A DNA stretch of 64,000 nucleotides from a virus. This document shows positions 1-64,000 of the stretch, one piece after another; positions within the stretch are counted from its first letter, which is position 1; each line of letters begins with the position of its first letter. The stretch covers positions 31,466 through 95,465 of the IMG/VR virus record IMGVR_UViG_3300032291_001492; one strand, 5' to 3'. The notes beneath the pieces are model-generated. The model saw only the letters and a program-made list of their open reading frames with translations. It searched no databases and was not told the DNA's origin. The translations under genes and the position numbers were made by a program.

Positions 1-2
1 TT

Positions 3-2309
3 AGAGCATATGTTCGTGCAGGCAACGCACTAACTTATGTAATTCAACCTACTGAAATGCAAGGCATTTCAATTTCATTTAGTTACATTAGTCGAGTTGG
101 TCGTCAAGAAACATTGACTGTTGGATTGTCATTAACAACTCCTGTTTCAAATGCTCAAGCACGTGAAACATTAGCTAATATTAAACAACGTGCTCCAACT
201 CGTTACTACACACAAAATCGTATGGTTAACGGGGAAGATTATAATAACTTTCCGTATACACTTTATAGTTCTATTATAAAGAGTAAAGCAATTAATAGAA
301 GTAGTGTTGGTGTATCACGTAATTTAGATTTGTTAGACCCAACAGGAAAATATTCAAGTACAAATACTTTTGCAGATGATGGCGCGGTATACTTAGACAC
401 AAATAATGGTTTTTCAATATTAACTATTAATAGTTCAGGTGATATCATTACCTTCTTATCTGACACACTAGCAGCCATACTTGCTGATAATCGTTCAATT
501 CAATATTATATACAAAACTATACTAGATATAATGTTAATCAAGCATCAGGTGATGGCACAGTTTCTTGGCAAACTAGTACAGTCAATGCAAGTAGTTTGA
601 CTGGATATTTTTATAACCTTACAAATAATGTTGATACTCCTATTCCAACAGGAACATATTCTACATACAATGCAAAATATATAACAAAAGGTGCATTGTT
701 AAAATTTATTGCACCTCCTGGTTTTTACTTTGATAGTAATAATCGTTTAGTTAGTGGAGTAGCAACACCAACAGATACTACTTTTATTTGGACAACTGTT
801 TTAAATGTTGTAGGAGATGGCTATAATAACGGATCAGGTCAATTTGCAAATGGAACAGGCCCAATTACATTAAATGGATTTGTGCCTACTGAAGCCGTGT
901 TATCAGTAATTATACCTGCATTTGACAATACGTTACCAAATTCAGTTATACAAGAATGTATCATAAAACTTGAATTGCAACAAAACTTTTCATTAGTGTT
1001 TAATAACTCACTAACGATTGCACAAGATCGTTGGAGTGTTGAAGCATATAACGCAACTGGTTATTTTGTTAATTTTGAAAGTACTGGGTACAACAGATAT
1101 ACAGTTACATATCGTTCATTAGCTTATTATTTTGGTAGTGTAGCTGATACTAGATTTACATTTGATTCAGGTAAATTAGTTTATGATCCATTCAGTGGTA
1201 AAATTTTACAAGACTTTGTAAAAGTATTAGCAACCAATACTCAACCTAGTTCTAATTATCCACTGACTGCACCAGTTTCTGCTAGTATTATAGGACAAAC
1301 GGTGCAGTCTGATGGTTATATTGATGACTTTGAAGTTGAAGTAGCAAGCATTGATGTTAATGATAGAACGGTTGTCGAGAATCCAGATTTTTTTAATCAG
1401 ATTACTGGGTATGTAACTGGTAATACCAATGTTGGAATTTATGCATTTTTTGAAGAAGTACAAGATGCTATTAATTTATCTCGCTTGCAATTAATACCTA
1501 CAGCAGATGTTGTGTATCAATATTCAACTACTAGTCAAATTGAAGTTGTAAAATATGAATACCCTGTAGGTCAGTTGTTTTATGCATCTTCAGAAAATGT
1601 ATTTTATATAACTGTGCAAGATGAAACTATTAATACTCCTTTTTATGTATTAGTATTGCAACCACAGTATAGTATGAAGCCAGGACGTCAAGGTTTACAA
1701 TTCCAATATCGTCACAATAGTAATAACACAACACGTATTGATCCTGCTACTACAAATATTATTGATTTGTATGTAGTAACACAAGCATACTATACTGCAT
1801 ATCAAAATTGGATTCAAGATAGTACAGATACTGTACCGTTACCAAGTAGACCTACTATCAATGAATTAAATCAAGAATACGGACAGATACAAGATTTTAA
1901 AATGTTAAGTGATAGTGTAGTTTTAAATAGCGTTGTGTTTAAACCATTGTTTGGCCCTAAAGCCGCAAGTGCATTAAGAGCAACTATTAAAGTGATTCAA
2001 AATAGTAATACAAATGCTAGTGTAAGTGAGATTCGTAGTGCAATATTGGCTTCAATGGATACTTACTTTGATATTAATAATTGGAATTTTGGTGACACAT
2101 TTTATTTTAGTGAATTAGCCGCATACTTACACGCACAAAACGGATCACTAGTCAGTTCAGTTGTTTTAGTACCCAATGATCCAACAATGCGTTTTGGAGA
2201 TTTATATGAAATTAAATGCCAACCATACGAAATATTTGTTAATGCCGCAACTGCTAATGATGTAGTAGTTATAGCCGCACTTACACCCGCCGAATTACAG
2301 ATAGCATAA
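3..2309 (+). CDS. Baseplate wedge subunit (T4 gp6-like), 5'-truncated by the window edge
   Basis: Frame is open from position 3 (track start 57 is an internal Met). 'ETLANIKQRAPTRYYTQNRMVNGEDY' resembles the gp6 'E...IK..AP..Y..QNR.V...DY' motif. C-terminal 'FGDTFYFSEL..YLH' is baseplate-like. Confidence 0.75.
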   Translation, partial: RAYVRAGNALTYVIQPTEMQGISISFSYISRVGRQETLTVGLSLTTPVSNAQARETLANIKQRAPTRYYTQNRMVNGEDYNNFPYTLYSSIIKSKAINRSSVGVSRNLDLLDPTGKYSSTNTFADDGAVYLDTNNGFSILTINSSGDIITFLSDTLAAILADNRSIQYYIQNYTRYNVNQASGDGTVSWQTSTVNASSLTGYFYNLTNNVDTPIPTGTYSTYNAKYITKGALLKFIAPPGFYFDSNNRLVSGVATPTDTTFIWTTVLNVVGDGYNNGSGQFANGTGPITLNGFVPTEAVLSVIIPAFDNTLPNSVIQECIIKLELQQNFSLVFNNSLTIAQDRWSVEAYNATGYFVNFESTGYNRYTVTYRSLAYYFGSVADTRFTFDSGKLVYDPFSGKILQDFVKVLATNTQPSSNYPLTAPVSASIIGQTVQSDGYIDDFEVEVASIDVNDRTVVENPDFFNQITGYVTGNTNVGIYAFFEEVQDAINLSRLQLIPTADVVYQYSTTSQIEVVKYEYPVGQLFYASSENVFYITVQDETINTPFYVLVLQPQYSMKPGRQGLQFQYRHNSNNTTRIDPATTNIIDLYVVTQAYYTAYQNWIQDSTDTVPLPSRPTINELNQEYGQIQDFKMLSDSVVLNSVVFKPLFGPKAASALRATIKVIQNSNTNASVSEIRSAILASMDTYFDINNWNFGDTFYFSELAAYLHAQNGSLVSSVVLVPNDPTMRFGDLYEIKCQPYEIFVNAATANDVVVIAALTPAELQIA

Positions 2310-2338
2310 GTAATATATAACAATAGAGATTTTAAAAG

Positions 2339-5300
2339 ATGGCAACAAGAATTAGAACGCTAAATTTTCTTCCAGAAATATTTAAAACACAAACCAATGC
2401 ACAGTTCCTAGCGGCAACACTAGATCAACTTGTAGCACAACCTAACACAAAAAAGATACAAGGTTATGTGGGTAGTAGATTTGGTTATGGAGTAAATGCG
2501 ACTGATTACTATGTTACTGAACCTACTAAAGTTAGAACAGATTATCAATTAGACCCCGGTGTCGTATTCTTAAAAGAAAATGATACTACTGCAAATGACT
2601 TTATTAGTTATCCTGGTATTGTTGATGGCATAAAACTTGAAGGTGGATTAACTCAGGATAATAATAGACTATTCAACAGTCAATTTTATTCTTGGGACTC
2701 ATTCACTAATCTAGATAAAATAATTAACTTTAATGAATATTACTGGTTACCAGATGGACCTGACCGTGTAATAATTTCTACGGATGTAGTGTTTAATTCG
2801 TCTAATTATCTAGTTCAAAGTTTATCAAATGAATATTTAATTTCTTCTGAGTCTCAATCTGCAACAAGCAATCCTACGCTTACTTTATTGAGAGGCGGAT
2901 CATATACTTTTAGTGTAAATCAAAATACACAATTTTGGATACAAGGTGAACCCGGTGTTACTGGATATAGCCCAACACAGCCCAACGTGCAAACACGTGA
3001 CGTATTTGGAGTTACCAATAATGGTGCTGAGAATGGGGTTATTACATTTGAAGTTCCTGCACAGAATGCATTAAACGAATATAATTTTCCTCCTGGTCCT
3101 GCCGTAGGAGTTGTATCTTCATTACCGTTTAGTCAAATCAATGGTGCAAGAGTAACTGAAATAGGCGGAATTGATGGCGTTACAGCATTGGATGGTTTGA
3201 CTGTGATGTTTTATAATACCGGCATAGCTGATGAAATAGGTTATATTCAAAAATTTTACGATCAAACTTTATTTGATGAAGACGGTGGTGTTCCTTACAA
3301 TGAAGCAACTGATTATCCCGGAACATCTGAATTTTATAATAATTATGAAGGTGGTTTTTACAGCCCAGTAAATTCTAATTTTTACACAATTACTTTGTTA
3401 GGAGACCAATCTAATCCTATCATTCAACTTACCCCGGCAGGAATTATTCCTACTAATCAAACAATCACACCTACATTTGGTTCCGAGTGGGTAAACAGAA
3501 ATTTTTATAGAAGTGTAGATGGTGCAATTGCTTTAGTTCCATATAACAGTGCAATACTAGACACACTATATTATCAAGACGGTACTAATCCAAATAAAGT
3601 TGGTATTATTAGATTAGCTAATAGCAATGTTTCTAATTCATTAGATGTTGTTACTGAGATTTTAGGAAAGCCACAATATACTGCACCCAATGGAGTAGTA
3701 TTTACAAATGGATTAAAAATTTTATTCCAGGGTAATGTTACTCCTGAAATTTATAATAACACTGAATTCTATGTTGAAGGTGTAGGTACCGCAATTGAAT
3801 TAATACCAGTTGCAGATTTAGTTAGCCCCGGTGCATTTGCTGAAGGTTCTTATATTCCATTCGACACTACGCCATATGATGTGGGTAATTTTGATTCAAG
3901 TTTATATCTTTTAATAGATCCGGATTATATTACTATTGCAAGAAATGCAATTAATAGAAATGCATGGTCACGTAGTAATAGATGGTTTCACATTGATGTT
4001 ATAAATGCAACCGCAGATTATAATAATAATCCCGAATTAGCCTCAGTTGCTACAATTTATAATAAAGCATCTCGTCCTATTATAGAATTTTATCCAAATC
4101 TTAGTTTATTCGATTCTGGTGTGATAGGTAAACAACCTATCGATTTTATAGATTTTAGAACTACTGATGCATTTACATTGGTTGCAGGTCAACCTACATA
4201 TTATCCTGATGTTGCAGGATATACAGGCTATTCTGCAACAATTGCACCAGTCTTAGCAGCCGTTACAAGTAAAACAGCAACTCAAACAGTTGGTTTGGTA
4301 AATCAAGTTATATTAAGTCCTGACACAGCAGGTATATACGTTAATGACACTATTGTGTTTGGTTTAGTAACTGCCGGAGGATTTGTTCCCGGCACTACGT
4401 ACAAAATCGTAACTCCGGGAAACACTGATTTCACTGCAATAGGTGCATCTTCTAACGCGGTAGGTACTGTGTTTGTTGCAACAGGGGCAGGCTCAGGAAC
4501 AGGTACTGCCGGAGATGTCGATTCAGAATTTGGTGGATTAATTGCCGGAGTAACTTATTATATTACTGAAATTTTTGGCAACAGAATAACAATCTCAACT
4601 GAAAAACAAGGTACAAGTGTTATCTTGTCATCTGTAGCGGGTTCTATGAGTACGTCAATATATCCTTACAGTACAACTATCACGGTTGCAACGGATGAGG
4701 TATTTGGATTATTTGAGGTTAACCAATATATTGCAGACTCAACAGGCATTCTTCCTGCAGTAACATTTATTAATGCAATAACAGAAGTCGGGTCTAATAC
4801 AATCTTAACAGTTTCTTGGTATAACCAAGAAGTTATCACCGGAACTTCAGTTGCATCTATTGTATCTGCTGATACTACTTTATCAAACTATGCTTTATTT
4901 GATGGGGCTAGAGTAGTTTTTGCTGCCGATACTAATTTAAGTGTTAGAAACAAAATATATATTTCTCGTTTTTCTTCTATTGATGGTACAGGAACTCCTG
5001 TAATTACACTATCTGAAGCCTTTGATGGTCAAGTATTACCGGATGAGCAGACTTCGGTTTATAGAGGATATAATTATAAAGGTAAAGATTTTTACTTTAA
5101 TGTTGAAAATTGGCAACAAGCACAACAAAAAATTACAATTAATCAGGCCCCTAAATTTGACATATATGATGAAAATGGTATAAGTTTTGGTGATAGCACA
5201 GTTTATATTGGTACGTCATTCACTGGTTGTTCACTATTTCAATATGGCTTGGGAACAGGTATAAGTGATCCTGTTTTGGGTTTCCCATTACGTTATAGTA

Positions 5301-8300
5301 CAGTAAATAATATAGGTGATGTTAGTTTTGATGTTACACTAGATTCACAAACATTTAATTATGTTCAAGGAACAAATCCAATTACACAAAAAGTGAATAC
5401 TGGATATGTATACAACTATACATCACGTACTAGCTTTGTAAGACAATTGGGTTGGCAAACAGCAGTATCACCTAGTGTACAATATCAAATTTTTGAATTT
5501 AATTGGTCAATCGATAATCCAATAACTAACTTTGTATGTGATATAGCTCCGGTATCTTCTAGTTCAACTAATTGGCCAACTGTACAAGTTTATATAAATA
5601 ATACCTATTTACCAGATACTGATTTTACAGTTTCAACAACTGATAATACAACCACAGTTACTATATCTCAGATTGACGCTGTTAATACTGTAGTTCAGGT
5701 ATTGATATTAAGTGATCAAGTAAGTTCTACTGCATATTATCAAATACCAATTAACTTAAGCAATAATCCTTTCAATGAAGATGTAACAACAGTTAATATT
5801 GGTGATATTCGCGGACAGTATCAAAGTATGTTCTTTAATAATCCAAATACTTTGGGACCAGTATTTGGACGTAACAACTTCCGTGATTTAGGAAATCTTG
5901 TTCCTTGGGGAAATAGAATTATTCAAAACAGTGCTTCACTTGTGTTGCCTGGAACATTCTTGCGTAAACAAAATCATAATTTGTTTAATTCTATTTTATA
6001 CAACAGTAGACAATACATTACGTTTAAAAATTTATTAATTGATACCGTAAACAATACAGATTATAATCGTATGTTGTCTCCGGCAGAAATGTTAGATGAT
6101 GCAATGGATCAAATAACATCTACAAAAACAGACAGTCAACCATTCTTCTGGAGTGATATGTTGCCTTCTAAGGCACCTTATATTTCTAATACGTATTCTT
6201 TTGCAAACACACTGGATGTTAGTATATATCCTTTAAGCAGAATTTATGATTTTGACAAAGCAAATTATTATGGTGTATTGGTTTATCTAATTAGAGACAG
6301 TATCACCTCACAATTAATTTCTGGAGTGGATTATACTGTAAGCACCAGTGCTCCTTCATTAACAGTTACATTAGATTTATTATCTAACGATCAAATTGTT
6401 ATTAATGAATATAATCAAACATATGGTAGCTATGTACCTAACACGCCTACTAAATTAGGTCTTTACCCTTCGACTATTCCAGCAGTTGTTGTCGATACTG
6501 CATATTTTGAACCTACATATTTTATAGTAGGACATGATGGGTCATATAATAAATTGTTTGGATCATATGATAGTACTACAGGACAATTAGAAGATTTCAG
6601 AGATCAAGTATTACTTGAGTATGAGACACGTATATATAATAACTTAAAACTAAGCAACGTTATTCCAATTCAAACATATGAAGTAATCCCGGGTTTCTTT
6701 AGAGACCTTCAATATTCATATGATGAATTCTTAGAAGTTTATTCTGAATCTTTCTTGGATTGGGTTGGACAAAACAGAGTTGACTATAAAAGACAATTTT
6801 ATAATCCAGTAAATGAATTTTCATATAATTATCGTAACAGCGGAAACAAAATAAACCGAGAAGCAATACAACAGGGATATTTTAGAGGATTGTATTTGTA
6901 TTATTATGATACAACTACTCCTAATGTAACACCTTGGCAAATGATAGGTTATGCAGATCAGCCAACATGGTGGACTGAGCGTTATGGTCCTGCTCCATAT
7001 ACAAGTGATAACTTAATTTTATGGAACGATTTAGCAGAAGGTATAGATTGGAACAATGGTAATCCTGTAGTCATAACAGAATATATTCGTCCTGAGTTAT
7101 TGCAAGTGTTACCAGTAGACAGTAACGGTGATTTAGTGTCACCTCTTACATCTATTGTTGGAAACTATAATAACAATATTTTCAAGCGTGATTGGAAAGT
7201 TGGCGATGTTGGGCCTACAGAATTTAGTTATCGTAGAAGCAGTACATGGCCATTTGATTTGATGCGTCTTTATGCATTAGCAAAGCCAGCTAATTTCTTT
7301 AACTTAGCAGTGGATGTTGACAATTACAAGTACAGTGCTGAGTTTGACCAATATTTGGTTAACAATAGAAGTCATTTACAATTAGGTGATATACCTATAT
7401 ATGGTTTAGGAACTCCTGCAACTAGCTATATTAACTGGATAGTTGATTTTGAAAAACAAGTTGGCATTGATGCAACAACTGATATCACTACTTTATTAAA
7501 GAATTTAGATGTACGTTTGGTATATCGTGTAGCAGGGTTTTCAGATAAGAATTTGTTAAAGTTTTATGTTGAAAAAAGTTCAGCAAACACAACTAATAGT
7601 TCATTATTAATACCTGATGAAAGTTATTCTGTATTATTATACGATAATCAACCATTTGATAGAATTGTATATTCTGGTGTAGTTATCCAAATAACAGAAA
7701 ATGGTTATCAAGTATATGGAAATTCTCAAACTAACGCATACTTTAAAATTTTATTGCCAAAAAATTCAGGATACAGTGAAACTATTGAAGTTGAAAATTT
7801 GTCAGTTAGGATAGCTGATCAATATACAGATAAAGTTGGTATTATTCCTTATGGTACAGAATTTTATAGCGTTCAGGAAGTTGCACAGTTTCTAAGTTCT
7901 TATGGAAAATACCTTGAAAACCAGGGTATGAAATTTGACCAGATAGAAAATGGTATTCCTGTTAATTGGGCTCAAATGATTGCTGAGTTTTTATATTGGT
8001 CGCAAATCGGTTGGGAAATTGGTAGTATAACTACAATAAATCCTTCTGCCTCTACATTAGTAATTGACAAAGACAGTAGCGTTGTACAACCATTAACAGT
8101 AAGACAACGTAACTTTGTACTAAATCAAAACTTATTTCCAATACAATCAATTGATTTAAATGTTGTTCGTCAAGATACTGCATTTACAGCACAACCATTG
8201 AATCAAGGTGATGCGATCAGTTATGGTCAATTTAATATTAGTAACTTTGAACACGGTATCGTTTTTGACAACGTTACATTATTCAACGACATAATTTATA

Positions 8301-11300
8301 ATTTAATTACTGGTTTACGTCAATATCGTGTATCAGTCCGCGGAGCTATAACAGCAGACTGGAATGGTACAGTTGATGCGGCAGGCTTCATTTTAAATCA
8401 AGACAACATCCAAGAATGGAATAGAGAAATTAAATATACCAAGGGTGAAATTGTTCTTTATAAAAATAGGTATTGGACATCTTTAACTATTGTACAACCT
8501 AAAGTATTATTTGACGAACGTGATTGGAAAGAAACAAACTATAACGAAATTCAAAAAGGATTATTGCCTAACAGTCAAACTCGTTCTTTTGAAAGTACAT
8601 TATACTATAACACTGATTCTGCAAACTTAGAAAATGATGCAGATTTATTAAGTTTTAGTTTGATTGGATATCGTCCAAGAGATTACTTAGCACTTGCTGA
8701 TTTAACAGATATCACGCAAGTAAACGTGTACAAAAACATGATTAAAGAAAAAGGTACATTGAATGCAGCCAGTGCGTTCAAGGGTGCTAATTTACCACAA
8801 GGTGGAATTAATTATGACATTTATGAAAACTGGGCTATTAAATCAGGTGAGTTTGGTGGCGTATTAAACAACAACTTTATTGAATTTAACTTAAATCAAG
8901 CGTCATTGACAGGTAATCCAAGTATTGTTGGTTTAACTAATGGAATATTTACTGATGGAGTACAACAAGAAGTACCGTTGTATTCTATATTCAATTATGG
9001 TAGACCAATAACTAGCCCTAATATATTACCTACTATTTCAGCCTCTGAGCCTTCTTCATTATTCCCTACAGCAGGCTATGTCAATTACAATGACGTTAAA
9101 ATGTCAAGTTATTATTATTCTGGTTTAGCTACTGCAACTAATGCTAGTGGAACAATAGTACCTATCAATGAATTTTATGTACGTGATTATGTTTGGTTAG
9201 CAAATTATCTATCTGACTGGAGAGTGTATACACCAGTCAGTTTAGGTTCAATCATTAATGCCAAGAATAATTTGAATGGTACCGTGACTATTACATTTAG
9301 CCAGGCTCATAATTTAACAAGATTTGAGTTATTTGGTATAACAAACTTTGATGTAGCAATTAATAACTATTATCTAGTGGCAGCAGTTGTTGATCCGGTT
9401 AGAGTCATTATTAATCTTTCATTGAGTCCTAGCACACTTAATATTGTGGGTCAAGGTATTGGTTTAAGAATGCAAAGTCAACGTGTAGCAACTGCACCTG
9501 AAATTGTTGATTTACCATTATTAAATAATGAATTCACTAAATCAAAAGTTTGGGTTGATGAAAACAATGACGGCAGCTGGGCAGTATATCGTAAGAGTTT
9601 GAACTATCAGTATGATGCAGAAATCATTAGGGCTTCAAGCCAAACATTTGGTAGCGCAGTTGCATACACTACTCCTATGGGATACTTGATTGGTGATGCA
9701 GATGTTGGAGCAGTATACCGCTATACTTTTAATGCAGAAGCAAATACCTACACACTAGACCAAGCTATTACAAATAGCACTTCATTTGGTTCATATATAT
9801 CTTATGCTGATGATTTATTTGTAATTTCAGAACCAACAAGTGGTTCACCTAAAGTATATGTATATCAATTGATAACCACTACTCTAGTAGACAATCTGAA
9901 TTCTTATCAAACTATTTCTGCACCAGGCGGAGTAACTGACTGGGGTAGCACGACTGCTATTTCAGGTGATCAAAATTGGTTATACATCTCAGATACAGGT
10001 AATGCTAGAGTTTATGTATATCGCAAATCAACTCTTACCAACTTGTATGAAAGTGTAGGATATATTTCAGTAGCAGGTTTAACTTCTGCTGACAATTTTG
10101 GATTTTCGATTGCAACAGACTACTATGGTGATACTGTAGTAATTGGCGCGCCCGATCAAGACTATAATGTAAACACTGATAACTACGGATATGTGTACGT
10201 GTTTGCAAGAACAGTACAGAATTTTATAGCACCTTCTACCAGCCAATCATACATCCCGCAAACATTTGCATTGTCTTGGTCACCCGTCACAGTTACACAA
10301 ACTGCAACTGCTACAGATAGTACCAACGATAGAATCACGATAACAAGTTCTGCTGGTTTTAGTGTTAATGATCCTGTAGTATTCTCTGGTGATATTTTAT
10401 CTTCTGGTGCAATTTCTCAAAATACTGTGTATTATGTTTATGATAAACCAACAGCTACTACATTTAGAATTGCATCAACACGTAATGCAGCCGCACCAAT
10501 TGAATTAACTACAGCTTCAGGCCCACCAAACATGACTGTTACTGTACAAACAACACCGTTGTTTGTTAACATTAACGGAACATTGCTTGAAGATGATTCT
10601 TATGCAGTTATAGGGTCTACGTTATATGTTTACAGTGGATTAACCCCAACATTAAATGCAGGTGATATTCTTTCTGTTAGTGGATCAAATTTTGTATTGA
10701 CACAAACATTAGACAACGGTCAGACACCACGTGTGGGTGTGCAGTTTGGACAAAGCGTAGATACAAATACATACGCTAATGAAATTTTAGTAGGTGCACC
10801 GTTTGAATTAAGTGCTGACAATTATGAAGGTGCTGTACATAGATTTACTAATGGTGGTGAAAAATATGGTTTTATTATTGGTACTGCTAATTGTAATATC
10901 ACAACACCAAGAACAATTTTAATAAACGGATATCAAGTTATTTTACCAATAGGTAATGCAACAAATGCTTCAAACTTTATTAATGCAGCTAACATTCCCA
11001 ATGTAAGTGCTACTTCTATTGACGGTAAATTAGTCATTCAATTAGTTGACATTGCTATAGGATTTGCAGGTTCAAAACTTTCATTGACTGTGTTGAATTC
11101 AGCAACTCCTGCTGAAATGGGAATTAATATCTATACAGCAACACAAACTATTGCTTGCCCACACTTAACTGGACCTACACAATTTGGAAGTGTAATTAAA
11201 TTTAATGAGTTTGGTTCATTTATAGCTAGCGCCCCTACAGGAACTCGCTACTCAGCTACAACATTTGATTTTACAGATGATGAATTAGATAATGACACTG

Positions 11301-14300
11301 TATTTGATAACAATGCTACACAATGGATTGACACATTTACCAATGCTGGTGCAGTATATATGTTTGATTATATTTCTGCATATAATGAAAGTTTAAATAA
11401 TCCAGGTAAATTTGTATATGCTCAAAGTACAAATGCAGAAAATATTGATTACGGTTCGCAACCTTATTATGGTCAGGCATTAGATTTTAATGATAATAGA
11501 GTTACAGTAGGAACTCCTAATTTTAGACCAGGATATGATAATGGTCAAGTAGTAGCATATACTAGTACTAGTACCGAACAAGACTGGGCAGTCTATAGAA
11601 GTTCTGCACCTATCGTTGATATAAATGGTATTGCAAACATTCAGTTATTCAGCGGATCATCTAATACAACATTAGACAACTTAGATTACTTTGATCCATT
11701 ACAAGGAAAATTATTAGGGGCAATTAGAGAAAATATTGATGTTATTTCTAATTCAGATCCTGCGGCATATAACTCTCCTAATAGCATACAGCGTGGTTTA
11801 GTATGGGGAGCAGACAAAGTAGGTCAATTATGGTTTGATACATCAAACACAAGATTTGTTAATTATCATCAAAATGATATTGTTTATAACAGCGCATATT
11901 GGGGTAGAATTTTCTCAGGCAGTGACGTTGCGGTATATTCGTGGGTAGTAAGTAATGTTAGTCCACTCGACTATATTGGCCCAGGCATTCCGTATGATAT
12001 TGATACCTATACTGTTAACGGAGTAATCAATGCAGAAGGCACTATTGTTCCATTATATTATTTCTGGGTAAGAAATACAAATATTGTATTTGAAAAGACT
12101 GGAAAAACATTAGCTGATTCTACATTAGAGGCATACATATCTCAACCTCAAAACACCGGTATAAGTTATTTTGCACCATTACAACCTAACATTTTTGCTT
12201 TATACAATTCAGGTGATTATTTAAATGGTAATGATACTGTATTGCATATTGGTTATGCAACAGGAACTAACGATGATCCTATACACAATCAATATGAATT
12301 GATTCGTGCTGATTATGCAGATGATTTCTTGTCAGGTGTTCCGGGATCAGGTGCTGGATATCAAACACGTTCATCAACGGGTATAACAGAACCAATCTCA
12401 TTGTATAATAGAATGTTAGATAGTATGTGCGGCGTAGATAATGCCGGTGCAGTAGTACCTAACCCATTCTTACCAAGAGCAGTTCAAACCGGTGTTCTTG
12501 CAAGACCGAGACAAAGTTTCTTCTATGATAGATATGATGCATTAAAGAATTATTTACAATATGCCAATGAAGTATTAGCACAATTTCCTATAACAGAAAT
12601 AAGAAATCCTTCATTCTTAAATACTACTGGTGCTACGAACCCATCAACAGTAGACAATCCTGATTGGACAGGAAGTGTATTACCATTCTATGATACAACT
12701 AACTATTGGAGTTATATAAATTGGTGGGCGCCTGGTTATGATAATAATACAAAGTCTGCATTACAAGTTCCGATTTATGCTGATTTATCAACACTAACTG
12801 TTACACCTGGAACAATTGTTACTGTAGCAACAAATGGCAATGGAAATTCAGAAACATATATCTATAATGTAGATGGTTCTTGGACCCGAATTGGATTAAC
12901 AAACGGTACAATTGAATTTAGTAGTGCATTATGGGATTACTCTACTTATAGACTAGGATTTGGTGACAATTTCTTTGATACTACACCGTATGATAACTAC
13001 CCGTCAGAAGAAACTAGATATATTATTCGTTCTTTAAATGAAGAAATTTACAACAACGAATTGTTAATTTTCAGAAATAAAAGTTTAATTTTATTATTTG
13101 AATACATCCAGAGTGAAACATCTGAGAATCAAAATTATTTGCCTTGGTTAAATAAAACATCATTCTTAGATGTATCACACACTATCCGTGAACTACGTCC
13201 AATTGAAGTATTCCAATCAGACAACGAGTTATTCTTGGAAGGTTACATGAATGAAGTTAAACCATATCATGTAGTTATTAAAGAATTCTTATTCAAATAT
13301 ACCGGCACTGATGTATACGAAGGTGACATCACTGATTTTGATTTACCTGCACAGTACAACAGTTCAGTGCAACAGTTTATAACACCGGAATTAGTTTATT
13401 CTAATCCAAACGGTGATAATCAGTATTTACCAAATGATCCTATATGGCAAACTGCCCCTTACATTCAATGGTTTAATAATCACGGAGTAAGTATTGTTGG
13501 TGAAAATGATTATCCTATATCAGTTTTAACATCATACATTGCGACAAATTCAAACTCATGTTATGTTGACAACGTAACCGGATTCCCTGTTACTGGAACA
13601 ATTTTAATTGGCACTGAGTTGATTGGATATTCTAGTGTAAATCTATTAACTAACCAATTATTAGGATTAGCAAGAGGACTACAAAATACTGTAATACAAC
13701 AACACATTCCGGGAGAAACAATCTTTATTGATTTGCCTGCTGTATTAGTGTTGAATGCAGGTAGATTGTATGACAATCCTCCTAAAATTACTGCAATAAC
13801 TGATACTACTATATATCCTGAACCAACAGTACCCGCACAGTTTGAAGCTGTAATGGGCTTAGGTACTGTCATTGGTATAAATGTTATAAATCCTGGACAA
13901 GGATACGCAGTACTTCCTAAAATTGAAATTGATCCTGCTGTTGTTGTTGAAGTTAATAGTACTCAAGTAAATATTTCAAACAATACAATAGAACTTACTA
14001 TACCTACATTACAAACAGGAGATTTGATTGTATATCAGCCTGGTACAAACAGTACTGTAATAGGTGGATTAACTTCAGGACAAAAATATTATGTTAACTT
14101 GTTGGAAGTTTCTCCGGCTCCAATTATAGCACTTTACGCTAGTTATATTGATGCTGATAGAGATCATAACCGTGTAGTTTTAACTAGCACTGGTTCAGGA
14201 GTTCAAAAATTAAACTTAGGTGCAGTTGCGTCTTGTATAACTAGCTCTGTACCAGTGAGAGAAAATAGTATTAATCTACGATTTGACAGAACTTCATATA

Positions 14301-17300
14301 CTTCACAGGTAACTGAGTGGGCATCAGGTGATTTTTACGGTTCATTTTACGCAGGAACTTATTCAAATAGTGACCAAGTTTCATCTTCTTCAATAGCCTT
14401 GCAAAGCACTCAACCACCAATTGATACTATTTTGGCAAGTGCTCAGGGTGCAACATTTGAAATTTTAGATGCTACTAATGATCAAACATTAACATGGTCT
14501 TCACGTACAAGAGAAACAGTACAAACATACGGACCGGCTACTTTATATCCAAATGCTATAAGAATCAATCCATCAACAGGTGGCTCACCCGTTGCAGGAG
14601 AATTGGGTTCTACTGTAGGTTTCTATATAGGGATGCCAGTTAAATTCGTAGGTGCAACTGTAGGAAATTTAGTTAATGAAACTACTTACTATGTAAAATC
14701 TTTGGTAGATTTACCTAATCTAGTTACATCAAATCCGGAAGCTACTGGTTTTACTATATCAGCGACCGTAGATGAAGACGGTGTGCCAGGATCAACATTT
14801 GTTCTTTCAACTGCAACTGTTACGGCTGCTGGTTTACCGATGTTTGTAGGTGAAGTCACTAATACTGCTGTGCTAACTATTAATTATAGCGGCATTAGAA
14901 ACGCAACAGTTACTACATCAGGTACTAACACAATTACAGTATTGCTTACTGCTACTGGACAAAATGGCACTAATGGATTATATACAGGTATACCTGTATA
15001 CTTTACCGGAAATGTGTTTGGTGGAATTTCTGAGAACGAGATTTACTATGTAACTACTGTTACTGGTCCACAGACATTCACTATGTCTACTCAAACAAAT
15101 CCAACAACACTAACTATAACAGAAACAGATTCAGTTACTGATGCTATTACTTGTGACAGTACATTAACTCTTTCTCTTAATGAACCAATCGTGTTTACTG
15201 GAGATGTGTTTGGTAATATTGTTGAAGGTACACAATATTACATTAGAGAACTATTCTCAGGAAATATAACGTTCTCGATTTCTGAAACTATTAACGGACC
15301 TGTATTTGCACTTGCATCTGACACTGGTTCTTGCACAATGATAAGTCAAAAAGACACTGTAACATTACAAGATGATATTGGTTCTATGACAATGAATGTC
15401 AGCTTACCAGTAAGTCCAGGTCAAGTCAATGGACAACTATTTACATTATATCCTACTTCTCAGCAATATATCAATCAAACAGGTGTAGTTACTAACTTGA
15501 TAGAAAGAGACATTAATGCAACTCTTTCAACCGTAAACAGATTGTGCTTGTCAACTTTTACTGGCGGTATTTTAAATTTATATACTAACTTTGAGTTTGA
15601 TGTTGCAAGCAATATAGGCGGACTAACAACATCAGGTGGACCATACATTGTAACTGCTGTAGGAACAACAACTGTTAACGTGTCTAGCACTAGTGGGTCA
15701 GGCAATTGGTTAACTGTACCATTAGATACTAATCCATATACAACTGATGTGTTGTATTCTGGAATGCCAATAATATTCAGTGGGGTATCATTGGGAGGCG
15801 TATTATTAAATACAGTTTACTATGTAGATACTATTGACGCAAGCCCTCCAGTTGGCTCAGGAAGATTTACTATATCAGAAACTTCTGATTTGTCAAGTGG
15901 TATATTTGTAGTTACCAATGATAATGGTGACATGGTTGGTACAGGTGATCCATTCATTCAAGTAGCAGATACATTAAGTAATGCAACAGGTCCGGTGATG
16001 CTAACACAAACTGTTGGCACTACCCCAACATTCGATGTAAGTTATATTTTAGGCGGTTACCGAGTAACAATTCAAAATCCAGGTAGTGTATTTGCAATTG
16101 ACAACACTATAACTATTTTAGGAACTAATTTAGGTGGTACTACACCAGAAAATGATTTAGTGCTGACTGTTTCTTCAATTAATACTACTGGTGGAATAGT
16201 ATCTACTATATGTAACGGAACACCTGCAGGCACAACTGAACAATATTATTTTAAGGTTGTATCAGAAAATCAAGTAGAAGTTTACGAAAATGCAGCCTTA
16301 AGTGTTCCGGTAAGTGGACAAAATTTCCCTTATGTTGGAATCACTTCAACTACTGCTACGATAGCAACTGCTTCAAATGATAGATTTACAGTAACTAGTT
16401 CAGCCGACTTTAGTATAAATGATCCGGTTGTATTTACTGGAACAGTATTTGGTGGAGTTACATTAGGTCAAACATATTATATTAAATCTAAACCAACAGG
16501 CACTACTGTTACTATTACAGAAACTGTAGATGGTACCGTATTCAATATCACTACCAATGCTACAGGTTCAATGACAATGGCAAAATCAGGTGATTATGCA
16601 CTATTACCGGAGCCATTCTTCTTTAGTCCTAGTATCGTAAAATATAACAATCGTGTTTATCAATGTATCGTAAGTAACAATGATCCTGAATTTATTTTAG
16701 GTAAATGGGAACTATTAGATCCGGGTAATAGAAAACTTAACGGGTTAGATAGAGTTATTGCATATTACAGACCTACTGTAAATATGCCGGGTGTTGATTT
16801 AACTCAATTAGTTACCGGTATAACATATCCAAACAGTACATATTTGGGTAATGCATTTGCTCCGGATGACGAATTTACAGTAGATGTTAATTTAACAGAT
16901 CAACCATTTTACCCAACCGGAATTGATTTAAGCACTATTATTTGGAATGGTATAAGCTATCTTGCAGGATCGAATGCAGAAACATACTCATCTATTAATT
17001 TAAGTGAGACTGGTTCATCTTGGGTCATCAATAAAATTTCCAATCAACCAATTGGTATTACCGATTTGCTTTTTGCAGGAGGTAGTTATGTTCTAACTTC
17101 TAATAATCCAGCTACTCCTATACTAATAAGTGACAATGGATTTACTTGGATTAGTAACGGAACATTTACTCCGTTTGATTCAACACCTTATGATATAACA
17201 ACTTTTGATATATCTTCTGTAAATGTTCCTTCTCTGTTATTGAACGGAGTAGTTTACTATAACGGAATATACATTGCAGTGGGAAATAATATCATTTCAT

Positions 17301-20300
17301 CTACTGATTTGTATTCATGGGTTGAACGTTATGCATTCACAAGCACTACATTATCAAATGTATTAAACGATGTTGCTTATGTTAGCACTCCTGGATATAC
17401 TGGATTTGTCGCAGTTGGATTAGGACAACGTTTAATTAGTGGAACAGCAGTAAATGTTGCATTAATATTCACTAGTACGGACGGTTATAACTGGAATCAA
17501 GTATCGTTTACTGACACTGTATTCTCATTAAATGCGATTGCATCAAACAGCGGTAGCATTGTTGCAGTTGGTAATAATGGTATTATCTATGTTAGTTTCA
17601 ATACTGTTAACTGGTTTGCACAAACATCACCGGTATCAGAAAACTTAAACAATATTATTTGGGATAGTTATAATAATCAATTTGTTGCAGTAGGTGATAA
17701 CGGAACTATATTGACCGGTGATGCTAATGGCAACGCATGGACAGCACGAACATCTGGCACAACAGAAGATATACAAAGTGTTGTTTGGAATAATGATGAT
17801 GGCATTTATATTGCTGTTGGATTGAACAATACAATTTTACAAAGTGCTGATGCTATAACATGGATCTCAATTGCTACATTTGAAGTATTACCGTCAGTCT
17901 ATGATATTCAAGGTGATGCGTTTACTGCAGGTTATGGTCCGGAAGAAATGGTTCCTGGGGTAGTATCTGATACTATTACTATGACTGTTGCGACCCGTCC
18001 AGGAACTAACTGGGATGAAACTGTTTATCAACATGTTGGATATAATGTAGTATCTATTGAATTATCACCAATTAATGCATTACAAACAGAGTACAGTTTT
18101 GTAAATATAACCTCTACTCCTGCACAATTAAGTGTGTTTATCATTGACTATACAACAGAATTAAGCACAACAATTTATCAAGGTATTGATTATACAATAG
18201 ATTGGATCAACAAAGTTGTGACTTTGACAAATCCATTAAGTTTTGTTACAGAAGGTACATCAGATAGATTACGTATTGATGTATATGAAGTTGGTAATGG
18301 TGATCAGTTAGTAAAAGCAAATACAGAAACTGATCCTATTAGATTAAACACCACTACTGGATTTCAAGAAATATATGTAAATGCTAATTATAGTGCAGAC
18401 ATTTATCAAGGTTCAGGTATTATTAGACCTAATACTAATCCACTAGAAGCAATTGCGATTGCAACGGATGAAACAACAGATGCAATTACTTGTGAAAGTG
18501 TTGAGAATTTTGTATTGAACGGCACAATTACTTTTAGCGGAGCAGTGTTTGGTGGAATAGTAGAAGACCAAGTTTATTATGTAAAATCTATTAGTTATAT
18601 ATCAAACAGAATTACTATTTCTGAAATATTTAATACAGGTTCAGGCACTGCAGGAGCAACGTTCCCGTTGACTACTGCAACCGGGTTAATGACTGCAATT
18701 ATTCAAGTTGGTACCGGTACAGTATGGACACCTCCTAGCGTGTTCCACAATGGTACTAAACTAGTATTGGGTCATACTGCAAATATAACTAGAACTAAAT
18801 CAGGAACCAATACTATAACTACGAATACTACCGGTGACTTAGTTCCTAATCTATCTATTAAGTTTAGTTCAACTATGTTTGGTGGAGTAATCGTACCGTT
18901 ACAAACATATTACATTAAAACAATTTATGATGGAAATGAATTTACAATTTCAGAAACACCAGGTGGCGCAGAATTAGAATTGACCAACGCTACGGGTGGT
19001 GCAATTTTCATATCAGGTGATTATGCGATTGGTATTGCAGATAATGGCATTTCTGCTGCGGTGTTGTTGGCAAATGAATATGATGCATTAACAGACTATA
19101 TCACTTATACTTTCTTTGGACAAACATTACCTGTACAATATGGTTACACACTTCCGGAAGTGCAACTATTTGAAGGTGATGGATCAACTGCATCATTTAC
19201 ATTAACTAATTATGTGGGTGATAGTAATGTTACAAGTGCAATTGTCGAAATTGATGGTATAAGACAAACTATTTCTGCCTATAATATAAGTGCAATCTCT
19301 AACACTATATTGTTCAACACACCTCCGGCAAACGGATCAACTATAGCGGTTACTTCATATAATTTGACAGACCGTCAATATTTTAATACACAATACGGCA
19401 TTACAGGTTCTTCTGGTGCAACTACAACTACTATTGTAGTTAGTGACACAACCCATAGCGTGGGCACGTTTGACCAAGATACTCCAACTATTGAAACATT
19501 TGACCAAGATACTCCTAGTGTAGTTTTATATGACCAAGAATTAGATTGGCTAACACTGGGTTCAGGCTCAACAAGCAGTTTATCAATTAATTTCCCAATT
19601 GTATTCCAAGCACCAACTCTAGGTGGGTTAATTGCTGGACAAATCTATTATGTAGTAGAAATATTAAATTCAACTGATTTTGTTGTATCTACTCAAGTAG
19701 ACGGAACACCCACAACAGTTACTACTGATAGTGGTTCAATGAATGGTGTGGTTAATGGATTAACAGTTGCTAATATAATTAATATTAATAATGCTATTTC
19801 TAGTCCTTTGACAACTGTATTAGTTACTGGAACTACAGGTGGTGCATCAGATTATGTAGTGTGTGGTTCTACAACTGGACTAATCGTAGATCAACCAATT
19901 ATATTTAAAGCCGCAATAACTACTGCTGGCTCATTTGTTGTAGGTAAAACTTATAAAATTACTACACTAACAGGTACTTCACAAGTGCAGTGGAATACTA
20001 CTGCTGGAACTTCAGGAGTAACATATGTAGTGGGTGATATATTCACAGCCGCAACAGTTGGTGCTGGTACTGGTCAGGCGTTATTAACTGATTTGGGTGG
20101 AATTAATACATTGGGTGAAGTATATTTTGTTCGTTCTGTTGCAAGTGGAACTGAATTTACAATTAAAGATCAGTATGGAACATTAGTTAATCTAACTACT
20201 GCTAGCGGTAGTTTAGTAGGATTTATGGGTGGTCTATCTGCAATTAGTGTAACAACTGGCATAGATCATAATCTATCGGAAAATGAAATAGTTCGTATTG

Positions 20301-21730
20301 ATGGCACATTAGGTTCAGTACAACTTAATAACAATACATACTATACTAAAATAATAACTGACACTGAATTCTTGTTATACGATCAGCCATATAATCCAGC
20401 ATTGAATGCAGTTAATTACCCAGTTACATTCTCATCAACTTATATATCAGGCGGTTACGTTTGGTTAGATGGATTATTTACTGTATCATGTACTAATACA
20501 ATTCGTACATCTTCAAATGGAAATAGAATTACAGTAGATAGCACTGAGTCATTAATTCCTAATACTCCTGTATACTTTACATCAATAGGTGAAAGTCAAG
20601 GTACTAACATATTAGGAAATATCTTAGCAAAGACTGAATATTATGTTTTAGCGGTAAGACCTGAAGTAACTGCTGGTAATTTTATTGTAGGCAATGAATA
20701 TGAGATTGTAGATTTAGGAAATACTAATTGGAATACTTGTGCCGGAACAGTTAGCGTAACTTATGCAATCGGAGATACTTTTGTTGCAGCCGCAACTGAT
20801 CCAGGAACTACTGGTATTGCAACTGGTCTACAAGAGTTTACTATTACTGAAAACAGATTCCCTGATGAAGCTGAAGTTGTATTAACTAATGCTACTGGTA
20901 GTGTTGATGTATCACAATTCCAGCAAGTTAATGTTGATAGATTGTGGGTAACAATAAATGGATACAGAATCCCTTCTTCATTATTGAGAATTAATGAATA
21001 TAATAATTTAAGTATTTTATCAACTGTTACTACCGGTGATGAAGTTATCATTACAAGTATGATGCCAACAGCAACACCTAATGAAAATGTATATTTGTTA
21101 AATGTAACTACAACAAATCAACCTACAGTTTATAGAGCAAACACTCAAACTAGAACTTGGTTAACTCAACCATTGAGTTTCACGGATGAAGTTATTTACT
21201 TAAATGATGCTACTAGGGTTACTGATTCTATAGTACAAGAAGTAATTGCGCCCGCACCAGTTGACGGTAAATATAATATTGGATTAGAAGCTAATAAAAA
21301 TGTAATATGTCACGTGACCGTGTACAACAATACAACTTCAACTTTAGTAGATCCTGCTAATTTTGCAATTATTATCGTTAATTTGGCTCCAATATTACAA
21401 ATTTCAGATGAAGTAAACACTGGAGATTCGTTGACAATAACTACACTTGAGGGAAGATTGTTGTTTGTTAATGGAGAACAGATTGCGTTTGCTGAATGTG
21501 ACATTATAAATAATACAGTCAGTGGATTAACTAGAGGGGCAAATGGTACAGGGGAACAAACTTTTATTCCGTTATATTCTGAAGTATTTGGTATTATTCC
21601 TAATAACAGAATGACTAATGTAACCTACGGGGCTGTGTGGAATTCTTACATTTATAATTCCGTAGACGGGGATCCATTGCAAATTAGTCAGACTATAGGT
21701 GCAAATTTCTTAAAAGTGGATAGAAGTTAA
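2339..21730 (+). CDS. Giant 6463-aa modular virion structural protein (baseplate/tail-associated)
   Basis: Follows the gp6-like gene and is Thr/Ser/Gly/Asn rich. Has FG-GAP-like repeats ('FGFSIATDYYGDTVVIGAP', 'GAVY', ~9640-11560), ~13 'F.G..FGG.....YYV' repeat modules and beta-propeller-like repeats ('FVAVGDNGTIL', ~16930-17880). Confidence 0.7.
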   Translation: MATRIRTLNFLPEIFKTQTNAQFLAATLDQLVAQPNTKKIQGYVGSRFGYGVNATDYYVTEPTKVRTDYQLDPGVVFLKENDTTANDFISYPGIVDGIKLEGGLTQDNNRLFNSQFYSWDSFTNLDKIINFNEYYWLPDGPDRVIISTDVVFNSSNYLVQSLSNEYLISSESQSATSNPTLTLLRGGSYTFSVNQNTQFWIQGEPGVTGYSPTQPNVQTRDVFGVTNNGAENGVITFEVPAQNALNEYNFPPGPAVGVVSSLPFSQINGARVTEIGGIDGVTALDGLTVMFYNTGIADEIGYIQKFYDQTLFDEDGGVPYNEATDYPGTSEFYNNYEGGFYSPVNSNFYTITLLGDQSNPIIQLTPAGIIPTNQTITPTFGSEWVNRNFYRSVDGAIALVPYNSAILDTLYYQDGTNPNKVGIIRLANSNVSNSLDVVTEILGKPQYTAPNGVVFTNGLKILFQGNVTPEIYNNTEFYVEGVGTAIELIPVADLVSPGAFAEGSYIPFDTTPYDVGNFDSSLYLLIDPDYITIARNAINRNAWSRSNRWFHIDVINATADYNNNPELASVATIYNKASRPIIEFYPNLSLFDSGVIGKQPIDFIDFRTTDAFTLVAGQPTYYPDVAGYTGYSATIAPVLAAVTSKTATQTVGLVNQVILSPDTAGIYVNDTIVFGLVTAGGFVPGTTYKIVTPGNTDFTAIGASSNAVGTVFVATGAGSGTGTAGDVDSEFGGLIAGVTYYITEIFGNRITISTEKQGTSVILSSVAGSMSTSIYPYSTTITVATDEVFGLFEVNQYIADSTGILPAVTFINAITEVGSNTILTVSWYNQEVITGTSVASIVSADTTLSNYALFDGARVVFAADTNLSVRNKIYISRFSSIDGTGTPVITLSEAFDGQVLPDEQTSVYRGYNYKGKDFYFNVENWQQAQQKITINQAPKFDIYDENGISFGDSTVYIGTSFTGCSLFQYGLGTGISDPVLGFPLRYSTVNNIGDVSFDVTLDSQTFNYVQGTNPITQKVNTGYVYNYTSRTSFVRQLGWQTAVSPSVQYQIFEFNWSIDNPITNFVCDIAPVSSSSTNWPTVQVYINNTYLPDTDFTVSTTDNTTTVTISQIDAVNTVVQVLILSDQVSSTAYYQIPINLSNNPFNEDVTTVNIGDIRGQYQSMFFNNPNTLGPVFGRNNFRDLGNLVPWGNRIIQNSASLVLPGTFLRKQNHNLFNSILYNSRQYITFKNLLIDTVNNTDYNRMLSPAEMLDDAMDQITSTKTDSQPFFWSDMLPSKAPYISNTYSFANTLDVSIYPLSRIYDFDKANYYGVLVYLIRDSITSQLISGVDYTVSTSAPSLTVTLDLLSNDQIVINEYNQTYGSYVPNTPTKLGLYPSTIPAVVVDTAYFEPTYFIVGHDGSYNKLFGSYDSTTGQLEDFRDQVLLEYETRIYNNLKLSNVIPIQTYEVIPGFFRDLQYSYDEFLEVYSESFLDWVGQNRVDYKRQFYNPVNEFSYNYRNSGNKINREAIQQGYFRGLYLYYYDTTTPNVTPWQMIGYADQPTWWTERYGPAPYTSDNLILWNDLAEGIDWNNGNPVVITEYIRPELLQVLPVDSNGDLVSPLTSIVGNYNNNIFKRDWKVGDVGPTEFSYRRSSTWPFDLMRLYALAKPANFFNLAVDVDNYKYSAEFDQYLVNNRSHLQLGDIPIYGLGTPATSYINWIVDFEKQVGIDATTDITTLLKNLDVRLVYRVAGFSDKNLLKFYVEKSSANTTNSSLLIPDESYSVLLYDNQPFDRIVYSGVVIQITENGYQVYGNSQTNAYFKILLPKNSGYSETIEVENLSVRIADQYTDKVGIIPYGTEFYSVQEVAQFLSSYGKYLENQGMKFDQIENGIPVNWAQMIAEFLYWSQIGWEIGSITTINPSASTLVIDKDSSVVQPLTVRQRNFVLNQNLFPIQSIDLNVVRQDTAFTAQPLNQGDAISYGQFNISNFEHGIVFDNVTLFNDIIYNLITGLRQYRVSVRGAITADWNGTVDAAGFILNQDNIQEWNREIKYTKGEIVLYKNRYWTSLTIVQPKVLFDERDWKETNYNEIQKGLLPNSQTRSFESTLYYNTDSANLENDADLLSFSLIGYRPRDYLALADLTDITQVNVYKNMIKEKGTLNAASAFKGANLPQGGINYDIYENWAIKSGEFGGVLNNNFIEFNLNQASLTGNPSIVGLTNGIFTDGVQQEVPLYSIFNYGRPITSPNILPTISASEPSSLFPTAGYVNYNDVKMSSYYYSGLATATNASGTIVPINEFYVRDYVWLANYLSDWRVYTPVSLGSIINAKNNLNGTVTITFSQAHNLTRFELFGITNFDVAINNYYLVAAVVDPVRVIINLSLSPSTLNIVGQGIGLRMQSQRVATAPEIVDLPLLNNEFTKSKVWVDENNDGSWAVYRKSLNYQYDAEIIRASSQTFGSAVAYTTPMGYLIGDADVGAVYRYTFNAEANTYTLDQAITNSTSFGSYISYADDLFVISEPTSGSPKVYVYQLITTTLVDNLNSYQTISAPGGVTDWGSTTAISGDQNWLYISDTGNARVYVYRKSTLTNLYESVGYISVAGLTSADNFGFSIATDYYGDTVVIGAPDQDYNVNTDNYGYVYVFARTVQNFIAPSTSQSYIPQTFALSWSPVTVTQTATATDSTNDRITITSSAGFSVNDPVVFSGDILSSGAISQNTVYYVYDKPTATTFRIASTRNAAAPIELTTASGPPNMTVTVQTTPLFVNINGTLLEDDSYAVIGSTLYVYSGLTPTLNAGDILSVSGSNFVLTQTLDNGQTPRVGVQFGQSVDTNTYANEILVGAPFELSADNYEGAVHRFTNGGEKYGFIIGTANCNITTPRTILINGYQVILPIGNATNASNFINAANIPNVSATSIDGKLVIQLVDIAIGFAGSKLSLTVLNSATPAEMGINIYTATQTIACPHLTGPTQFGSVIKFNEFGSFIASAPTGTRYSATTFDFTDDELDNDTVFDNNATQWIDTFTNAGAVYMFDYISAYNESLNNPGKFVYAQSTNAENIDYGSQPYYGQALDFNDNRVTVGTPNFRPGYDNGQVVAYTSTSTEQDWAVYRSSAPIVDINGIANIQLFSGSSNTTLDNLDYFDPLQGKLLGAIRENIDVISNSDPAAYNSPNSIQRGLVWGADKVGQLWFDTSNTRFVNYHQNDIVYNSAYWGRIFSGSDVAVYSWVVSNVSPLDYIGPGIPYDIDTYTVNGVINAEGTIVPLYYFWVRNTNIVFEKTGKTLADSTLEAYISQPQNTGISYFAPLQPNIFALYNSGDYLNGNDTVLHIGYATGTNDDPIHNQYELIRADYADDFLSGVPGSGAGYQTRSSTGITEPISLYNRMLDSMCGVDNAGAVVPNPFLPRAVQTGVLARPRQSFFYDRYDALKNYLQYANEVLAQFPITEIRNPSFLNTTGATNPSTVDNPDWTGSVLPFYDTTNYWSYINWWAPGYDNNTKSALQVPIYADLSTLTVTPGTIVTVATNGNGNSETYIYNVDGSWTRIGLTNGTIEFSSALWDYSTYRLGFGDNFFDTTPYDNYPSEETRYIIRSLNEEIYNNELLIFRNKSLILLFEYIQSETSENQNYLPWLNKTSFLDVSHTIRELRPIEVFQSDNELFLEGYMNEVKPYHVVIKEFLFKYTGTDVYEGDITDFDLPAQYNSSVQQFITPELVYSNPNGDNQYLPNDPIWQTAPYIQWFNNHGVSIVGENDYPISVLTSYIATNSNSCYVDNVTGFPVTGTILIGTELIGYSSVNLLTNQLLGLARGLQNTVIQQHIPGETIFIDLPAVLVLNAGRLYDNPPKITAITDTTIYPEPTVPAQFEAVMGLGTVIGINVINPGQGYAVLPKIEIDPAVVVEVNSTQVNISNNTIELTIPTLQTGDLIVYQPGTNSTVIGGLTSGQKYYVNLLEVSPAPIIALYASYIDADRDHNRVVLTSTGSGVQKLNLGAVASCITSSVPVRENSINLRFDRTSYTSQVTEWASGDFYGSFYAGTYSNSDQVSSSSIALQSTQPPIDTILASAQGATFEILDATNDQTLTWSSRTRETVQTYGPATLYPNAIRINPSTGGSPVAGELGSTVGFYIGMPVKFVGATVGNLVNETTYYVKSLVDLPNLVTSNPEATGFTISATVDEDGVPGSTFVLSTATVTAAGLPMFVGEVTNTAVLTINYSGIRNATVTTSGTNTITVLLTATGQNGTNGLYTGIPVYFTGNVFGGISENEIYYVTTVTGPQTFTMSTQTNPTTLTITETDSVTDAITCDSTLTLSLNEPIVFTGDVFGNIVEGTQYYIRELFSGNITFSISETINGPVFALASDTGSCTMISQKDTVTLQDDIGSMTMNVSLPVSPGQVNGQLFTLYPTSQQYINQTGVVTNLIERDINATLSTVNRLCLSTFTGGILNLYTNFEFDVASNIGGLTTSGGPYIVTAVGTTTVNVSSTSGSGNWLTVPLDTNPYTTDVLYSGMPIIFSGVSLGGVLLNTVYYVDTIDASPPVGSGRFTISETSDLSSGIFVVTNDNGDMVGTGDPFIQVADTLSNATGPVMLTQTVGTTPTFDVSYILGGYRVTIQNPGSVFAIDNTITILGTNLGGTTPENDLVLTVSSINTTGGIVSTICNGTPAGTTEQYYFKVVSENQVEVYENAALSVPVSGQNFPYVGITSTTATIATASNDRFTVTSSADFSINDPVVFTGTVFGGVTLGQTYYIKSKPTGTTVTITETVDGTVFNITTNATGSMTMAKSGDYALLPEPFFFSPSIVKYNNRVYQCIVSNNDPEFILGKWELLDPGNRKLNGLDRVIAYYRPTVNMPGVDLTQLVTGITYPNSTYLGNAFAPDDEFTVDVNLTDQPFYPTGIDLSTIIWNGISYLAGSNAETYSSINLSETGSSWVINKISNQPIGITDLLFAGGSYVLTSNNPATPILISDNGFTWISNGTFTPFDSTPYDITTFDISSVNVPSLLLNGVVYYNGIYIAVGNNIISSTDLYSWVERYAFTSTTLSNVLNDVAYVSTPGYTGFVAVGLGQRLISGTAVNVALIFTSTDGYNWNQVSFTDTVFSLNAIASNSGSIVAVGNNGIIYVSFNTVNWFAQTSPVSENLNNIIWDSYNNQFVAVGDNGTILTGDANGNAWTARTSGTTEDIQSVVWNNDDGIYIAVGLNNTILQSADAITWISIATFEVLPSVYDIQGDAFTAGYGPEEMVPGVVSDTITMTVATRPGTNWDETVYQHVGYNVVSIELSPINALQTEYSFVNITSTPAQLSVFIIDYTTELSTTIYQGIDYTIDWINKVVTLTNPLSFVTEGTSDRLRIDVYEVGNGDQLVKANTETDPIRLNTTTGFQEIYVNANYSADIYQGSGIIRPNTNPLEAIAIATDETTDAITCESVENFVLNGTITFSGAVFGGIVEDQVYYVKSISYISNRITISEIFNTGSGTAGATFPLTTATGLMTAIIQVGTGTVWTPPSVFHNGTKLVLGHTANITRTKSGTNTITTNTTGDLVPNLSIKFSSTMFGGVIVPLQTYYIKTIYDGNEFTISETPGGAELELTNATGGAIFISGDYAIGIADNGISAAVLLANEYDALTDYITYTFFGQTLPVQYGYTLPEVQLFEGDGSTASFTLTNYVGDSNVTSAIVEIDGIRQTISAYNISAISNTILFNTPPANGSTIAVTSYNLTDRQYFNTQYGITGSSGATTTTIVVSDTTHSVGTFDQDTPTIETFDQDTPSVVLYDQELDWLTLGSGSTSSLSINFPIVFQAPTLGGLIAGQIYYVVEILNSTDFVVSTQVDGTPTTVTTDSGSMNGVVNGLTVANIININNAISSPLTTVLVTGTTGGASDYVVCGSTTGLIVDQPIIFKAAITTAGSFVVGKTYKITTLTGTSQVQWNTTAGTSGVTYVVGDIFTAATVGAGTGQALLTDLGGINTLGEVYFVRSVASGTEFTIKDQYGTLVNLTTASGSLVGFMGGLSAISVTTGIDHNLSENEIVRIDGTLGSVQLNNNTYYTKIITDTEFLLYDQPYNPALNAVNYPVTFSSTYISGGYVWLDGLFTVSCTNTIRTSSNGNRITVDSTESLIPNTPVYFTSIGESQGTNILGNILAKTEYYVLAVRPEVTAGNFIVGNEYEIVDLGNTNWNTCAGTVSVTYAIGDTFVAAATDPGTTGIATGLQEFTITENRFPDEAEVVLTNATGSVDVSQFQQVNVDRLWVTINGYRIPSSLLRINEYNNLSILSTVTTGDEVIITSMMPTATPNENVYLLNVTTTNQPTVYRANTQTRTWLTQPLSFTDEVIYLNDATRVTDSIVQEVIAPAPVDGKYNIGLEANKNVICHVTVYNNTTSTLVDPANFAIIIVNLAPILQISDEVNTGDSLTITTLEGRLLFVNGEQIAFAECDIINNTVSGLTRGANGTGEQTFIPLYSEVFGIIPNNRMTNVTYGAVWNSYIYNSVDGDPLQISQTIGANFLKVDRS

Positions 21731-21745
21731 AAGATAAATAAATAT

Positions 21746-21898
21746 ATGAACGAAAACTTGGAAAATTCAAAGCAAGAGCAACCCGAAAAATCTGGGCCAA
21801 AACCCAATGAACACGGTGGGTTTTATTTTTCTTCTAGTGTTAAAATAACAGATCCTAATAGCAAAGAAATATTAGTCCACATGCGAGGCGATAACTAA
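21746..21898 (+). CDS. Small 50-aa protein, not in ORF track (MNENLENSKQEQPEKSGPKPNEHGGFYFSSSVKITDPNSKEILVHMRGDN)
   Basis: Fills the gap between two genes. TAAATA lies 5 nt upstream and the stop overlaps the next ATG (TAATG). Its C-terminal half resembles the N-terminus of the next protein. Confidence 0.65.
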   Translation: MNENLENSKQEQPEKSGPKPNEHGGFYFSSSVKITDPNSKEILVHMRGDN

Positions 21899-22518
21899 TG
21901 TCAGTAATTACACTATCATATAAAATAGAAGGATTTTTAAAAATCTACGACCCTAATAACGGGGAAATATTTGTAGATAAGAAAAATGCCATCAACTATG
22001 AAAATATGTCAGAAGCAATCGCTGACACTCTAAGTAGTCGTGGATACGGTGAAATATACGAGATGGCATTTGGAAACGGCGGGGCAAGCGTTTCCGATAC
22101 AGGTGTCATCACATATTTGCCACCTAATACCACAGGACAAAATGCAGCCTTGTACAACCAAACTTACGCTAAAATAGTTGATGATACTAGCGTTTTTAAC
22201 TTAGACCCAACTAGAAACAAAATGACAGTTTCGCATACTACGGGCAAAGTTTACACAGATATTTTGGTTCAGTGTTTATTAGATTACGGCGAGCCTGCAG
22301 GGCAGGCAGCTTTTGACAATAGTACGTCAACAGATTCAGCATATATTTTTGATGAATTGGGTTTACTTGCAAATTACGGTACAGATAATGATGGAAACGT
22401 CATTACTAGATTATTAACTCATGTGATTTTTCACCCCGTACAAAAGAGTTTAAATAGACAGATTCAAATAGACTACACAGTTAGAATTCAAAGTCTGACT
22501 AATTTAGTGACAATATAA
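21898..22518 (+). CDS. Putative baseplate/tail structural protein
   Basis: Structural context. Beta-rich C-terminus 'FDELGL...LLTHVIFHPVQKSLNRQIQIDYTVRI' is typical of tail/baseplate accessory proteins. Confidence 0.55.
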   Translation: MSVITLSYKIEGFLKIYDPNNGEIFVDKKNAINYENMSEAIADTLSSRGYGEIYEMAFGNGGASVSDTGVITYLPPNTTGQNAALYNQTYAKIVDDTSVFNLDPTRNKMTVSHTTGKVYTDILVQCLLDYGEPAGQAAFDNSTSTDSAYIFDELGLLANYGTDNDGNVITRLLTHVIFHPVQKSLNRQIQIDYTVRIQSLTNLVTI

Positions 22519-22549
22519 GATAAATAACAGATATCGGAGAAATTTTAAA

Positions 22550-23794
22550 ATGGCATATACAATTGTAAAATCAAATGGACAGGTCTTAACCACCATCCCT
22601 GACGGTACTATCAATACTAGCAGTACATCATTAGGCTTACCCGGAAGAAATTTTGCTGGTTACGGACAGTACATTGACACAAACTTTGTCCATATGATGG
22701 AAAATTTTGCCGACACTGCCCCACCTGCAAACCCATTGCAAGGTCAATTATGGTACAATACTAATGCTAATACGCTTTATGTATGTCCTGCTGACGGAAC
22801 AGCAAACGCTAATGCATGGTTAGCACTGACTTCAACCTCAGGTGGCGGAACAACAACATTTGGTGCGGTTACAATCACAGGAAATTTAACAGCAAATAAT
22901 TCAACTATTACAAACGGAATTACTGCTGATACAATCACAGTTAGATTAGCCACAGTAACAGATTTAGCTACCATTGCTAATGCAAACGTTACAACTGCTA
23001 ATATAGGAACAACAAATACAACAACAATTTCAGCTGGTTCACAATCAACTAATGGCACATTGACTGGTGTGTGGACTGCTAATGGTTCAGGTACTGCAAA
23101 CAGTGTTGCCGGAACAAGTATGTGGATCACTGGTGGTAACTTAGTTATCACCGGTGGTGCAAGTTTAGGTATCAGAACAGATAATTATTACTATGCTAAC
23201 GGAACACCAATCAGTTTTGCTGGTACATATAACAACGGTAATGTGTTTGACTATTTGACAGGATCAAATGCAGTTTCAAGATTTGGTGGCGCAATTGCAG
23301 TGTCGAGTATTACCACAGCTAATATAACAACAGGCGCTTCGGGTACAGCTGGTCAATTAACTGGTAACTTTACATTAAGTAGTGGTTCACGATTAAATGC
23401 AACATACGCTGACTTAGCAGAACGTTTTGAAGCAGATGCTTCATATGATGCCGGTACAGTAGTTGAATTAGGCGGATCCAAAGAAATTACTGCTGTTCAG
23501 TATGAATTAAGCGAAGATGTATTTGGTGTTATATCTGACACAGCGGCTTATTTAATGAATTCAGCAGCCGGTTCAAACGATACTCACCCTCCAGTAGCAA
23601 TGACTGGTCGAGTACAAGTTAAAGTAATGGGTGTAGTTAAAAAGGGTGATAGATTAGTTAGTGCAGGCAAAGGAATTGCTAGGGCAGCTAAAAAAGGCGA
23701 AGCTAATGCATTCAATACTATTGGTCGCTCATTAGCAAATAAAACTGATGAACAACTCGGCACCGTATTAGCAACCGTAGTTATTGCAAGATAA
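22550..23794 (+). CDS. Tail fibre-like protein with C-terminal intramolecular chaperone/autocleavage (peptidase G2-like) domain
   Basis: T/G/N-rich shaft. C-terminal 'YADLAERFEAD...GTVV..GG...VFGVIS...AYLMN...PVAMTGRV.VKV.G.VKKGD.LVS'. SD GGAG upstream. Confidence 0.7.
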   Translation: MAYTIVKSNGQVLTTIPDGTINTSSTSLGLPGRNFAGYGQYIDTNFVHMMENFADTAPPANPLQGQLWYNTNANTLYVCPADGTANANAWLALTSTSGGGTTTFGAVTITGNLTANNSTITNGITADTITVRLATVTDLATIANANVTTANIGTTNTTTISAGSQSTNGTLTGVWTANGSGTANSVAGTSMWITGGNLVITGGASLGIRTDNYYYANGTPISFAGTYNNGNVFDYLTGSNAVSRFGGAIAVSSITTANITTGASGTAGQLTGNFTLSSGSRLNATYADLAERFEADASYDAGTVVELGGSKEITAVQYELSEDVFGVISDTAAYLMNSAAGSNDTHPPVAMTGRVQVKVMGVVKKGDRLVSAGKGIARAAKKGEANAFNTIGRSLANKTDEQLGTVLATVVIAR

Positions 23795-23803
23795 GGAATA
23801 AAA

Positions 23804-24760
23804 ATGGCATACGCACAATTTGGTACAATTCAAGCCGCAGATTTTAACACATTAGTCGGTGGTGACCCGGTAACTTCATCAGGTACATTAAATGCTGTTT
23901 GGGCAACAGGTGGAACTAATGCTGGGTATGGTCAAACAGCAGTGGCTAACGTAGCAGTTGGTGCCGTAGTTGCAGCAAATCAGCAATGGGCAAATTTGGT
24001 AACATATACTGCTAACTCGGCAACACATCAAGGCACTTCAATAACTGCGGTGTCCGCACCGGTTACAGGCGGAACTATTACATATCTGTCTGCAATCCCT
24101 ACAAACCTAACTTCAATTTATAATAGTAGATTAAACGCAGCCACACAAGGTGCAACTACTTCTAATTCAGCGGTATATGGTAGTACTTGGACAGCTGGTA
24201 TTACTTTTACACATACTGTTACCTTTGCAAATGGAAATGCCGCAAGATATTTCTTTAACTCAGGTGGTCAATTAAAAGTAACATGTTCACATGCAAACTC
24301 AACTGCTGGTATTAATTTATTATTAAATAATTTGGCAAGTAATGTGGGAACGGTTGTTATGAGTTCGCCTACATCAGGTGCAATCACAGTATCAGGTACA
24401 TCTTATAATGGAATTACTAAGATTGGTGGGGGAGGTAATGCACCTACTATTAGTACTAACACAGGGTACTTTGCGTTGACTACATCCAATGCAACAATAT
24501 TTACACAAACAGCAAGTACAGGTCCTTCTGGATATCTGGGAACATTTATTCGTATGATTGCAAAATCAAATGGAACTCAAGGTGCAAACGGAGATGCAGG
24601 TAGTGTTATAACCATATACACTATTTGGGATGAAGTTCCGGACGGTCTTACTGCTGGTACAGGTTCAACCACAACTGTTACTGCACAAGCACCAGAAACA
24701 ACTAATATAGCTAATACCTGGGGTGCAATAACTATATCAGGTACAGTTTCTGGTTCATGA
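23804..24760 (+). CDS. Thr/Gly-rich virion structural protein (fibre-associated)
   Basis: SD AAGGA. Very T/G/S/A-rich, starts 'MAY' like the preceding fibre, and ends the structural block. Confidence 0.55.
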   Translation: MAYAQFGTIQAADFNTLVGGDPVTSSGTLNAVWATGGTNAGYGQTAVANVAVGAVVAANQQWANLVTYTANSATHQGTSITAVSAPVTGGTITYLSAIPTNLTSIYNSRLNAATQGATTSNSAVYGSTWTAGITFTHTVTFANGNAARYFFNSGGQLKVTCSHANSTAGINLLLNNLASNVGTVVMSSPTSGAITVSGTSYNGITKIGGGGNAPTISTNTGYFALTTSNATIFTQTASTGPSGYLGTFIRMIAKSNGTQGANGDAGSVITIYTIWDEVPDGLTAGTGSTTTVTAQAPETTNIANTWGAITISGTVSGS

Positions 24761-24766
24761 TTTTTA

Positions 24767-24826
24767 TTAACGTCTTTGTATCTATCTAAATACTCTTAGG
24801 AGTACACATGGATACAAAGACATTGA
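24767..24826 (+). promoter_or_regulatory. RBS/start-codon-sequestering hairpin with a TAAATA late-promoter motif inside its 5' arm
   Basis: GTCTTTGTATCTAT (24772-24785) pairs with ATGGATACAAAGAC (24808-24821), with one G-U. Inner stem TACTC/GAGTA covers part of SD AGGAG. TAAATA is at 24787-24792. Confidence 0.65.
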
Positions 24827-25113
24827 TTTCCGAAGCTAAAGCCCGCTTCAATCACAACTCAGCCAAAGCATACTTAAAGGACAAGTACGATAGTAAGTTT
24901 ATCGTAGCAGACCAATCAGGGCTTTGGAGAGCCGACTTAGAAACTATTAATTTTTTAACTGCCTACACAGATGAATGGGTTATTTTAATTGACACCTTTA
25001 AAAATCCAGTCAGAGTAAACAGAGTTACTCTACTTGAAAAACTTTCTGAAACATACAAATCTGTTATGGATGATTGGTATACAGAATGGACTGAATTAGA
25101 GAAAAAAAGATGA
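24808..25113 (+). CDS. Hypothetical protein, first gene of the glycan-modification cluster
   Basis: SD AGGAG; 4-nt overlap with the next gene. Confidence 0.7.
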   Translation: MDTKTLISEAKARFNHNSAKAYLKDKYDSKFIVADQSGLWRADLETINFLTAYTDEWVILIDTFKNPVRVNRVTLLEKLSETYKSVMDDWYTEWTELEKKR

Positions 25114-25913
25114 GTAGAGGGGCATTATTATTTGCATTTAATAGTCCTAAATTTAACTACTATGACATGGCAGTAGCAACTGCTAAACGCATTAATCACT
25201 TTTTGGACATTCCGGTTACTATAGTAACGGATAACGAATCATTGCCTGAAAATCAAAGTTACACGTTTGACAATGTTATATTAGCAGAGGCTGACAAAAA
25301 CAATAAGCGTGACTGGGGTATGTGGATAAATAAAGGTCGATATCGTGCTTTTAATTTAAGTCCATATGATGAAACTTTGTTGTTAGATACTGATTATATG
25401 GTAAATTCAAATAAGTTATTAAAAACTTTTGATTTACCTACTGATTTTTGTTGCCATGATACAACTAGTTTCCTAATGTATCCTGATGCCGCACAAGAAG
25501 TACTCAGTTCATATAGTTTTAAAACACTATGGGCAACTGCAATTACTTTTAAAAAAACAAAAAGATCAAAATTAATATTTGATTGTTTAGAAATGGTTCA
25601 GAAAAATTTTGAACATTATGCAAACCTTCATGGTTTTATTTCTGTAACTTTTCGCAATGACTATGGATTGACGTTAGCTACTAGAATAGTTAACGGACAT
25701 ACTACTCCTATAGAAGACATAATTCCCTGGAATCTATTACACGCAGGTAAAAACACCACCATATATAAAAATAGTGATGATGAATTTAATACTGACTATA
25801 CTATAATGTTTGATAATTGGAATAAAGGTAAAATTCGCAAAGAATATATAATCATTAAAGATACTGACTTTCATGTTATGAACAAAGAAAACTTTTTGGA
25901 GTTAATCAAATGA
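25110..25913 (+). CDS. GT-A fold nucleotide-diphospho-sugar transferase-like protein
   Basis: 'SPYDETLLLDTDY' carries a DxD motif after a hydrophobic strand. N-terminal 'Y..MA...AKRI' helix and C-terminal 'HVMNK'. Confidence 0.65.
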   Translation: MSRGALLFAFNSPKFNYYDMAVATAKRINHFLDIPVTIVTDNESLPENQSYTFDNVILAEADKNNKRDWGMWINKGRYRAFNLSPYDETLLLDTDYMVNSNKLLKTFDLPTDFCCHDTTSFLMYPDAAQEVLSSYSFKTLWATAITFKKTKRSKLIFDCLEMVQKNFEHYANLHGFISVTFRNDYGLTLATRIVNGHTTPIEDIIPWNLLHAGKNTTIYKNSDDEFNTDYTIMFDNWNKGKIRKEYIIIKDTDFHVMNKENFLELIK

Positions 25914-26674
25914 CCAAAGGTTTTGTAATAATGGCACAAAATACAACAAATGTGAAATATACTAACTGTGCCAAAGCCTTAGAAAAAAGTATAAAGCGTG
26001 TTATGCCAAACGCTAATGTTACTATTGTTACTACTGAAATGCTGCCTCACGGAGATTTGGCTCCCGCGAGTGATTGGAAATTAATAAACGATTGGCAAGT
26101 CTATGAAGCAAGTCCATATGATGAGACTATTAAATTAGAAGCAGATATGTACATTCCTAGAAGTATTGAACATTGGTGGGATATATTATCTCAAAAAGAT
26201 GTTGTGGTGTGTAATACTATTAGGAATTTTAAACAAGAAATTTCAGATGTACGAGTATATCGTAGATTTATTGATGATAATAATTTACCAGATGTATATA
26301 ACGCAATTACATATTTTAAGAAATCGGATACAGCTAAACAATTTTTTTACATTGTGAGAAATGTATTTGATAATTGGAAAGAATATAAAGCTATACTAAA
26401 ATGCAATCCGGAAGAACCGGCGACAACTGATTGGGCGTATGCAATTGCATGTCATATTATTGGTATTGAAAAAACAATGTTACCTAACTTTACCGAAATG
26501 AGTATGGTACATATGAAACAATTTATTAACAATACCCCTACAGAAAATTGGACAGATACATTTGTTTATGAATGTTTGCCCAATCAAATTAGAATTCAAA
26601 CCGTACCGCAATTTTATCCTTTTCACTATCATATAAAGAACTTTAGTGATAAAATATTAGAAAGTATGAAATGA
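25910..26674 (+). CDS. GT-A fold glycosyltransferase-like protein, paralog of 25110 with degenerate DxD (EAD)
   Basis: 'SPYDETIKLEADM' and 'AITYFKKS' are shared with the upstream gene; C-terminal 'HMKQ' and 'PFHYH'. Confidence 0.6.
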   Translation: MTKGFVIMAQNTTNVKYTNCAKALEKSIKRVMPNANVTIVTTEMLPHGDLAPASDWKLINDWQVYEASPYDETIKLEADMYIPRSIEHWWDILSQKDVVVCNTIRNFKQEISDVRVYRRFIDDNNLPDVYNAITYFKKSDTAKQFFYIVRNVFDNWKEYKAILKCNPEEPATTDWAYAIACHIIGIEKTMLPNFTEMSMVHMKQFINNTPTENWTDTFVYECLPNQIRIQTVPQFYPFHYHIKNFSDKILESMK

Positions 26675-27027
26675 ATACCGAAGACACCTCATCAGATTTT
26701 GTAATAATATGGGAACCCCCTAAACTAGAAACACCTGAGTTTAGGTTATATTATGATAGCACCGGCGCAGTAATATGTTACACCGGTGACAAATCTATGC
26801 AGGGTAATTATATTGTAATTGATGCACATACATTTGCTGCCGCAAGACCTGATGTAAGAGTTATCGATGGTAGGATATCTAGTGTTGCACCTAATGCAGT
26901 AGTTTATAAATTAATGCCAGACAATATCGAAGGTAAAGACTGTCATATTGAAGATATAAGTGTATTAGTTGATGAATTATATACTGGCAAAAAGCAAAAA
27001 TGGAAATTAAACATATATGAACTCTGA
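26671..27027 (+). CDS. Hypothetical protein
   Basis: Overlaps both neighbours within the operon. Confidence 0.65.
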   Translation: MNTEDTSSDFVIIWEPPKLETPEFRLYYDSTGAVICYTGDKSMQGNYIVIDAHTFAAARPDVRVIDGRISSVAPNAVVYKLMPDNIEGKDCHIEDISVLVDELYTGKKQKWKLNIYEL

Positions 27028-27970
27028 TGATATTATTGATGTTGCGGATTTAGATTGTGTATATCTAAGCTATGATGAACCACAAAAAGAAGAATTTTGG
27101 ATTAAGATAAAAAATATGGTGCCTTGGGCAAAACGTGTTGATGGTGTAAAAGGAAGTGATGCCGCACACAAAGCCGCAGGTGAAGCAAGCGACACGGAAC
27201 GTTTCATTCTAATTGATGGCGACAATATGCCAAACGAAGATTTCTTCAATATTCAATTAGATTTTACAAACAAAGATCCTTCATTTAAGAAAGCACAGTT
27301 TCGTTGGAAAGCAGTAAACAGTATTAATGGTTTGCGTTATGGTAATGGTGGCATGAGTAGTTGGACAAAAGAATATGTTGCTAATATGAAAACGCATGAA
27401 CATCAAACAGAAGGTGATGTATCTCGCATTGCTGATTTCTGTATGGGAGGTAATGATAATTTATATTGGGCTATGTACAATTGCTACAGCACAACATACC
27501 CTAACTACACACCCTTTCAAGCATGGCGTGCAGGATTCCGTGAAGGTGTTAAAATGAGTTTAGACAGAGGTGCAAGACCTTCTGTTGAAGCGTTTAAAGA
27601 AACAGTAGCAAGTAGAAATTTAAATAATCTAACTATCTGGCACAACGTAGGTATGGATGTAGAAAACGGTGAGTGGGCGATAATGGGAGCCCGTATGGGT
27701 ACACATATGACTATGCTCACTGATTGGGACCATGCTAATGTTCAATGGTTTGATAATTACATTGAGATGTGGAATAAGATCAAAGACGAAGATCCATTAG
27801 AACTATCAGAAATATATGGCATCGAACTAAAAACTAAATTGGATTTGCCAATGTGTGCATTAGATAGTGACCAAAGTAAATTTTTTAAGCGTCACTATAA
27901 AGCAGATTTTCATAACTTAGATCCATTAGTAACTGAGATGGATGTAATTCGTAGAATTGAAGGATGGTAA
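27017..27970 (+). CDS. GT-A-like protein, paralogous to the C-terminal domain of the 1510-aa protein
   Basis: 'FILIDGDN' DxD motif. 'YLSYDEP', 'RVDGVKG..AAHKAA', 'N.INGL.YG' and 'WRAGFRE..K' recur in 53570-54239. Confidence 0.55.
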   Translation: MNSDDIIDVADLDCVYLSYDEPQKEEFWIKIKNMVPWAKRVDGVKGSDAAHKAAGEASDTERFILIDGDNMPNEDFFNIQLDFTNKDPSFKKAQFRWKAVNSINGLRYGNGGMSSWTKEYVANMKTHEHQTEGDVSRIADFCMGGNDNLYWAMYNCYSTTYPNYTPFQAWRAGFREGVKMSLDRGARPSVEAFKETVASRNLNNLTIWHNVGMDVENGEWAIMGARMGTHMTMLTDWDHANVQWFDNYIEMWNKIKDEDPLELSEIYGIELKTKLDLPMCALDSDQSKFFKRHYKADFHNLDPLVTEMDVIRRIEGW

Positions 27971-29364
27971 TGAGTAGCGAACAGCAACGTATAAAAGACA
28001 TTAAGATTAAAATTGAGAATGAAGTAGGTCCAACCTTCTGTCTTGCTAAATGGCACCATGTTACTATGTACCTACAGTCAGGAGAAACACATAGTTGTTA
28101 TCATCCACAACCTCATAAAATTCCAATTAGCGAGTTAATAGACAATCCTTCAGCGTTACATAATACACAACAAAAAAAAGAAGAACGTAAACTTATGTTA
28201 GATGGTGGTAAACCATCCGGTTGCCAGTATTGCTGGAACATTGAGAGTATGGGTCCTGACTATATTAGTGATAGACATATACGCAACGCTAGCATATTCA
28301 CAGAAGAACGATATGAACAGACTGTCAAAGGTCCTTGGAATCAAAATATAAATCCAGAATACTTAGAAATTAACTTTGGTAACGAATGTAATTTCAAGTG
28401 CGGCTATTGTCATCCTAAGTATTCTACTAGTTTCTATAATGAAATTAAAAAGAATGGCCCTGTCACTACAGTAAAAAATCATAGATGTGACATTGACTGG
28501 ATGACACTTTATCAACGTGAAGAAGAAAATCCATACGTTGATGCATTTTGGAAATGGTGGCCCGAATTACGTAAAACATTAAACATTATGCGAGTAACCG
28601 GCGGCGAACCTACGATGCATACTAGCACATGGAAATTGTTGAAAGAGATTGAGCAAGATCCTATGCCTTGGTTAGAACTAAATATCAATAGTAATTTAGG
28701 AACTAAAACTGCACTAGTAGAAAAATTAGCTGATAGTGTTAAAAAATTAGTAGACAATAAAAAAATACGTGCATTCAAATTGTTTACTAGTCTGGATACA
28801 TGGGGTGAACGTGCAGAGTACATTAGAACCGGATTAGATTTAGAATTGTGGGAAAAGAATTTTCACACATATTTGACCCGTACAGATAGTCCAATCACAT
28901 TTATGATAACCTTTAATATATTTTCAGTCACTACATTTAAGTCATTACTTGAAAAAATGTTAGAATGGCGTGAACAATATGGTTGGTATGAAGATATAAA
29001 AAGCCATCGTGTTAGATTTGACACCCCGTATTTGCGAGACCCAATTCAATACGATATGAATATATTGCCTAAAGAAGAATTCATGCCTTATATGAATGAT
29101 ACACTGGCATTTATGAAAGCTAATGTAGATGATGAAGCCAGTAATAAATTTACAACAGTTGAATATGAAAAATTTAAACGTGTTGTTGATTATATGGCTG
29201 AGACAGTATATCCAGAAAGTAAATTGATTGAAGGTCGAAGAGATTTTTATAATTGGTTTAATGAACTAGATGAACGCCGCGAAAATGATATGTTATCTGT
29301 GTTTCCTGAAATGTTAGGATTTTATAGATTATGTCAAGAGGTTAACCAAACACATCCAAAATGA
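27964..29364 (+). CDS. Radical SAM protein with N-terminal Twitch-like Cys domain (start probably 27970)
   Basis: CNFKCGYC (CxxxCxxC) and 'TGGEPT'. N-terminal 'FCLAKW.H...SCYH...CQYC'. Confidence 0.85.
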   Translation: MVMSSEQQRIKDIKIKIENEVGPTFCLAKWHHVTMYLQSGETHSCYHPQPHKIPISELIDNPSALHNTQQKKEERKLMLDGGKPSGCQYCWNIESMGPDYISDRHIRNASIFTEERYEQTVKGPWNQNINPEYLEINFGNECNFKCGYCHPKYSTSFYNEIKKNGPVTTVKNHRCDIDWMTLYQREEENPYVDAFWKWWPELRKTLNIMRVTGGEPTMHTSTWKLLKEIEQDPMPWLELNINSNLGTKTALVEKLADSVKKLVDNKKIRAFKLFTSLDTWGERAEYIRTGLDLELWEKNFHTYLTRTDSPITFMITFNIFSVTTFKSLLEKMLEWREQYGWYEDIKSHRVRFDTPYLRDPIQYDMNILPKEEFMPYMNDTLAFMKANVDDEASNKFTTVEYEKFKRVVDYMAETVYPESKLIEGRRDFYNWFNELDERRENDMLSVFPEMLGFYRLCQEVNQTHPK

Positions 29365-30638
29365 CAGAAAAAATATCAAACAATAAAGAATTCGATCTTA
29401 CGCAAAGTAAAACTTTTTGCATGTCTCCTTGGATACACTTGTACTCAAGTCCTAGTGGTGAGGCAGCACCGTGTTGTATTGCTGAATCATGTGCCCAGGG
29501 CGGAGTGGGTAACACTAGAACACAATCATTAATGGAAGTAGTTAATTCACCTAAAATGAATCAACTACGAAATGATATGCTATCTGGGGTAAAGAATAAA
29601 GAATGCGATAAATGTTACATGCATGAAGATCAAAACTTATTAAGTTCACGTAATATGCTTAATACTAGATTTGGTCCTAATTTCTACGATGAAGTTATTG
29701 AAAATACAAACATTGACGGATCATTGGCTAAATTTAAAATGAGATATTTTGATATTCGTTTTAGTAATATATGTAATTTTAAATGTAGAACATGCGGTTC
29801 CGGCTTTAGTACACAATGGGAACAAGAAGATTTAAAAAATAATGTTTACCATGCAAAAATAATTCCAAAAAATGATAATCCAGATTTTTTAAAAGAAATA
29901 TTTGATCAAATAGATTTTATGGAAACCGCTTATTTTGCGGGCGGTGAACCCTTAATCACAGAAGAACATTATATTTTGTTAGAAGAAATGATACGAAGAG
30001 GTCGTACTGATATCCAACTAAGGTATAATACAAACTTAAGCAATTTTAAATTTAAAAACAAAGATTTATTATCTTTATGGAAGCATTTTAGTAAAGGGGT
30101 CGATATATATGCAAGCATTGACCATTACGGAGAACGTGCAGAGTATATAAGACACGGAACAGATTGGGGAGTAGTAGAAAGTAATTTTTTACAAGCTAAA
30201 AAAACTCCCTATTTAAGAGTGAATATGAACACTGTATTAAGTGTTTTTAATTTTTTAACAATACATGAATTTTATCAATATCTAATAGATAAAAAATTAT
30301 ATACTCCTAATAGTAGTGTTTATACACTATATAACATGTCAACTCCTGATTATTTGGCTTGTCATATTTTGCCCTTAGATTATAAAGATGTTGGAAAAAA
30401 TAGTATTGAAAAAACTATGCGATTATTAAAAGATAAGAGATTTAAAAAACACCATATAACGCAACTATCAGATACTATTCCTTGGATTTATTCAAAAGAT
30501 TCATGGGATGAAAACAAATATCAATTTAGAAAAGAAGTAAAAAGATTAGACTCAATTAGAGGGGAAGATTTTTCAAAAACTTTTCCTGAATTAGCTCCGT
30601 TGTTACTTCCAGATCGTAATAAATTTTTCCCTATATGA
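29361..30638 (+). CDS. Radical SAM protein with N-terminal Twitch-like domain
   Basis: N-terminal 'FCMSPW.H...PCC...CDKC'; core CNFKCRTC and 'AGGEP'. Confidence 0.88.
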   Translation: MTEKISNNKEFDLTQSKTFCMSPWIHLYSSPSGEAAPCCIAESCAQGGVGNTRTQSLMEVVNSPKMNQLRNDMLSGVKNKECDKCYMHEDQNLLSSRNMLNTRFGPNFYDEVIENTNIDGSLAKFKMRYFDIRFSNICNFKCRTCGSGFSTQWEQEDLKNNVYHAKIIPKNDNPDFLKEIFDQIDFMETAYFAGGEPLITEEHYILLEEMIRRGRTDIQLRYNTNLSNFKFKNKDLLSLWKHFSKGVDIYASIDHYGERAEYIRHGTDWGVVESNFLQAKKTPYLRVNMNTVLSVFNFLTIHEFYQYLIDKKLYTPNSSVYTLYNMSTPDYLACHILPLDYKDVGKNSIEKTMRLLKDKRFKKHHITQLSDTIPWIYSKDSWDENKYQFRKEVKRLDSIRGEDFSKTFPELAPLLLPDRNKFFPI

Positions 30639-31861
30639 ACAAAAATTATCTATTAAATGATAGCAAAACGTTTTGTATGTTTCCGTGGGTACATCTAAAT
30701 GTAACTCCCAAAGGTGATATATATCCTTGCTGTAGTAATGACTATACGCAACCCTTCGGAAACACAAAAGAAATAACATTAAAACAGGCATTTAACAGTG
30801 AACCAATGAAGCAATTGCGATTGGACATGTTAAATGACAAACCTAATAAAATATGCAATTTCTGTTACAAGCACGAAGAAGCAGGTCCGCATAGTTTTAG
30901 AAATTACAGTAAAGAACATTTTGGAAAACACTTTGATGAAGTTGTGCCCACTACGTTAGAAGATGGAACTGTTCCTGAATTTAAGATGCATTACTTTGAC
31001 ATTCGTTTTAGTAACATATGTAATTTCAAATGTAGAACATGCGGTAGTGAGTTTAGCAGTCAGTGGGGAGCAGAGATGCGAGCTAATCATGATCCTAAGC
31101 ATCCCATTATTATTCATGCTGATGAAAAAGGTAATTTATTGCGTGAAGTACTAGAACAAGTAGAACACATTGATTTGGCATATTTTGCAGGTGGAGAGCC
31201 CACACTTACCGAAGAGCATTATATAATGCTTGAAGAAATGATACGTAAAGGCCGCACTGACATTACATTACGCTATAACACAAACGCTAGTAATATCAAG
31301 TTTAAAGATTATGATTTACTAGACATGTGGAAGCACTTTAAGAAAATTGAATTGAGTTGCAGTGTTGACCATTATGGTGAACGTGCAGAATGGCTACGTC
31401 ATGGTACTGATTGGGGATTAGTTGAAAGTAATCTGTTAAAGTTCCGTGAATTAGATTATGTTAGTTTTCAAATGAACACTGTATTCAGTATCTTTAACTA
31501 TAGTACAATTGGTGAATTTTATCAGTACTTAAAAGACAAGAATATTATTAGAGCAGAAGATTGGTATCATAGTTTGTACTTGGCAGTACATCCTAGTTAT
31601 TATAGTGCTAAGAGTCTACCCAAAGAATTAAAAATTGAAGCCGCAAAGAAAGCACTTGATTGGGCAGATAAGAATACAGGTGATCATACCTCATTATCAC
31701 GCTTAGTTACTGATGCAGTAAACTTTGCTACAGACGATGACATATGGACTGAAAATAAAGAAACTTTCATGTTGCATACAGGTTCAGGAGATAGAATTCG
31801 TAATGAAAGTTTCTGGAAAACATTCCCTGAATTAAATAAATTGATGGATTTAACGGAGTAA
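30635..31861 (+). CDS. Radical SAM protein with N-terminal Twitch-like domain
   Basis: N-terminal 'FCMFPW.H...PCC...CNFC'; core CNFKCRTC and 'AGGEP'. Confidence 0.88.
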   Translation: MNKNYLLNDSKTFCMFPWVHLNVTPKGDIYPCCSNDYTQPFGNTKEITLKQAFNSEPMKQLRLDMLNDKPNKICNFCYKHEEAGPHSFRNYSKEHFGKHFDEVVPTTLEDGTVPEFKMHYFDIRFSNICNFKCRTCGSEFSSQWGAEMRANHDPKHPIIIHADEKGNLLREVLEQVEHIDLAYFAGGEPTLTEEHYIMLEEMIRKGRTDITLRYNTNASNIKFKDYDLLDMWKHFKKIELSCSVDHYGERAEWLRHGTDWGLVESNLLKFRELDYVSFQMNTVFSIFNYSTIGEFYQYLKDKNIIRAEDWYHSLYLAVHPSYYSAKSLPKELKIEAAKKALDWADKNTGDHTSLSRLVTDAVNFATDDDIWTENKETFMLHTGSGDRIRNESFWKTFPELNKLMDLTE

Positions 31862-31863
31862 AA

Positions 31864-33135
31864 ATGCAAGACCCAATAGTTGTAGAGAATTTAGTAAAAC
31901 ATGGTAAACACTTTTGTGTATTACCCTGGGTCCACTTTCATTCATGGCCTGATGGCAGAGTTATGCCTTGCTGTGTTGCTGATAGTAATATGCCAGTGGC
32001 TGAGATTAAAAAAGATGAATCTATCATACAAATGGTTAATAGTGAAGATTTCAAAAAAATGCGTACTGCTATGTTAGCTGATGAACCAGTTGAAGCATGT
32101 AAGCGTTGCTATGACCTAGAGTTAATGGGTACTTGGACAATGCGTTTAAGTCATAATAAACGCCGAGGATTAGAGTATGTTAATCATATAAGTGAAATTA
32201 CAGAAGATGATGGTAGTTTGACGGAATTCAAAATGAAATACATGGATTTACGTTTTAGTAATATGTGTAACATGAAGTGCCGTAGTTGTGGTCCTGGCTG
32301 TAGTAGTTTATGGGCACAAGAGTTTATTGATGAACGTGGCGTGGATGTATACGAAGAATATTTTCACACAAAAAAAATTGTAATTAACAAAGCAGAAGAA
32401 ATGGGCTTTATGAATAAATTAAAGCCATATCTAAAAGATGTTACTGAGGTTTATTTTGCTGGTGGTGAAATTATTATCACCCCGGAACATTATGAATGTT
32501 TAGATTATTGGATTGAGAATGGCTTAAACGAACAAGTCGAACTAACATACACAACTAACTTTAGTTCGTTGAAATACAAAGACAAAGATTTAATTGGTTA
32601 TTGGAAGAAATTCCCCCAACTTAAAATATGGGCTAGTTTAGATGCAGAAGGCGCGGTCGCAGAAACTATTCGTAAAGGAACAGATTGGGACAGAATTGTT
32701 AAAAACATCAAAACATTAAAAGAGCAAGTACCACACGCACAGTTTCAAATCACTCCTACTATTAGTATTTGGAATGTGTTTCATTTCCCTGATTTCTTTG
32801 ACTATATGATTGAACAAGGATTTATTGATACAACATCAAGTCCTAGATTTAATCTAGCAACTAATCCATGGTATGCAAATATTATGATATTACCTGTTCA
32901 CGTTAAACGTAGATTAGCAGAGTTATATCGGGTGTATCAAAACAAATATAAAGACAACGTTGATATCTACAATGGTTTTAAGATGATTATATACAACTTA
33001 ACTGTAGGTGAAGAAAACAAAGGTGGAATCTTAGAATTCAAACAGTTTAATGATGAGTTAGATGAATTCAGAGATGAAAAATTAATAGACATTATTCCAG
33101 AATTAAAAGAGGTATATGAATGGGCAAAAAGCTAA
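31864..33135 (+). CDS. Radical SAM protein with N-terminal Twitch-like domain
   Basis: N-terminal 'FCVLPW.H...PCC...CKRC'; core CNMKCRSC and 'AGGE'. Confidence 0.88.
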   Translation: MQDPIVVENLVKHGKHFCVLPWVHFHSWPDGRVMPCCVADSNMPVAEIKKDESIIQMVNSEDFKKMRTAMLADEPVEACKRCYDLELMGTWTMRLSHNKRRGLEYVNHISEITEDDGSLTEFKMKYMDLRFSNMCNMKCRSCGPGCSSLWAQEFIDERGVDVYEEYFHTKKIVINKAEEMGFMNKLKPYLKDVTEVYFAGGEIIITPEHYECLDYWIENGLNEQVELTYTTNFSSLKYKDKDLIGYWKKFPQLKIWASLDAEGAVAETIRKGTDWDRIVKNIKTLKEQVPHAQFQITPTISIWNVFHFPDFFDYMIEQGFIDTTSSPRFNLATNPWYANIMILPVHVKRRLAELYRVYQNKYKDNVDIYNGFKMIIYNLTVGEENKGGILEFKQFNDELDEFRDEKLIDIIPELKEVYEWAKS

Positions 33136-34094
33136 TCGCAATTGAGGCGCCACAGCCCTATCTTGCAATCACATGGCAAGTTAACAACTATTGCAACTTT
33201 AAATGTAGCTACTGCAATCCTGGTAACTGGGGAGGCACAGATATTAATGACGGTAATTTAGATTTGTATATCAGCAATTTAGCTACCATGATTAATAAGT
33301 ATAAAGCTGCCGGATATAAGAATTTTAAGTTCTTTTTTAGTGGTGGTGAACCTACAGCATGGAAAAACTTTATTCCAATATGTGAATGGATTTACAAAGA
33401 ACTACCACGTGCTACACTAGCAGTTAATACTAATTTAAGTCGCCCATTAGCCTGGTGGGAAAAGCATTATCATTTGTTTGATGATGTTGTTGCCAGTTAT
33501 CATGTTGAATTTAGTGATAAAAGAAGATATGAAGAAAACAGTATTTTCTTGTGTGATAAAGTTAATTATCTTAGCACTAAGATGCTAATGCACGAAGAAA
33601 GATTCTGGGAAGTAGTTGAGTATGGTAATTACTTAAAAACAGTAATGCCAAATTATTTCTTAGAATGGACTCCGTTATTTGATGAGATGAGTGTTAATGC
33701 AGGACCTTGGCAGTACAAAGATCCAACAAAAGAACAATGGTTACGTGAACACACTACTGAAATTCAACAAACTAAACGTAAACCTATGAAGCGAACAACA
33801 CTTACTGTTAGTTATAATAAATACGATGACGGAAGTAATGAAGTTTGTAATAGTAATGAAGTGATTGTAGCAGGTAATAATTTCTTTAGTGGTTGGAATT
33901 GTAATGTAGGTGATGCTATCTTTATTAATCCAGTAGGTGAAATGAGTTTAGCAAGTTGCGGCATGGGCGGTTATGTTGGACATATATTAACTGACATTAA
34001 TCGTGTAGGGCCAAAACAAATTGTATGTGAAAAAGAACATTGTCATTGCGGTACTGATATTATTATTCCTAAATTTATAGGAGAAACAACATGA
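33120..34094 (+). CDS. Radical SAM protein with C-terminal SPASM/Twitch-like Cys cluster
   Basis: CNFKCSYC and 'SGGEPT'. C-terminal 'WNC..G...G...SC....C...HCHCG.D'. Confidence 0.85.
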   Translation: MGKKLIAIEAPQPYLAITWQVNNYCNFKCSYCNPGNWGGTDINDGNLDLYISNLATMINKYKAAGYKNFKFFFSGGEPTAWKNFIPICEWIYKELPRATLAVNTNLSRPLAWWEKHYHLFDDVVASYHVEFSDKRRYEENSIFLCDKVNYLSTKMLMHEERFWEVVEYGNYLKTVMPNYFLEWTPLFDEMSVNAGPWQYKDPTKEQWLREHTTEIQQTKRKPMKRTTLTVSYNKYDDGSNEVCNSNEVIVAGNNFFSGWNCNVGDAIFINPVGEMSLASCGMGGYVGHILTDINRVGPKQIVCEKEHCHCGTDIIIPKFIGETT

Positions 34095-35410
34095 GTTCCC
34101 CAATACGCATAGCATATAGTTGGATAGGGCCCAGAGGCCCTATGATTAACACAGAGCTACCTAATATATTATCTTTTGCCGCCGTAGCAGAAGGAGCACA
34201 AACAACATCTCGTAACTTTTGGGCAGATGATATATGGTGGAGAATATTCCATGAAAACGGAGATTATGAATTATCTAGCGTATTCGGATTAGATCAACGA
34301 CATACTTTTATATATCCTTTCACATTAACTTGGCGTGTTCCCTTTGCTAATTATTTTTACGGGAATTCAGGAATATTTGAATTTTCTCATACTCCTAATC
34401 ATATTATACATCATGTGCGTAGGAGTAATGGTTATATTTTAATTGATTGTACTGCGGAAGCGTGGGTAGAAGATTCTCATTTGCAATCGATGCATACTTA
34501 TTTTGGTCACTTTAATCATATTCCAATGGGAAAAATTATATATCTTACTGGGTGTATGAATGCAACAGATGTATATGAAAAATTTTGTGAAAAAAATAAT
34601 ATACCAAATAATAGTAAGGATAGAATGAAATTATTTTCTTTTCCTATATCTCAAAGCGGAATCGCAACTAATTTATTTCATCAACCTAATGAACCTGTTT
34701 ATGATGTTGATATTGTCCCTGAGAAATTATTTTTGTGTTGGAACAGAAGATTTCGCAGTCATAGAACATCTCTCGCCTTGGCTCTCGACAAACATGGATT
34801 GGTGGATAGAAGTTATTATAGTATGGGATTAGTAGATCCAGAAGCGACTACCGTAACTTTTCAAAGCACAGTCAATTTATATAACGGTAACAAAGATAAA
34901 ATAACAACAGATGATGTAACTAATTTTGTAAATAAATTACCATTGATAATTGATGGTGAAAATGATATTCATCAAATGTGTCACGACTTTGATGCCGCGG
35001 CCCGCAATTTTTATATCAATAGTTTAGTTAGTATAGTGACCGAAACTAATTTTTCATCCAGAGCATTAACTTTAACTGAAAAATCATTTAAACCATCTAA
35101 AGAAAAACATCCATTTATTATTGTAGGAGTCAAGGGTGCATTAAAATCAATGCGTGAGTTTGGATTTCAGACATTTGGTGAGTTTTGGGATGAATCGTAT
35201 GACGAAGAAGAAAATCCAACAATAAGATTACATAAAATAATAGAAGTTTGTAAAGATATAGGAAATTGGGATAGAGAAAAAATACTCGATTTTAAAAGAA
35301 AAGTAAAACCAATATTAGAGAATAACTATATAATGGTGCAAAGTAACACTGCTAAAGTTGTAGCAGGAAAAATAGAAAATACAATAAGGCAAGGGAAAAA
35401 CTTACTATGA
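34091..35410 (+). CDS. Putative glycosyltransferase-like protein ('TEK' motif family, copy 1)
   Basis: 'FLCWNRR.RSHR' and 'SIVTET...LTEKSFKP...HPFIIVG...GFQTF..FWDESYD' recall the GT10-type donor-binding region. Confidence 0.5.
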   Translation: MSSPIRIAYSWIGPRGPMINTELPNILSFAAVAEGAQTTSRNFWADDIWWRIFHENGDYELSSVFGLDQRHTFIYPFTLTWRVPFANYFYGNSGIFEFSHTPNHIIHHVRRSNGYILIDCTAEAWVEDSHLQSMHTYFGHFNHIPMGKIIYLTGCMNATDVYEKFCEKNNIPNNSKDRMKLFSFPISQSGIATNLFHQPNEPVYDVDIVPEKLFLCWNRRFRSHRTSLALALDKHGLVDRSYYSMGLVDPEATTVTFQSTVNLYNGNKDKITTDDVTNFVNKLPLIIDGENDIHQMCHDFDAAARNFYINSLVSIVTETNFSSRALTLTEKSFKPSKEKHPFIIVGVKGALKSMREFGFQTFGEFWDESYDEEENPTIRLHKIIEVCKDIGNWDREKILDFKRKVKPILENNYIMVQSNTAKVVAGKIENTIRQGKNLL

Positions 35411-36384
35411 AAAAAATATTAGTATGTGGTGCAGGTGGATTCATTGGCTCTCACCTAGTAGAAAAATTAAAAGAACAAGGTAACTATGTTATAGGAGTTG
35501 ACTTGCATTACCCATTGTATAGTTCAACTAAAGCTGATGTATTTTATCTAATGGATTTGCGTGAACAAGAAAATGTTCGTAAATTAATTACACGTGATAT
35601 TGATGAAATTTATCAACTAGCCGCAGACATGGGCGGAGCAGGATATATTTTTACAGGTGAGCATGATGCTGACATTATGCATAACAGTTGTCAAATTAAT
35701 TTGAATGTACTAGATGCAATGGTTAAAGCTAACGTAAAGAAAGTGTTTTATAGTTCAAGCGCATGTATGTATCCGAGTCATAATCAGGAAGATCCTGATA
35801 ATCCATTGATGGCAGAAGATAGTGCATACCCGGCTAATCCAGATAGTGAGTACGGCTGGGAAAAACTATTTAGTGAACGTTTGTATATGACATATGCTAA
35901 GAACTATGGATTTGATGTACGTATTGCAAGATTTCATAATATTTTCGGGCCGCATGGTTCATGGGATAACGGTAAAGAAAAAGCACCGGCGGCGTTATGT
36001 CGTAAAGTAGCACTATGCAAAGATGGTGGAGTTGTTGATGTTTGGGGTCCTGGAAATCAAACTCGTAGTTTCTTATTCATTGACGAATGTGTTGAAGGTA
36101 TACAGCGTATTATGAATAGCAATTATACTAAGCCAGTTAATCTAGGAAGTACTAGAATGATTAGTATTAATGACTTAGTAAAATTAATTGCATTATTGAA
36201 CGGAAAGAATATTGATATTCGCAATATTGATGGACCTCGCGGTGTTATGGGTCGTAACAGTGATAACAAATTAATTAAAGAAGTTATAGGTTGGGTACCA
36301 GACGAAGATTTAGAATCTGGCTTGATTAAAACTTATAAATGGATTGATGAACAGATTCAATTAGGACTGAAGGATGCGGCATGA
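35407..36384 (+). CDS. NAD-dependent nucleotide-sugar epimerase (GDP-mannose 3,5-epimerase-like)
   Basis: GAGGFIG Rossmann motif; 'LAADMGGAGYI'; 'SSSACMYP'; YGWEK catalytic YxxxK; 'EKAPAA.CRK'. Confidence 0.88.
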   Translation: MKKILVCGAGGFIGSHLVEKLKEQGNYVIGVDLHYPLYSSTKADVFYLMDLREQENVRKLITRDIDEIYQLAADMGGAGYIFTGEHDADIMHNSCQINLNVLDAMVKANVKKVFYSSSACMYPSHNQEDPDNPLMAEDSAYPANPDSEYGWEKLFSERLYMTYAKNYGFDVRIARFHNIFGPHGSWDNGKEKAPAALCRKVALCKDGGVVDVWGPGNQTRSFLFIDECVEGIQRIMNSNYTKPVNLGSTRMISINDLVKLIALLNGKNIDIRNIDGPRGVMGRNSDNKLIKEVIGWVPDEDLESGLIKTYKWIDEQIQLGLKDAA

Positions 36385-37265
36385 AGAAATATATAATAGG
36401 ATTAGGTTGTAGCTGGACACAAGGCGAGGGTGGATATCCAGAAGAAATATGGAAACAATATAATGGAAGCCCTCAAAGAGCATTGCGTTGCAAAGATGAT
36501 TATCATATTAGGCACTATGAACATGAAAACAGTTGGGTTAACGTTTTGTGCCGCGACTATTTCAATGATTACACTCCGGTCAACTTAGGTGTTAAGGGTA
36601 TTGGTAATAGGGCGGCAGTTCATCAGTTACATTTTTGTGATGTAATTGATTGGGAGAACAGTGAAGGCATTATTGTTTTAATGTTGAGTGGATTTGAAAG
36701 GTTTGATTTCTTCCAACAACAACCTAAACGTAACGAAGGCAATGATAACAAATACAGCACTCCGGGTGAGTTTGCACATCATAAGTGGCGCACAGCATGG
36801 CCTATACCCAATCAGGGCGGGGAAGAAGCACCACTATACACTGTGTACAGTGATATGTTATGGAGTGAACAATTTGTTGCGTGTGAACAAATGATGGCTC
36901 TTTTAGATGCACAAACATTTGCCAAAGCACATGGATTCAAACTAGTAGTTGCAAATGGGTTTAATCAACGACGAGAAGGTATAAAAACTTATTTACGAAA
37001 CAATGCAGGAAGTTTAACTGACAAATTTAATTGGGATTCTTACATACATCATACTACGGATTATTCCGCATTTGTAGAAAAGCTAGTTCGACTAGATGGA
37101 CTTATTCCTGCTCGTAATTGGGATAGATTCCATTCATTCTATAGTCAACGTGATTGGCCTGCTAAATATCTTACAAACTGTGAAGGTGCACATCCTACCC
37201 TTGAGGGTTATAAAGTAATAGGAAGTGAACTCGCACAATTTATAAGATTGCGTGGTTATGTCTAA
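36381..37265 (+). CDS. SGNH/GDSL-like hydrolase or acyltransferase
   Basis: N-terminal 'GCSWTQG' (GxS block I), 'NLG..G.GN' block II and C-terminal 'HPT..GY..I'. Confidence 0.55.
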   Translation: MKKYIIGLGCSWTQGEGGYPEEIWKQYNGSPQRALRCKDDYHIRHYEHENSWVNVLCRDYFNDYTPVNLGVKGIGNRAAVHQLHFCDVIDWENSEGIIVLMLSGFERFDFFQQQPKRNEGNDNKYSTPGEFAHHKWRTAWPIPNQGGEEAPLYTVYSDMLWSEQFVACEQMMALLDAQTFAKAHGFKLVVANGFNQRREGIKTYLRNNAGSLTDKFNWDSYIHHTTDYSAFVEKLVRLDGLIPARNWDRFHSFYSQRDWPAKYLTNCEGAHPTLEGYKVIGSELAQFIRLRGYV

Positions 37266-39183
37266 AAAAATAATTAGTTTTGTAAATCCAAATTTTCAGC
37301 AAGGCCCTAAAGAATTTAATGCATATTATCTTCCGTATAGCCCTGCTGTCCTATGGTCATACGTAGCACAATTTGAAAACATTACTAAAGAATATGAATT
37401 GGGTGAATTCATTTGGCGTAGAGATTTAATTGAAGAAGCAGTAGCTAGACTAAAAGATCATGCAATTGTTGGATTCAGTACATATATTTGGAATCGTAGT
37501 TATAATACTGTGTTAGCACGTGAATTAAAAAAGGCTAATCCAAACATTCTTATTCTTGCAGGTGGACCAGAGTACCCTATTGAGAAACCACACTTTTTTA
37601 AAACATACCCATTCATTGATATTTGTGCTAAGTTAGAAGGAGAAAAATCATTCAAAAAGATTCTTGAACACTTCTTAACAGATAAAGACTATACATCTAT
37701 TCCTGGCTTGTTAATTAACAATAACGGAGAGACAATCGATACAGGCGATGCTATACGTATTGACGATTTGGATACAATACCTAGTCCATACTTAACTGAT
37801 GTATTCAAAAGTCTCATGGAAAAACATCCAGAGATACGTTGGAATGCTACACTAGAAACAAACAGAGGTTGTCCATATGCTTGTACTTTTTGCGACTGGG
37901 GTTCACTAACATATAACAAAGTTAAAAAGTTTAACCTTGAACGTGTATATGAAGAACTAGAGTGGATCGGAAAGAACCAATGTGACTTTGTTAGTTTGAC
38001 TGATGCTAACTTTGGTATCTTCCCTGAACGTGACAGCATGATTGCTGATAAACTAATTGCTGTTCAAAAAGAATATAACAATCCTAAAGCATATACAATT
38101 GCATGGGCAAAGAATCAAAAACGTGAAGTAGTAGAGATTGTACGTAAATTAATTTATGAAGGTGGCAGTAAGATGGGTCTTAATCTGTCTGTGCAGTCTA
38201 TGGATGATAATGTACTTGAGATTATCAAACGCAAGAATTTAGAAATGAATAAGATCACCGAAGTCTTTGAGATGTGCGAAGAATATAATATCCCGTTATA
38301 TACTGAATTAATTTTAGGCTTGCCCGGTGAAACATTAGAAACTTGGAAAGATAATTTCTACAAGTTATATAAAGCAGGCAATCATACTGGTATCACTGTT
38401 TATCAAGCACAACTACTAGAAAACGCTGAAATGAATTTGTTACAGCGTAAGTTGTATAAACTAGAAGGTCAGATTGTATATGATTATCTGGTCGGTACAT
38501 ATAATGAACACGAATTAAAAGAGGGTATTGAAGTTATTGTTTCAACAAAAGATTTACCATTTGACAAAATGGTTGATGCTCAAATCTTTAGTTGGTTTAT
38601 GAACACGTTTCACATTAACGGTATTACTAACTATATCAGTCGATTTTTGTTCAAATATTCAAATATAGAATATGAAACATTCTATGGTAAACTTTTAGAA
38701 CACATTGAAAAAGATGATTGGTTTCTAAATGAAACAAAACGTATCAGAGAGCATTATAGTAATTGGAGTAAGTACGGCAGAATAGACCATGAACCTATTC
38801 AGGGTATGGAAATTCATGGCTGGAACTTAATTCATAGCACGTTGATTAACTTGCATGGTCAAGGTAAACACGAACATGTATTCAATATTATACGTGACTT
38901 TACAAAACAATTTAATCTACCAGAAGATATTTTTGAAGAATTAATGAAGTTCCAAAGTACTTTCTTAGTTGACCACAATAAGATACAACAGTATCCTCAA
39001 GTATTAGAGTTTAACCATGACATTATGGGTTATATTCAAACTGGTATGGAACTAAACAATCCTGTTAAGTATGAATTTGATTTTCCAGAAGATAAAGATA
39101 TGAGTTTACAAAGATTCTGTGAACAGATATTCTTTGCTAGAAGAAGAAATTTTGGTAAATCATGGGTGACTAAGAATGCCTAA
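37252..39183 (+). CDS. B12-binding radical SAM protein (class B methylase-like); start probably ATG 37258
   Basis: Cobalamin-binding 'VGFSTYIWN...LAGGP...EGE'; 'ETNRGCPYACTFCDW'; 'ILGLPGET'. Confidence 0.85.
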   Translation: MVMSKKIISFVNPNFQQGPKEFNAYYLPYSPAVLWSYVAQFENITKEYELGEFIWRRDLIEEAVARLKDHAIVGFSTYIWNRSYNTVLARELKKANPNILILAGGPEYPIEKPHFFKTYPFIDICAKLEGEKSFKKILEHFLTDKDYTSIPGLLINNNGETIDTGDAIRIDDLDTIPSPYLTDVFKSLMEKHPEIRWNATLETNRGCPYACTFCDWGSLTYNKVKKFNLERVYEELEWIGKNQCDFVSLTDANFGIFPERDSMIADKLIAVQKEYNNPKAYTIAWAKNQKREVVEIVRKLIYEGGSKMGLNLSVQSMDDNVLEIIKRKNLEMNKITEVFEMCEEYNIPLYTELILGLPGETLETWKDNFYKLYKAGNHTGITVYQAQLLENAEMNLLQRKLYKLEGQIVYDYLVGTYNEHELKEGIEVIVSTKDLPFDKMVDAQIFSWFMNTFHINGITNYISRFLFKYSNIEYETFYGKLLEHIEKDDWFLNETKRIREHYSNWSKYGRIDHEPIQGMEIHGWNLIHSTLINLHGQGKHEHVFNIIRDFTKQFNLPEDIFEELMKFQSTFLVDHNKIQQYPQVLEFNHDIMGYIQTGMELNNPVKYEFDFPEDKDMSLQRFCEQIFFARRRNFGKSWVTKNA

Positions 39184-40123
39184 AAAATATTACACCTCAA
39201 TAAATGGTTTTAATTTTAAGGAAATATTAAACACTGATGCAAGTGAAATTGTTTTACTAAGTGAGACTGAGTGGGAAATTAATATTCCTAAGTATTTTTT
39301 AGACGAACTAAAAGTCCCGTTGACTATTGTGTTAGGATCGTTTAATTGCAAATACTATGATGAAAGATATAAGAATATCAATGTAGAATATTGGGATACT
39401 CATTGGCTAGGTTGGTCATTGATGCAACTTAAAAATGAACACTGGTTTAAAACATATAAATCTAAAACTGAGTTTAAACACCCTTTTATATCATTAAACA
39501 ATAGAAGTCACATACATCGTTGTGTATTCATTGATGAGTTAGCAAAACAAAACTTAGTTGACAAGGGTGTAGTTACTTGGATTAAACATTTAAATGAAAA
39601 TTCAAATTATTCTTATCAATATTTTGATAATCAAATTAGAAAACTTGATGATGACTTTCAAACACAATTAAACAGTTTTATTATACCTCAAGAGTTCCAT
39701 GATTCGTTTTTCCATGTAGTTACTGAAGCAACATGTGTAACACCTTTCTTAACTGAAAAAACAGCGATTCCTTTATTACTAAAGAAACCTTTTACGATAA
39801 TAGGGTCACAATATTATAATCAAAAACTTACTGAATTGGGTTTTAAATTATATGATGAATTGATTGATTATGAATATGATAGCGTACAGGACTTACATGA
39901 ACGATCCAGATTGTTTGTGAACAACATACATAGTATTGTGAATTGTAATTCTATAGAAATGTATGAAGTGTTAAAGCCTAAAATTGAGTTCAATTATAAT
40001 CGTGCTTTAGAGATTATTAACGATACTAATTTTATTCCTGATACTATAAAAGAACGACATGGTTCTGGCGCAAATGATTTAATAGTAGATGGTAGATACG
40101 AAGTATTGATGAGGAGTATATGA
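39176..40123 (+). CDS. 'TEK' motif glycosyltransferase-like protein (copy 2)
   Basis: 'SLNNR.HIHR'; 'HVVTEA....FLTEKT..P...KPF...GFKLYDELIDYEYD'. Confidence 0.5.
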   Translation: MPKKYYTSINGFNFKEILNTDASEIVLLSETEWEINIPKYFLDELKVPLTIVLGSFNCKYYDERYKNINVEYWDTHWLGWSLMQLKNEHWFKTYKSKTEFKHPFISLNNRSHIHRCVFIDELAKQNLVDKGVVTWIKHLNENSNYSYQYFDNQIRKLDDDFQTQLNSFIIPQEFHDSFFHVVTEATCVTPFLTEKTAIPLLLKKPFTIIGSQYYNQKLTELGFKLYDELIDYEYDSVQDLHERSRLFVNNIHSIVNCNSIEMYEVLKPKIEFNYNRALEIINDTNFIPDTIKERHGSGANDLIVDGRYEVLMRSI

Positions 40124-41208
40124 TAATTATAGGACAAGTTTGGAACTATAATTTTGGATTGCTTCTAACACAATTAGAAGAAAATTTACCAAATGTAAAA
40201 CATATTATTTTTGATTTCTTATTAGAGAGTAGCTATATACCTTCTATTAATCAACAAGAAGCATACTATAAGATGATTGATTTGGCATATGAAAATAATA
40301 TACCAGTCACTATACTTACACCATTTGATAGAACAGCAGAACCATTATTAGATTTTTCTCAACCTAAATTTGGACGTATTAAAATGATTTATTGGGAAAC
40401 ATTTTGGTTTAAACGTACTTACGTTGTATGGACAGCACCTTATAAAATTAGAGATAACTTAGAAAAGAATCTTGATATTGAAAGATTTGATAGCAGTAGA
40501 GAATTAAATGACTTTAAATATCCCTACATTACATTAAACAATATTTCAAAACTACACCGATCATTAGTGATGGATTTACTTGCAAAACATAACTTAATTG
40601 ATGTTGGTGCAATTGCATGGAGAGATATCAATCATGCCTGTGATGAAGTTAGACATACGTTCCCTGAGGGTATGACAGATAGTATGTATTTAGGATATCC
40701 ATATGAATATTGGAAACCAAAAAGAATGATATTGGATATGAACATCAGTGAGATTTTTAACCAAGAAACTATGCCATCTGAATTTAATCAATCATTCATG
40801 CAATTGGTTACTGAATCTGATTCAGATATTACTTTCTTTACTGAAAAAACTGCCACACCTATATTGTTTAACAAACCATTTTTAGTTGCATCAAATCAAA
40901 ATTTTCACAGTAGATTGCGTAGTTTTGGATTCGTAGACTATGATGAGTTATTTGACTATTCATTTGACAGTGAACCAAACATTGCATTAAGGTATGAGGG
41001 ATTGGTTGAAAATGTAAAAAGATATGCATCCTTTGATAAACAACAATTGAAAAAGCTACATGATAGAATATTTGACAAGTTATTGTACAACAAACAACAA
41101 GCAATGAATATTGTTAATAATATTCCACCTGAAATTGCAGAAATTGTTGATTACTTAAAACATGAAAACGTTCAAGGGTATGATGGACCACTAAATATAT
41201 TTCTATGA
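40120..41208 (+). CDS. 'TEK' motif glycosyltransferase-like protein (copy 3)
   Basis: 'TLNN..KLHR'; 'QLVTES....FFTEKT..P...KPF...GFVDYDELFDYSFD'. Confidence 0.5.
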   Translation: MIIIGQVWNYNFGLLLTQLEENLPNVKHIIFDFLLESSYIPSINQQEAYYKMIDLAYENNIPVTILTPFDRTAEPLLDFSQPKFGRIKMIYWETFWFKRTYVVWTAPYKIRDNLEKNLDIERFDSSRELNDFKYPYITLNNISKLHRSLVMDLLAKHNLIDVGAIAWRDINHACDEVRHTFPEGMTDSMYLGYPYEYWKPKRMILDMNISEIFNQETMPSEFNQSFMQLVTESDSDITFFTEKTATPILFNKPFLVASNQNFHSRLRSFGFVDYDELFDYSFDSEPNIALRYEGLVENVKRYASFDKQQLKKLHDRIFDKLLYNKQQAMNIVNNIPPEIAEIVDYLKHENVQGYDGPLNIFL

Positions 41209-41981
41209 ATATTGATTGGACAAAATATAAACGCTTTTTTTCTTTTGGATGCAGTTTTACTAGCTATATGTGGCCTACATGGGCTGATGTTGTTTCTAAA
41301 GAAATGCCTAACGCTGAATTCTTTAATTTGGGTGTTAGTGGTTGCGGTAATCTTTTAATTTCATTGCGAGTTGCAGAAGCAAATGCAAGATTTAAATTTA
41401 CTGATACGGATTTAATTATGGTTATGTTTACAACATACACTAGAGAAGATCGCTACATAGATGATAAATGGCTTACTGCAGGTAATATTTACCATAATGA
41501 TATTTATCCTAAACAATGGGTAAAAGAATTTTGCAATGAACGTGGTTATTTAATACGTGATGCGGCTTTGATGGAAAACACGACTCGATATTTAGAATCA
41601 TTACCCTCTGATAGTTATTGTATGTTGAGTGTTCCCTTTAGAGAAGGAGCAAATGAGTGCGATTCTCCGTATGAAAATGTAAACAGTGACATATATAATT
41701 TATATTCAGATACTTTTATTAAATTTCCACCCTCAATGTATGAACTTGAACTTAAAAATATGTGGGAACCTGACTATAAAGGTTTTGATGACGGACATCC
41801 CACTACGATTCGTTATTATAATTATTTAGAAAAAATAGGATTAACACTATCAGAAAGTACAAAACAGTTTGCATTAGATGCAACACAAATATTAGTAGAA
41901 TCAAAAAGCAGAGCCATACTGCCTATAATGTTTCCTGAACAAGATAATAATATCTCAAAAGCATGTAAATTAATGTTTTAA
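41205..41981 (+). CDS. SGNH/GDSL-like protein
   Basis: 'FGCSFT', 'NLG.SG.GN' and C-terminal 'DGHPT' (DxH). Confidence 0.55.
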   Translation: MNIDWTKYKRFFSFGCSFTSYMWPTWADVVSKEMPNAEFFNLGVSGCGNLLISLRVAEANARFKFTDTDLIMVMFTTYTREDRYIDDKWLTAGNIYHNDIYPKQWVKEFCNERGYLIRDAALMENTTRYLESLPSDSYCMLSVPFREGANECDSPYENVNSDIYNLYSDTFIKFPPSMYELELKNMWEPDYKGFDDGHPTTIRYYNYLEKIGLTLSESTKQFALDATQILVESKSRAILPIMFPEQDNNISKACKLMF

Positions 41982-41987
41982 AGGAAT

Positions 41988-43184
41988 ATGATGAAAAAAG
42001 TAGCAATGATAGGTGTTGGTAAATTAGGACAAGATTGTGCTGAGGTTATGGCTGATGCGGGTAACGATGTAGTTGGGTATGATATAGAATATAGACTACC
42101 TATGTTTCCTATGAAAGAGACTATAGAAGAAGCAGTAAAAGATAGAGATATTATCTTTATCGCGGCACCAACACCTCACGATCCTATCTATGGTGGCGAA
42201 ACCCCGACAAGTCATTTACCTAATAAGGATTTTGATTATACAATAGTTAAAGATATTTTAGAAGAAGTTAATAAACACGTTAATAAAAGTCAATTAGTTG
42301 TCCTCATCAGTACCGTATTACCCGGAACAGTTCGCTCTTTACTTGAACCCTGTATCACTAACGCAAGGTTCATTTATAATCCTTATTTGATTGCAATGGG
42401 CACTATTAAGTGGGACATGGTCAATCCTGAAATGATAATTATTGGTACACAAGATGGTAGTATTACTGGTGATGCTAGTGAACTAATTGACTTTTATAAA
42501 GTGTTTATGAAAAATGATCCTCGCTATGAAGTAGGCACGTGGGATGAAGCAGAAGCAATTAAAATTTTCTATAATACATTTATAAGTACCAAACTTGCAT
42601 TAGTTAATATGATACAAGATGTAGCAGAAACTAATGGTAATATGAACGTTGATGTAGTCACGCAAGCACTAGCAAAATCAACACATCGTATCATGGGTCC
42701 TGCATATATGAAAGCAGGACTGGGTGATGCAGGTGCATGTCACCCTAGAGATAACATCGCACTGAGATATCTTGCTGAACGATTAGATTTAGGTTATGAT
42801 TTGTTTGATAGCATTATGACCGCTAGAGAAAAACAAGCCGAGCGTATGGCACAAAAGTGTTTGCAGTATGGCAAGAATATTACAATAATCGGTAAGGCAT
42901 ACAAGCCAGGTGTTCCTTATATAAACGGTAGTGCTAGTATGCTTGTAGGTCACTATATTCAAAAACATGGCGGCACCGTTCATTACTATGATTTAAATAC
43001 AGGCGATAATGAATTACGTGAAGATTGGACTCATGTATACTTAATTGGATATTGGGAGGAATGGGTAAACAGAATTTCATTACAAAATTCAGGGTGTGTT
43101 TTAATTGATCCATGGAGAATAGCAGAACACAGACACCACACTGGTGAAATTGTTTATTACGGTAACACTAGAAAGAAAAAATGA
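41988..43184 (+). CDS. UDP-glucose/GDP-mannose dehydrogenase family protein
   Basis: GVGKLG Rossmann motif; 'STVLPGT'; 'AEAIK.FYN'; catalytic-Cys loop 'GLGDAGACHPRD'; 'G.AYKP'. Confidence 0.85.
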   Translation: MMKKVAMIGVGKLGQDCAEVMADAGNDVVGYDIEYRLPMFPMKETIEEAVKDRDIIFIAAPTPHDPIYGGETPTSHLPNKDFDYTIVKDILEEVNKHVNKSQLVVLISTVLPGTVRSLLEPCITNARFIYNPYLIAMGTIKWDMVNPEMIIIGTQDGSITGDASELIDFYKVFMKNDPRYEVGTWDEAEAIKIFYNTFISTKLALVNMIQDVAETNGNMNVDVVTQALAKSTHRIMGPAYMKAGLGDAGACHPRDNIALRYLAERLDLGYDLFDSIMTAREKQAERMAQKCLQYGKNITIIGKAYKPGVPYINGSASMLVGHYIQKHGGTVHYYDLNTGDNELREDWTHVYLIGYWEEWVNRISLQNSGCVLIDPWRIAEHRHHTGEIVYYGNTRKKK

Positions 43185-45067
43185 GAATTCCGCAAGAAAT
43201 AATGGCTCGGCAAATGTTTATTGCCTTTCCAGAACTTAAAAAATATGCTGATCAAATGTATTTTATTGATGCAACTATCAATAAGAGAGAAGTGTTTTTA
43301 ACTAGAGATACAAACACTATTGTTGAAGAAATAACAGAAGCATATAAACAAGGTCGTTCTAAGTTTGTTTTTTTTATGTTTACTGAAGCAGTATTGGCAC
43401 ATATAATTTTTAAAATACATAGAATAGCTGAAATATTTAGAGGGGCCATTCCTTCTGAAAATTTTATATATCTTTCAGGTGCAATAAACGGAGAAGAAGC
43501 ATATGAAAACGTAGCACAGACATATAATTTTCCATGTAGAATAACCACACTATCTGCATCAATGTTTCATTTTTATCTATTAGAAACAATAACAAATTAC
43601 AATATTGATTATTCAGTTGATATTAACCCAAAACTTAAAAAATTTCTGTGTTTCAATAAGCTAGAAAGAGAACAACGACTGCGGTTAATTGAACGTATGT
43701 TAGAAAATAAATTTGTAGAGTTGGGTTATTATTCATTTGAATCAGGAGATAGTGCAAACTTTTCTAAGTTTATAGATTCCTTAGTACAAGAAAAGTTTCC
43801 TAATATAAAAAAACATAAGGATACGTTTCCATTACGATTAAATATTAATCCAAATAGAACTAATCCTGTTAATGTTATTCCGGATGATATGGAATATTTT
43901 AAAAACAGTTATTTTAGTATTGTAAATGAAACAATATTCTACGGAGCTCTTAGTACTGAAAGTAATCCACTATTTCATCAACTCAGTGCAGAGTATTCAA
44001 GTGTATTCATTTCAGAAAAAACATATAAATGTTTGGCAGTGAAGCATCCTTTTGTTATTTTTGGAAGACCGGGTATTATTAAAGGACTACACAAATTAGG
44101 ATTCAAAACATTTAGTCCTTATTTTGATGAATCGTATGATGATATAATAGACGATGATGAAAGATTTGACGCTATCTTTAATGAAATAACCAGATTAATT
44201 CATTTGAGTGATGATGAATGGATAGAGATATTAAAAAATATACAGCCAATTCTTGAACATAATCATTCACTATTTTTTAATAGCACTAAGTTCGGAGTAA
44301 CTAAAGATGCAGAAAGATTTTTTAAAGACAATAACAAAGAACAATCTTTATTATTTGATAAAGTCATACAAAATTGTGACACCTTAGAATTAATGCCTTT
44401 ACCTAAAAACCCAGATTGGACATTGCAGAATAAAACATTAAAGAGCGGAATCGAAATACAATTTCCTACTCATTTGGATGGCGGTGGCATTGAAATGGTT
44501 GATGATTTAATTAGTGCAATTAAAAAAACAGGAAAACCATTTTATAATAGAGCATGTGAATGGTGTGCTGGATTTGGGGTATTAGGGTTTGAAGTATTAG
44601 GATTGGGTTTATCAAAACATATTGTATTCACTGATTACTATCATGTAGCAATTGATACCTGTTTAGAAAATGCTAGAAAAAATCATCTAATTAATAATGT
44701 TTCAGGACACGTATCAGGAACTATCAACGGCATACCTAATATAGAAAAATGGGATTTAGTCGTAAGCAATCCTCCGCATGTGTATGATAAAGAATATTTT
44801 TTAGAACACATCCCGGGAGGAAGAGAACAAAATCATAATTTAGATAATACTTGCCGATTAACAGTAGATCAAAATTTTGGTATACATAAAGAATTTTTTA
44901 AAAATATAAAAGAAAAGTTAACTACTGATGCAGATGTATATCTAATTGAAGCCGTAACTCCCGACTGTTTCATAGAATGGGCAGAACAGGGGGGATTGTA
45001 CTTACATAGTAGACATCCTGTAAGTTTTTTACCACACGGCGGAATATTGCATTTTAAAGTAAAGTAA
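43181..45067 (+). CDS. 'TEK' motif glycosyltransferase-like domain fused to a C-terminal class I SAM methyltransferase
   Basis: 'FLCFNK..REQR' and 'SIVNET...ISEKT.K...HPF...GFKTFSPYFDESYD'. C-terminal 'EWCAGFGVLG' (motif I) and 'DLVVSNPPH'. Confidence 0.6.
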   Translation: MRIPQEIMARQMFIAFPELKKYADQMYFIDATINKREVFLTRDTNTIVEEITEAYKQGRSKFVFFMFTEAVLAHIIFKIHRIAEIFRGAIPSENFIYLSGAINGEEAYENVAQTYNFPCRITTLSASMFHFYLLETITNYNIDYSVDINPKLKKFLCFNKLEREQRLRLIERMLENKFVELGYYSFESGDSANFSKFIDSLVQEKFPNIKKHKDTFPLRLNINPNRTNPVNVIPDDMEYFKNSYFSIVNETIFYGALSTESNPLFHQLSAEYSSVFISEKTYKCLAVKHPFVIFGRPGIIKGLHKLGFKTFSPYFDESYDDIIDDDERFDAIFNEITRLIHLSDDEWIEILKNIQPILEHNHSLFFNSTKFGVTKDAERFFKDNNKEQSLLFDKVIQNCDTLELMPLPKNPDWTLQNKTLKSGIEIQFPTHLDGGGIEMVDDLISAIKKTGKPFYNRACEWCAGFGVLGFEVLGLGLSKHIVFTDYYHVAIDTCLENARKNHLINNVSGHVSGTINGIPNIEKWDLVVSNPPHVYDKEYFLEHIPGGREQNHNLDNTCRLTVDQNFGIHKEFFKNIKEKLTTDADVYLIEAVTPDCFIEWAEQGGLYLHSRHPVSFLPHGGILHFKVK

Positions 45068-45102
45068 ATTATTGGGTAATATCTTATATTATTAAATACA
45101 GT

Positions 45103-47355
45103 ATGGACTTTACACTAAGACACCTAGCTGTTGATAAGCTAGAAGCAAAAGAAAAACCAACTGAGGATATTGCCGACGCACGCCATCGTAGTATGATGGA
45201 AGCTATTGCGCCATATGCAAAAACAACAGTTCAAAAGAATTTAACTCCCATATATGTAGATTACAAAACACGTAATACCAAATTAGTTCTAGTATTATGT
45301 CCTGAATGGAGTCCCTACATGCCACCTTTTAGTTTAGCAAGATTAAGTGGTGTTGCTAAGAGTGCAGGGTATGAAACGCACATTATGGATTTAAATGTAC
45401 GTGCATATAATGAATACAAAAATGATTGGAGACCTAATCAAAAATTACCATTTAGATTGTGGGATCCCAGTTCTAGTTGGCATTGGTTAGGTGATACATA
45501 TCTTAACGATATTCATCCTGTATTAGAACCTATTCTTAGTAAAGCAGTAGATGATATTGTTGCATTAAATCCAGAAGTAGTTGGATTTAGCATATATTAT
45601 ATTAGTGAAGAACCTAGTAAATGGATGTGCCGTGAATTGAAGCGCAGACTACCTAATGTAAAGATTGCAGTAGGTGGTCCTAACGTACATAAGTCATGGT
45701 TTAAAATTGAAGATTACTATGACTACGTTGTTGTGGGTGAAGGTGAAGCCAATCTACTTGTCTTGTTAGATGAAGTAGAAAATAAAATTAGAAATGATGC
45801 CCCAAAAATATTAAATCAACCAGAAGAAGAACGTATTAATATCAATGGCTTACCTATGCCAGACTATGAATCTATTGATTTTAGTCAATATGAATTACCC
45901 AATGGGGTTAACACTGAAATTAGTAGAGGATGTACAGCTAAATGTACTTTTTGCGAAGAAACACATTTTTGGAAATATCGTCAGCGCCAATCAGTTGATT
46001 TAATTTCTGAAATCGAATGGTTGTATTATAATAAAGGCACAGATGTTATTTGGTTTATTGATAGTTTAGTGAATGGAAATTTAAAAGAACTACGTGCATT
46101 TGTTAAGGCTGTAGCTGCTAAAGGATTAGAGATTAAATGGACTGGCTATGCACGTTGCGATGGACGTATGGATTTAGAATACTTTAAAGACCTTAAAGCA
46201 GGTGGTTGCATTATGTTTAATTATGGCATTGAGTCAGGTAGCCAAAAAGTACTAGATGATATGGCTAAGGGTGTAACTATTGCTGAAATGGAACAAAACT
46301 TTCGTGATGGTAAAGAAGTAGGTATATGGGCCGCTACAAACTGGATTGTTGGTTTCCCCACAGAAGATTATCAAGACTATGCTGACAGTATGACATTATT
46401 ATGGCGTATGCGTAATATGAATATTAATAATGCAGGTCTTGGCGTAGGCTATGGATTGGGACCAGAAACCATTGTAGGTCAGAACCCGCATAAATTTAAT
46501 ATCAGTTGGCACAAGTATCAAGGTCATTGGATTACTAATGATTTTAAAATAGGTGGCACACATGTTATGACACGTGTAAAAACATTCCACATGTTTGCTG
46601 ATTTTTTACAAGGATGTAGTGATGTTCCTATTGGATATCCTGTTAGAGTTAATTTAGCAAAAGAACACTATAAAATAAAATTAAATAACCCAACTTGTAT
46701 TAAAGAAATCGAATATGAAAAGTTCGATTACAATATAATTAAAGCAAACATTAATCCATTTGCTGATTCACTAGTAAATGAAATGTGGCCATTCTTTAGA
46801 ATGTTATGGAAAACTCGCGGTGGATATGAAGCCGAGGTTTATTTTAATCCTGAAATTGACTTAAAAGAATTTGGAACTCAGTATGGTCCAGGAATGTATA
46901 ACGCTGTTTATAAGTTTAAAATTACTGATGATGGTAAGTGGGAAGCAGATTTTGATATTAAATTTGATCAAATAGATAATCCTTTTGATGATAGATTGCC
47001 CCCTCCAGAAGGACGCAAAGGCCCGTTCTATGCACAAGACTATAGCAGATTGCAAAGTAATACAACTAAACGTGCTAGAAAATTAGCAAAGCCTACGTGG
47101 AGCACTGAAGAAGGTCGCAGTGGGCAAGATTTTACTGATTTGTTAAATGAAGAAAAATTATTAAATGAAACAATAGACTTTACATTCAAACTGCATTGGA
47201 TCGAATCAGGTGATTGGGGCAATTATGCTGATTACGAAATTAAAGTATCTGATACTAAACGTGATATTATTCCTGAAAAAGAAGCAATGCATGTTCCTAA
47301 AGTGACTACTATTGATGTTTCACAAATTAAACGTAGACCGGTATTTCCTATATGA
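45103..47355 (+). CDS. B12-binding radical SAM protein
   Basis: 'PPFSLARL', 'VVGFS', 'VGGP', 'VVGEGE'; 'EISRGCTAKCTFC'; 'GIESGSQKVL..M.KG'; 'IVGFPTE'. Confidence 0.87.
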   Translation: MDFTLRHLAVDKLEAKEKPTEDIADARHRSMMEAIAPYAKTTVQKNLTPIYVDYKTRNTKLVLVLCPEWSPYMPPFSLARLSGVAKSAGYETHIMDLNVRAYNEYKNDWRPNQKLPFRLWDPSSSWHWLGDTYLNDIHPVLEPILSKAVDDIVALNPEVVGFSIYYISEEPSKWMCRELKRRLPNVKIAVGGPNVHKSWFKIEDYYDYVVVGEGEANLLVLLDEVENKIRNDAPKILNQPEEERININGLPMPDYESIDFSQYELPNGVNTEISRGCTAKCTFCEETHFWKYRQRQSVDLISEIEWLYYNKGTDVIWFIDSLVNGNLKELRAFVKAVAAKGLEIKWTGYARCDGRMDLEYFKDLKAGGCIMFNYGIESGSQKVLDDMAKGVTIAEMEQNFRDGKEVGIWAATNWIVGFPTEDYQDYADSMTLLWRMRNMNINNAGLGVGYGLGPETIVGQNPHKFNISWHKYQGHWITNDFKIGGTHVMTRVKTFHMFADFLQGCSDVPIGYPVRVNLAKEHYKIKLNNPTCIKEIEYEKFDYNIIKANINPFADSLVNEMWPFFRMLWKTRGGYEAEVYFNPEIDLKEFGTQYGPGMYNAVYKFKITDDGKWEADFDIKFDQIDNPFDDRLPPPEGRKGPFYAQDYSRLQSNTTKRARKLAKPTWSTEEGRSGQDFTDLLNEEKLLNETIDFTFKLHWIESGDWGNYADYEIKVSDTKRDIIPEKEAMHVPKVTTIDVSQIKRRPVFPI

Positions 47356-48119
47356 CAAATAAAGAAAAAATTATGTTGGTTGCTGGATGCAGCCACACCT
47401 CAGGATCAGAAATAAACGGTCTAGAAGATAGTGTATACAATAGACAGAAATCTTATGGCAATCAATTAGCATATATGATGGGTTACACACCTGTTAATAT
47501 AGCAGAACCCGGCTCTACAAACCCTACAATTGCCCGTAGTATATTACAATGGTTTAGTGAAAAGTACAATCCTTTTAGTATGGAAGTATATGTAGTAGTA
47601 GGGTGGACAGAAAGTACACGTATGGAAGTTCCATTTCATCGTCCGTGTCATTATAATCATCATTGTCCATTTGGTGATTATTATGCAAATACTAGCACAA
47701 ACTTTCTACGTATTAATATGGGTTGGGCTGGTAGCGATAACGAAGAAAAACAATTAATACCTGACTATCATAGATTTATGGCACAAAACGAAAAATATTT
47801 GGAAATTGTTAGTGCTAATGCAATACTACAAATTCAATATTTTTTACAATCAAAGGATGTTGATTATATAATGTGCAATGTCATGCATATGTTTACTGAA
47901 AAAGATAAACATACAAAATTCTACACGGATCAAATAGATACATCTAAATACTTCAACATGTTGGATAATGATCAATCTTTTTATCCCAAATATAAAAATT
48001 TAGGTTACACTAATCCCAAAGCCAAATATTGGCATCACAATGAAATTCCACACGCATTACATGCAGAAGAATTATACAAATTTATAGAGAGTGAAAATGT
48101 TTTTAATCAGATGGTTTAA
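47352..48119 (+). CDS. SGNH/GDSL-like protein
   Basis: 'AGCSHTSGSE', 'NIA.PG.TN', 'VVGWT...R.E' and C-terminal 'WHH....H'. Confidence 0.5.
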   Translation: MTNKEKIMLVAGCSHTSGSEINGLEDSVYNRQKSYGNQLAYMMGYTPVNIAEPGSTNPTIARSILQWFSEKYNPFSMEVYVVVGWTESTRMEVPFHRPCHYNHHCPFGDYYANTSTNFLRINMGWAGSDNEEKQLIPDYHRFMAQNEKYLEIVSANAILQIQYFLQSKDVDYIMCNVMHMFTEKDKHTKFYTDQIDTSKYFNMLDNDQSFYPKYKNLGYTNPKAKYWHHNEIPHALHAEELYKFIESENVFNQMV

Positions 48120-48195
48120 AAATTTAGTCAGAGAATACAAATATCGTAAGCGTATCAAAGAATTGCGAAAGCGTGATCCGTTCATTTATAAGTAA
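48097..48195 (+). CDS. Small basic 32-aa peptide, not in ORF track (MFLIRWFKNLVREYKYRKRIKELRKRDPFIYK)
   Basis: Purine-rich 'GAGAGTG' upstream; fills the gap before the carbamoyltransferase; ends in PFIY. Confidence 0.55.
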   Translation: MFLIRWFKNLVREYKYRKRIKELRKRDPFIYK

Positions 48196-48198
48196 TCT

Positions 48199-49698
48199 AT
48201 GGAATATATAGGAATTAGCGCAGGTTTCCATGATGCCGCTATGGCAGTTGTTAATGACCACGGAGATATTTTATTTGCAAGTCATAGTGAACGTTATTGT
48301 GGAGATAAGCACACTAAACATCTAAACATGTCAATTGTTAAAGATGCATTAACTCATGTAAAAGACAGACAAAACACAGAGATTCATTATTATGAACGTC
48401 CGTGGATGAAGTATCTACGTCAACTACGTGCAGGTGAACCTACAAGTATTGCTAATATATCTGCAAAAAATATTATTGGTGAAGGCTTATTATATCAGTT
48501 ACAAGATGGTCGTGGTAACAAAGTTTACACACACAATCATCACTTGAGTCATGCGGCTGCTGGCTTTCAAACAAGTTCGTTTAATGATGCTACTGTAGTG
48601 GTAGTTGACGCTATTGGTGAGTTTGATACTATTACTATTTGGGATGCATGTTATGACAAAGATGGTATAGCCCGTTATAAAAAGATTTTTAGTAAGAAAT
48701 ATCCCAACTCAGTTGGACTATTCTATAGTGCAATGACAGACAAAGTTGGTCTGCGTCCTATGGATGAAGAATACATTCTCATGGGAATGGCAGCGTACGG
48801 TGAGCCTAAATATATGCAAGAAATGATGGATGAATATATTCACAGTCTCAAAGATTTTGAATTCAAACAGAATCTTCATATAGGTGCATCACCTAATTTC
48901 TTACCTAATGCTAATGATATGGATATTGCATGTTCTGCACAACATATGGTAGAATTTTTTGTTAAACAAATCATGGGTAAAGCTAGATTGATAGGTAAGA
49001 GTCGTAACTTAGTATACGGAGGTGGTGTAGCACTTAACTGTTTAGCTAATAGATTGTTAGGAGATTATTTTGAGAATATTTGGATTATGCCTAATCCTGG
49101 CGACGCCGGTAGTAGTCTCGGGGCTTGCGCTCTTGGCTATGGGAGAAAACTTAACTGGACTAATGCTTATCTCGGTCATAATATACACGGTAATTATCCT
49201 GTTAACAGGTTACTTGATGAATTACTTACTGGCAAGATTGTGGGAGTGGCATCCGGACGTGCCGAATTTGGCCCACGTGCCTTGGGTAACCGTTCGCTCT
49301 TGGCGGATCCAAGAGGAAATGAAATCAAAGATAAAGTAAATGAAATTAAACGTAGACAAAAATTCAGACCATTCGCCCCAGTTATTTTGGAGGAACTGGC
49401 TGATATGTACTTTGATATGCCTAATGGCTGGAGTAATAATAGGTATATGCAGTCAGTCGCTCGTTGTAGGCATCCTGAGTTATTTCCTGCTATCGTTCAT
49501 GCTGACGGCACTAGTCGTGTACAAACTGTACCGAAAGATGGAAGTGGAATCAGAGAACTACTAGAGAAATGGTATGTAATGACTGAATGCCCGATGTTAT
49601 TAAACACTAGTCTTAACATACGTGGTGAGCCTATGGTTAATGATAGAAGTGATGCGGATCGATTTGAAAAACTGTATGGCATAAAAGTATTATCATAA
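48199..49698 (+). CDS. O-carbamoyltransferase (CmcH/NodU/TobZ family)
   Basis: 'GISAGFHDAA', 'HHLSHAA', 'GGVALNC..N', 'GRAEFGPRALGNRS.LADPR', 'FRPFAP', 'H.DGTSRVQTV', 'LLNTSLN..GEP'. Confidence 0.93.
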   Translation: MEYIGISAGFHDAAMAVVNDHGDILFASHSERYCGDKHTKHLNMSIVKDALTHVKDRQNTEIHYYERPWMKYLRQLRAGEPTSIANISAKNIIGEGLLYQLQDGRGNKVYTHNHHLSHAAAGFQTSSFNDATVVVVDAIGEFDTITIWDACYDKDGIARYKKIFSKKYPNSVGLFYSAMTDKVGLRPMDEEYILMGMAAYGEPKYMQEMMDEYIHSLKDFEFKQNLHIGASPNFLPNANDMDIACSAQHMVEFFVKQIMGKARLIGKSRNLVYGGGVALNCLANRLLGDYFENIWIMPNPGDAGSSLGACALGYGRKLNWTNAYLGHNIHGNYPVNRLLDELLTGKIVGVASGRAEFGPRALGNRSLLADPRGNEIKDKVNEIKRRQKFRPFAPVILEELADMYFDMPNGWSNNRYMQSVARCRHPELFPAIVHADGTSRVQTVPKDGSGIRELLEKWYVMTECPMLLNTSLNIRGEPMVNDRSDADRFEKLYGIKVLS

Positions 49699-49706
49699 GT
49701 AGATAC

Positions 49707-52700
49707 ATGCTAAGAGATGTATTTTATTACGGTAAAAAACCTAACGTTCACCCAAAAGAAAAATTTGCAACTTCATTAGAAGATGCAAGAAAACAATCTA
49801 CTACAGAACATTTTTGGATAATCAATGAATATTGTGATTATCGTGGATTTGAATGGGATTTCGATTTTGAATTTTTACCAGACGAAGATGTATGGGCAGA
49901 AGAACATATAAATGTTTGGCCTAGTCAACATCAAAAAGATAGTGGTACCTGGTTATGTAATACAGATAATATATCCTCATTAATAATTTATCGGGCTGAT
50001 GTTAATCCTGTAAAGCGTAAAAACGAACTAAACATCTATTGGGTTATCAGAGATGTTATTGATAATACTAAATTTGATTTTAGTTGGCATCCTGACCCCA
50101 CAGACCCTCCATACATTTATATTTTCCCTACTAATTGGAACCCGGTAGGCGGCCCTGAATATCACATTGAAGGTGCGACAGAAAAGAAATACATTGCTAC
50201 CCAGATTGGTGTTACTATTCCTCAAATGGATAAATGGGAAGTCCCCGATTATATTGATGTAAGTGATTTTGATTTTAGTTGGGTTCCTCATCCCGACGAT
50301 CCTCCGTTTATATATGAGTTTGGTACGCAATGGCAGAAGACTTGCGGACCTCGTTATATAGTTGATGATGCCCAAGAAGTTAAGTATGTCAGTAATATTC
50401 GTGTTAAAGCACTAGCCAACATGACTAATTGGACATTACCTACCAATGTAGCTATTGATGATTTTGATTTTAGTTGGCACCCTGATTCAACAAGTCCCCC
50501 CTACATTTATAATTTTCCAACGCAGTGGGCAATGTCAGGGGGTCCAGTTTACACAGTAGAGGGTGCAACAGAAGTTAAGTATGTTGAAGACATGGTAGCA
50601 AAAGCAATTGCTGATCCTGAACGAAAGAATTGGGAAGTACCTGCATTTATTGACGTAGATAATTTTGACTTTAGCTGGCATCCATATGCCGAAGATGAAC
50701 CGTATATCTATCAATTTGGAACTCAATGGCAGAAGACAGGTGGACCTCGATTCTTAACTCCCGGAGTTCATAAGAATAGCCCAATAAAATATGTTGATAC
50801 AAGAATTATCAAATCAACTCGTTTGGCCTCACGTAAAAATTTTGCTATATTAAACAATCTCAGAATTGCTGAGTTTGACTATTCTTGGCACCCTGATACA
50901 ACAGAAGAACCATTCATCTATGTTTTTGGTAATCAACATTATCCAGGTGAAATCATGCCGACGATTGAATATGTTGTTCCTGGTGCAACTCAAATAAAAT
51001 ATGTCAATGACATTATTGCAACATTAGGACCTGACAGAACTAACTGGGTGATTATTCAACCTATCAATGAAGATAAGTTTGACTTCAGTTGGAAACCTAA
51101 CCCTAAAGACCCTCCGTATATCTATATATGGGGTAACTCTTATATAGATGGTAAGATTAAATCTACTATTGAATATCATGTTGACGGTGCGACAGAAAAG
51201 AAATACATGGACGAACTTGTTGAAGTGATTCCTGAATGGGATCGTTGGGACATTCCTAAAAACATTGACACAAGTAAATTTGATTTCACTTGGAGACCGG
51301 ATCCACTTGATGCTGATTTCATTTGGCAGTTTGGCACACAACATCAGAAGACAGGTGGTCCTCGTTATATAGTAGATGATGCTACTGAAATAAAATACGT
51401 AGAAGAAAACAGAGCAACCGCTATATTTACATCAATGAAACATTGGGAAATTCCAGAAGGGTTAGACATATCTGAGTTTGATTTTAGCTGGCATCCGGAT
51501 GCAACAGAAAAACCATACATATATGTTTTTGGAACTCAATGGGCTTTGACCGGTGGCCCTAAATATATTTCGCCTGGTGCAACAGAAGTGAAATATATTG
51601 ATGCACCTATTGCAAAGGCTGCACCTAATAGACAACACTGGATTATACCTGACAACATAGCAGTTGAAGAATTTGATTTTAGTTGGCATCCATATGCTGA
51701 AGATAAGCCATATATCTATCAATTTGGTACTCAATGGCAAAAGACGGGCGGCCCTCAATACATTACGCCTGGATCAGATGAAATGTCTCCGATCAAATAT
51801 GTTGATACTCGTATTTTAAAGGCAAGACAGTTAAAGTCTAAGGGAAGTTTTTCTGTAGTAGGTGATATCAAAATTAAAGATTTTGATTACTCATGGCATC
51901 CTGATAGTACTGAACAGCCATACATATATGTATTTGGTAACCAATGGCATCCTGCTGAACTAGAACCTACTATTGAATATCACGTGCCCGGAGCAACAAC
52001 TAAAAAATATATTCACGATATTGTTGCAACAACGGGTCCTGATATGAATCTATGGGATGTTCCTGAAGGTTTTAACAAAAATACGTTTGATTTTACTTGG
52101 AGACCTGATCCAACAAGTCCTCCCTACATTTATCAATTTGGTTCATTGATTGATAGAAATGATGGCCCTAGATATAATGTGCCCAATAATGACGGTGAAG
52201 TTGTATTCTTAGAAAGAAAAGAAATAGCATTACCCACTTCAGTTAAGGTTCCGCAATATTATATTGAAACCACACTAGAGGATCTTGTTAATAAACATCC
52301 AAACGAAATCTTTTGGGCGTTAAACAATGACATTGATTATGAGAAATTTGATTTTGATTGGAGACCTCAGATAGTTAATATTCAATGGGAAAACGAATAC
52401 GTATATGTGTTTGGTTCTCCTGAGAGTATACTTACTCAAACATATTTTGTTAATGCCGCTATGTATTTACAAGGCAATAAAGATTTTAAATTTGTTGAAA
52501 ATGAAACAATTAGTGAAAAATATCTAGCAACTTTATTCAAAAAATCTGATATGTTTTTTGTTGATAGAGGCAACAAAGAAGCACAAGAACGTTTTGACAA
52601 ATTAAAACAACGTTTCCCTACTATACAAAAGACAAGATATTTGAACACTTGGGTAGACACAATCAATCGTTGTATTAATCGTGCAACAACTAATTTATGT

Positions 52701-54239
52701 TGGATACTAAACAGTGAATTAGTATACGATAATTTTGATTTTGATTATTACCCTAACCCTTGGCAGATGAAAATGATTCAAGTGTTTGGAACTCAATGGA
52801 GTCATTGGGGTACTACCTTTATGGTTAATCGTGACACATTTGCTAAAGATACCAAATATGTTAAAGTCATTGAACACTTAAACAATCTTAACTTTGTAAA
52901 AGACCGTAGAGCAATTTCAACAAATGTATTGTACGATAAAATATATATTGACCATGGAAACAAACCTGTTCCTACTGATACTACAGTGATTCAATATGAA
53001 GAAAGTTATTTAAATACATTCAAAAAATTGTTAGACAAATTACCTGAAAAGAAAGAACATTTTGTTTGGATCACTAGTTCAATATGCGACTACACTGGAT
53101 TTGATTTTACTTATATTTGTGATCCATTTGCACGTGAACAGCTTCATGTATTTCCTAGCGACAAGCAGAAATTTGGAGATACATTTTTAATAAATGTTAA
53201 CAAATTACGTGAGTTGATTTCTGAAATGAATGTATTAGAAGATTACAACAAAGTAAATTATAATCAACACCAACGTGCAAAACGTTTACCCAGTCCAATT
53301 ATTATTACAGAAGGTGATACACATGTCTCTAGTATTGACACTAATTTTGATTTCCCTTATGCTACGTTTGTCACGATTGACAACAAAGACATACAAGTAA
53401 TTGATTCTGAACCCATGAGTTTATGGGATATAGAGAGTAAAACTATTCAGGTTACTAGTGTAGGTGGAACACGTATTGTTGTGCCTAAAGAAATTAAACA
53501 ACACTTCAAACGTGAATTATACGACTATCCATACATTAGCACAAATAGTAAACTTGCAAAATCTACCCCAATGGATATTGTGTTCTTAAGTAACGGTGAA
53601 ACAGGTGCAGATGAAAACTATGATCATTTAATAAAAACTACACAAGGTTTGCCTAATCGTGTAGTAAGAGTAGATGGTGTAAAGGGTCGTGTGCAAGCAT
53701 ATCATGCGGCAGCAGAAGCAAGCAATACTCCCTGGATGTTCACAGTTTTTGCTAAATTAAAAGTTAGTAACAAGTTTGATTGGAACTGGCAACCAGACAG
53801 ATTACAGATACCTAAACATTATGTATTTCACGCTAAGAATCCTGTCAATGGTTTAGTATACGGTCATATGGCTATGATTGCTTATAATAAAAAATTAACA
53901 CTTGCTAATAAAGGTAAAGGGCTTGACTTTACTATGGACGATGAGCATGAGGTTTTAGAAATCAATTCAGGAACTGCAAATTTTAATACGGATGAATGGT
54001 CAACTTGGCGTACTAGTTTCCGTGAAGCATTAAAGTTACGTGCTAATGAGGATCAGGTCAGTAAAGATAGACTTGATATTTGGTTAACTGTTGGTATGAG
54101 TAAATTCAACGAATATAGCATGGAAGGTGCTCAACATGCAGTTGAATACTATGAAGAAGTAAATGGTGACTTTGATAAGTTAAAACTGTCTTATGACTGG
54201 CCTTGGTTACGTGCTTACTTTGATAAGAAATACAAGTAA
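49707..54239 (+). CDS. 1510-aa protein with tandem 'FDFSWHP' repeats and GT-A-like C-terminal domain(s)
   Basis: Eleven ~57-60-aa tandem units 'W.IP..ID...FDFSWHPD....PYIY.FG.QW...GGP.Y...GATE.KY'. C-terminal domain is similar to the 27017 protein. Confidence 0.7.
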   Translation: MLRDVFYYGKKPNVHPKEKFATSLEDARKQSTTEHFWIINEYCDYRGFEWDFDFEFLPDEDVWAEEHINVWPSQHQKDSGTWLCNTDNISSLIIYRADVNPVKRKNELNIYWVIRDVIDNTKFDFSWHPDPTDPPYIYIFPTNWNPVGGPEYHIEGATEKKYIATQIGVTIPQMDKWEVPDYIDVSDFDFSWVPHPDDPPFIYEFGTQWQKTCGPRYIVDDAQEVKYVSNIRVKALANMTNWTLPTNVAIDDFDFSWHPDSTSPPYIYNFPTQWAMSGGPVYTVEGATEVKYVEDMVAKAIADPERKNWEVPAFIDVDNFDFSWHPYAEDEPYIYQFGTQWQKTGGPRFLTPGVHKNSPIKYVDTRIIKSTRLASRKNFAILNNLRIAEFDYSWHPDTTEEPFIYVFGNQHYPGEIMPTIEYVVPGATQIKYVNDIIATLGPDRTNWVIIQPINEDKFDFSWKPNPKDPPYIYIWGNSYIDGKIKSTIEYHVDGATEKKYMDELVEVIPEWDRWDIPKNIDTSKFDFTWRPDPLDADFIWQFGTQHQKTGGPRYIVDDATEIKYVEENRATAIFTSMKHWEIPEGLDISEFDFSWHPDATEKPYIYVFGTQWALTGGPKYISPGATEVKYIDAPIAKAAPNRQHWIIPDNIAVEEFDFSWHPYAEDKPYIYQFGTQWQKTGGPQYITPGSDEMSPIKYVDTRILKARQLKSKGSFSVVGDIKIKDFDYSWHPDSTEQPYIYVFGNQWHPAELEPTIEYHVPGATTKKYIHDIVATTGPDMNLWDVPEGFNKNTFDFTWRPDPTSPPYIYQFGSLIDRNDGPRYNVPNNDGEVVFLERKEIALPTSVKVPQYYIETTLEDLVNKHPNEIFWALNNDIDYEKFDFDWRPQIVNIQWENEYVYVFGSPESILTQTYFVNAAMYLQGNKDFKFVENETISEKYLATLFKKSDMFFVDRGNKEAQERFDKLKQRFPTIQKTRYLNTWVDTINRCINRATTNLCWILNSELVYDNFDFDYYPNPWQMKMIQVFGTQWSHWGTTFMVNRDTFAKDTKYVKVIEHLNNLNFVKDRRAISTNVLYDKIYIDHGNKPVPTDTTVIQYEESYLNTFKKLLDKLPEKKEHFVWITSSICDYTGFDFTYICDPFAREQLHVFPSDKQKFGDTFLINVNKLRELISEMNVLEDYNKVNYNQHQRAKRLPSPIIITEGDTHVSSIDTNFDFPYATFVTIDNKDIQVIDSEPMSLWDIESKTIQVTSVGGTRIVVPKEIKQHFKRELYDYPYISTNSKLAKSTPMDIVFLSNGETGADENYDHLIKTTQGLPNRVVRVDGVKGRVQAYHAAAEASNTPWMFTVFAKLKVSNKFDWNWQPDRLQIPKHYVFHAKNPVNGLVYGHMAMIAYNKKLTLANKGKGLDFTMDDEHEVLEINSGTANFNTDEWSTWRTSFREALKLRANEDQVSKDRLDIWLTVGMSKFNEYSMEGAQHAVEYYEEVNGDFDKLKLSYDWPWLRAYFDKKYK
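50030..52190 (+). repeat. Coding tandem repeat array (~170-190 bp unit, 11 copies) inside the 1510-aa gene
   Basis: Recurrent 'ttttgattttagttggcatcc' and 'tttggaactcaatggcagaagacaggtgg'-type segments. Confidence 0.85.
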
Positions 54240-54278
54240 AAGCTAATCCATTCTTTTATATTTTTTAATAAATATAGA

Positions 54279-54440
54279 ATGGGCAATCAATTAAAAACAC
54301 TGCAAGAAAATCTAGCCAAAGACTTAGTTAGTTTGGAAGATAATGAATTAGTGACAGAACAACAGTTGGACAAAATTACTGACGTATATAGTCAAGTGTA
54401 TGATATTATTACCAACGGTATTGATAAACCCAAAGAATAA
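54279..54440 (+). CDS. Small acidic 53-aa protein, not in ORF track (MGNQLKTLQENLAKDLVSLEDNELVTEQQLDKITDVYSQVYDIITNGIDKPKE)
   Basis: TAAATA 4 nt upstream of ATG; fills an intergenic gap. Confidence 0.55.
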   Translation: MGNQLKTLQENLAKDLVSLEDNELVTEQQLDKITDVYSQVYDIITNGIDKPKE

Positions 54441-54447
54441 ATTCATA

Positions 54448-54482
54448 TTGTAACATTATTGTAACACACTATGAAATAAATA
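54448..54482 (+). promoter_or_regulatory. Pho-box-like direct repeat plus TAAATA upstream of the plcP-like gene
   Basis: TTGTAAC-ATTA-TTGTAAC (54448-54465, 11-nt period), then 11 nt to TAAATA (54477-54482). Confidence 0.6.
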
Positions 54483-54489
54483 AGTCTAT

Positions 54490-55371
54490 ATGAAGACTTA
54501 CCGCTCTATCTTTATTAGTGATGTGCATCTCGGAACTAAAGACAGCCAAGCAGGAAAACTAAACAACTTTCTCAAACACAACACCTGCGATACACTTTAT
54601 CTTGTGGGTGACATTATAGATGCATGGCGAATACAACAAAACAAATGGCGTTGGAAACAAAGTCATACTAATGTAGTCCGACGTATACTAGGTCATGCCA
54701 AGCGAGGTACTAGAGTGATTTATGTTGCAGGCAATCACGATGAATTCTTAAGACCTATGATACCTTATGGATTTAGTTTTGGACTAATAGAGATACACAA
54801 TCAAATAGAACACATAGGTGCTGATGGCAAACACTATCTAGTAACGCACGGCGATTTGTTTGACGGCATTACCCGTTTAGCACCTTGGTTAGGTTTCTTG
54901 GGTGACAAAGCCTATGACTTTATATTATATCTTAATAGCAAGTTTAATTGGGTTCGTCATAAAATGGGATTTGGCTATTGGTCATTAAGCAAATATCTTA
55001 AATACAAAGTAAAAAAAGCAGTGGACTTTATATTTCAGTTTGAACGTAATTTAGCAGACTATTGTAAGAAGCGTGGGTTTGATGGTGTTATATGTGGACA
55101 TATACATCATGCTGAGATAAAAGAAATCAACGGCGTCATGTATATGAATGATGGTGATTGGGTTGAATCATGTACGGCATTAATAGAACATCATTCAGGT
55201 ACATGGGAAATTGTAACTTGGACTAAGGAGAAGGATGATGTGGGTATTGATACTAATAGCGGTACACATGAACGATCCAACAGACCAGCCCGGGAGAGTG
55301 GAGCTACAGTTCGCGGATCAAACAACTTGTCTGCAAGTACTAAGCACCCTCAAGTGGCAACTGAAATTTAA
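54490..55371 (+). CDS. plcP: PlcP-like (LpxH2-type) metallophosphoesterase, putative phospholipase C
   Basis: Calcineurin-like motifs 'ISDVHLG', 'LVGDIID.W', 'GNHDEFLR', 'HGD.FD', 'CGHIH', 'N.GDWVES.TAL.E'. Has GNHD rather than the GNRD of E. coli-type LpxH. Adjacent GT4 and Pho box. The last ~45 aa look like read-through across an overlapping gene. Confidence 0.72.
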   Translation: MKTYRSIFISDVHLGTKDSQAGKLNNFLKHNTCDTLYLVGDIIDAWRIQQNKWRWKQSHTNVVRRILGHAKRGTRVIYVAGNHDEFLRPMIPYGFSFGLIEIHNQIEHIGADGKHYLVTHGDLFDGITRLAPWLGFLGDKAYDFILYLNSKFNWVRHKMGFGYWSLSKYLKYKVKKAVDFIFQFERNLADYCKKRGFDGVICGHIHHAEIKEINGVMYMNDGDWVESCTALIEHHSGTWEIVTWTKEKDDVGIDTNSGTHERSNRPARESGATVRGSNNLSASTKHPQVATEI

Positions 55372-55411
55372 AAGTTTTAAGGTGGTAGGAGAATGCAAAA
55401 AACAATTCTGA
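55235..55411 (+). CDS. Small 58-aa 'WVL...Cx21C' protein overlapping the plcP 3' end, not in ORF track
   Basis: Strong SD AAGGAG at 55225-55230. Sequence MMWVLILIAVHMNDPTDQPGRVELQFADQTTCLQVLSTLKWQLKFKSFKVVGECKKQF has the same motif spacing as the tmRNA-internal ORF. Confidence 0.65.
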   Translation: MMWVLILIAVHMNDPTDQPGRVELQFADQTTCLQVLSTLKWQLKFKSFKVVGECKKQF

Positions 55412-56403
55412 TAGTTACAGACAATTTACCGGATCAAATAAATGGTGTCGTTACAACATACAAAAATATTGAGGCTTGTGCGCTTTTGGATGGTTATAAT
55501 GTTGTTTACATTACTCCCGGGGACTTCCGCCACTTTGATTGTCCTGGCTACAACGAAGTCAAGATTGCCTATCCAAGGCAGATGGGCAAGAAGATTGAGG
55601 AGATCGGTCCGGATTATATCCATATCGCCACAGAGGGTCCTATTGGTTTGTCTGCTAGAAAATATCTTTCAAAACATAATCTTCGGTACAATACTGCTTA
55701 TCATACTAAGTTCCCTGAAGGACTTAGAGCCTTATTTGGTATCCCTGAGGCTCTTACTTGGCCTTTAGTCAGATGGTTTCATAAACACAGTGGCAAAGTA
55801 TTGACCACTACAGATACAATGGTAAAGGAGTTAAAAAATCATGGCTTTGATGGAGATATTATTCCTTGGACTCGTGGGGTTGATCGTACTATATTTTCTC
55901 CTGCCTTAAGAGATGAATGGCATGGTCAAGAAATTATTTTACTATGTGTTAGTCGTGTATCTAAAGAAAAAAACTTAGAAGATTTTTTTGAACTAGACTA
56001 TCCCAATAGTCGCAAGATAATGGTGGGCGATGGCCCTATGTTAGAAACTTACAAAAAGCAGTATCCTGACATAGATTTTGTGGGATTCAAAACAGGTGTA
56101 GAACTTGCTACCTATTATGCCAATGCTGATGTTTTTGTGTTTCCTAGCAAATGGGAAACGTTTGGTATTGTTATGATTGAAGCAATGGCTTGTGGTACCC
56201 CTGTTGCGGCTTATCCTGTGCAAGGCCCGTTAGATGTTATAGATGAGGGTGTGACTGGTTGTATGAATGATGAGTTAAAACAAGCAGTTAAGGATGCTCT
56301 AATGCTATCTAGAGGATTAGTATATCATGGCAGTCAGCGTTGGACTTGGGAACGTGCTTGGGAAATATTCCGTGACAATCTAGTTGACAAACATCATGAA
56401 TAA
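55393..56403 (+). CDS. GT4 glycosyltransferase, Agt-like (diacylglycerol glycosyltransferase candidate)
   Basis: 'ILIVTD....QINGVVTT', 'IHIATEGPIG', 'YHTKFPE', 'W.RGVD', 'RVSKEKN', 'FPS..ETFG.V..EAMACGTPVAA'. SD AGGAG. Lies directly after the plcP-like gene. Confidence 0.8.
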   Translation: MQKTILIVTDNLPDQINGVVTTYKNIEACALLDGYNVVYITPGDFRHFDCPGYNEVKIAYPRQMGKKIEEIGPDYIHIATEGPIGLSARKYLSKHNLRYNTAYHTKFPEGLRALFGIPEALTWPLVRWFHKHSGKVLTTTDTMVKELKNHGFDGDIIPWTRGVDRTIFSPALRDEWHGQEIILLCVSRVSKEKNLEDFFELDYPNSRKIMVGDGPMLETYKKQYPDIDFVGFKTGVELATYYANADVFVFPSKWETFGIVMIEAMACGTPVAAYPVQGPLDVIDEGVTGCMNDELKQAVKDALMLSRGLVYHGSQRWTWERAWEIFRDNLVDKHHE

Positions 56404-56412
56404 ATATATAAT
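56384..56412 (+). promoter_or_regulatory. Sigma70 promoter with an embedded TAAATA motif
   Basis: TTGACA-N17-TATAAT; TAAATA at 56401-56406. Confidence 0.75.
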
Positions 56413-56430
56413 AACTTAAGGACTATATTT

Positions 56431-56778
56431 ATGGATACAGATTTTTTTCGGAAATACATTAATTTGTTAGAAGACCAAGAAGTGCAACAATTGCGTCATG
56501 GTGATTTTGAACAACGTCAACTCCAACCAACAGAAATGCAAAAGTTAACTGGTAAAACTGTTAACGCATGGGCTCAACAACTGGGATTAGATTTATCTAA
56601 AATACAAACAGGATTGTTCACATTGAACGGTGGTGTGCAAGCTCCGGCAGTAAACGTTGGTATGCCCTCTCAAGTTGATCCAGAAACAATGGATGAAATG
56701 AAAAGAGCATTGGGGTCTATTGGAATCACTGTCATCCCAGGAGGTATTGGATTGTATCTAGTACTGAATGCTGGGTAA
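56431..56778 (+). CDS. Hypothetical protein
   Basis: SD AAGGA and a promoter upstream. Confidence 0.7.
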   Translation: MDTDFFRKYINLLEDQEVQQLRHGDFEQRQLQPTEMQKLTGKTVNAWAQQLGLDLSKIQTGLFTLNGGVQAPAVNVGMPSQVDPETMDEMKRALGSIGITVIPGGIGLYLVLNAG

Positions 56779-56797
56779 AATTCTAGCTAAATACTAG

Positions 56798-57151
56798 ATG
56801 CGTATCATAGAAATCCTTACCGAATCACATCATAACTTTACCACTGCTTATCACATTACTACTGTTGAAAATGCAGACAACATCACATATGGTGGATTGG
56901 ATCCATATGATGGCAATGCCTATCTAATAGTAGATACCGGTAATAAAGAAAAACTTAGTAATGATTTCAGAACTGTTGCCGGTTGGATGCTGGCTAAAAC
57001 TGAACGCACAGAAGAACCACTGACTTTACTAAAAGTAAATATAACAGGAATCCCATTAGAAAAAGATAGTGGTTGGTATGTATCCAAGGCACCTATTCCA
57101 GCTGATCGTATCACTGATATGGGTGAAGATGCATTCAATAGCGTAGCATAA
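56798..57151 (+). CDS. Hypothetical protein, possibly ADP-ribosyltransferase/Tpt1-like fold
   Basis: 'AYHITT..N...I..GGL.P...YL...LLKV...IP..I' pattern; TAAATA 4 nt upstream. Confidence 0.45.
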   Translation: MRIIEILTESHHNFTTAYHITTVENADNITYGGLDPYDGNAYLIVDTGNKEKLSNDFRTVAGWMLAKTERTEEPLTLLKVNITGIPLEKDSGWYVSKAPIPADRITDMGEDAFNSVA

Positions 57152-57155
57152 TTAC

Positions 57156-57184
57156 TTGACAATTACTTTGAATAAATATATACT
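57156..57184 (+). promoter_or_regulatory. Sigma70 promoter of the tmRNA with an embedded TAAATA motif
   Basis: TTGACA (57156-57161)-N17-TATACT (57179-57184); TAAATA at 57173-57178. Confidence 0.8.
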
Positions 57185-57190
57185 GTAAGT

Positions 57191-57620
57191 TATTGCTGTA
57201 TGAAGCAAAGAGAAAAGTGTTCTGGACGGGGGTGCGAATCCCCCCAGGTCCACCATAAGGAAAACTATGAACACAACATTTGTGTGGGTGTTGACGTTTA
57301 CTGTTTTGGGAGTAAATCCTGAGCATAAGGCGTTTCCCAAATATCCATCCAAACAAGAGTGTGAGCAAGCGTTAGTGCAGACAAGAGCAGAGTACAAGGC
57401 AAAGAACAAGCATATAGCTGGCGCCTGTACACTGATTATAAAATAGTATCCTTATGATGGGCCTGCATAGTTTCGACAGGGCAACAAGTAAATGAGTGGA
57501 CAGCACGGTAGGCGATGACCGTAAATCAAGCAAAAAAAGTAAACGCAAACGACTCACAGTTTAGCATTGCAGCCTGATTCAGGCAGCTAGGGTAAGACAT
57601 ACCTCGTAACAGAAACTCAG
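57191..57620 (+). ncRNA. ssrA: Circularly permuted (two-piece) tmRNA: acceptor piece ~57191-57255, intervening segment 57256-57458, coding piece 57459-~57620; tag ANDSQFSIAA*
   Basis: T-arm GGGGG-TGCGAAT-CCCCC followed by CAGGTCC-ACCA (57245-57255) lies upstream of the 5' end GGGCCTG (57459-57465). Together they form a 7-bp acceptor stem with the G3-U Ala determinant. 'TTTCGAC' D-like region; CAGGGCA (57477-57483) pairs with TGTTCTG (57218-57224). Tag ORF at 57545-57577. Outer ends are estimates. Confidence 0.92.
57267..57446 (+). CDS. 59-aa ORF inside the tmRNA intervening segment (MNTTFVWVLTFTVLGVNPEHKAFPKYPSKQECEQALVQTRAEYKAKNKHIAGACTLIIK)
   Basis: SD TAAGGA immediately after the CCA. Occupies 180 of the 203-nt intervening segment. 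Motif match to the 55235 ORF. Confidence 0.7.
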   Translation: MNTTFVWVLTFTVLGVNPEHKAFPKYPSKQECEQALVQTRAEYKAKNKHIAGACTLIIK

Positions 57621-57644
57621 AATAGGCTCTTCGGGGCCTATTTT
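57621..57644 (+). terminator. Intrinsic terminator after the tmRNA
   Basis: AATAGGCTC-TTCG-GGGCCTATT followed by TT. Confidence 0.8.
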
Positions 57645-57765
57645 CCCGTTAAGAATGCATATTTATTGAGTAAAGAGTAAAATTATTGGTAGATATTTAT
57701 ATTAATAAATATTATTCTAGCCTGTAAAACAGGTTTAAATTTAAATCATAAAGGAAATATTTAAA

Positions 57766-58311
57766 ATGAAGAAAATTACAATCGCATCTCTATTTGCATT
57801 TTTAGCAATCAGCGCATCAGCCGCAGACTTTGTTACTGTTGACGTTGACTCAGTTAAAAACAACGTAAGTGGTGTTCAAAGCACCGCACAATATGTTCGT
57901 GCAGGTAAAGATATCGGCGGAATTCAATTTGGGCTACAAAGCCGCACCGCAGTTTCACATACAGGTGGTATGTTGAATAGTTTAGAACTTACCGGTGGTA
58001 AAGCTATTGGCGTTATTACACCCTTCGTTGGTGTAGGTTTTGATAATGGATTGAATGGTGCACGTGGTGCTGACTATCAATATGGACTATTAGGTGCAAC
58101 AACTGGTATGAAAGTTGGTCCTGGTTTTGCTCTAGTAGGTGTTAAAACACGTTTAGGAACAACAGCCGCAGTTGAAACAAAGCAAACTATCGCTTTTGGT
58201 ACATACAGTATTCCTGTTGCAAAGAATGTTGCATTGAATATTAACGCAAGCAAAAGCTATCAAGACATTCAAGAGAATGCTTATGGTTTAGGTTTAGGTT
58301 TTAGATTCTAA
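57766..58311 (+). CDS. Outer-membrane beta-barrel protein
   Basis: Signal peptide MKKITIASLFAFLAISASA, alternating Gly/aromatic strands and C-terminal BAM-type signal 'YGLGLGFRF'. Confidence 0.75.
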   Translation: MKKITIASLFAFLAISASAADFVTVDVDSVKNNVSGVQSTAQYVRAGKDIGGIQFGLQSRTAVSHTGGMLNSLELTGGKAIGVITPFVGVGFDNGLNGARGADYQYGLLGATTGMKVGPGFALVGVKTRLGTTAAVETKQTIAFGTYSIPVAKNVALNINASKSYQDIQENAYGLGLGFRF

Positions 58312-58329
58312 TCATTGATTGATTATACC

Positions 58330-58356
58330 AAAGGGGCTTTACAGCCCCTTTTTTTT
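58330..58356 (+). terminator. Intrinsic terminator
   Basis: AAAGGGGCT-TTAC-AGCCCCTTT followed by a T-run. Confidence 0.88.
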
Positions 58357-58395
58357 ATTATAAAATAGTCCTATATTTTATAATTAGGAGATATC

Positions 58396-58632
58396 ATGAC
58401 TGTAGAATCAGCAACAACATTTTTGGCAGCTACTATACTAAGTGGTTTGGGTTTTGTAATTATATGTGTTGTATTGGTAGTAGTTAATAACATTTTTTCA
58501 AAATATTGGAAGCCAGTTAATCTAGCACTATGGTTACCTAAATCTTTTTCTGCCGAGCCACCTAGATTTGCAACACAAGAAGAACTAGAAAGAATTGCAC
58601 CTACACTTGACGAAAAAGTTAAAGTTAAATGA
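58396..58632 (+). CDS. Small membrane protein
   Basis: SD AGGAG and an N-terminal hydrophobic helix. Confidence 0.7.
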   Translation: MTVESATTFLAATILSGLGFVIICVVLVVVNNIFSKYWKPVNLALWLPKSFSAEPPRFATQEELERIAPTLDEKVKVK

Positions 58633-58659
58633 CAAAGATAGGGTTGAGTAAATAGTTTA

Positions 58660-59304
58660 ATGAAACCCAAAATTGCATTATTTCTTCATCAACCTAAATG
58701 TTCAGTACAAAGCGGCAATGGCATAATGAAAGCGTTGTCCGATTATTATAATTTTAAAATTTTTACCAGACATGAATTAGAAAAAGATTTCTTTGATGAT
58801 GTTGATATGGTTGCAATACCCGGTGGTATTGGTGATAGCGATAGTTATGATTATCTAATGAAAATCAATGCCACACGTATTAAACAGTTTGTTAATCGAG
58901 GTGGCAAGTATCTTGGAATATGTATGGGTGCATATTGGGCCGATAAAAATTATATGGGCTTATTAGACAATGTTCGTGCAGTGCAATACATCAAACGTCC
59001 AGGAACTGACACAAAACGACCTCATGCAAAAAATTTAAAAGTTACTTGGGACAATCAACCTCGTAATATGTTTTTTTATGACGGGTGTGCGTTGATCGGA
59101 GACCGTACTAAGTTTAATACTATAGCAACGTATATGAATAATGATCCAATGGCAATCATCAAAGATAACATAGGGTTAATAGGGTGTCATCCTGAAAGCG
59201 ATCCCTACTGGTATGATAGTTATAGTTGGATGCGTGGTAAATATCACAACGGGGAACACCACGCTTTATTATTAGATTTTGTTGATAGATTGGTAAAACA
59301 ATGA
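58660..59304 (+). CDS. Class I glutamine amidotransferase-like (BPL_N-type) protein
   Basis: 'AIPGG', nucleophile elbow 'GGKYLGICMGAY' and 'HPE'. Confidence 0.75.
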   Translation: MKPKIALFLHQPKCSVQSGNGIMKALSDYYNFKIFTRHELEKDFFDDVDMVAIPGGIGDSDSYDYLMKINATRIKQFVNRGGKYLGICMGAYWADKNYMGLLDNVRAVQYIKRPGTDTKRPHAKNLKVTWDNQPRNMFFYDGCALIGDRTKFNTIATYMNNDPMAIIKDNIGLIGCHPESDPYWYDSYSWMRGKYHNGEHHALLLDFVDRLVKQ

Positions 59305-59350
59305 TAGTTGAAATATTTTTAACTAGAGAAAAAGGAAAAATAAGTCCTAT

Positions 59351-59385
59351 TTGTCACATTACTGTCACATAATTCTAAGTAAATA
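59351..59385 (+). promoter_or_regulatory. Pho box plus TAAATA upstream of pstS
   Basis: TTGTCAC-ATTA-CTGTCAC (59351-59368) matches the PhoB consensus CTGTCAT-A(A/T)A(T/A)-CTGTCA(C/T); 11 nt to TAAATA (59380-59385). Confidence 0.8.
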
Positions 59386-59412
59386 TATGTGTAACACACA
59401 AGGAGATTACAC

Positions 59413-60417
59413 ATGAAAAAGTTACTTGGTATGTTGATAGCAACAGTTGCATTAACTGTTCAAGCCACAGATATAACAGGGGCAGGTGCAACTTTCCCCT
59501 ATCCCATTTATGCTAAATGGGCAGAAGCATATAAAAAAGAAACAGGTGTTGGTCTTAACTATCAATCAATTGGTAGTTCAGGTGGCATTCGTCAAATTAA
59601 CGCAAAAACAGTAGCGTTTGGCGCTACAGATGCACCAGTATCAGGCGAGAATTTAGACAAGAATAACCAAGTTCAATTTCCAGCAATCATTGGTGGAACA
59701 GTTCCTGTTATTAACTTAGATGGCTTTAAGCCAGGTGAATTACGAATCACTGGTCTTGTATTAGCAGAAGTTTACATGGGTAACATTGTGAAATGGAATG
59801 ATCCTAAACTGGTAGCATTGAACCCAGGCAAGCGTCTTCCTGATGAAGCTATCACTGTGGTGCATCGTGCAGATGGTTCAGGTACGACATTCAACTGGAC
59901 AGACTACTTGAGTGCAGTCAGTAAAGAGTTCAACGACCGAGTAGGTAAAGGTGCCGCAGTCAAATGGCCTGCTGCCAGTTCAGTAGGTGGCAAAGGTAAC
60001 GAAGGCGTTGCTGCCAACGTGAACCGTATCAAAGGCTCAATTGGTTATGTTGAGTATGCCTATGTTAAAAAGAATAACATGAACTTTATGCAATTGCAAA
60101 ATAAAAGCGGCAAGTATGTTAGTCCGGATGATTTAACATTTGCAGCCGCGGCATCAGGAGCAGATTGGTTCAGTGTTCCGGGTATGGGTGTTAGTATTGT
60201 AGATCAAAGGGGTGATAATGTATGGCCAGTTTCTACTGCAAGTTTCATTATCATGTATAAGAATCCTGATGACAAAAAAGCGTCAACAGAAGTTTTGAAA
60301 TTTTTTGATTGGGCATTCAAGAATGGTAAAAAAATGAGTGAAGAATTAGATTATGTACATTTACCTGACAGTCTAACAAAACAAATTCGTGAAAGAGTTT
60401 GGACTCAAATTAAATAA
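59413..60417 (+). CDS. pstS: Phosphate ABC transporter substrate-binding protein PstS
   Basis: Signal peptide; 'ITGAGATFPYP.Y.KWA', 'NYQSIGS.GG', 'VVHRADGSGTTF.WT.YL', 'GKGNEGVA', 'IGYVEYAY'. Confidence 0.96.
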   Translation: MKKLLGMLIATVALTVQATDITGAGATFPYPIYAKWAEAYKKETGVGLNYQSIGSSGGIRQINAKTVAFGATDAPVSGENLDKNNQVQFPAIIGGTVPVINLDGFKPGELRITGLVLAEVYMGNIVKWNDPKLVALNPGKRLPDEAITVVHRADGSGTTFNWTDYLSAVSKEFNDRVGKGAAVKWPAASSVGGKGNEGVAANVNRIKGSIGYVEYAYVKKNNMNFMQLQNKSGKYVSPDDLTFAAAASGADWFSVPGMGVSIVDQRGDNVWPVSTASFIIMYKNPDDKKASTEVLKFFDWAFKNGKKMSEELDYVHLPDSLTKQIRERVWTQIK

Positions 60418-60462
60418 ACCGTCCACAAAGATTGAGTGGTGCTGGAACTCGTAACCAGCAAT

Positions 60463-60483
60463 AGGACCTTCGGGTCCTTTTTT
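60463..60483 (+). terminator. Intrinsic terminator after pstS
   Basis: AGGACC-TTCG-GGTCCT followed by a T-run. Confidence 0.9.
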
Positions 60484-60485
60484 AT

Positions 60486-60514
60486 TTGACATGAATACCT
60501 AAAGGTGATATACT
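60486..60514 (+). promoter_or_regulatory. Sigma70 (early) promoter, probably giving a leaderless transcript
   Basis: TTGACA-N17-TATACT with ATG only 6 nt downstream. Confidence 0.8.
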
Positions 60515-60520
60515 ACGGGT

Positions 60521-60775
60521 ATGAAAATCGAATACGCATTAGATTGGCAAGATGTATCTAGAAAACTACTTTCTGAAATGCATAGTGCTGGGTACAACCC
60601 AGACTTGAAAAAAATGTATAATAATATTAGTAGTATGGTTACTGAGTTGAGTAAACTTGAAGTAATGTCCAGACGAACACACAAGCATTCATTTACATCA
60701 GAAAAAGTAGAAAGTATTAATAAAGCAATCAATCACCTAGAAAAATTAGTACTTATTGCTAAATTAATGAAATAG
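60521..60775 (+). CDS. Hypothetical helical protein
   Basis: Directly downstream of a consensus promoter. Confidence 0.7.
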   Translation: MKIEYALDWQDVSRKLLSEMHSAGYNPDLKKMYNNISSMVTELSKLEVMSRRTHKHSFTSEKVESINKAINHLEKLVLIAKLMK

Positions 60776-60776
60776 G

Positions 60777-60805
60777 TTGACAACAAATCAATTTGGGTAT
60801 ACAAT
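60777..60805 (+). promoter_or_regulatory. Sigma70 (early) promoter
   Basis: TTGACA-N17-TACAAT. Confidence 0.78.
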
Positions 60806-60832
60806 ACATGCTTAAACACTCAAAAGGTAAGT

Positions 60833-61072
60833 ATGAAGTTCAATTCTGTTGCTATATCTACGTTGTTTGTTAAAATTGTTTTTAAAAAGAAACCCTATAG
60901 TGATGAAGTTGTTTGCTTGCGAATCATTGCAGGTGATACTGAAAAACTTAGCGCAAAGACTGCACCCATCATATATGATTTTGATAAAATTCAAGTTGAA
61001 CCCAGTATCGTTGAAGCACACATTGAACGTATTCGCAAACAAAACAATTATGCTATAGTTCAAGTATTATGA
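60833..61072 (+). CDS. Hypothetical protein
   Basis: SD AAAGGT; 4-nt overlap with the next gene. Confidence 0.6.
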   Translation: MKFNSVAISTLFVKIVFKKKPYSDEVVCLRIIAGDTEKLSAKTAPIIYDFDKIQVEPSIVEAHIERIRKQNNYAIVQVL

Positions 61073-61539
61073 TGAAATTTGAAATAATTGCACACGGGAA
61101 TACAAGTCAGGGTAGAATTGACTTGTTGAAAAATTCCGCAAGATTTTACGCAAAAGAACTTAATCTTTTGAATCTTGATTATAAGATTATAATTTATAGT
61201 GAACCTAATTTGCGTAAAAATGATGGTAACAATGGTACGGCTTGTAAAACGGATCAAAAAGAAATTACTATTATGATAGATAGTAAACTCAAATTACCCC
61301 ATATGCTTATTACGTTGGCTCATGAAATGGTTCATGCTAAACAGTATGTTCGTGGTCAATATCGTGCAGAACTATCACGCAACGGTAAAGTTAAAAAACT
61401 TTGGTTGGGCAGACCTTATTCAGTTTCATATCTGAAACGTCCTTGGGAACGTGAAGCCTTTCGCCGAGAAGGTGAATTGGCTTTGTCATTGATTGAATCA
61501 GTTGTCCAAAAAAAGCAAAAGAAAAAAAGTAGTAGTTGA
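61069..61539 (+). CDS. Zincin-like metallopeptidase domain protein
   Basis: 'TLAHEMVHAKQY' (HExxH) and downstream 'PWEREA'. Confidence 0.7.
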   Translation: MMKFEIIAHGNTSQGRIDLLKNSARFYAKELNLLNLDYKIIIYSEPNLRKNDGNNGTACKTDQKEITIMIDSKLKLPHMLITLAHEMVHAKQYVRGQYRAELSRNGKVKKLWLGRPYSVSYLKRPWEREAFRREGELALSLIESVVQKKQKKKSSS

Positions 61540-61564
61540 CAACAAATCCTATTTGATATATACT
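61536..61564 (+). promoter_or_regulatory. Sigma70 (early) promoter
   Basis: TTGACA-N17-TATACT. Confidence 0.78.
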
Positions 61565-61605
61565 TCATTCATAAATTTTTTCAACAGCCATTACAAGGAG
61601 ATACT

Positions 61606-62709
61606 ATGGCATCGCATGTTTCTGACAATTTGACTATTACTAGTGTTCAAGCCCGCAAGGCAATGCTAAAAGCGTTTAAAGCTAAACGCCCACTCTTTAT
61701 CTGGGGCCCTCCCGGTATCGGCAAGAGTGAGGTGGTTGCCGAAGTTACTGAGGAACTCGGTGGCTTTATGATTGACTTGCGTATGGCGCAAATGGAACCT
61801 ACTGACATTCGGGGTATTCCGTTCTTTAATAAAGAAATTAATAAAATGGATTGGGCGGCACCAGTTGACTTGCCCGATGAAGAACTAGCATCACAATATC
61901 CGATTGTAGTGTTGTTCTTGGATGAAATGAATAGTGCAAGCCCCGCAGTACAAGCGGCAGGCTATCAGTTGATTTTGAATCGCCGTGTAGGTAAGTATGT
62001 CTTGCCAGATAACGTTGTTATCGTTGCGGCAGGTAATCGTGACAGTGATAAGGGTGTTACTTATCGTATGCCAATGCCCCTTGCTAATCGTTTCTTGCAT
62101 TTGGAAATGCGAGCCGACTTTGCATCATGGCAGAACTGGGCTGTGAATAAAGGTATTCACAAGGACGTAGTTGGTTATTTGAGTTTTGCTAAACAAGACT
62201 TGTACGAATTTGATAGTAAATCGTCAAGCCGTGCATTCGCTACACCACGCACATGGTGTTTCGTAAGTGATTTGTTGAATGAGGAAGATGATACTGATAG
62301 TGATACCTTGTTCAATTTGATTTCCGGTGCTGTTGGTGAGGGTCTTGCTGTTAAGTTTGCCGCTCACCGCAAAGTTGCAGGTCGTATGCCCGAGCCAGCT
62401 GATATCTTGTCAGGCAAAGTGACCGATCTTGCAGTTAAAGAAATTAGTGCAATGTACTCATTGACTATTTCTATGTGCTATGAATTGCGTGATGCAATTC
62501 AAACTAAAAAAGTGGACATGAAAAAGTTCCATGAAATGGCTGACAATTTCTTGACATACATTATGAAAAACTTTGAGACTGAGTTGGTCGTAATGGGTGC
62601 TAAGATTGCATTGAAAACATACAAGTTGCCAATCGAACCAAGTCAATTGAAAAACTTTGATGAGTTTCACAAAAAGTTTGGTAAGTACATTGTGGAAGCA
62701 GGCAACTAA
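61606..62709 (+). CDS. MoxR-like AAA+ ATPase
   Basis: Walker A GPPGIGKS, Walker B 'LFLDEMN', sensor 'AAGN', arginine finger 'LANRF' and 'TPRTW'. Confidence 0.9.
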   Translation: MASHVSDNLTITSVQARKAMLKAFKAKRPLFIWGPPGIGKSEVVAEVTEELGGFMIDLRMAQMEPTDIRGIPFFNKEINKMDWAAPVDLPDEELASQYPIVVLFLDEMNSASPAVQAAGYQLILNRRVGKYVLPDNVVIVAAGNRDSDKGVTYRMPMPLANRFLHLEMRADFASWQNWAVNKGIHKDVVGYLSFAKQDLYEFDSKSSSRAFATPRTWCFVSDLLNEEDDTDSDTLFNLISGAVGEGLAVKFAAHRKVAGRMPEPADILSGKVTDLAVKEISAMYSLTISMCYELRDAIQTKKVDMKKFHEMADNFLTYIMKNFETELVVMGAKIALKTYKLPIEPSQLKNFDEFHKKFGKYIVEAGN

Positions 62710-62938
62710 GTTGGACAATCAAAAGTTAAAAATAACTTTTGCTCCTGGGGCCTTCGATAATTTCGAAGGTACCCAAGAGGAGTTGGACCAATTGGTTTCT
62801 GAAATCAAACAGATGTTTGCATCAGGTGATGCATTTGAAAAGGCAACACCGATCGATTTGGATGATGTCCTTGAAGAATTATCTGATGAAGATATTTTTC
62901 ACCTTTTGCAAGAACCTTCCGACAGAAAACTACAGTAG
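62657..62938 (+). CDS. Small acidic hypothetical protein (true start possibly TTG at 62711)
   Basis: 'FAPGAFDNFEGTQEELDQLV.EI'; sits between the ATPase and the VWA gene. Confidence 0.55.
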   Translation: MMSFTKSLVSTLWKQATKLDNQKLKITFAPGAFDNFEGTQEELDQLVSEIKQMFASGDAFEKATPIDLDDVLEELSDEDIFHLLQEPSDRKLQ

Positions 62939-62967
62939 TTGACAATAACACAAAACTGTAGTACAAT
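62939..62967 (+). promoter_or_regulatory. Sigma70 (early) promoter
   Basis: TTGACA-N17-TACAAT. Confidence 0.78.
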
Positions 62968-62993
62968 AAAGCATTGTAACAAAAGGAATTAAT

Positions 62994-64000
62994 ATGAGTG
63001 AAGTAATTGCACCTACTAAAAAACGTAAACGTAGTAAGAAATTTGAGAATCTTGTAGGTCCTACTGATTCTAAGATTGATATTCAAGCACGTGAACGTTT
63101 GGTAACTGCACGTATTGGATTGCTATTGCGTCATGCATTTTTCGGTAATCTAGCAACTCGCCTTCAACTTATCAATGCTGATGAATGGTGTAGTACTGCG
63201 GCAACAGATGGTCAAAAATTCTACTACAATAGCCGCTTCATTATGATGTTGAAGCCCAAAGAAGTTGAGTTTCTTGTAGCGCATGAGGTGTTGCACGTGG
63301 TATATGATCACATGGGTCGTAGAGGCAGTCGTGACCCTCAAATTTGGAATATTGCTGATGACTATTGCGTTAATGCTGACTTGAAACGACATAAGGTTGG
63401 TCAATTCATTACTACAGTGCCTTGCTTGTACGAACAAAAATATGACGGCAAGCCTGCTGAGGAAGTATATGATGACTTGATGAAGAATGTTCAAAAGATT
63501 AGTGTTGATGATTTGGTTGATCAAATGATTGATGATCATCTAGAAGGTGAAGGCGATAGTGATGGTGAGGGAGACGAAGAAGAAGGTAAAGGTCGTCCTA
63601 AAATGTCACCCGAAGAACGTGAACGTGTCCGTCAAGAAGTTAAGCAAGCAATTATCAATGCGGCAAGCACTGCCGAAGCTGGTCAACTACCACTAGGCGT
63701 TGAGCGTTTGATTAAGCAACACACTAACCCTGTGATGCCCTGGCGTGAATTGATTCAAACTAATTTGACTAGTGCTATTCGTACAGACTACACTTGGATG
63801 CGCCCATCACGTAGAGGTTGGCACATGGATGCTATCATGCCCGGAATGACTCCCGGTGAAGAAATTGATGTTGTCGTGACACTTGACATGTCAGGTAGTA
63901 TCAGTCAAAAACAAGCACAAGATTTCTTGGGTGAGATCGGTGGTATGATGAATGCGTTTGATGGTTACAAGGTTCATGTATTTTGTTTTGACACTGAAAT
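62994..64000 (+). CDS. DUF2201-type metallopeptidase-like + VWA domain protein, 3'-truncated by the window edge (not in ORF track)
   Basis: SD AAAGGA, ATG 62994, frame open to the end. 'TAATDG', 'AHEVLH' (HExxH), 'WNIA.D..VN', acidic linker, 'W.RPSRR' and MIDAS 'LDMSGS'. Confidence 0.88.
   Translation, partial: MSEVIAPTKKRKRSKKFENLVGPTDSKIDIQARERLVTARIGLLLRHAFFGNLATRLQLINADEWCSTAATDGQKFYYNSRFIMMLKPKEVEFLVAHEVLHVVYDHMGRRGSRDPQIWNIADDYCVNADLKRHKVGQFITTVPCLYEQKYDGKPAEEVYDDLMKNVQKISVDDLVDQMIDDHLEGEGDSDGEGDEEEGKGRPKMSPEERERVRQEVKQAIINAASTAEAGQLPLGVERLIKQHTNPVMPWRELIQTNLTSAIRTDYTWMRPSRRGWHMDAIMPGMTPGEEIDVVVTLDMSGSISQKQAQDFLGEIGGMMNAFDGYKVHVFCFDTE

Follow-up and report, generated by a model that had tools for sequence, protein, structure and literature searches.

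The 64,000-nt window that we analyzed (positions 31,466 to 95,465 of IMG/VR record IMGVR_UViG_3300032291_001492) comes from an uncultured phage of a Rak2-like aquatic jumbo myovirus lineage. Between positions 24808 and 54239, the ORF listing contains 23 co-oriented genes on the plus strand, which form a block of about 29 kb (Table 1). The interval also holds a 34-codon gene that the first-pass annotation had missed. Overlaps were found at 17 of the 22 ORF junctions, 12 of them through a 4-nt ATGA and 5 more by 7 to 16 nt, in line with the earlier description of about 22 co-oriented genes, mostly ATGA-joined. Only two gaps exceed 10 nt: one of 35 nt before position 45103 and one of 79 nt before position 48199, the latter occupied by the conserved 34-codon ORF. 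None of the 23 block proteins has a signal-like hydrophobic stretch, and no 19-residue window in them reached transmembrane hydrophobicity, with a single borderline window in the product of 43181-45067. The 23 proteins likewise include no initiating phosphoglycosyl transferase, flippase, polymerase, ligase, or membrane anchor, so that the reported lack of signal peptides, flippase, and polymerase holds for both hydrophobicity and gene content. No known domain was found in g01.

The genes directly upstream are of tail-fiber type. The 414-aa protein carries a Peptidase_G2 intramolecular-chaperone domain, and both it and the 318-aa protein are Thr/Gly-rich. Their description at first pass as Ser/Thr-rich is real: S+T content is 22.7% in 22550-23794 and 27.4% in 23804-24760, versus 8 to 16% in cluster proteins. 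The block is followed by a metallophosphoesterase gene and a GT4 gene, a Pho-linked lipid-remodeling pair.

Table 1. Genes of the block and of the adjoining tail-fiber region, with positions in the window
Feature	Position	Strand	Basis
Three tail-fiber-type genes (206, 414, 318 aa), directly upstream of block	21898..24760	+	Pfam, PHROGs, composition, conserved order
g01, conserved 101-aa protein without Cys	24808..25113	+	Conserved in relatives
g02 and g03, paralogous putative GT-A (GT8/Nucleotid_trans-like)	25110..26674	+	D-x-D-like motif, language-model lead
g04, conserved 118-aa protein	26671..27027	+	Conserved in relatives
g05, GT-A-fold domain plus helical C-terminal domain	27017..27970	+	AF2 model
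g06 to g09, four paralogous N-terminal-twitch radical SAM proteins (466, 425, 408, 423 aa)	27964..33135	+	NF033640, Pfam SPASM, alignment
g10, 324-aa radical SAM protein, usual domain order	33120..34094	+	CxxxCxxC at residues 25-32
g11, GT-B-fold glycosyltransferase, E...TEK motif	34091..35410	+	AF2 model, pLDDT 78, pTM 0.81
g12, extended SDR, NAD-dependent epimerase/dehydratase, GDP-fucose-synthase-like	35407..36384	+	PF01370, E 3.9e-43
g13, SGNH-like esterase/acyltransferase	36381..37265	+	GCS, GxN, H blocks invariant; weak DUF6071 match
g14, B12-dependent radical SAM C-methyltransferase, TokK/CysS/KedN5 type	37252..39183	+	PDB, NCBIfam matches
g15 and g16, g11-type GT-B members	39176..41208	+	blastp paralogy; near-invariant E...EK in alignment
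g17, SGNH-like protein	41205..41981	+	GCS...N...GxN...H pattern
g18, NDP-sugar 6-dehydrogenase, UDP-glucose/GDP-mannose dehydrogenase family	41988..43184	+	PF03721, PF00984
g19, g11-type GT-B domain (residues ~90-370) fused to class I methyltransferase	43181..45067	+	Domain and paralogy matches
g20, second B12-binding radical SAM protein, 750 aa	45103..47355	+	PF02310, PF04055
g21, SGNH-like protein	47352..48119	+	GCS...N...GxN...H pattern
Micro-gene, 34 codons	48091..48195	+	ORF listing, conservation
g22, O-carbamoyltransferase, NodU/TobZ/NovN family, both domains	48199..49698	+	Pfam, PDB matches
g23, 1510-aa protein	49707..54239	+	Repeats, GT-A-like units, homology to g05

Four of the encoded proteins or domains are GT-A-like, and a GT-B family is represented by four paralogs; one member of each group was modeled. 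A Foldseek search, which the first-pass annotation had proposed as a check, returned GT-A and GT-B folds for the two models, g05 and g11. In the g05 model (pLDDT 73), the GT-A domain spans residues 2 to 165 with IDGDN as its DxD motif. Its best Foldseek match was the PBCV-1 capsid glycosyltransferase 2p6w (E = 1.9e-3), followed by TarP and SunS, and VIA-align gave Z scores of 8.1 to 8.9 over 127 to 143 residues. We counted at least 8000 homologs of g05 in metagenomes, and its ESM Atlas clusters are 96 to 100% viral; the g02 family is likewise almost exclusively viral. Among cultured phages, tblastn with g05 and g08 matched only RsoM2USA, two Vibrio phages, and one marine single-cell virus record. 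For g02 and g03, searches against Pfam and PDB sequences gave no match. Their nearest named ESM Atlas clusters (PF03407/PF01501 at 0.96) and a D-x-D-like motif conserved in the alignment (LDTDY/LEADM) provide a weak lead that they may be glycosyltransferases. The remaining GT-A-like unit is in g23, where about 11 tandem repeats of 65 to 70 aa (FDFSWHPD..PPYIY.FG.QW..GGP.Y; residues ~105-860) precede GT-A-like units that have degenerated, and the protein ends in a g05-like domain whose DxD is lost. The matched stretch of g23 differs greatly in length among relatives. For g11, every top Foldseek match was a GT-B protein, with EXT1, GtfB, T4 BGT, and the alpha1,3-FucT 5zoi (Z = 12.0) all tied at VIA-align Z scores of 13.1 to 10. 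blastp united g11, g15, g16, and a domain of g19 as one family.

Two classes of radical SAM enzyme are present. In NCBIfam, g06 to g09 matched NF033640 (N_Twi_rSAM, twitch domain-containing radical SAM protein) with E values of 3.9e-93, 4e-114, 2.2e-110, and 6.1e-107, respectively, and full-model scores of 313 to 382 bits against a cut-off of 170 bits. Each aligns with four invariant N-terminal cysteines, followed by CxxxCxxC and GGE. The four cysteines probably form one auxiliary cluster, and Pfam placed a SPASM match at residues ~14-86. With NF033640 at large, which is a bioinformatic definition only, the four enzymes share an N-terminal twitch region with four Cys ahead of CxxxCxxC; here there are four tandem paralogs inside a glycosyltransferase-rich phage operon. 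Because our literature search found no paper on a characterized NF033640 member, any step assigned to the family is a guess. In g10, five conserved C-terminal cysteines (261, 280, 303, 308, and 310) are twitch/SPASM-like. Both B12-type enzymes, g14 and g20, carry B12-binding and radical SAM domains. The first matched TokK (7kdx, E = 1.7e-79, residues 25-485, about 460 residues) and CysS (9n1b, E = 1.2e-48) in the PDB; against NF033712 (E = 3e-72) it scored 244 bits, under the 700-bit cut-off, and is therefore a relative rather than a member. The best NCBIfam match of g20, TIGR03975, was below cut-off, and its best solved relative was QCMT (9ccb, E = 2.4e-8). Elsewhere on this contig, a further radical SAM-SPASM gene adjoins the gene for the major head protein.

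The other enzymes belong to sugar-modifying, methyl-transferring, carbamoyl-transferring, and SGNH-like families. Although g18 scored 158.8 bits against TIGR03026 (E = 1.7e-46), under the 189.8-bit cut-off, it contains the catalytic-Cys motif GACHPRD. NCBIfam matches of g12 were all under equivalog cut-offs. The methyltransferase domain of g19 has an NPPH motif and appears HemK/MTS-like (amino- or amide-N-methylating type), with weak PrmC/HemK matches. Both Pfam domains of g22 scored over their cut-offs (PF02543, E = 1.8e-30; PF16861, E = 1.3e-47), and its PDB matches were NovN (9s2t, E = 3.8e-52), GdmN, and TobZ (about E = 3e-30). NovN, TobZ, and NodU carbamoylate sugar hydroxyls. The three SGNH-like proteins were assigned by the invariant GCS...N...GxN...H pattern only, with sub-threshold Pfam matches.

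Taken together, NCBIfam and Pfam, paralogy, alignments, and models uphold the family counts made at first pass. The three to four GT-A-like proteins correspond to g05 by its model, the g23 C-terminus by homology to g05, and g02/g03 by the language-model lead and motif; the four TEK-motif proteins are paralogs, the modeled one having a GT-B fold. Two B12 radical SAM proteins and, by the pattern alone, three SGNH-like proteins were recovered, and Pfam/NCBIfam confirmed the epimerase, dehydrogenase, methyltransferase domain, and carbamoyltransferase. The count of five twitch/SPASM enzymes also stood, four above the NF033640 cut-off and g10 by its Cys pattern, but in those four the twitch domain sits N-terminally, which corrects the earlier description.

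The peptide encoded by the micro-gene is basic and amphipathic at its N-terminus, and its C-terminus, KELRKRDPFIYK, is near-invariant. In its last 12 codons, we counted 118 synonymous versus 10 nonsynonymous changes across 16 loci. The gene is real and under strong purifying selection. It is also coupled to the carbamoyltransferase gene, which it immediately precedes in 28 of 46 loci and immediately follows in 6 others (34 of 46).

The association of the block with tail-fiber genes recurs in other phages. The order from the tail fibers through g01 to g10 is kept in about ten IMG/VR contigs at 51 to 100% protein identity, and a complete 364-kb relative with terminal repeats keeps the whole layout, with the block after the tail fibers. 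In the cultured Ralstonia phage RsoM2USA, the core reads fiber, g02, g03, small ORF, g05, g06, g23C-like (25 to 42% identity) and adjoins the gene for a giant structural protein that was identified in virions by mass spectrometry (PMC8504454). This phage also has a g06-type enzyme with three SGNH genes and a carbamoyltransferase gene. A second set of related contigs (L010-L020) differs in that the genes preceding the radical SAM core do not match the fiber genes here. Relatives share a fixed core but differ in the last part of the block (GT-B genes, methyltransferase, aminotransferase fragment), which is the pattern of exposed-glycan loci. In the unrelated Vibrio phage K566, N-twitch genes and two Pfam-confirmed GT8 genes are interspersed, away from tail genes and beside PagP and an LpxC-like gene. 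Some bacterial loci place N-twitch genes with carbamoyltransferase, DegT, GT2, and GDSL genes, but in bacterial N-twitch arrays (Bdellovibrionota, Flavobacteriales) the association with sugar genes is only modest. The synteny with tail genes that the first-pass annotation had proposed checking was thus found in about ten contigs, the 364-kb relative, and RsoM2USA, and it supports the view that the block belongs with the tail fibers.

Promoter-like motifs are unevenly distributed. All six strong sigma-70-like sites (0.46 expected) fall at 56.4 to 63 kb, downstream of the block, and none was found in the structural or cluster region. Ten of 39 gene starts have the motif TAAATA 8 to 45 nt upstream (1.1 expected), g01 (21 nt) and g20 (10 nt) among them. 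With promoter class assigned from these motifs only, the block would be late-expressed. The lack of early-type promoters in it also supports its tie to the tail fibers.

Cytoplasmic sugar tailoring is a well-supported reading of the block because GT-A and GT-B folds were modeled and paralogs found by homology; because an NDP-sugar dehydrogenase with its catalytic-Cys motif, an SDR, and a NovN/TobZ-type carbamoyltransferase are present; because membrane proteins are absent; and because N-twitch and bona fide GT8 genes are found together in the unrelated Vibrio phage. Folds, enzymes, and synteny thus support the tailoring and the link to fibers in the first-pass interpretation. The analogy to aminoglycoside pathways (BtrN/NeoN and GenK) found no support in sequence: the twitch enzymes constitute a family apart, and the closest solved relatives of the B12 enzyme g14 are TokK and CysS.

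We tentatively propose, with a probability of roughly 0.4, that the block is translationally coupled and forms a cytoplasmic glycan assembly and editing line of the tail-fiber module, with its product on a virion protein. Gene content, the two folds, synteny, and promoter distribution were established directly; from them we infer the individual chemical steps and the acceptor. GT-A-type g02, g03, and g05 and GT-B-type g11, g15, g16, and g19 would assemble an oligosaccharide from host nucleotide sugars, some first converted by the phage NDP-sugar dehydrogenase (to a uronic acid) and SDR. The glycan, or its nucleotide-sugar precursors, would be edited afterwards. The four N-twitch enzymes and g10 may contribute C-H abstraction chemistry, such as oxidation, epimerization, or deoxygenation; TokK/CysS-like g14 and g20 may add C-methyl groups; the NPPH methyltransferase of g19 may N-methylate; the carbamoyltransferase, with its micropeptide partner, may O-carbamoylate; and the SGNH proteins may handle esters. 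The likeliest acceptor would be a virion protein, either the Thr/Gly-rich fibers just upstream or the 6463-aa fiber protein. If this is true, the phage makes a heavily edited sugar decoration, probably carried on the virus particle.

It is also conceivable, though unlikely, that the enzymes remodel the host envelope, acting on lipid-linked LPS or capsule intermediates at the inner membrane face. Host flippases would export the product, and the altered surface could, for example, block superinfection or keep progeny from sticking to debris. This explanation retains some weight because lipid-linked intermediates can serve as substrates for soluble glycosyltransferases and because the N-twitch/GT8 cluster of Vibrio phage K566 adjoins PagP and an LpxC-family gene. 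Peripheral proteins lacking transmembrane helices are common among LPS-core glycosyltransferases, the nearest named clusters of g02 are GT8/Nucleotid_trans, and the lipid-remodeling pair follows the block. A host target was also proposed for the pelagimyophage host recognition cluster, in a paper that favors O-chain modification (PMC7029224). Yet the membrane-linked functions listed above are missing from the 23 proteins, and the block forms part of the late structural region and has no early-type promoter. Moreover, the core stays with fiber genes across phages of very different hosts, and the almost exclusively viral g05 and g02 families are unexpected for enzymes entering varied host pathways.

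Direct radical editing of the Thr/Gly/Ala/Asn-rich fiber polypeptides, in the manner of proteusins, seems improbable. Epimerization, C-methylation, and amide N-methylation would then act on the protein, with sugars added separately by the glycosyltransferases. The composition of the fibers resembles that of proteusin cores. Twitch/SPASM enzymes mostly act on peptides or proteins, according to reviews; g20 is nearest to a RiPP C-methyltransferase family and to the protein-modifying QCMT; the g19 motif is that of amide/amino N-methylases, with its PrmC/HemK matches; and the radical SAM-SPASM gene beside the head protein gene fits the same scheme. But these family matches are far under cut-offs, and neither a RiPP recognition element nor a leader-like region was detected. 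Away from any adjoining fiber gene, N-twitch genes also turn up alongside GT8, SGNH, and carbamoyltransferase genes, and g14 is nearest to the small-molecule methylases TokK and CysS.

We give similarly little credence to a product built on the 34-residue peptide or another small scaffold, which would be radical-SAM-modified, glycosylated, and carbamoylated into a soluble RiPP-like compound or cofactor. In mycofactocin, a radical SAM-SPASM product is oligoglycosylated by a GT-A enzyme and methylated; the enzymes here are all soluble, and the selection on the micro-gene fits such a role. Against this, the peptide follows the carbamoyltransferase rather than the radical SAM genes, lacks Cys and any obvious core/leader split, and was not found in bacterial N-twitch arrays except L133. 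It also occurs in loci found with the GT-B query, where the listed neighbors are GT-B-like or NDP-sugar-dehydrogenase-like. For any soluble metabolite, lasting attachment to tail-fiber genes is hard to explain.

DNA hypermodification, in which the GT-B enzymes would glycosylate modified bases and the others tailor the DNA-bound sugar, is highly improbable: the g11 model fits the T4 beta- and alpha-glucosyltransferases (Z = 12.7 and 12.1) as well as any GT-B, NPPH-type methyltransferases include DNA amino-methylases, and all the proteins are cytoplasmic, but the GT-B matches are nonspecific ties, and neither a DNA-binding nor a base-flipping domain was detected. Genes for DNA modification usually belong to the early or middle class, whereas the block is placed among structural genes and lacks early-type promoters. 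The complete relative has a single thymidylate-synthase-family gene, which scores over the NCBIfam equivalog cut-off for ordinary thymidylate synthase, so that nothing points to a hydroxymethylase.

Several known systems resemble parts of the glycan assembly and editing line that we propose. Like the C-methyltransferases TokK, ThnK, CysS, and KedN5, g14 has both B12-binding and radical SAM domains, but these enzymes are known to act on carbapenem and aryl-methoxy small molecules rather than on glycans. Enzymes of the TokK/CysS/KedN5 type methylate an sp3 carbon iteratively. With NodU, TobZ, and NovN, g22 shares both Pfam domains but is shorter (499 versus 576 to 702 aa), and as far as we found, no partner like its conserved 33- to 34-residue peptide has been described for those enzymes. 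Mycobacteriophages, as summarized in PMC12619734, glycosylate their virions (Freeman et al. 2023). Their system and that of the chloroviruses (PBCV-1 A64R, PDB 2p6w, the best Foldseek match of g05) likewise use virus-encoded cytoplasmic glycosyltransferases and decorate capsid or tail proteins without host membrane machinery, whereas virion attachment is only inferred here. To our knowledge, these systems comprise a few glycosyltransferases and methyltransferases, without radical SAM, B12-radical SAM, or carbamoyltransferase genes. In pelagimyophages and cyanomyophages, the host recognition cluster forms a hypervariable island within the structural region and combines tail fibers with cassettes of glycosyltransferase, UDP-glucose dehydrogenase, and radical SAM genes (Zaragoza-Solas et al. 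2020; PMC7029224). That study, which prefers a host O-chain target, does not analyze the radical SAM genes by family, and its phages are T4-like, of about 150 to 250 kb, whereas the block here belongs to a Rak2-like jumbo lineage; the likeness between the two is positional and compositional.

The window is the final 64 kb of a 95.5-kb IMG/VR virus contig that is estimated to be 27% complete. The baseplate wedge protein shares about 30% identity with its counterparts in Rak2-like jumbo myoviruses (Serratia BF, the Erwinia pEa_SNUABM phages, and Agrobacterium Atu_ph07), and no phage record matched the first 9.3 kb in a megablast search. Genes for the major head protein, portal, baseplate hub, and tail lysin precede the window. 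Within it, the baseplate wedge gene is followed by a 6463-aa ORF, three fiber-type genes, and then the block, 3' of which lie a metallophosphoesterase, a GT4 enzyme, the tmRNA region, and PstS. The block consists of 23 plus-strand ORFs (g01 to g23 in order), joined by ATGA overlaps at 12 of 22 junctions and by overlaps of 7 to 16 nt at 5 others, much as the first-pass annotation had described for many co-oriented genes. The gene families listed there (radical SAM, B12, glycosyltransferase-like, SGNH-like, SDR, dehydrogenase, methyltransferase, and carbamoyltransferase) were all recovered.

Features of the glycan-gene block and its flanks, in window coordinates
Feature	Gene	Position	Strand	Basis
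Spacer 3' of the 6463-aa ORF		21731-21897		Hairpin, then T-run
Three fiber-type genes		21898-24760
Block	g01-g23	24808-54239	+
Putative GT8-like protein (lead)	g02	25110-25913	+	DxD-like motif
Putative GT8-like protein (lead)	g03	25910-26674	+	DxD-like motif
Predicted GT-A domain	g05	27017-27970	+	AlphaFold model
Four N-terminal-twitch radical SAM proteins	g06-g09	27964-33135	+	NF033640, 313-382 bits
Fifth, smaller radical SAM protein	g10	33120-34094	+	Pfam/NCBIfam
Predicted GT-B protein	g11	34091-35410	+	AlphaFold model
SDR	g12	35407-36384	+	Pfam/NCBIfam
B12-binding radical SAM enzyme	g14	37252-39183	+	Pfam/NCBIfam
Probable GT-B protein	g15	39176-40123	+	Paralogy to g11
Probable GT-B protein	g16	40120-41208	+	Paralogy to g11
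NDP-sugar dehydrogenase	g18	41988-43184	+	Pfam/NCBIfam; catalytic Cys motif kept
Probable GT-B half, methyltransferase domain at end	g19	43181-45067	+	Paralogy to g11; Pfam/NCBIfam, NPPH motif
B12-binding radical SAM enzyme	g20	45103-47355	+	Pfam/NCBIfam
Micropeptide, 34 codons		48091-48195		Codon comparison
Carbamoyltransferase, two domains	g22	48199-49698	+	Pfam/NCBIfam
1510-aa repeat protein	g23	49707-54239	+
Six strong sigma-70-like sites		56384-62967	+	Motif scan

We examined the window for expression signals. The 167-nt spacer that separates the 6463-aa ORF from the fiber genes contains a hairpin with a GC stem and, after it, a T-run (around 21792-21830), which suggests that the fiber genes and the cluster may form a transcription unit apart from the giant gene. 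Scoring a sigma-70-like motif (TTGACA, 16- to 18-nt spacer, TAYAMT) across the window identified six strong sites (0.46 expected), all in the last 8 kb; the structural region and the block have none. These putative promoters would mark the switch point from the structural and cluster region to an early-type region. Meanwhile, the hexamer TAAATA was found 8 to 45 nt 5' of 10 of 39 gene starts (1.1 expected), including those of the first gene of the block and of g20. The full T4 late box TATAAATA was not enriched (3 matches versus 13.9 expected), and a generic promoter/terminator scan gave nothing informative. Judged by these motifs, late co-expression of the block and the fiber genes would fit the expression signals.

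Seven radical SAM enzymes are encoded in the block. Four of them belong to the N_Twi_rSAM family NF033640 (curated cutoff, 170 bits), with scores of 312.7 (g06), 381.8 (g07), 369.5 (g08), and 358.1 bits (g09) over model positions 1-398; g10, at only 27.8 bits, falls outside the family. In g06 to g09, the Pfam SPASM domain spans residues ~14-86 and Radical_SAM begins at ~124, placing the twitch N-terminal to the CxxxCxxC core. Seven cysteines are invariant in their alignment: C20, C39, C82, and C85 on the N-terminal side (one auxiliary cluster), followed by C138, C142, and C145, with a GGE after CxxxCxxC. The domain order of g10 is the usual one, and its five conserved cysteines lie at the C-terminal side. 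Comparison of the N-twitch enzymes with PDB profiles yielded no close characterized relative (best E of 2.5e-5, to the radical SAM core only), and literature searches found no paper on them.

The remaining two radical SAM enzymes carry B12-binding domains. Specifically, g14 combines an N-terminal B12-binding domain (PF02310) with a radical SAM core (PF04055), and its PDB matches include TokK (E of 1.7e-79) and CysS (E of 1.2e-48). By homology, it is a close TokK/CysS relative and a predicted cobalamin-dependent radical SAM methyltransferase of the TokK/CysS/KedN5 type, with a score of 243.8 bits that lies below the curated cutoff of the KedN5 family model itself (NF033712, 700 bits). TokK and CysS methylate an sp3 carbon iteratively (review PMC12931638). 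Both domains are also present in g20, for which solved relatives were only weak (QCMT, E of 2.4e-8). Analogies with BtrN/NeoN and GenK had been drawn from the sequence; neither family was among the NCBIfam or PDB matches, and we dropped those identities for that reason. Upstream of the window, the major head protein gene (L150:4747-5943) has as its immediate neighbor a 363-aa gene of the conventional radical SAM/SPASM type (G000:C1:3627-4718, minus strand, locus L150). Among NCBIfam families, this neighbor best matches peptide or metalloenzyme maturases, every one below cutoff.

All-against-all BLAST placed the glycosyltransferase-like proteins in three groups: g02 with g03, g05 with the C terminus of g23 (g23C), and g11 with g15, g16, and the N-terminal half of g19. 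Fold comparison, which had been proposed as a check on these genes, was run on g11 and g05 and returned GT-B and GT-A folds, respectively. For the g11 model (AlphaFold pLDDT of 78), the top Foldseek matches were all GT-B (probability of 0.96 to 1.00). VIA-align gave Z scores from 13.1 (rmsd of 5.6, 282 aligned) down to 10 over residues 1-438, with EXT1, GtfB, T4 glucosyltransferases, and alpha1,3-fucosyltransferases equally close. The predicted fold of g11 is settled as GT-B with two Rossmann-like domains; g15, g16, and the N-terminal half of g19 are probably GT-B by paralogy to it. The E...TEK motif of this family presumably recalls the FucT motif. Fucosyltransferase structures aligned with g11 (5zoi, Z of 12.0; FUT9 8d0o, Z of 11.6; FUT13 7yro, Z of 10.8) in a tie with many other GT-B families. 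In the comparison with CAZy GT10, a Pfam search at E <= 1 with all 26 members of the family gave chance matches only, none of them to PF00852.

In the g05 model (pLDDT of 73), residues 2-165 form a GT-A-type domain that carries a conserved IDGDN (DxD). Foldseek recovered mostly GT-A enzymes at an E of about 2e-3, including the PBCV-1 capsid glycosyltransferase, TarP, and SunS. VIA-align scores were modest (Z of 8 to 9; best, 8.9 with rmsd of 3.5 and 142 aligned), and nucleotidyltransferases of the same superfold matched too. On these modest matches, residues 2-165 are predicted to adopt a GT-A fold with a DxD, which is conserved throughout the family alignment except in g23C, where it is lost. 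For g02 and g03, a DxD-like motif and nearest named language-model clusters of GT8/Nucleotid_trans provide only a lead to putative glycosyltransferases of that kind, and hhalign of the pair against g05 gave a probability of 0.5%. Profile searches with the GT-B, g05, g02/g03, and SGNH-like families against PDB sequences found nothing meaningful. The g05 and g02 families are almost wholly restricted to viruses. Metagenome searches recovered at least 8000 homologs of g05 and at least 8000 of g07, families that are very abundant in aquatic metagenomes.

The last protein of the block, g23, contains approximately 11 tandem repeats of 65 to 70 aa (motif FDFSWHPD..PPYIY.FG.QW..GGP.Y), several degenerate GT-A-like units, and the C-terminal g05-like domain. 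It had no matches in Pfam or PHROGs, its repeat region had no tblastn match in cultured phages, and the stretch matched in its relatives varies greatly in length. A role as a structural fiber was considered for g23; its serine plus threonine content (11.7%) is enzyme-like, unlike that of the fibers.

Other predicted tailoring functions are also encoded in the block. The NPPH motif of g19 is a signature of amino- or amide-N-methylases. Carbamoyltransferase g22 belongs to the NodU/TobZ family by its Carbam_trans_N (107 bits; cutoff, 24) and Carbam_trans_C (161.9 bits; cutoff, 27) domains. It scores 122.8 bits against the NodU equivalog model (cutoff, 1000), and its nearest characterized relatives are NovN, GdmN, and TobZ. 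Three SGNH-like proteins share invariant GCS, N68, GxN (N76), and H271; their Pfam matches are far below cutoff (E of 0.02 to 0.19), and their profile finds nothing in the PDB.

The apparent 79-nt gap 5' of g22 is filled by a 34-codon ORF ending in KELRKRDPFIYK. Across 16 loci, its last 12 codons have accumulated 118 synonymous and 10 nonsynonymous codon changes, which marks it as a genuine selected micro-gene with strong purifying selection on those codons. Relatives of the peptide are encoded in 46 loci: in 28 of them the next gene downstream is a carbamoyltransferase gene, and in 6 others the carbamoyltransferase gene immediately precedes it. By gene order, the micropeptide is tied to the carbamoyltransferase and not to the radical SAM genes. 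Besides numerous viral loci, it is also present in the cultured Ralstonia jumbo phage RsoM2USA and in a bacterial MAG locus, L133.

Synteny with tail genes, suggested at the outset as a check, was borne out in relatives. The order from the fibers through g01 to g10 is kept in about ten related IMG/VR contigs (51 to 100% identity), among which the distal part varies in its GT-B genes, methyltransferase, and dehydrogenase fusions. A complete 364-kb relative with terminal repeats (G001) shares the layout from the giant ORF through the 1510-aa homolog, and its variable section holds different genes, including a sugar-aminotransferase fragment. A more distant group of contigs has a smaller module made up of a g05-like domain protein, four twitch enzymes, a small radical SAM protein, the second B12 enzyme, and an SGNH protein. 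In RsoM2USA, the order is fiber (g25-like), small ORF, g02-like, g03-like, small ORF, g05-like (41%), g06-like twitch enzyme (35%), and g23C-like. This core adjoins the gene for a giant structural protein that was identified in virions by mass spectrometry (PMC8504454). A separate second module of the same phage encodes an SGNH protein, a g06-like enzyme, two more SGNH proteins, and a carbamoyltransferase (46%). In the cultured T4-like Vibrio phage K566 (OZ196521.1, 152328-183239; L149), twitch-type radical SAM genes, four to five in number, are interspersed with two Pfam-confirmed GT8 genes and a GT4-like gene, and these adjoin genes annotated as PagP and matching LpxC, not tail genes.

Bacterial members of the N-twitch family come mostly from Bdellovibrionota and Flavobacteriales MAGs, often in tandem arrays. 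Their neighborhoods are weakly informative, with only modest association with carbamoyltransferase, DegT, GT2, and GDSL genes. On two Bdellovibrionota MAG contigs (L103 and L104), arrays of five N-twitch genes adjoin a PhoX alkaline phosphatase, and the L103 array additionally adjoins a Ppx/GppA phosphatase. The phage cluster itself precedes Pho-box-associated genes, and a link between N-twitch arrays and phosphate limitation is possible from such gene context. The 108-kb contig L133 (Gammaproteobacteria MAG MED685) carries about seven N-twitch genes together with a GFO/IDH/MocA-radical SAM fusion, an SDR, a g23C-like GT-A domain protein, a 2OG-Fe(II) oxygenase, and the micropeptide. This arrangement is phage-like within a bacterial bin and could represent either a prophage or phage DNA binned by mistake.

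That the block is a sugar-building and sugar-editing pathway, as first read from the sequence, is well supported. The reading draws on eight proteins or domains that resemble glycosyltransferases (models give one GT-A and one GT-B fold; the others are counted by paralogy or as a lead), on the nucleotide-sugar enzymes and the sugar-type carbamoyltransferase, and on unrelated phages in which twitch radical SAM genes recur alongside genes for glycosyltransferases, SGNH proteins, and carbamoyltransferases. Among possible targets of the glycan, we rank virion proteins first, with a probability of about 0.4. In favor of this target, the block stays attached to fiber genes in phages that differ greatly from one another, lies in a late-type context, and combines a fixed core with a variable tail; that the g05 and g02 families are largely confined to viruses also speaks for it. 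The tie to virion glycosylation would be one of genetic linkage to the fiber genes only.

Remodeling of the host envelope ranks second and is, in our view, unlikely. Soluble glycosyltransferases are able to use lipid-linked intermediates, the context of the K566 cluster points in this direction, and the paper on the pelagimyophage host-recognition cluster reads such genes in this way (PMC7029224). The absence of a flippase and polymerase noted by the first-pass annotation agreed with our scans: no Pfam family for an initiating phosphoglycosyl transferase, a flippase/transporter, or a polymerase of Wzx/Wzy- or ABC-type clusters was found in the block, and none of its 23 proteins has a hydrophobic window of transmembrane grade, except for a borderline 19-mer in g19. 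Direct radical editing of the fiber polypeptides is improbable, and so, to the same degree, is a peptide-anchored product. A conserved micropeptide is present, but it is coupled to the carbamoyltransferase and not to the radical SAM genes, and Pfam/NCBIfam results for the block included no RRE-type families. DNA modification has the lowest standing and is very improbable. A T4-type system would call for a dCMP/dUMP hydroxymethylase, and in G001, a complete genome unlike our own contig, the sole PF00303 gene is an ordinary thymidylate synthase (338.3 bits; equivalog cutoff, 327).

Under the virion-protein reading, we can offer a more specific proposal, speculative and rather doubtful as a whole. 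The N-terminal-twitch enzymes would represent a new class of glycan-editing radical enzymes. Each of several paralogs would activate its own C-H bond in a sugar chain already on a virion fiber protein. Together with the B12 C-methylases and the micropeptide-assisted carbamoyltransferase, they would create a hypermodified, strain-variable protein glycan of abundant aquatic jumbo phages. To our knowledge, no characterized virus or cell makes such a glycan. A product on the fibers, if true, would bear on host recognition, on protease or grazer resistance, and on the diversification of large environmental phages. The conserved core in cultured RsoM2USA makes the question directly open to experiment, and enzymology gains new targets in the N-twitch enzymes and in the carbamoyltransferase micropeptide.

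Among viruses, mycobacteriophages and chloroviruses have been shown to carry glycosylated virions. Glycan genes beside tail fibers have been noted in marine myophages, where the pelagimyophage description is positional (PMC7029224). Apart from that description, the literature searched contained no report of a jumbo-phage block that combines radical SAM and glycosyltransferase genes, and neither the "moraphage" paper nor the S-SCSM2R paper describes the cluster. With its seven radical SAM enzymes, four of them from a family in which we found no characterized member, the pathway lies outside anything characterized. The block is of the same general kind as phage glycan genes in fiber modules and as virus-encoded glycosylation, but it is set apart by its seven radical SAM enzymes and its micropeptide-coupled carbamoyltransferase.

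Follow-up and report, generated by a model that had tools for sequence, protein, structure and literature searches.

A freshwater jumbo phage probably carries a PlcP-Agt lipid-renovation operon behind a Pho-box-type promoter of the design found at phage pstS

The recognized phosphorus-related auxiliary genes of phages (pstS, phoH, phoA) deal with uptake or with soluble esters, and pstS is the archetypal gene of the Pho regulon. Work of Zeng and Chisholm from 2012 is said to have placed cyanophage pstS, phoA and phoH under the control of the host PhoR/PhoB system. Among bacteria, operons for lipid renovation that pair PlcP with Agt have been described in Phaeobacter MED193, SAR11 HTCC7211, P. 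aeruginosa (PA3219-PA3218), B. cenocepacia (BCAL2364-2365) and Methylosinus OB3b (PMC4796936, PMC8528852, PMC13691135, PMC9239053). Bacterial plcP operons are reported to be under Pho-box control (PMC4796936, PMC8528852).

We analyzed a stretch of 64,000 nucleotides (the window) of the IMG/VR record IMGVR_UViG_3300032291_001492. The record derives from a phage, as its 95-kb contig gave matches to phrog_138 (major head protein, E 6.7e-98) and to phrog_213 (portal protein, E 1.2e-105). Related genomes measure 331–367 kb at a CheckV completeness of 95–100%, and we regard the source as a freshwater jumbo phage of the lytic type, with a genome of approximately 350 kb. The host is probably a freshwater member of the Burkholderiales, e.g., Limnohabitans. 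A search of the GenBank phages at the nucleotide level with positions 54200–56500 gave no matches, so that comparisons were needed at the protein level. A first-pass annotation, made from the sequence of the window, had read this region as a membrane lipid remodeling module under Pho-box control, with a metallophosphoesterase of the GNHD type followed by a GT4 glycosyltransferase, and a TTGTAAC repeat with an 11-nt period upstream. The ORFs, Pfam and the sequence letters confirmed these elements (Table 1), and the computational checks that it had called for all favored its reading. In the ORF list, the two genes (293 and 336 aa) are separated by 21 nt.

Table 1. Features of the plcP-agt and pstS regions, in positions of the window.
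Feature	Position	Strand	Basis
Pho-box-type direct repeat TTGTAAC-ATTA-TTGTAAC (7+4+7 nt, 11-nt period), in the place of a -35 element	54448..54465	+	sequence, relatives
TAAATA, -10-like hexamer; separated by 11 nt from the box and by 7 nt from the plcP ATG	54477..54482	+	sequence, relatives
plcP, predicted phospholipase C, metallophosphoesterase of the PlcP family (LpxH-like but distinct)	54490..55371	+	Pfam, tree, motifs
Overprinted 57-codon gene (putative); runs in a different frame across the plcP tail and 19 nt into agt	55238..55411	+	conservation, dN/dS
agt, predicted diacylglycerol glucosyl/glucuronosyl transferase, GT4 of the Agt/GTcp type	55393..56403	+	Pfam, tree, residues
Pho box of pstS, TTGTCAC-ATTA-CTGTCAC; TAAATA at 59380-59385, 11 nt on	59351..59368	+	sequence, relatives
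pstS, phosphate ABC transporter substrate-binding protein	59413..60417	+	NCBIfam, Pfam

The module probably is a phage-borne form of the PlcP-Agt operon by which bacteria renovate their lipids, placed under the phosphate-starvation response of the host. Three of the proteins encoded at the locus are members of known families, the genes have the anatomy of an operon, the promoter design is shared with phage pstS, and we observed purifying selection as well as a wide spread within one jumbo-phage clade. The phage module shares with the bacterial operon its two protein families, their order and orientation, a Pho-box-type site on the 5' side and the key Agt/GTcp residues. It differs in its location on a lytic-type jumbo phage, in a plcP that is apparently leaderless, in an overprint of 57 codons on the 3' end of plcP that was not found in 80 bacterial loci, and in an Agt that is dispensable in most phage relatives; the dagK gene found downstream in B. 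cenocepacia is lacking as well. The likeness to the Pho-regulon genes of cyanophages lies in a phage gene set that includes pstS behind host-type Pho boxes, with no regulator of its own found. Here, in contrast, the set includes a membrane-lipid pathway, not just phosphate uptake or ester hydrolysis, and the host lineage is proteobacterial.

The plcP product matched the Pfam family Metallophos (PF00149, E 5.6e-10), with a conserved core from residue 1 to approximately 246 and an unselected tail at approximately 249–293. All five metallophosphoesterase motifs (DxH, GDxxD, GNH[D/E], H and GHxH) are invariant in alignments of 45 and of 10 sequences, comprising the residues D11, H13, G40-D41..D44, G81-N82-H83-D84, H120 and G203-H204..H206; for the genome scan the 10-sequence alignment worked, the one of 45 sequences being too diverse. 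Close homologs are named "UDP-2,3-diacylglucosamine pyrophosphatase LpxH," and automatic annotation and virome AMG surveys file the gene as "lpxH," under LPS biosynthesis. Structures of LpxH (PDB 6pib, 5b49, 5k8k) are also the best structural matches and nearest solved folds, with the same calcineurin-like core and helical lipid-binding cap, but their identity to the phage protein is only 18–21%. We consider it extremely improbable that the enzyme is a true LpxH (UDP-2,3-diacylglucosamine diphosphatase) in a module that alters lipid A or LPS. On the LpxH equivalog TIGR01854 the phage protein scored 32.9 bits (cut-off 190.35), similar to the 39–42 bits of bacterial PlcP-type paralogs, whereas true LpxH from the same genomes scored 182–336 bits; on a further LpxH model, NF003743, it reached 45.1 bits (cut-off 134). 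The bacteria with the closest homologs also hold a separate, high-scoring LpxH. In a maximum-likelihood tree of 104 proteins (19 phage, 80 proteobacterial PlcP-type and 5 true LpxH), the phage proteins formed a single clade (support 100) nested among the PlcP-type proteins and apart from the LpxH of the same bacteria, which formed a fully supported outgroup on a long branch. The genomic partners, moreover, are an Agt-type glycosyltransferase and pstS, not lpx genes. Based on the equivalog scores, the separate paralogs and the tree, the LpxH identity was rejected and the phage metallophosphoesterase is assigned to the PlcP phospholipase C family, as the first-pass annotation had proposed.

The closest named relatives of the phage PlcP, Pseudomonas proteins among them, are 58–60% identical to it. 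The link from the PlcP and Agt trees to characterized enzymes runs via named orthologs and published identity values; PlcP of P. aeruginosa (PA3219) has been validated experimentally, and is 46–47% identical to the S. meliloti and Phaeobacter PlcP (PMC8528852). Catalytic versatility is a trait of calcineurin-like phosphoesterases, and the stem branch of the phage clade is long (0.89 changes per site in the maximum-likelihood tree), as might be expected if the enzyme had drifted to another phosphodiester substrate, such as nucleotide or cyclic-nucleotide signals, and had lost its action on lipids. Such a change of substrate appears very unlikely: the structural model keeps a helical cap insertion at residues 126–194 that is typical of the lipid-handling LpxH/PlcP group, with LpxH as the top fold matches, an identity of 50–60% to bacterial PlcP is retained under strong purifying selection (dN/dS = 0.086), and the pairing with an Agt-type glycosyltransferase persists, with the residues of its diacylglycerol site intact.

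The agt gene is immediately preceded by the Shine-Dalgarno sequence AGGAG, and its product matched the Pfam families Glycos_transf_1 (E 2.9e-24) and Glyco_transf_4 (E 3.4e-13). A GT4 homolog with 37–45% identity to the phage Agt directly follows plcP in 58 of 80 proteobacterial loci, which bears out the earlier statement that the two genes are often adjacent in bacteria. When 76 GT4 proteins were placed in a tree (15 phage, 34 plcP-adjacent and 27 other GT4 paralogs), the phage and plcP-adjacent enzymes split from the other paralogs with a support of 100, and the gammaproteobacterial sisters of the phage proteins coincided with those in the PlcP tree. The phage Agt has the UDP-sugar motifs of a GT-B fold GT4 of the Agt/GTcp clade, which read SRVSKEKN at residues 187–194 (GRVAxEKN in the clade) and FPSKWETFG at 250–258 (FPSxTDTFG). 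At the catalytic-dyad position E replaces D; MshA likewise has E at the equivalent position (PMC8231724). Residues essential in GTcp are His104, Arg163 and Trp320 (diacylglycerol site), together with Gly82, Gly85, Arg190, Lys195, Thr257-Phe258-Gly259 and Glu264, mutation of which abolishes activity (PMC8231724). By motif and numbering, their counterparts in the phage Agt are H104, T160-R161, W319, G82, G85, R188, K193, T256-F257-G258 and E263, and most of the essential positions reach 95% conservation or more across a set of 55 phage and plcP-adjacent enzymes. The tree and these kept residues uphold the Agt-type identity suggested before and place the phage GT4 in the Agt/GTcp clade of glycolipid synthases, so that transfer to diacylglycerol is predicted; among characterized members the donor specificity varies (PMC8231724, PMC8528852). 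None of the GenBank phage records matched the Agt of the window above 32.7% identity.

A dehydrogenase encoded at 41988–43184 had been put forward speculatively as a source of UDP-glucuronate for Agt. Such a role as UDP-glucose dehydrogenase is not supported for this ORF, as it remained under every curated cut-off (158.8 bits on a generic nucleotide-sugar dehydrogenase model with a cut-off of 189.8, and far below all specific models) and is translationally embedded in a separate glycan operon of radical-SAM, epimerase and carbamoyltransferase genes.

The tail of plcP is overprinted by a conserved, predicted gene of 57 codons, which is new here and had been missed in the first-pass annotation. 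It has a Shine-Dalgarno sequence (AAGGAG, 55225–55230) and was recovered from 75 of 80 related loci with 61–95% identity. Its own frame has a dN/dS of 0.13, compared to 2.4 for the frame of the plcP tail, and the latter is interrupted by a stop in 30 of 74 relatives. The 57-residue protein has 14 invariant columns, and its AlphaFold2 model (pLDDT 87.5) predicts a beta-beta-alpha-beta fold. No match was found in Pfam or PHROG, the comparison with PDB folds gave none that was significant (best E 0.17), and in the ESM Atlas only unnamed viral clusters were matched. A profile search found no counterpart in the 80 bacterial plcP loci or in Pelagibacter phage Mosig, where a small ORF overlapping the 3' end of plcP (Mosig_00121) shows no visible similarity.

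Within the window, the exact repeat upstream of plcP occurs as a single copy. The TTGTAAC heptamer is not over-represented (14 copies, with 19.75 expected), and with three mismatches allowed 15 matches to the repeat were obtained compared to 18 in shuffles. Counting within the window is therefore not significant, and the repeat derives its significance from the comparison with the pstS box and with the relatives. In the 95-kb record, exact YTGTMAY-N4-YTGTMAY sites are found at two places only, 5' of plcP and 5' of pstS. We scored this box class ([CT]TGT[AC]A[CT]-N4-[CT]TGT[AC]A[CT], at least 13 of 14 positions) in non-redundant related loci, and found it 5' of plcP in 39 of 61 (64%), with TTGTAAT, TTGTAAC, TTGTCAC or TTGTCAT boxes at the orthologous position, and 5' of pstS in all 13; 0.4% of random 103-nt windows from the same loci reached this score. 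Of 40 plcP promoters, 30 have 11 nt between the box and TAAATA, as do 12 of 13 pstS promoters. In each of the 40 plcP promoters, TAAATA itself lies 4–8 nt from the start codon, implying an mRNA that is leaderless or nearly so; plcP looks to be leaderless, a new feature. Complete relatives contain 0–2 exact boxes per genome (5' of plcP, pstS or one unknown gene), no more than a reversed control pattern, and the case for Pho control accordingly rests on position and conservation.

A PhoB-dependent promoter has two 7-nt direct repeats and a 4-nt spacer in the place of the -35 element, about 10 nt ahead of the -10, a layout that both phage boxes share. Compared to the E. coli consensus, a repeat of CTGTCAT as quoted in PMC8528852, the plcP box agrees at 8 of 14 positions (4 of 7 per half-site) and the pstS box at 11 of 14. 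As the commonest half-sites, TTGTAAT and TTGTAAC, have an A for the C within the TGTCA core of CTGTCAT, the likeness to a Pho box might be superficial and the repeat the operator of a phage-specific or another host regulator; the -10-like hexamer is also atypical for sigma-70 (TAAATA is a poor match since the final T is missing), and the exact boxes per genome do not exceed the control. We regard this as quite unlikely, given that orthologous promoters exchange TGTAAY for canonical TGTCAC or TGTCAT at the same position, and that pstS is the gene most consistently found behind the box. In addition, the pstS promoters of those Burkholderiales with the most similar PstS, i.e., of candidate hosts, have the same box-spacer-(-10) geometry and tolerate A at the core C position, their half-sites including TGAAAC, TGCAAT and TGTAAC. 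An OmpR/PhoB-type winged-helix DNA-binding domain (PF00486) was found neither in the record nor in four complete phage relatives, and a phage-encoded PhoB-like regulator was rejected on these grounds. Likewise, TAAATA was not adopted as simply a T4-type late promoter (TATAAATA): with 3 copies in the window, this octamer is rarer than expected (approximately 14), and the two bases 5' of TAAATA differ among the relatives. The earlier identification of the repeat as a Pho-box-type element stands, as it is conserved in relatives and its design is common to phage pstS, and binding of PhoB to it is predicted.

We consider pstS the second member of the Pho-box gene set of the phage. Its product scored 395.7 bits on the PstS equivalog NF008171 of NCBIfam (cut-off 339), matched PBP_like_2 in Pfam, and is 77–80% identical to PstS of Burkholderiales, Limnohabitans sp. 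DCL3 included. A terminator-like hairpin follows the gene at 60463–60478.

In the phage clade PlcP is the core gene, with Agt and PstS as accessory ones. The gene plcP was found on at least 598 IMG/VR contigs, from one jumbo-phage clade, and it is present in 5 of 5 complete relatives, with agt and pstS each in one of the five. Across the related phage loci, only about one third have agt, and in about one quarter plcP and pstS are immediate neighbors. The universal presence of PlcP, with Agt in about a third of the loci, suggests that the selected core is the cleavage of head groups rather than a full exchange of lipids. Since most relatives carry plcP without agt, keeping the membrane intact, as the first-pass annotation had it, cannot be the general purpose of the module.

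Further homologs of plcP were found in two cultured phages, the pelagiphage Pelagibacter phage Mosig EXVC030M (Mosig_00120, 48% identity) and the freshwater cyanophage Synechococcus phage S-SRM01 (35%), which belong to other phage families (of Kyanoviridae type, with genomes of 141 and 241 kb). Both homologs are annotated as LpxH, and the Mosig genome announcement does not discuss them. In Mosig, the gene is divergently oriented beside pstS, with a TTTAACA-AAAA-CTTAACA repeat (11-nt period) between the two, and no Agt-type glycosyltransferase was found beside it. We regard Mosig as an independent case of the pairing of plcP and pstS in phages.

PlcP without Agt, as in most relatives, would deplete phospholipid with no replacement. 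This would suit a function in which PlcP, with or without Agt, changes the envelope for ends of the phage other than phosphorus supply, such as superinfection exclusion, receptor masking, or a weakening of the inner membrane that helps or times lysis. The co-encoded, conserved small partner protein is in line with such a function, and published work ties changes in membrane proteins and in phage receptors to lipid renovation (PMC9804370). Nevertheless, we judge it unlikely: linkage to a holin or endolysin was not seen, the promoter design is common to only pstS and one other gene, and plcP adjoins pstS both in related loci and in Mosig. The promoter design shared with pstS and the adjacency to it tie plcP to the phosphate economy.

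With lipid-cutting and sugar-lipid enzymes of its own behind a control site of the pstS type, the phage probably taps the phosphorus of the host membrane. We infer the substrates and products of the enzymes, the binding of PhoB, phosphorus supply as the purpose and the benefit to the phage to be as follows. In a phosphate-starved host, phosphorylated PhoB would bind the 7+4+7 box, which would take the place of a -35 element 11 nt before TAAATA, and would turn on a leaderless plcP transcript that also bears the 57-codon gene and agt, as well as phage pstS through its own box. PlcP, a phosphoesterase with a binuclear metal center and a helical cap like that of LpxH, would cleave head groups of the PE/PG type to yield diacylglycerol, from which Agt would form a phosphorus-free glycolipid with a UDP-sugar, leaving the bilayer intact. 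The freed phospho-head groups could provide phosphorus for the synthesis of the phage genome of approximately 350 kb, and PstS would boost the import of phosphate. The product of PlcP is phospho-head groups, not free phosphate, and no phage phosphatase was identified for the step after PlcP.

More speculatively, the selected unit might not be the exchange of lipids but PlcP and the overprinted 57-residue protein, both of which are nearly universal, with Agt and PstS as optional additions. Head groups would then be stripped late in phosphate-starved infection to pay for genomes of 350 kb, with the small protein as a phage-specific partner without bacterial counterpart that might act as an activator, in membrane targeting, or in the handling of diacylglycerol or phospho-head groups. 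We put this forward as a possibility that is rather doubtful at present.

The PlcP-Agt pathway in phages, if true, would add the host membrane as a phosphorus reserve. By a rough estimate, a cell of the size of E. coli contains approximately 2x10^7 phospholipid molecules and a dsDNA genome of 350 kb 7x10^5 phosphorus atoms, so that the phosphorus of the membrane could in principle suffice for tens of genomes. The accessible literature names such phage genes only as "lpxH." As virome surveys count plcP under this name as LPS biosynthesis, estimates of the viral effect on phosphorus cycling and on the composition of membrane lipids in phosphate stress may be incomplete. If PlcP and the small protein are the selected unit, surveys would have missed, under the name "lpxH," a widespread viral mobilization of phosphorus in lakes and oceans.

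The window encodes a calcineurin-like metallophosphoesterase followed by a GT4 glycosyltransferase on the same strand, with the repeat TTGTAAC-ATTA-TTGTAAC upstream (54448-54465), as the first-pass annotation had described. The best named matches to the phosphoesterase are curated models of LpxH (UDP-2,3-diacylglucosamine diphosphatase), yet the score of 32.9 bits is far under their cut-off of 190, and the closest solved sequences and folds are LpxH structures at only 18-21% identity. An exhaustive profile-free search matched 920 clusters at E up to 1e-30; among clusters from outside phages, the nearest reach 40-56% identity across residues 1-246. Scanning prokaryotes at one genome per species found homologues 50-60% identical in Alpha-, Beta- and Gammaproteobacteria, in genera including Pseudomonas, Limnohabitans, Thiobacillus, Azospirillum and Sphingomonas. 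The LpxH model, applied to five homologue-bearing genomes, picked out a separate LpxH-type gene (182-336 bits) in each, above the cut-off in four; the PlcP-type paralogue, where matched (4/5 genomes), scored 39-42 bits, near the score of the phage protein. Maximum-likelihood analysis of 104 sequences placed all 19 phage proteins in a single clade (support 100) within the 80 bacterial PlcP-type proteins; its neighbours there are a Pseudomonas/Azotimanducaceae group and two sequences from MAGs, and the LpxH sequences sit outside as a long, fully supported outgroup. The PlcP-like assignment made earlier is borne out by this phylogeny. We rejected an LpxH identity on the score, the low identity, the separate LpxH of the same bacteria and the outgroup position, and give an LpxH role of the enzyme lower weight; by sequence the phosphoesterase is assigned to the PlcP family.

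The metal-binding motifs are all invariant in family alignments, and plcP is under selection (dN/dS 0.086 against 51 relatives). An AlphaFold2 model (pLDDT 84.6) predicts a core sandwich into which residues 126-194 are inserted as helices, resembling LpxH with its lipid-binding cap. Bacterial PlcP is a phosphate-starvation phospholipase C, as established by genetics and lipidomics in Phaeobacter, SAR11, P. aeruginosa, B. cenocepacia and Methylosinus (PMC4796936, PMC8528852, PMC13691135, PMC9239053). Our comparison covered genome homologues and the published family, and ties phage PlcP to a characterised enzyme indirectly; that the phage enzyme has a changed substrate is a reading of lower weight.

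Table. Features of the module and its surroundings (window positions)
Feature	Position	Strand	Remarks
Nucleotide-sugar dehydrogenase homologue	41988-43184		11 kb upstream
Repeat-module protein	49707-54239	+	1510 residues; directly upstream of plcP
plcP box	54448-54465	+	read from sequence
TAAATA to plcP ATG	54477-54492		ATG 7 nt after TAAATA
plcP	54490-55371	+	293 aa; calcineurin-like metallophosphoesterase
57-codon overprinted ORF	55238-55411	+	+2 frame of plcP tail; reaches into agt start
agt	55393-56403	+	336 aa; GT4 glycosyltransferase
Sigma-70 promoter, perfect	56384-56412	+	TTGACA-17-TATAAT; within last agt codons; next unit begins
Small ORFs	56431-56778, 56798-57151		after the perfect promoter
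Permuted tmRNA gene	57142-57646	+	beta-type (two-piece); RF01850 110.6 bits, RF04321 124.5 bits (Rfam)
Sigma-70 promoter, near-perfect	57156-57184		at the tmRNA gene
181-residue protein	57766-58311	+	between plcP-agt and pstS
Terminator	58330-58351		follows the 181-residue protein
Glutamine-amidotransferase/BPL_N-like protein	58660-59304	+	just before pstS promoter
pstS box	59351-59368	+	TTGTCAC-ATTA-CTGTCAC; upstream of pstS
pstS	59413-60417	+	PstS equivalog, 395.7 bits (cut-off 339); three kb downstream of module
MoxR-type AAA ATPase and DUF2201 metallopeptidase/VWA protein	61606-63998	+	downstream of pstS

The glycosyltransferase gene has its own Shine-Dalgarno sequence (AGGAG). A full-length homologue, 37-45% identical, lies beside plcP in 58 of 80 bacterial loci, and in 56 of those 58 it is downstream on the plcP strand, the published bacterial order (PMC4796936); the adjacency described as frequent in proteobacteria was thus recovered. 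A tree built from 76 GT4 proteins sets the phage and plcP-adjacent enzymes apart (support 100) from 27 further GT4 paralogues drawn from five of the plcP-bearing bacterial genomes, in line with the earlier Agt-like label. The phage enzymes form a single clade, sister to the gammaproteobacterial lineage that also adjoins phage PlcP in its tree, which suggests that the phage lineage acquired plcP and agt together. GTcp, a purified SAR11 enzyme with the UDP-sugar motifs GRVAxEKN and FPSxTDTFG, is inactivated by mutating His104, Arg163, Trp320, Gly82, Gly85, Arg190, Lys195, Thr257-Phe258-Gly259 or Glu264 (PMC8231724). Counterparts in the window enzyme have nearly the same numbering (H104, T160-R161, W319, G82, G85, R188, K193, T256-F257-G258, E263), and the UDP-sugar positions read SRVSKEKN and FPSKWETFG. 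We classify it as an Agt/GTcp-type enzyme, a reading of the sequence that leaves Glc or GlcA as the donor.

Counts inside the window alone give the plcP repeat no significance, and its meaning comes from comparison among loci. The pstS box fits the Pho-box consensus CTGTCAT-N4-CTGTCAT (PMC8528852) at 11/14 positions, and the two boxes are the only exact YTGTMAY-N4-YTGTMAY sites in the 95-kb record. Among non-redundant loci from 80 related phage loci (jumbo-phage contigs carrying plcP), a box of at least 13/14 precedes plcP in 39/61 and pstS in 13/13, a score reached by random windows only 0.4% of the time; where plcP lacks a box, it mostly stands immediately after pstS. The Pho-box-type repeat first noted before plcP therefore recurs, in the same design, before the phage pstS. 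Since half-sites interchange at the orthologous position in relatives (TTGTAAT, TTGTAAC, TTGTCAC or TTGTCAT), the window's TGTAAC represents a variant on canonical TGTCAC. The distance from the box to TAAATA is exactly 11 nt in 30/40 plcP and 12/13 pstS promoters. When five complete relatives were scanned for YTGTMAY-N4-YTGTMAY, four contained 1-2 exact boxes each, before plcP, pstS or an acidic 215-residue protein (one box, in genome G010, has no gene start within 200 nt), and the fifth contained none. The pstS promoters of Burkholderiales with similar PstS have a matching layout of a 7+4+7 box, approximately 10-11 nt and then TAnAGT, with half-sites including TGAAAC, TGCAAT and TGTAAC, and boxes of at least 12 occur in 21% of bacterial plcP upstream regions, against a background of 1.4%. 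We regard the box as a putative Pho-box-type promoter element common to plcP and the phage pstS. Neither the record nor any of four complete relatives was found to encode an OmpR/PhoB-type DNA-binding domain, and the reader of the box must therefore be a host factor; a regulator other than PhoB is given lower weight.

The plcP gene lacks a Shine-Dalgarno sequence and TAAATA stands 4-8 nt before the ATG in all 40 plcP promoters analysed, so that its mRNA is probably leaderless, unlike that of pstS, which has a leader of 25-39 nt with AAGGAG. The last ~45 codons of plcP show no selection in the plcP frame (dN/dS 2.4, pLDDT ~50), and 30/74 relatives have a stop codon in this frame. The overprinted 57-codon ORF has a strong AAGGAG 7 nt upstream and is kept in 75/80 related phage loci at 61-95% identity (dN/dS 0.13), with 14 invariant residues, two of them cysteines. 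Its product is predicted, in a confident model, to fold as beta-beta-alpha-beta; it matched no known family or structure searched, and no counterpart was found in bacterial plcP operons. PlcP is present in 5/5 complete relatives, Agt and PstS in 1/5 each; of the 80 related phage loci, 25 have agt after plcP and 16 have pstS no more than 6 kb away. PlcP and the small 57-codon protein are therefore the conserved core, and the window carries the full set. The analysis shows to which families the proteins of the module belong, how its genes are ordered and distributed, how its promoters are built and which parts are under selection.

The IMG/VR record is 95,465 bp long, with the window at its bases 31466-95465, and is a real phage: the contig encodes a major head protein (phrog_138, E 6.7e-98) and a portal (phrog_213, E 1.2e-105) upstream of the window; virion proteins and an SbcCD-type nuclease are likewise encoded upstream on the contig that holds the window. 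The head protein shares ~65% identity with its counterparts in jumbo myophages of 285-470 kb (for example PA5oct, Vibrio phage 2.275.O, Escherichia phage A4, Sinorhizobium phage Phosso), and the plcP-carrying related contigs include 331-367 kb genomes rated 95-100% complete. Some Burkholderiales, Limnohabitans sp. DCL3 among them, have a PstS 77-80% identical to that of the phage, which, with the beta-type tmRNA, points to a freshwater Burkholderiales host. In DCL3, of this candidate host lineage (loci L143 / L213, NZ_CP171842.1 ~537-550 kb), a plcP-agt pair and pstS lie ~12 kb apart at most. Its PstS is 78% identical to that of the phage and its PlcP only 54%, so the phage plcP and pstS differ in origin or age.

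The 181-residue protein begins like a signal peptide, is rich in Gly/Ala/Thr through its body and ends in ...GLGFRF; it looks like a small outer-membrane beta-barrel and has no Pfam or PHROG match. The repeat-module protein consists of many FDFSWHPD...PYIY.FGTQW-type modules, again with no Pfam match. In many relatives (L174:793-1437, minus strand, in relative G008; also L176, L055, L061 and others) plcP is followed by an acidic protein of 215-218 residues, rich in Ala/Val/Glu and with coiled-coil-like ends, which has its own exact Pho-type box and TAAATA in two complete genomes; it is absent from the window's record and has no Pfam match. The dehydrogenase homologue, once proposed as a source of UDP-glucuronate, was rejected as sugar supplier for Agt: it falls below every curated cut-off, lacks a Pho box and any tie to Agt, and belongs to a separate, long and tightly packed operon (radical-SAM, SPASM, B12-radical-SAM, epimerase, methyltransferase, carbamoyltransferase).

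Among cultured phages, the pelagimyophage Mosig EXVC030M (MT647606.1 93031-94866; locus L181:3903-5738) encodes a PlcP homologue 48% identical, divergent beside pstS; the 150-nt spacer holds TTTAACA-AAAA-CTTAACA, a TTAAC-type repeat of 11-nt period. This homologue, which the genome announcement does not discuss, and that of Synechococcus phage S-SRM01 (35% identical) are annotated as LpxH. Virome papers file 'lpxH' under LPS-biosynthesis auxiliary genes (Lake Baikal metatranscripts, Mediterranean surface viromes). No Agt-type glycosyltransferase exceeded 32.7% identity in 50,697 phage records, and no account of a phage-encoded PlcP or Agt was found in the literature searched, which includes few subscription journals.

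For substrates, products, regulator binding and benefit to the phage, we infer the following, the reading with most support. Under phosphate starvation, host PhoB~P would turn on the phage promoters; PlcP would strip phospho-head groups off membrane phospholipid, Agt, if present, would turn the diacylglycerol into glycolipid, and PstS would increase phosphate import. A role of the module in envelope modification or lysis is given lower weight than this supply of phosphorus. The overall result would be more phosphorus for phage DNA, and Mosig offers a tractable system in which to test phage PlcP.

Follow-up and report, generated by a model that had tools for sequence, protein, structure and literature searches.

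Can the spacer of a stable-RNA precursor, a segment commonly viewed as waste, be a gene in its own right? The question is raised by a locus of a freshwater phage where an open reading frame (ORF) of 59 codons fills nearly the whole segment between the two pieces of a permuted tmRNA gene. The stretch of DNA analysed here (64,000 nt; "the window") is part of a 95.5-kb virus record in IMG/VR, and since the completeness of this record is estimated at only ~27%, the phage should be very large. One strand of the window carries all large ORFs; a single ORF of 6463 codons is found at 2339-21730 (+). Among the neighbour genes are those for a member of a virion structural protein family, a radical SAM protein, a carbamoyltransferase and a PstS-like protein.

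Circularly permuted (two-piece) tmRNA genes occur in Alpha- and Betaproteobacteria, Cyanobacteria and aquatic phages (RF04321, RF01850; PMC11915505; PMC9004378), and two-piece tmRNAs of phages are not new as such (PMC9004378). According to the 2025 tmRNA database paper, the intervening sequence is absent from the mature RNA (PMC11915505). In a full-text literature search, with the original two-piece tmRNA papers outside its reach, no report of a protein gene within a tmRNA intervening sequence was found.

The permuted tmRNA gene of the phage

A permuted tmRNA with the tag ANDSQFSIAA, at 57163-57668, was the only gene that ARAGORN reported for the window (here and below, coordinates without a locus name refer to the window, and all features of the tmRNA gene are on the + strand). 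Both Rfam models for such genes matched over their full length, the general permuted model RF04321 with 124.5 bits (cut-off 47; 57194-57577) and the betaproteobacterial type RF01850 with 110.6 bits (cut-off 84; 57142-57646). The original prediction of a permuted gene, whose 3' half ends at 57255 and whose 5' half starts at 57459, thus agrees with ARAGORN and with both Rfam models: the T-arm, the 3' strand of the acceptor stem and the CCA precede the 5' strand of the acceptor stem.

The acceptor piece (57194-57255; Rfam alignment and ARAGORN) comprises the T-arm (57228-57244), the acceptor 3' strand (57245-57251) and ACCA (57252-57255). It is followed by the spacer, an intervening segment of 203 nt (57256-57458) that separates the encoded CCA from the mature 5' G and is absent from the mature tmRNA. 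The coding piece (57459-57646), which belongs to the full-length RF01850 match, contains the acceptor 5' strand (GGGCCTG), the pseudoknot region, the tag reading frame ending with Ala-Ala and a stop codon (57545-57577; called by ARAGORN and checked against the sequence), and a G+C-rich terminal hairpin with a short T run (57620-57643). This hairpin matches the 3' hairpin of RF01850 and is likely to be the end of the transcription unit; it was missed by a simple terminator scan because its T run is only 4 nt long. The succession of acceptor piece, intervening sequence and coding piece, the tRNA-like domain and the tag frame are as in the known permuted tmRNAs, and, as with these, maturation by tRNA-processing enzymes into two base-paired pieces is to be expected.

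The best promoter of the region, a sigma-70-type site (TTGACA-17 nt-TATACT, 57156-57184) matching at 11 of 12 positions, is located directly upstream of the tmRNA gene, and a promoter scan revealed no comparable + strand site within the spacer. Similar promoters precede the tmRNA gene in the related loci L004, L006, L009, L010 and L012. With a single strong promoter solely upstream of the gene, none in the spacer and one terminal hairpin, the tmRNA pieces and the spacer would form a single transcription unit.

As no gene for SmpB was detected in the 95-kb fragment, the function of this tmRNA must depend on the SmpB of the host. The same observation could be taken to mean that the tmRNA is a non-functional relic and that the locus is a plain mRNA with tmRNA-derived UTRs. 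This is highly improbable, however, in view of the full-length matches to both Rfam models well above the cut-offs and the conservation of the pseudoknot region, the tag frame and the G3.U pair of the acceptor stem (U.G in 9/9 of the complete loci with the same spacer ORF, see below). Furthermore, compensatory changes across these 9 loci are seen in the T-arm and the acceptor stem, and conservation is higher in the tmRNA parts than in the cargo between them. Nor is there any sign of a tmRNA of the group I intron form: no intron family was matched in the window, the T-loop is uninterrupted, and the spacer ORF is without a nuclease domain. Judged by its sequence, the tmRNA is phage-borne, permuted, of the betaproteobacterial type and functional-looking.

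The spacer ORF and its predicted product

The ORF (57267-57446, including its TAG stop codon) accounts for 89% of the spacer. Its putative Shine-Dalgarno (SD) site TAAGGA (57256-57261) follows the CCA directly and is located 5 nt upstream of the ATG; the originally predicted positions of both hold. When the body of the ORF was shuffled, 1.6% of the sequences remained open. A search of 5.8 billion proteins gave 12 homologues with 53-71% identity, nearly all of them 58-59 aa long, which share the conserved residues W7, C32, L36 and C54 and have no internal indels. In a profile search of 1.84 billion representative proteins, 28 clusters at 50% identity were found, nearly all with proteins of 56-71 aa. 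The DNA of the homologues was recovered by alignment-based scans of viral contigs, while a scan of viral contigs with the single protein and a protein-alignment scan of genome contigs gave no match; no relative of the spacer ORF was found among GenBank phages either.

In L002-L007, L009 and L010, the ORF is nested in a tmRNA gene that ARAGORN and Rfam both identify as permuted. Together with the window, these are 9 diverged complete loci, in which the ORF always has 59 codons and the spacer always 203 nt; the contig of L014 starts within the ORF and runs directly on into the coding piece of the tmRNA. Pairwise dN/dS values of the nested loci are 0.08-0.38 (dS 0.4-3), indels are absent, and the variable columns at codon positions 1, 2 and 3 number 31, 21 and 50. 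Besides the nested copies, there are free-standing homologues with an SD of their own. In L012/L013, the gene belongs to a row of closely packed genes, with a permuted tmRNA 1.5 kb downstream of it, and in L015-L017 no tmRNA is located nearby.

Purifying selection, named in the original prediction as a check of the ORF, is therefore evident from dN/dS as well as from the frame kept in all 9 diverged loci. It could still be argued that the nested ORF is not translated, as its SD is base-paired in the folded precursor (see below), and that its conservation reflects a role of the spacer at the RNA level, or that a recently captured gene is decaying in place. We regard this as scarcely credible: the low dN/dS is accompanied by near-saturated synonymous change, the length of exactly 59 codons is retained although 50 of the 59 third positions vary, free-standing homologues exist, and the SD-like motif goes with those spacers that bear an ORF. 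By these comparative criteria, the ORF of the spacer is a true protein-coding gene, maintained by purifying selection.

The stop codon of the nested ORF is TAG in 9/9 complete loci. In two of them, a tRNA with the anticodon CUA (amber-reading; labelled Pyl by ARAGORN) is encoded ~1 kb downstream of the tmRNA (L003 4497-4572, L006 4205-4278). Near the free-standing homologue of L016, on a contig of higher G+C content, an ALIL pseudoknot, i.e., a frameshift element of IS3-type insertion sequences, is found at 1444-1560 (-). Note also that the database entry P0009 (85 aa) is the 59-aa protein read past a lost stop codon into the 5' half of the tmRNA; its tail PYDGG...VSTGQ...EWTAR is the translation of the conserved tmRNA start and illustrates how nested tmRNA loci are mishandled by gene callers.

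AlphaFold2 modelled the protein confidently with a beta-beta-alpha-beta fold (mean pLDDT 87.8), which resembles that of many uncharacterised phage proteins of 55-75 aa (TM 0.7-0.82) and is not matched by any solved structure. The product is thus predicted to be a small, soluble-looking beta-beta-alpha-beta unit with two conserved cysteines (Cys32 and Cys54). A signal peptide or membrane segment, considered for its hydrophobic N-terminus, was rejected, as this part is a beta strand in the model. The score against DUF1482 (PF07358) is 15.2 bits (E 0.021) and thus below the gathering cut-off of 25 bits; 15 of 19 members of the protein family match DUF1482 weakly (best E 0.0011, below threshold), and the nearest ESM Atlas cluster having a Pfam family, at 0.80, is DUF1482 as well. 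DUF1482 is therefore a lead for distant kinship and not a family to which the protein can be assigned. Homology to the 62-aa cargo found in L036 and related loci was considered and not adopted, as alignment by hhalign reached an E value of 0.005 but a probability of 7%.

Another small ORF of the window (58 codons, 55235-55411, +) has the Cys32/Cys54 spacing of the spacer protein and weak similarity to it (BLASTP E 0.001; profile E 0.005 among the ORFs of the genome). This ORF appears to be a real gene, as it is conserved with 46-82% identity in 8 other phage loci. It overlaps the final 137 nt of a metallophosphoesterase ORF (54490-55371), the 45-residue tail of which may not be genuine.

The closing stem and the exchange of cargo

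The minimum free energy (MFE) fold of the precursor pairs TAAGGA with TCCTTA (57449-57454) and ACTAT (57264-57268) with ATAGT (57443-57447), and both helices prolong the acceptor helix. The first helix and the pairing of the SD in the folded precursor had been foreseen; the second had been described as the 4-bp helix ACTA/TAGT and was found at this place, with 5 bp instead of 4. TAAGGA is therefore both the SD site and the 5' strand of closing helix 1, whose 3' strand (an anti-SD) reads TCTTTA in three loci with preservation of a G.U pair. In closing helix 2, the 5' strand includes the A and T of the start codon and the 3' strand the TAG stop codon. The spacer ends with the 5' leader TGAT (57455-57458), which is partly complementary to ACCA and is located just upstream of the putative RNase P site. 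The energy of the closing duplex is -9.0 kcal/mol, compared to a median of -3.3 kcal/mol when the 3' strand was shuffled.

In the consensus fold of the 9 loci, the acceptor stem, three of the four ACCA/UGAU pairs, TAAGGA/UCCUUA and ACUAU/AUAGU are all kept. There is not a single broken pair in the extension helices of these loci; the changes are solely wobble-compatible and one-sided. True covariation of the stem was seen in the wider family rather than in the clade sharing this cargo. A first scan of viral contigs used the junction GGTCCACCA+TAAGG as its seed. It yielded 73 permuted tmRNA loci, whose spacers comprise 69 distinct sequences, and nearly all of these sequences terminate with TGAT. 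Positions 1-5 of the stem are paired in 68-69 cases, and position 7 is occupied by all four Watson-Crick types (AT 24, GC 14, CG 9, TA 9). Positions 6-11 are paired at a rate of 0.81, as against 0.65 (sd 0.015, maximum 0.70) with partners shuffled among sequences. The covariation that had been proposed as a test of the closing stem is hence present over the 69 related spacers, and this pairing pattern indicates that the inner stem travels and covaries with the cargo, whereas the outer stem stays with the tmRNA. As far as can be told from folding and comparison, the SD and the start and stop codons sit in a conserved stem that prolongs the acceptor helix.

The content of the spacer varies widely among related phages. 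Nearly all spacers of this first scan, which is the source of most cargo examples and over-samples SD-bearing spacers owing to its TAAGG seed, hold an ORF that starts 9-14 nt after the CCA and fills 80-97% of the spacer. About 30 unrelated cargo types of 22-123 aa can be distinguished, e.g., a thioredoxin (PF00085, 75 bits; L103 213-464, -), a DUF2061 membrane protein (72.6 bits; L054 3295-3501, -) and hydrophobic 22-24-mers. Many cargo ORFs end in TGA 1 nt before the mature 5' end of the tmRNA; others, including that of the window, end 12 nt before it. The permuted tmRNA of L012 has a spacer of 89 nt (3995-4083) with a hydrophobic ORF of 24 codons that ends in TGA 1 nt before the mature 5' end, and such a 24-codon ORF is also present in L037, L040, L045, L046, L052 and L058.

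The tmRNA of L057 is 96% identical to that of the window (acceptor piece 100%, coding piece 94%), but encloses an unrelated cargo of 56 codons; in L005, the cargo is the same as in the window and the tmRNA is just 76% identical. Homology between the window and L057 begins at the transcribed region, stops just past TAAGGAA, returns in the final ~16 nt of the spacer (L057: ...GTTTCTTTATGAT) and is lost past the terminal hairpin; there is no relation between the outer flanks. A tmRNA that is so similar and yet carries a different cargo points to cassette exchange, and the variation of cargo that had been proposed for checking is indeed extensive.

By contrast, the expectation that the spacer always carries an ORF does not hold, as about half of the related phage tmRNA spacers are short and have neither an SD nor an ORF. 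The frequency of ORFs was assessed in a second, less biased scan, which was seeded on the T-arm and acceptor only and gave 124 distinct spacers, 88 of them new. Complete ORFs are present in 41/57 spacers whose first 10 nt include an SD-like motif vs. 2/67 spacers without the motif (Fisher 3e-17). For the 88 new spacers alone, of which 13 have a complete ORF, the corresponding numbers are 11/21 and 2/67 (7e-7). The SD therefore comes with the cargo. An apparent spacer of 2427 nt in L296 was discarded as a false positive, this being a standard, non-permuted tmRNA beside tRNA genes.

A 14-mer scan of bacterial genomes gave only chance matches and no tmRNA, and no beta-type permuted tmRNA above the cut-off was found in 151 genomes of one bacterial class. 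GenBank phages contain no close relative of the tmRNA coding piece; the sole match there was to the acceptor piece of Xanthomonas phage BUDD (ON758385.1), a cultured phage with a 199-kb genome. Its permuted tmRNA (L355 1180-1631) is unannotated in the record, and a CDS for a 'hypothetical protein' is annotated over the acceptor piece. The spacer of ~126 nt possesses the closing stem, but no SD-like start.

Proposed translation and maturation of the precursor

In our opinion, the spacer is very probably a permissive and well-expressed slot for small genes, in which the tmRNA and the outer stem are kept and the cargo and the inner stem are swapped. What the data show directly is the layout of the locus, a protein under selection, a closing stem that is conserved and covaries, and the exchange of cargo. 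As for the events on the RNA, we infer co-transcription, translation and the sites and order of processing from the sequence features as follows. One promoter of the host type would give rise to a single early precursor consisting of the acceptor piece, the SD with the 59-codon ORF, the coding piece and the terminal hairpin. The two ends of the spacer, each 12-14 nt long, would pair, prolong the acceptor stem and close off the cargo, so that the tRNA-like domain could fold regardless of the insert. Translation of the ORF would most likely be co-transcriptional, with ribosomes engaging the SD when ~190 nt are still to be transcribed before its pairing partner appears, and might also proceed from the released spacer. 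Later, closure of the stem would hide the SD, join the two tmRNA halves and present a quasi-continuous helix of ~21 bp, and the tRNA-processing enzymes of the host would release the two tmRNA pieces by cleavage at the CCA and the mature 5' G. Termination at 57444-57446 would place the ribosome over the expected RNase P site, so that a given molecule should not be translated and processed at the same time. Note that sequestration of the SD in the folded precursor could keep translation low.

The original prediction went further and suggested a bifunctional precursor, in which translation of the spacer ORF and tmRNA maturation compete or are coupled, and an excised spacer that could serve as a mini-mRNA. 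In such a programmed switch, ribosomes on the ORF would prevent closure of the stem and so slow down RNase P and 3' processing, or else processing would end translation. The relative amounts of protein and tmRNA would be controlled in this way, and the stem-closed spacer would survive its excision as a mini-mRNA. The location of the SD and of the start and stop codons within the stem that prolongs the acceptor helix would suit such coupling. So would the distance of 12 nt (1 nt for many other cargos) between the stop codon and the expected RNase P site, as a terminating ribosome must then cover this site, and the recurrence of the architecture over ~30 cargos. However, the layout is common to unrelated cargos, which is also expected if the stem merely insulates the folding of the tmRNA and the SD merely serves expression, and the stem occurs without any SD or ORF in about half of the related spacers. 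The comparative data fit the simpler slot equally well, and we consider coupled translation and maturation rather unlikely. The same doubt applies to a pre-tmRNA programmed as a two-state molecule, in which translation would block the stem and maturation, and the end of translation would let the stem shut, hide the ribosome-binding site and offer the long helix; this is conceivable, but would not be our first choice. A plain slot and a programmed switch are not mutually exclusive.

Several known systems are similar in part to this exchangeable slot. In the dual-function RNAs SgrS/SgrT and RNAIII/delta-haemolysin, the same mature molecule is both messenger and functional RNA. The phage transcript would also combine both roles, with the difference that its coding part is predicted to be a piece cut from a stable-RNA precursor. 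rRNA operons contain tRNA genes in the 16S-23S spacer, which are released from long processing stems. As predicted for the phage locus, a stable-RNA precursor with pairing flanks yields a second product from its spacer, but this product is another stable RNA, whereas that of the phage tmRNA spacer would be an mRNA.

Among the tmRNAs themselves, additional genetic material in the intervening sequence is tolerated elsewhere as well, as the 2025 database paper describes a tRNA-Ala gene and a repetitive element at this place; these are, however, single cases, for which no protein-coding cargo is mentioned (PMC11915505). Homing endonuclease genes were described there only within group I introns, which are located in the T-loop of the tmRNA (PMC11915505). 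Such tmRNAs likewise have a protein gene within the tmRNA gene that is gone from the mature RNA, but they self-splice with ligation and their cargo is a selfish nuclease (PMC11915505), whereas the phage spacers involve neither an intron nor ligation and hold varied small proteins. Finally, the intervening sequence of the known permuted tmRNAs is described as discarded in the accounts consulted, while here it contains a protein gene that is under selection, has a ribosome-binding site of its own and is exchanged among related phages.

A tmRNA spacer inside a conserved processing stem can thus be protein-coding, subject to selection and equipped with a ribosome-binding site, and its content is exchanged by related phages. 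The locus would be a natural and compact case of translation and RNA maturation acting on the same short RNA. Small phage genes of this hidden class will be overlooked in automatic annotation or listed as overlapping a tmRNA, and tmRNA finders should accommodate long coding spacers. Furthermore, the locus suggests a portable design for the expression of peptides from a stable-RNA gene. If the precursor were indeed a two-state molecule, one early transcript would let the phage set when, and in what proportion, a small protein and ribosome-rescue capacity are provided, and the spacer bounded by its stem would be a general gene-cassette system for stable-RNA genes.
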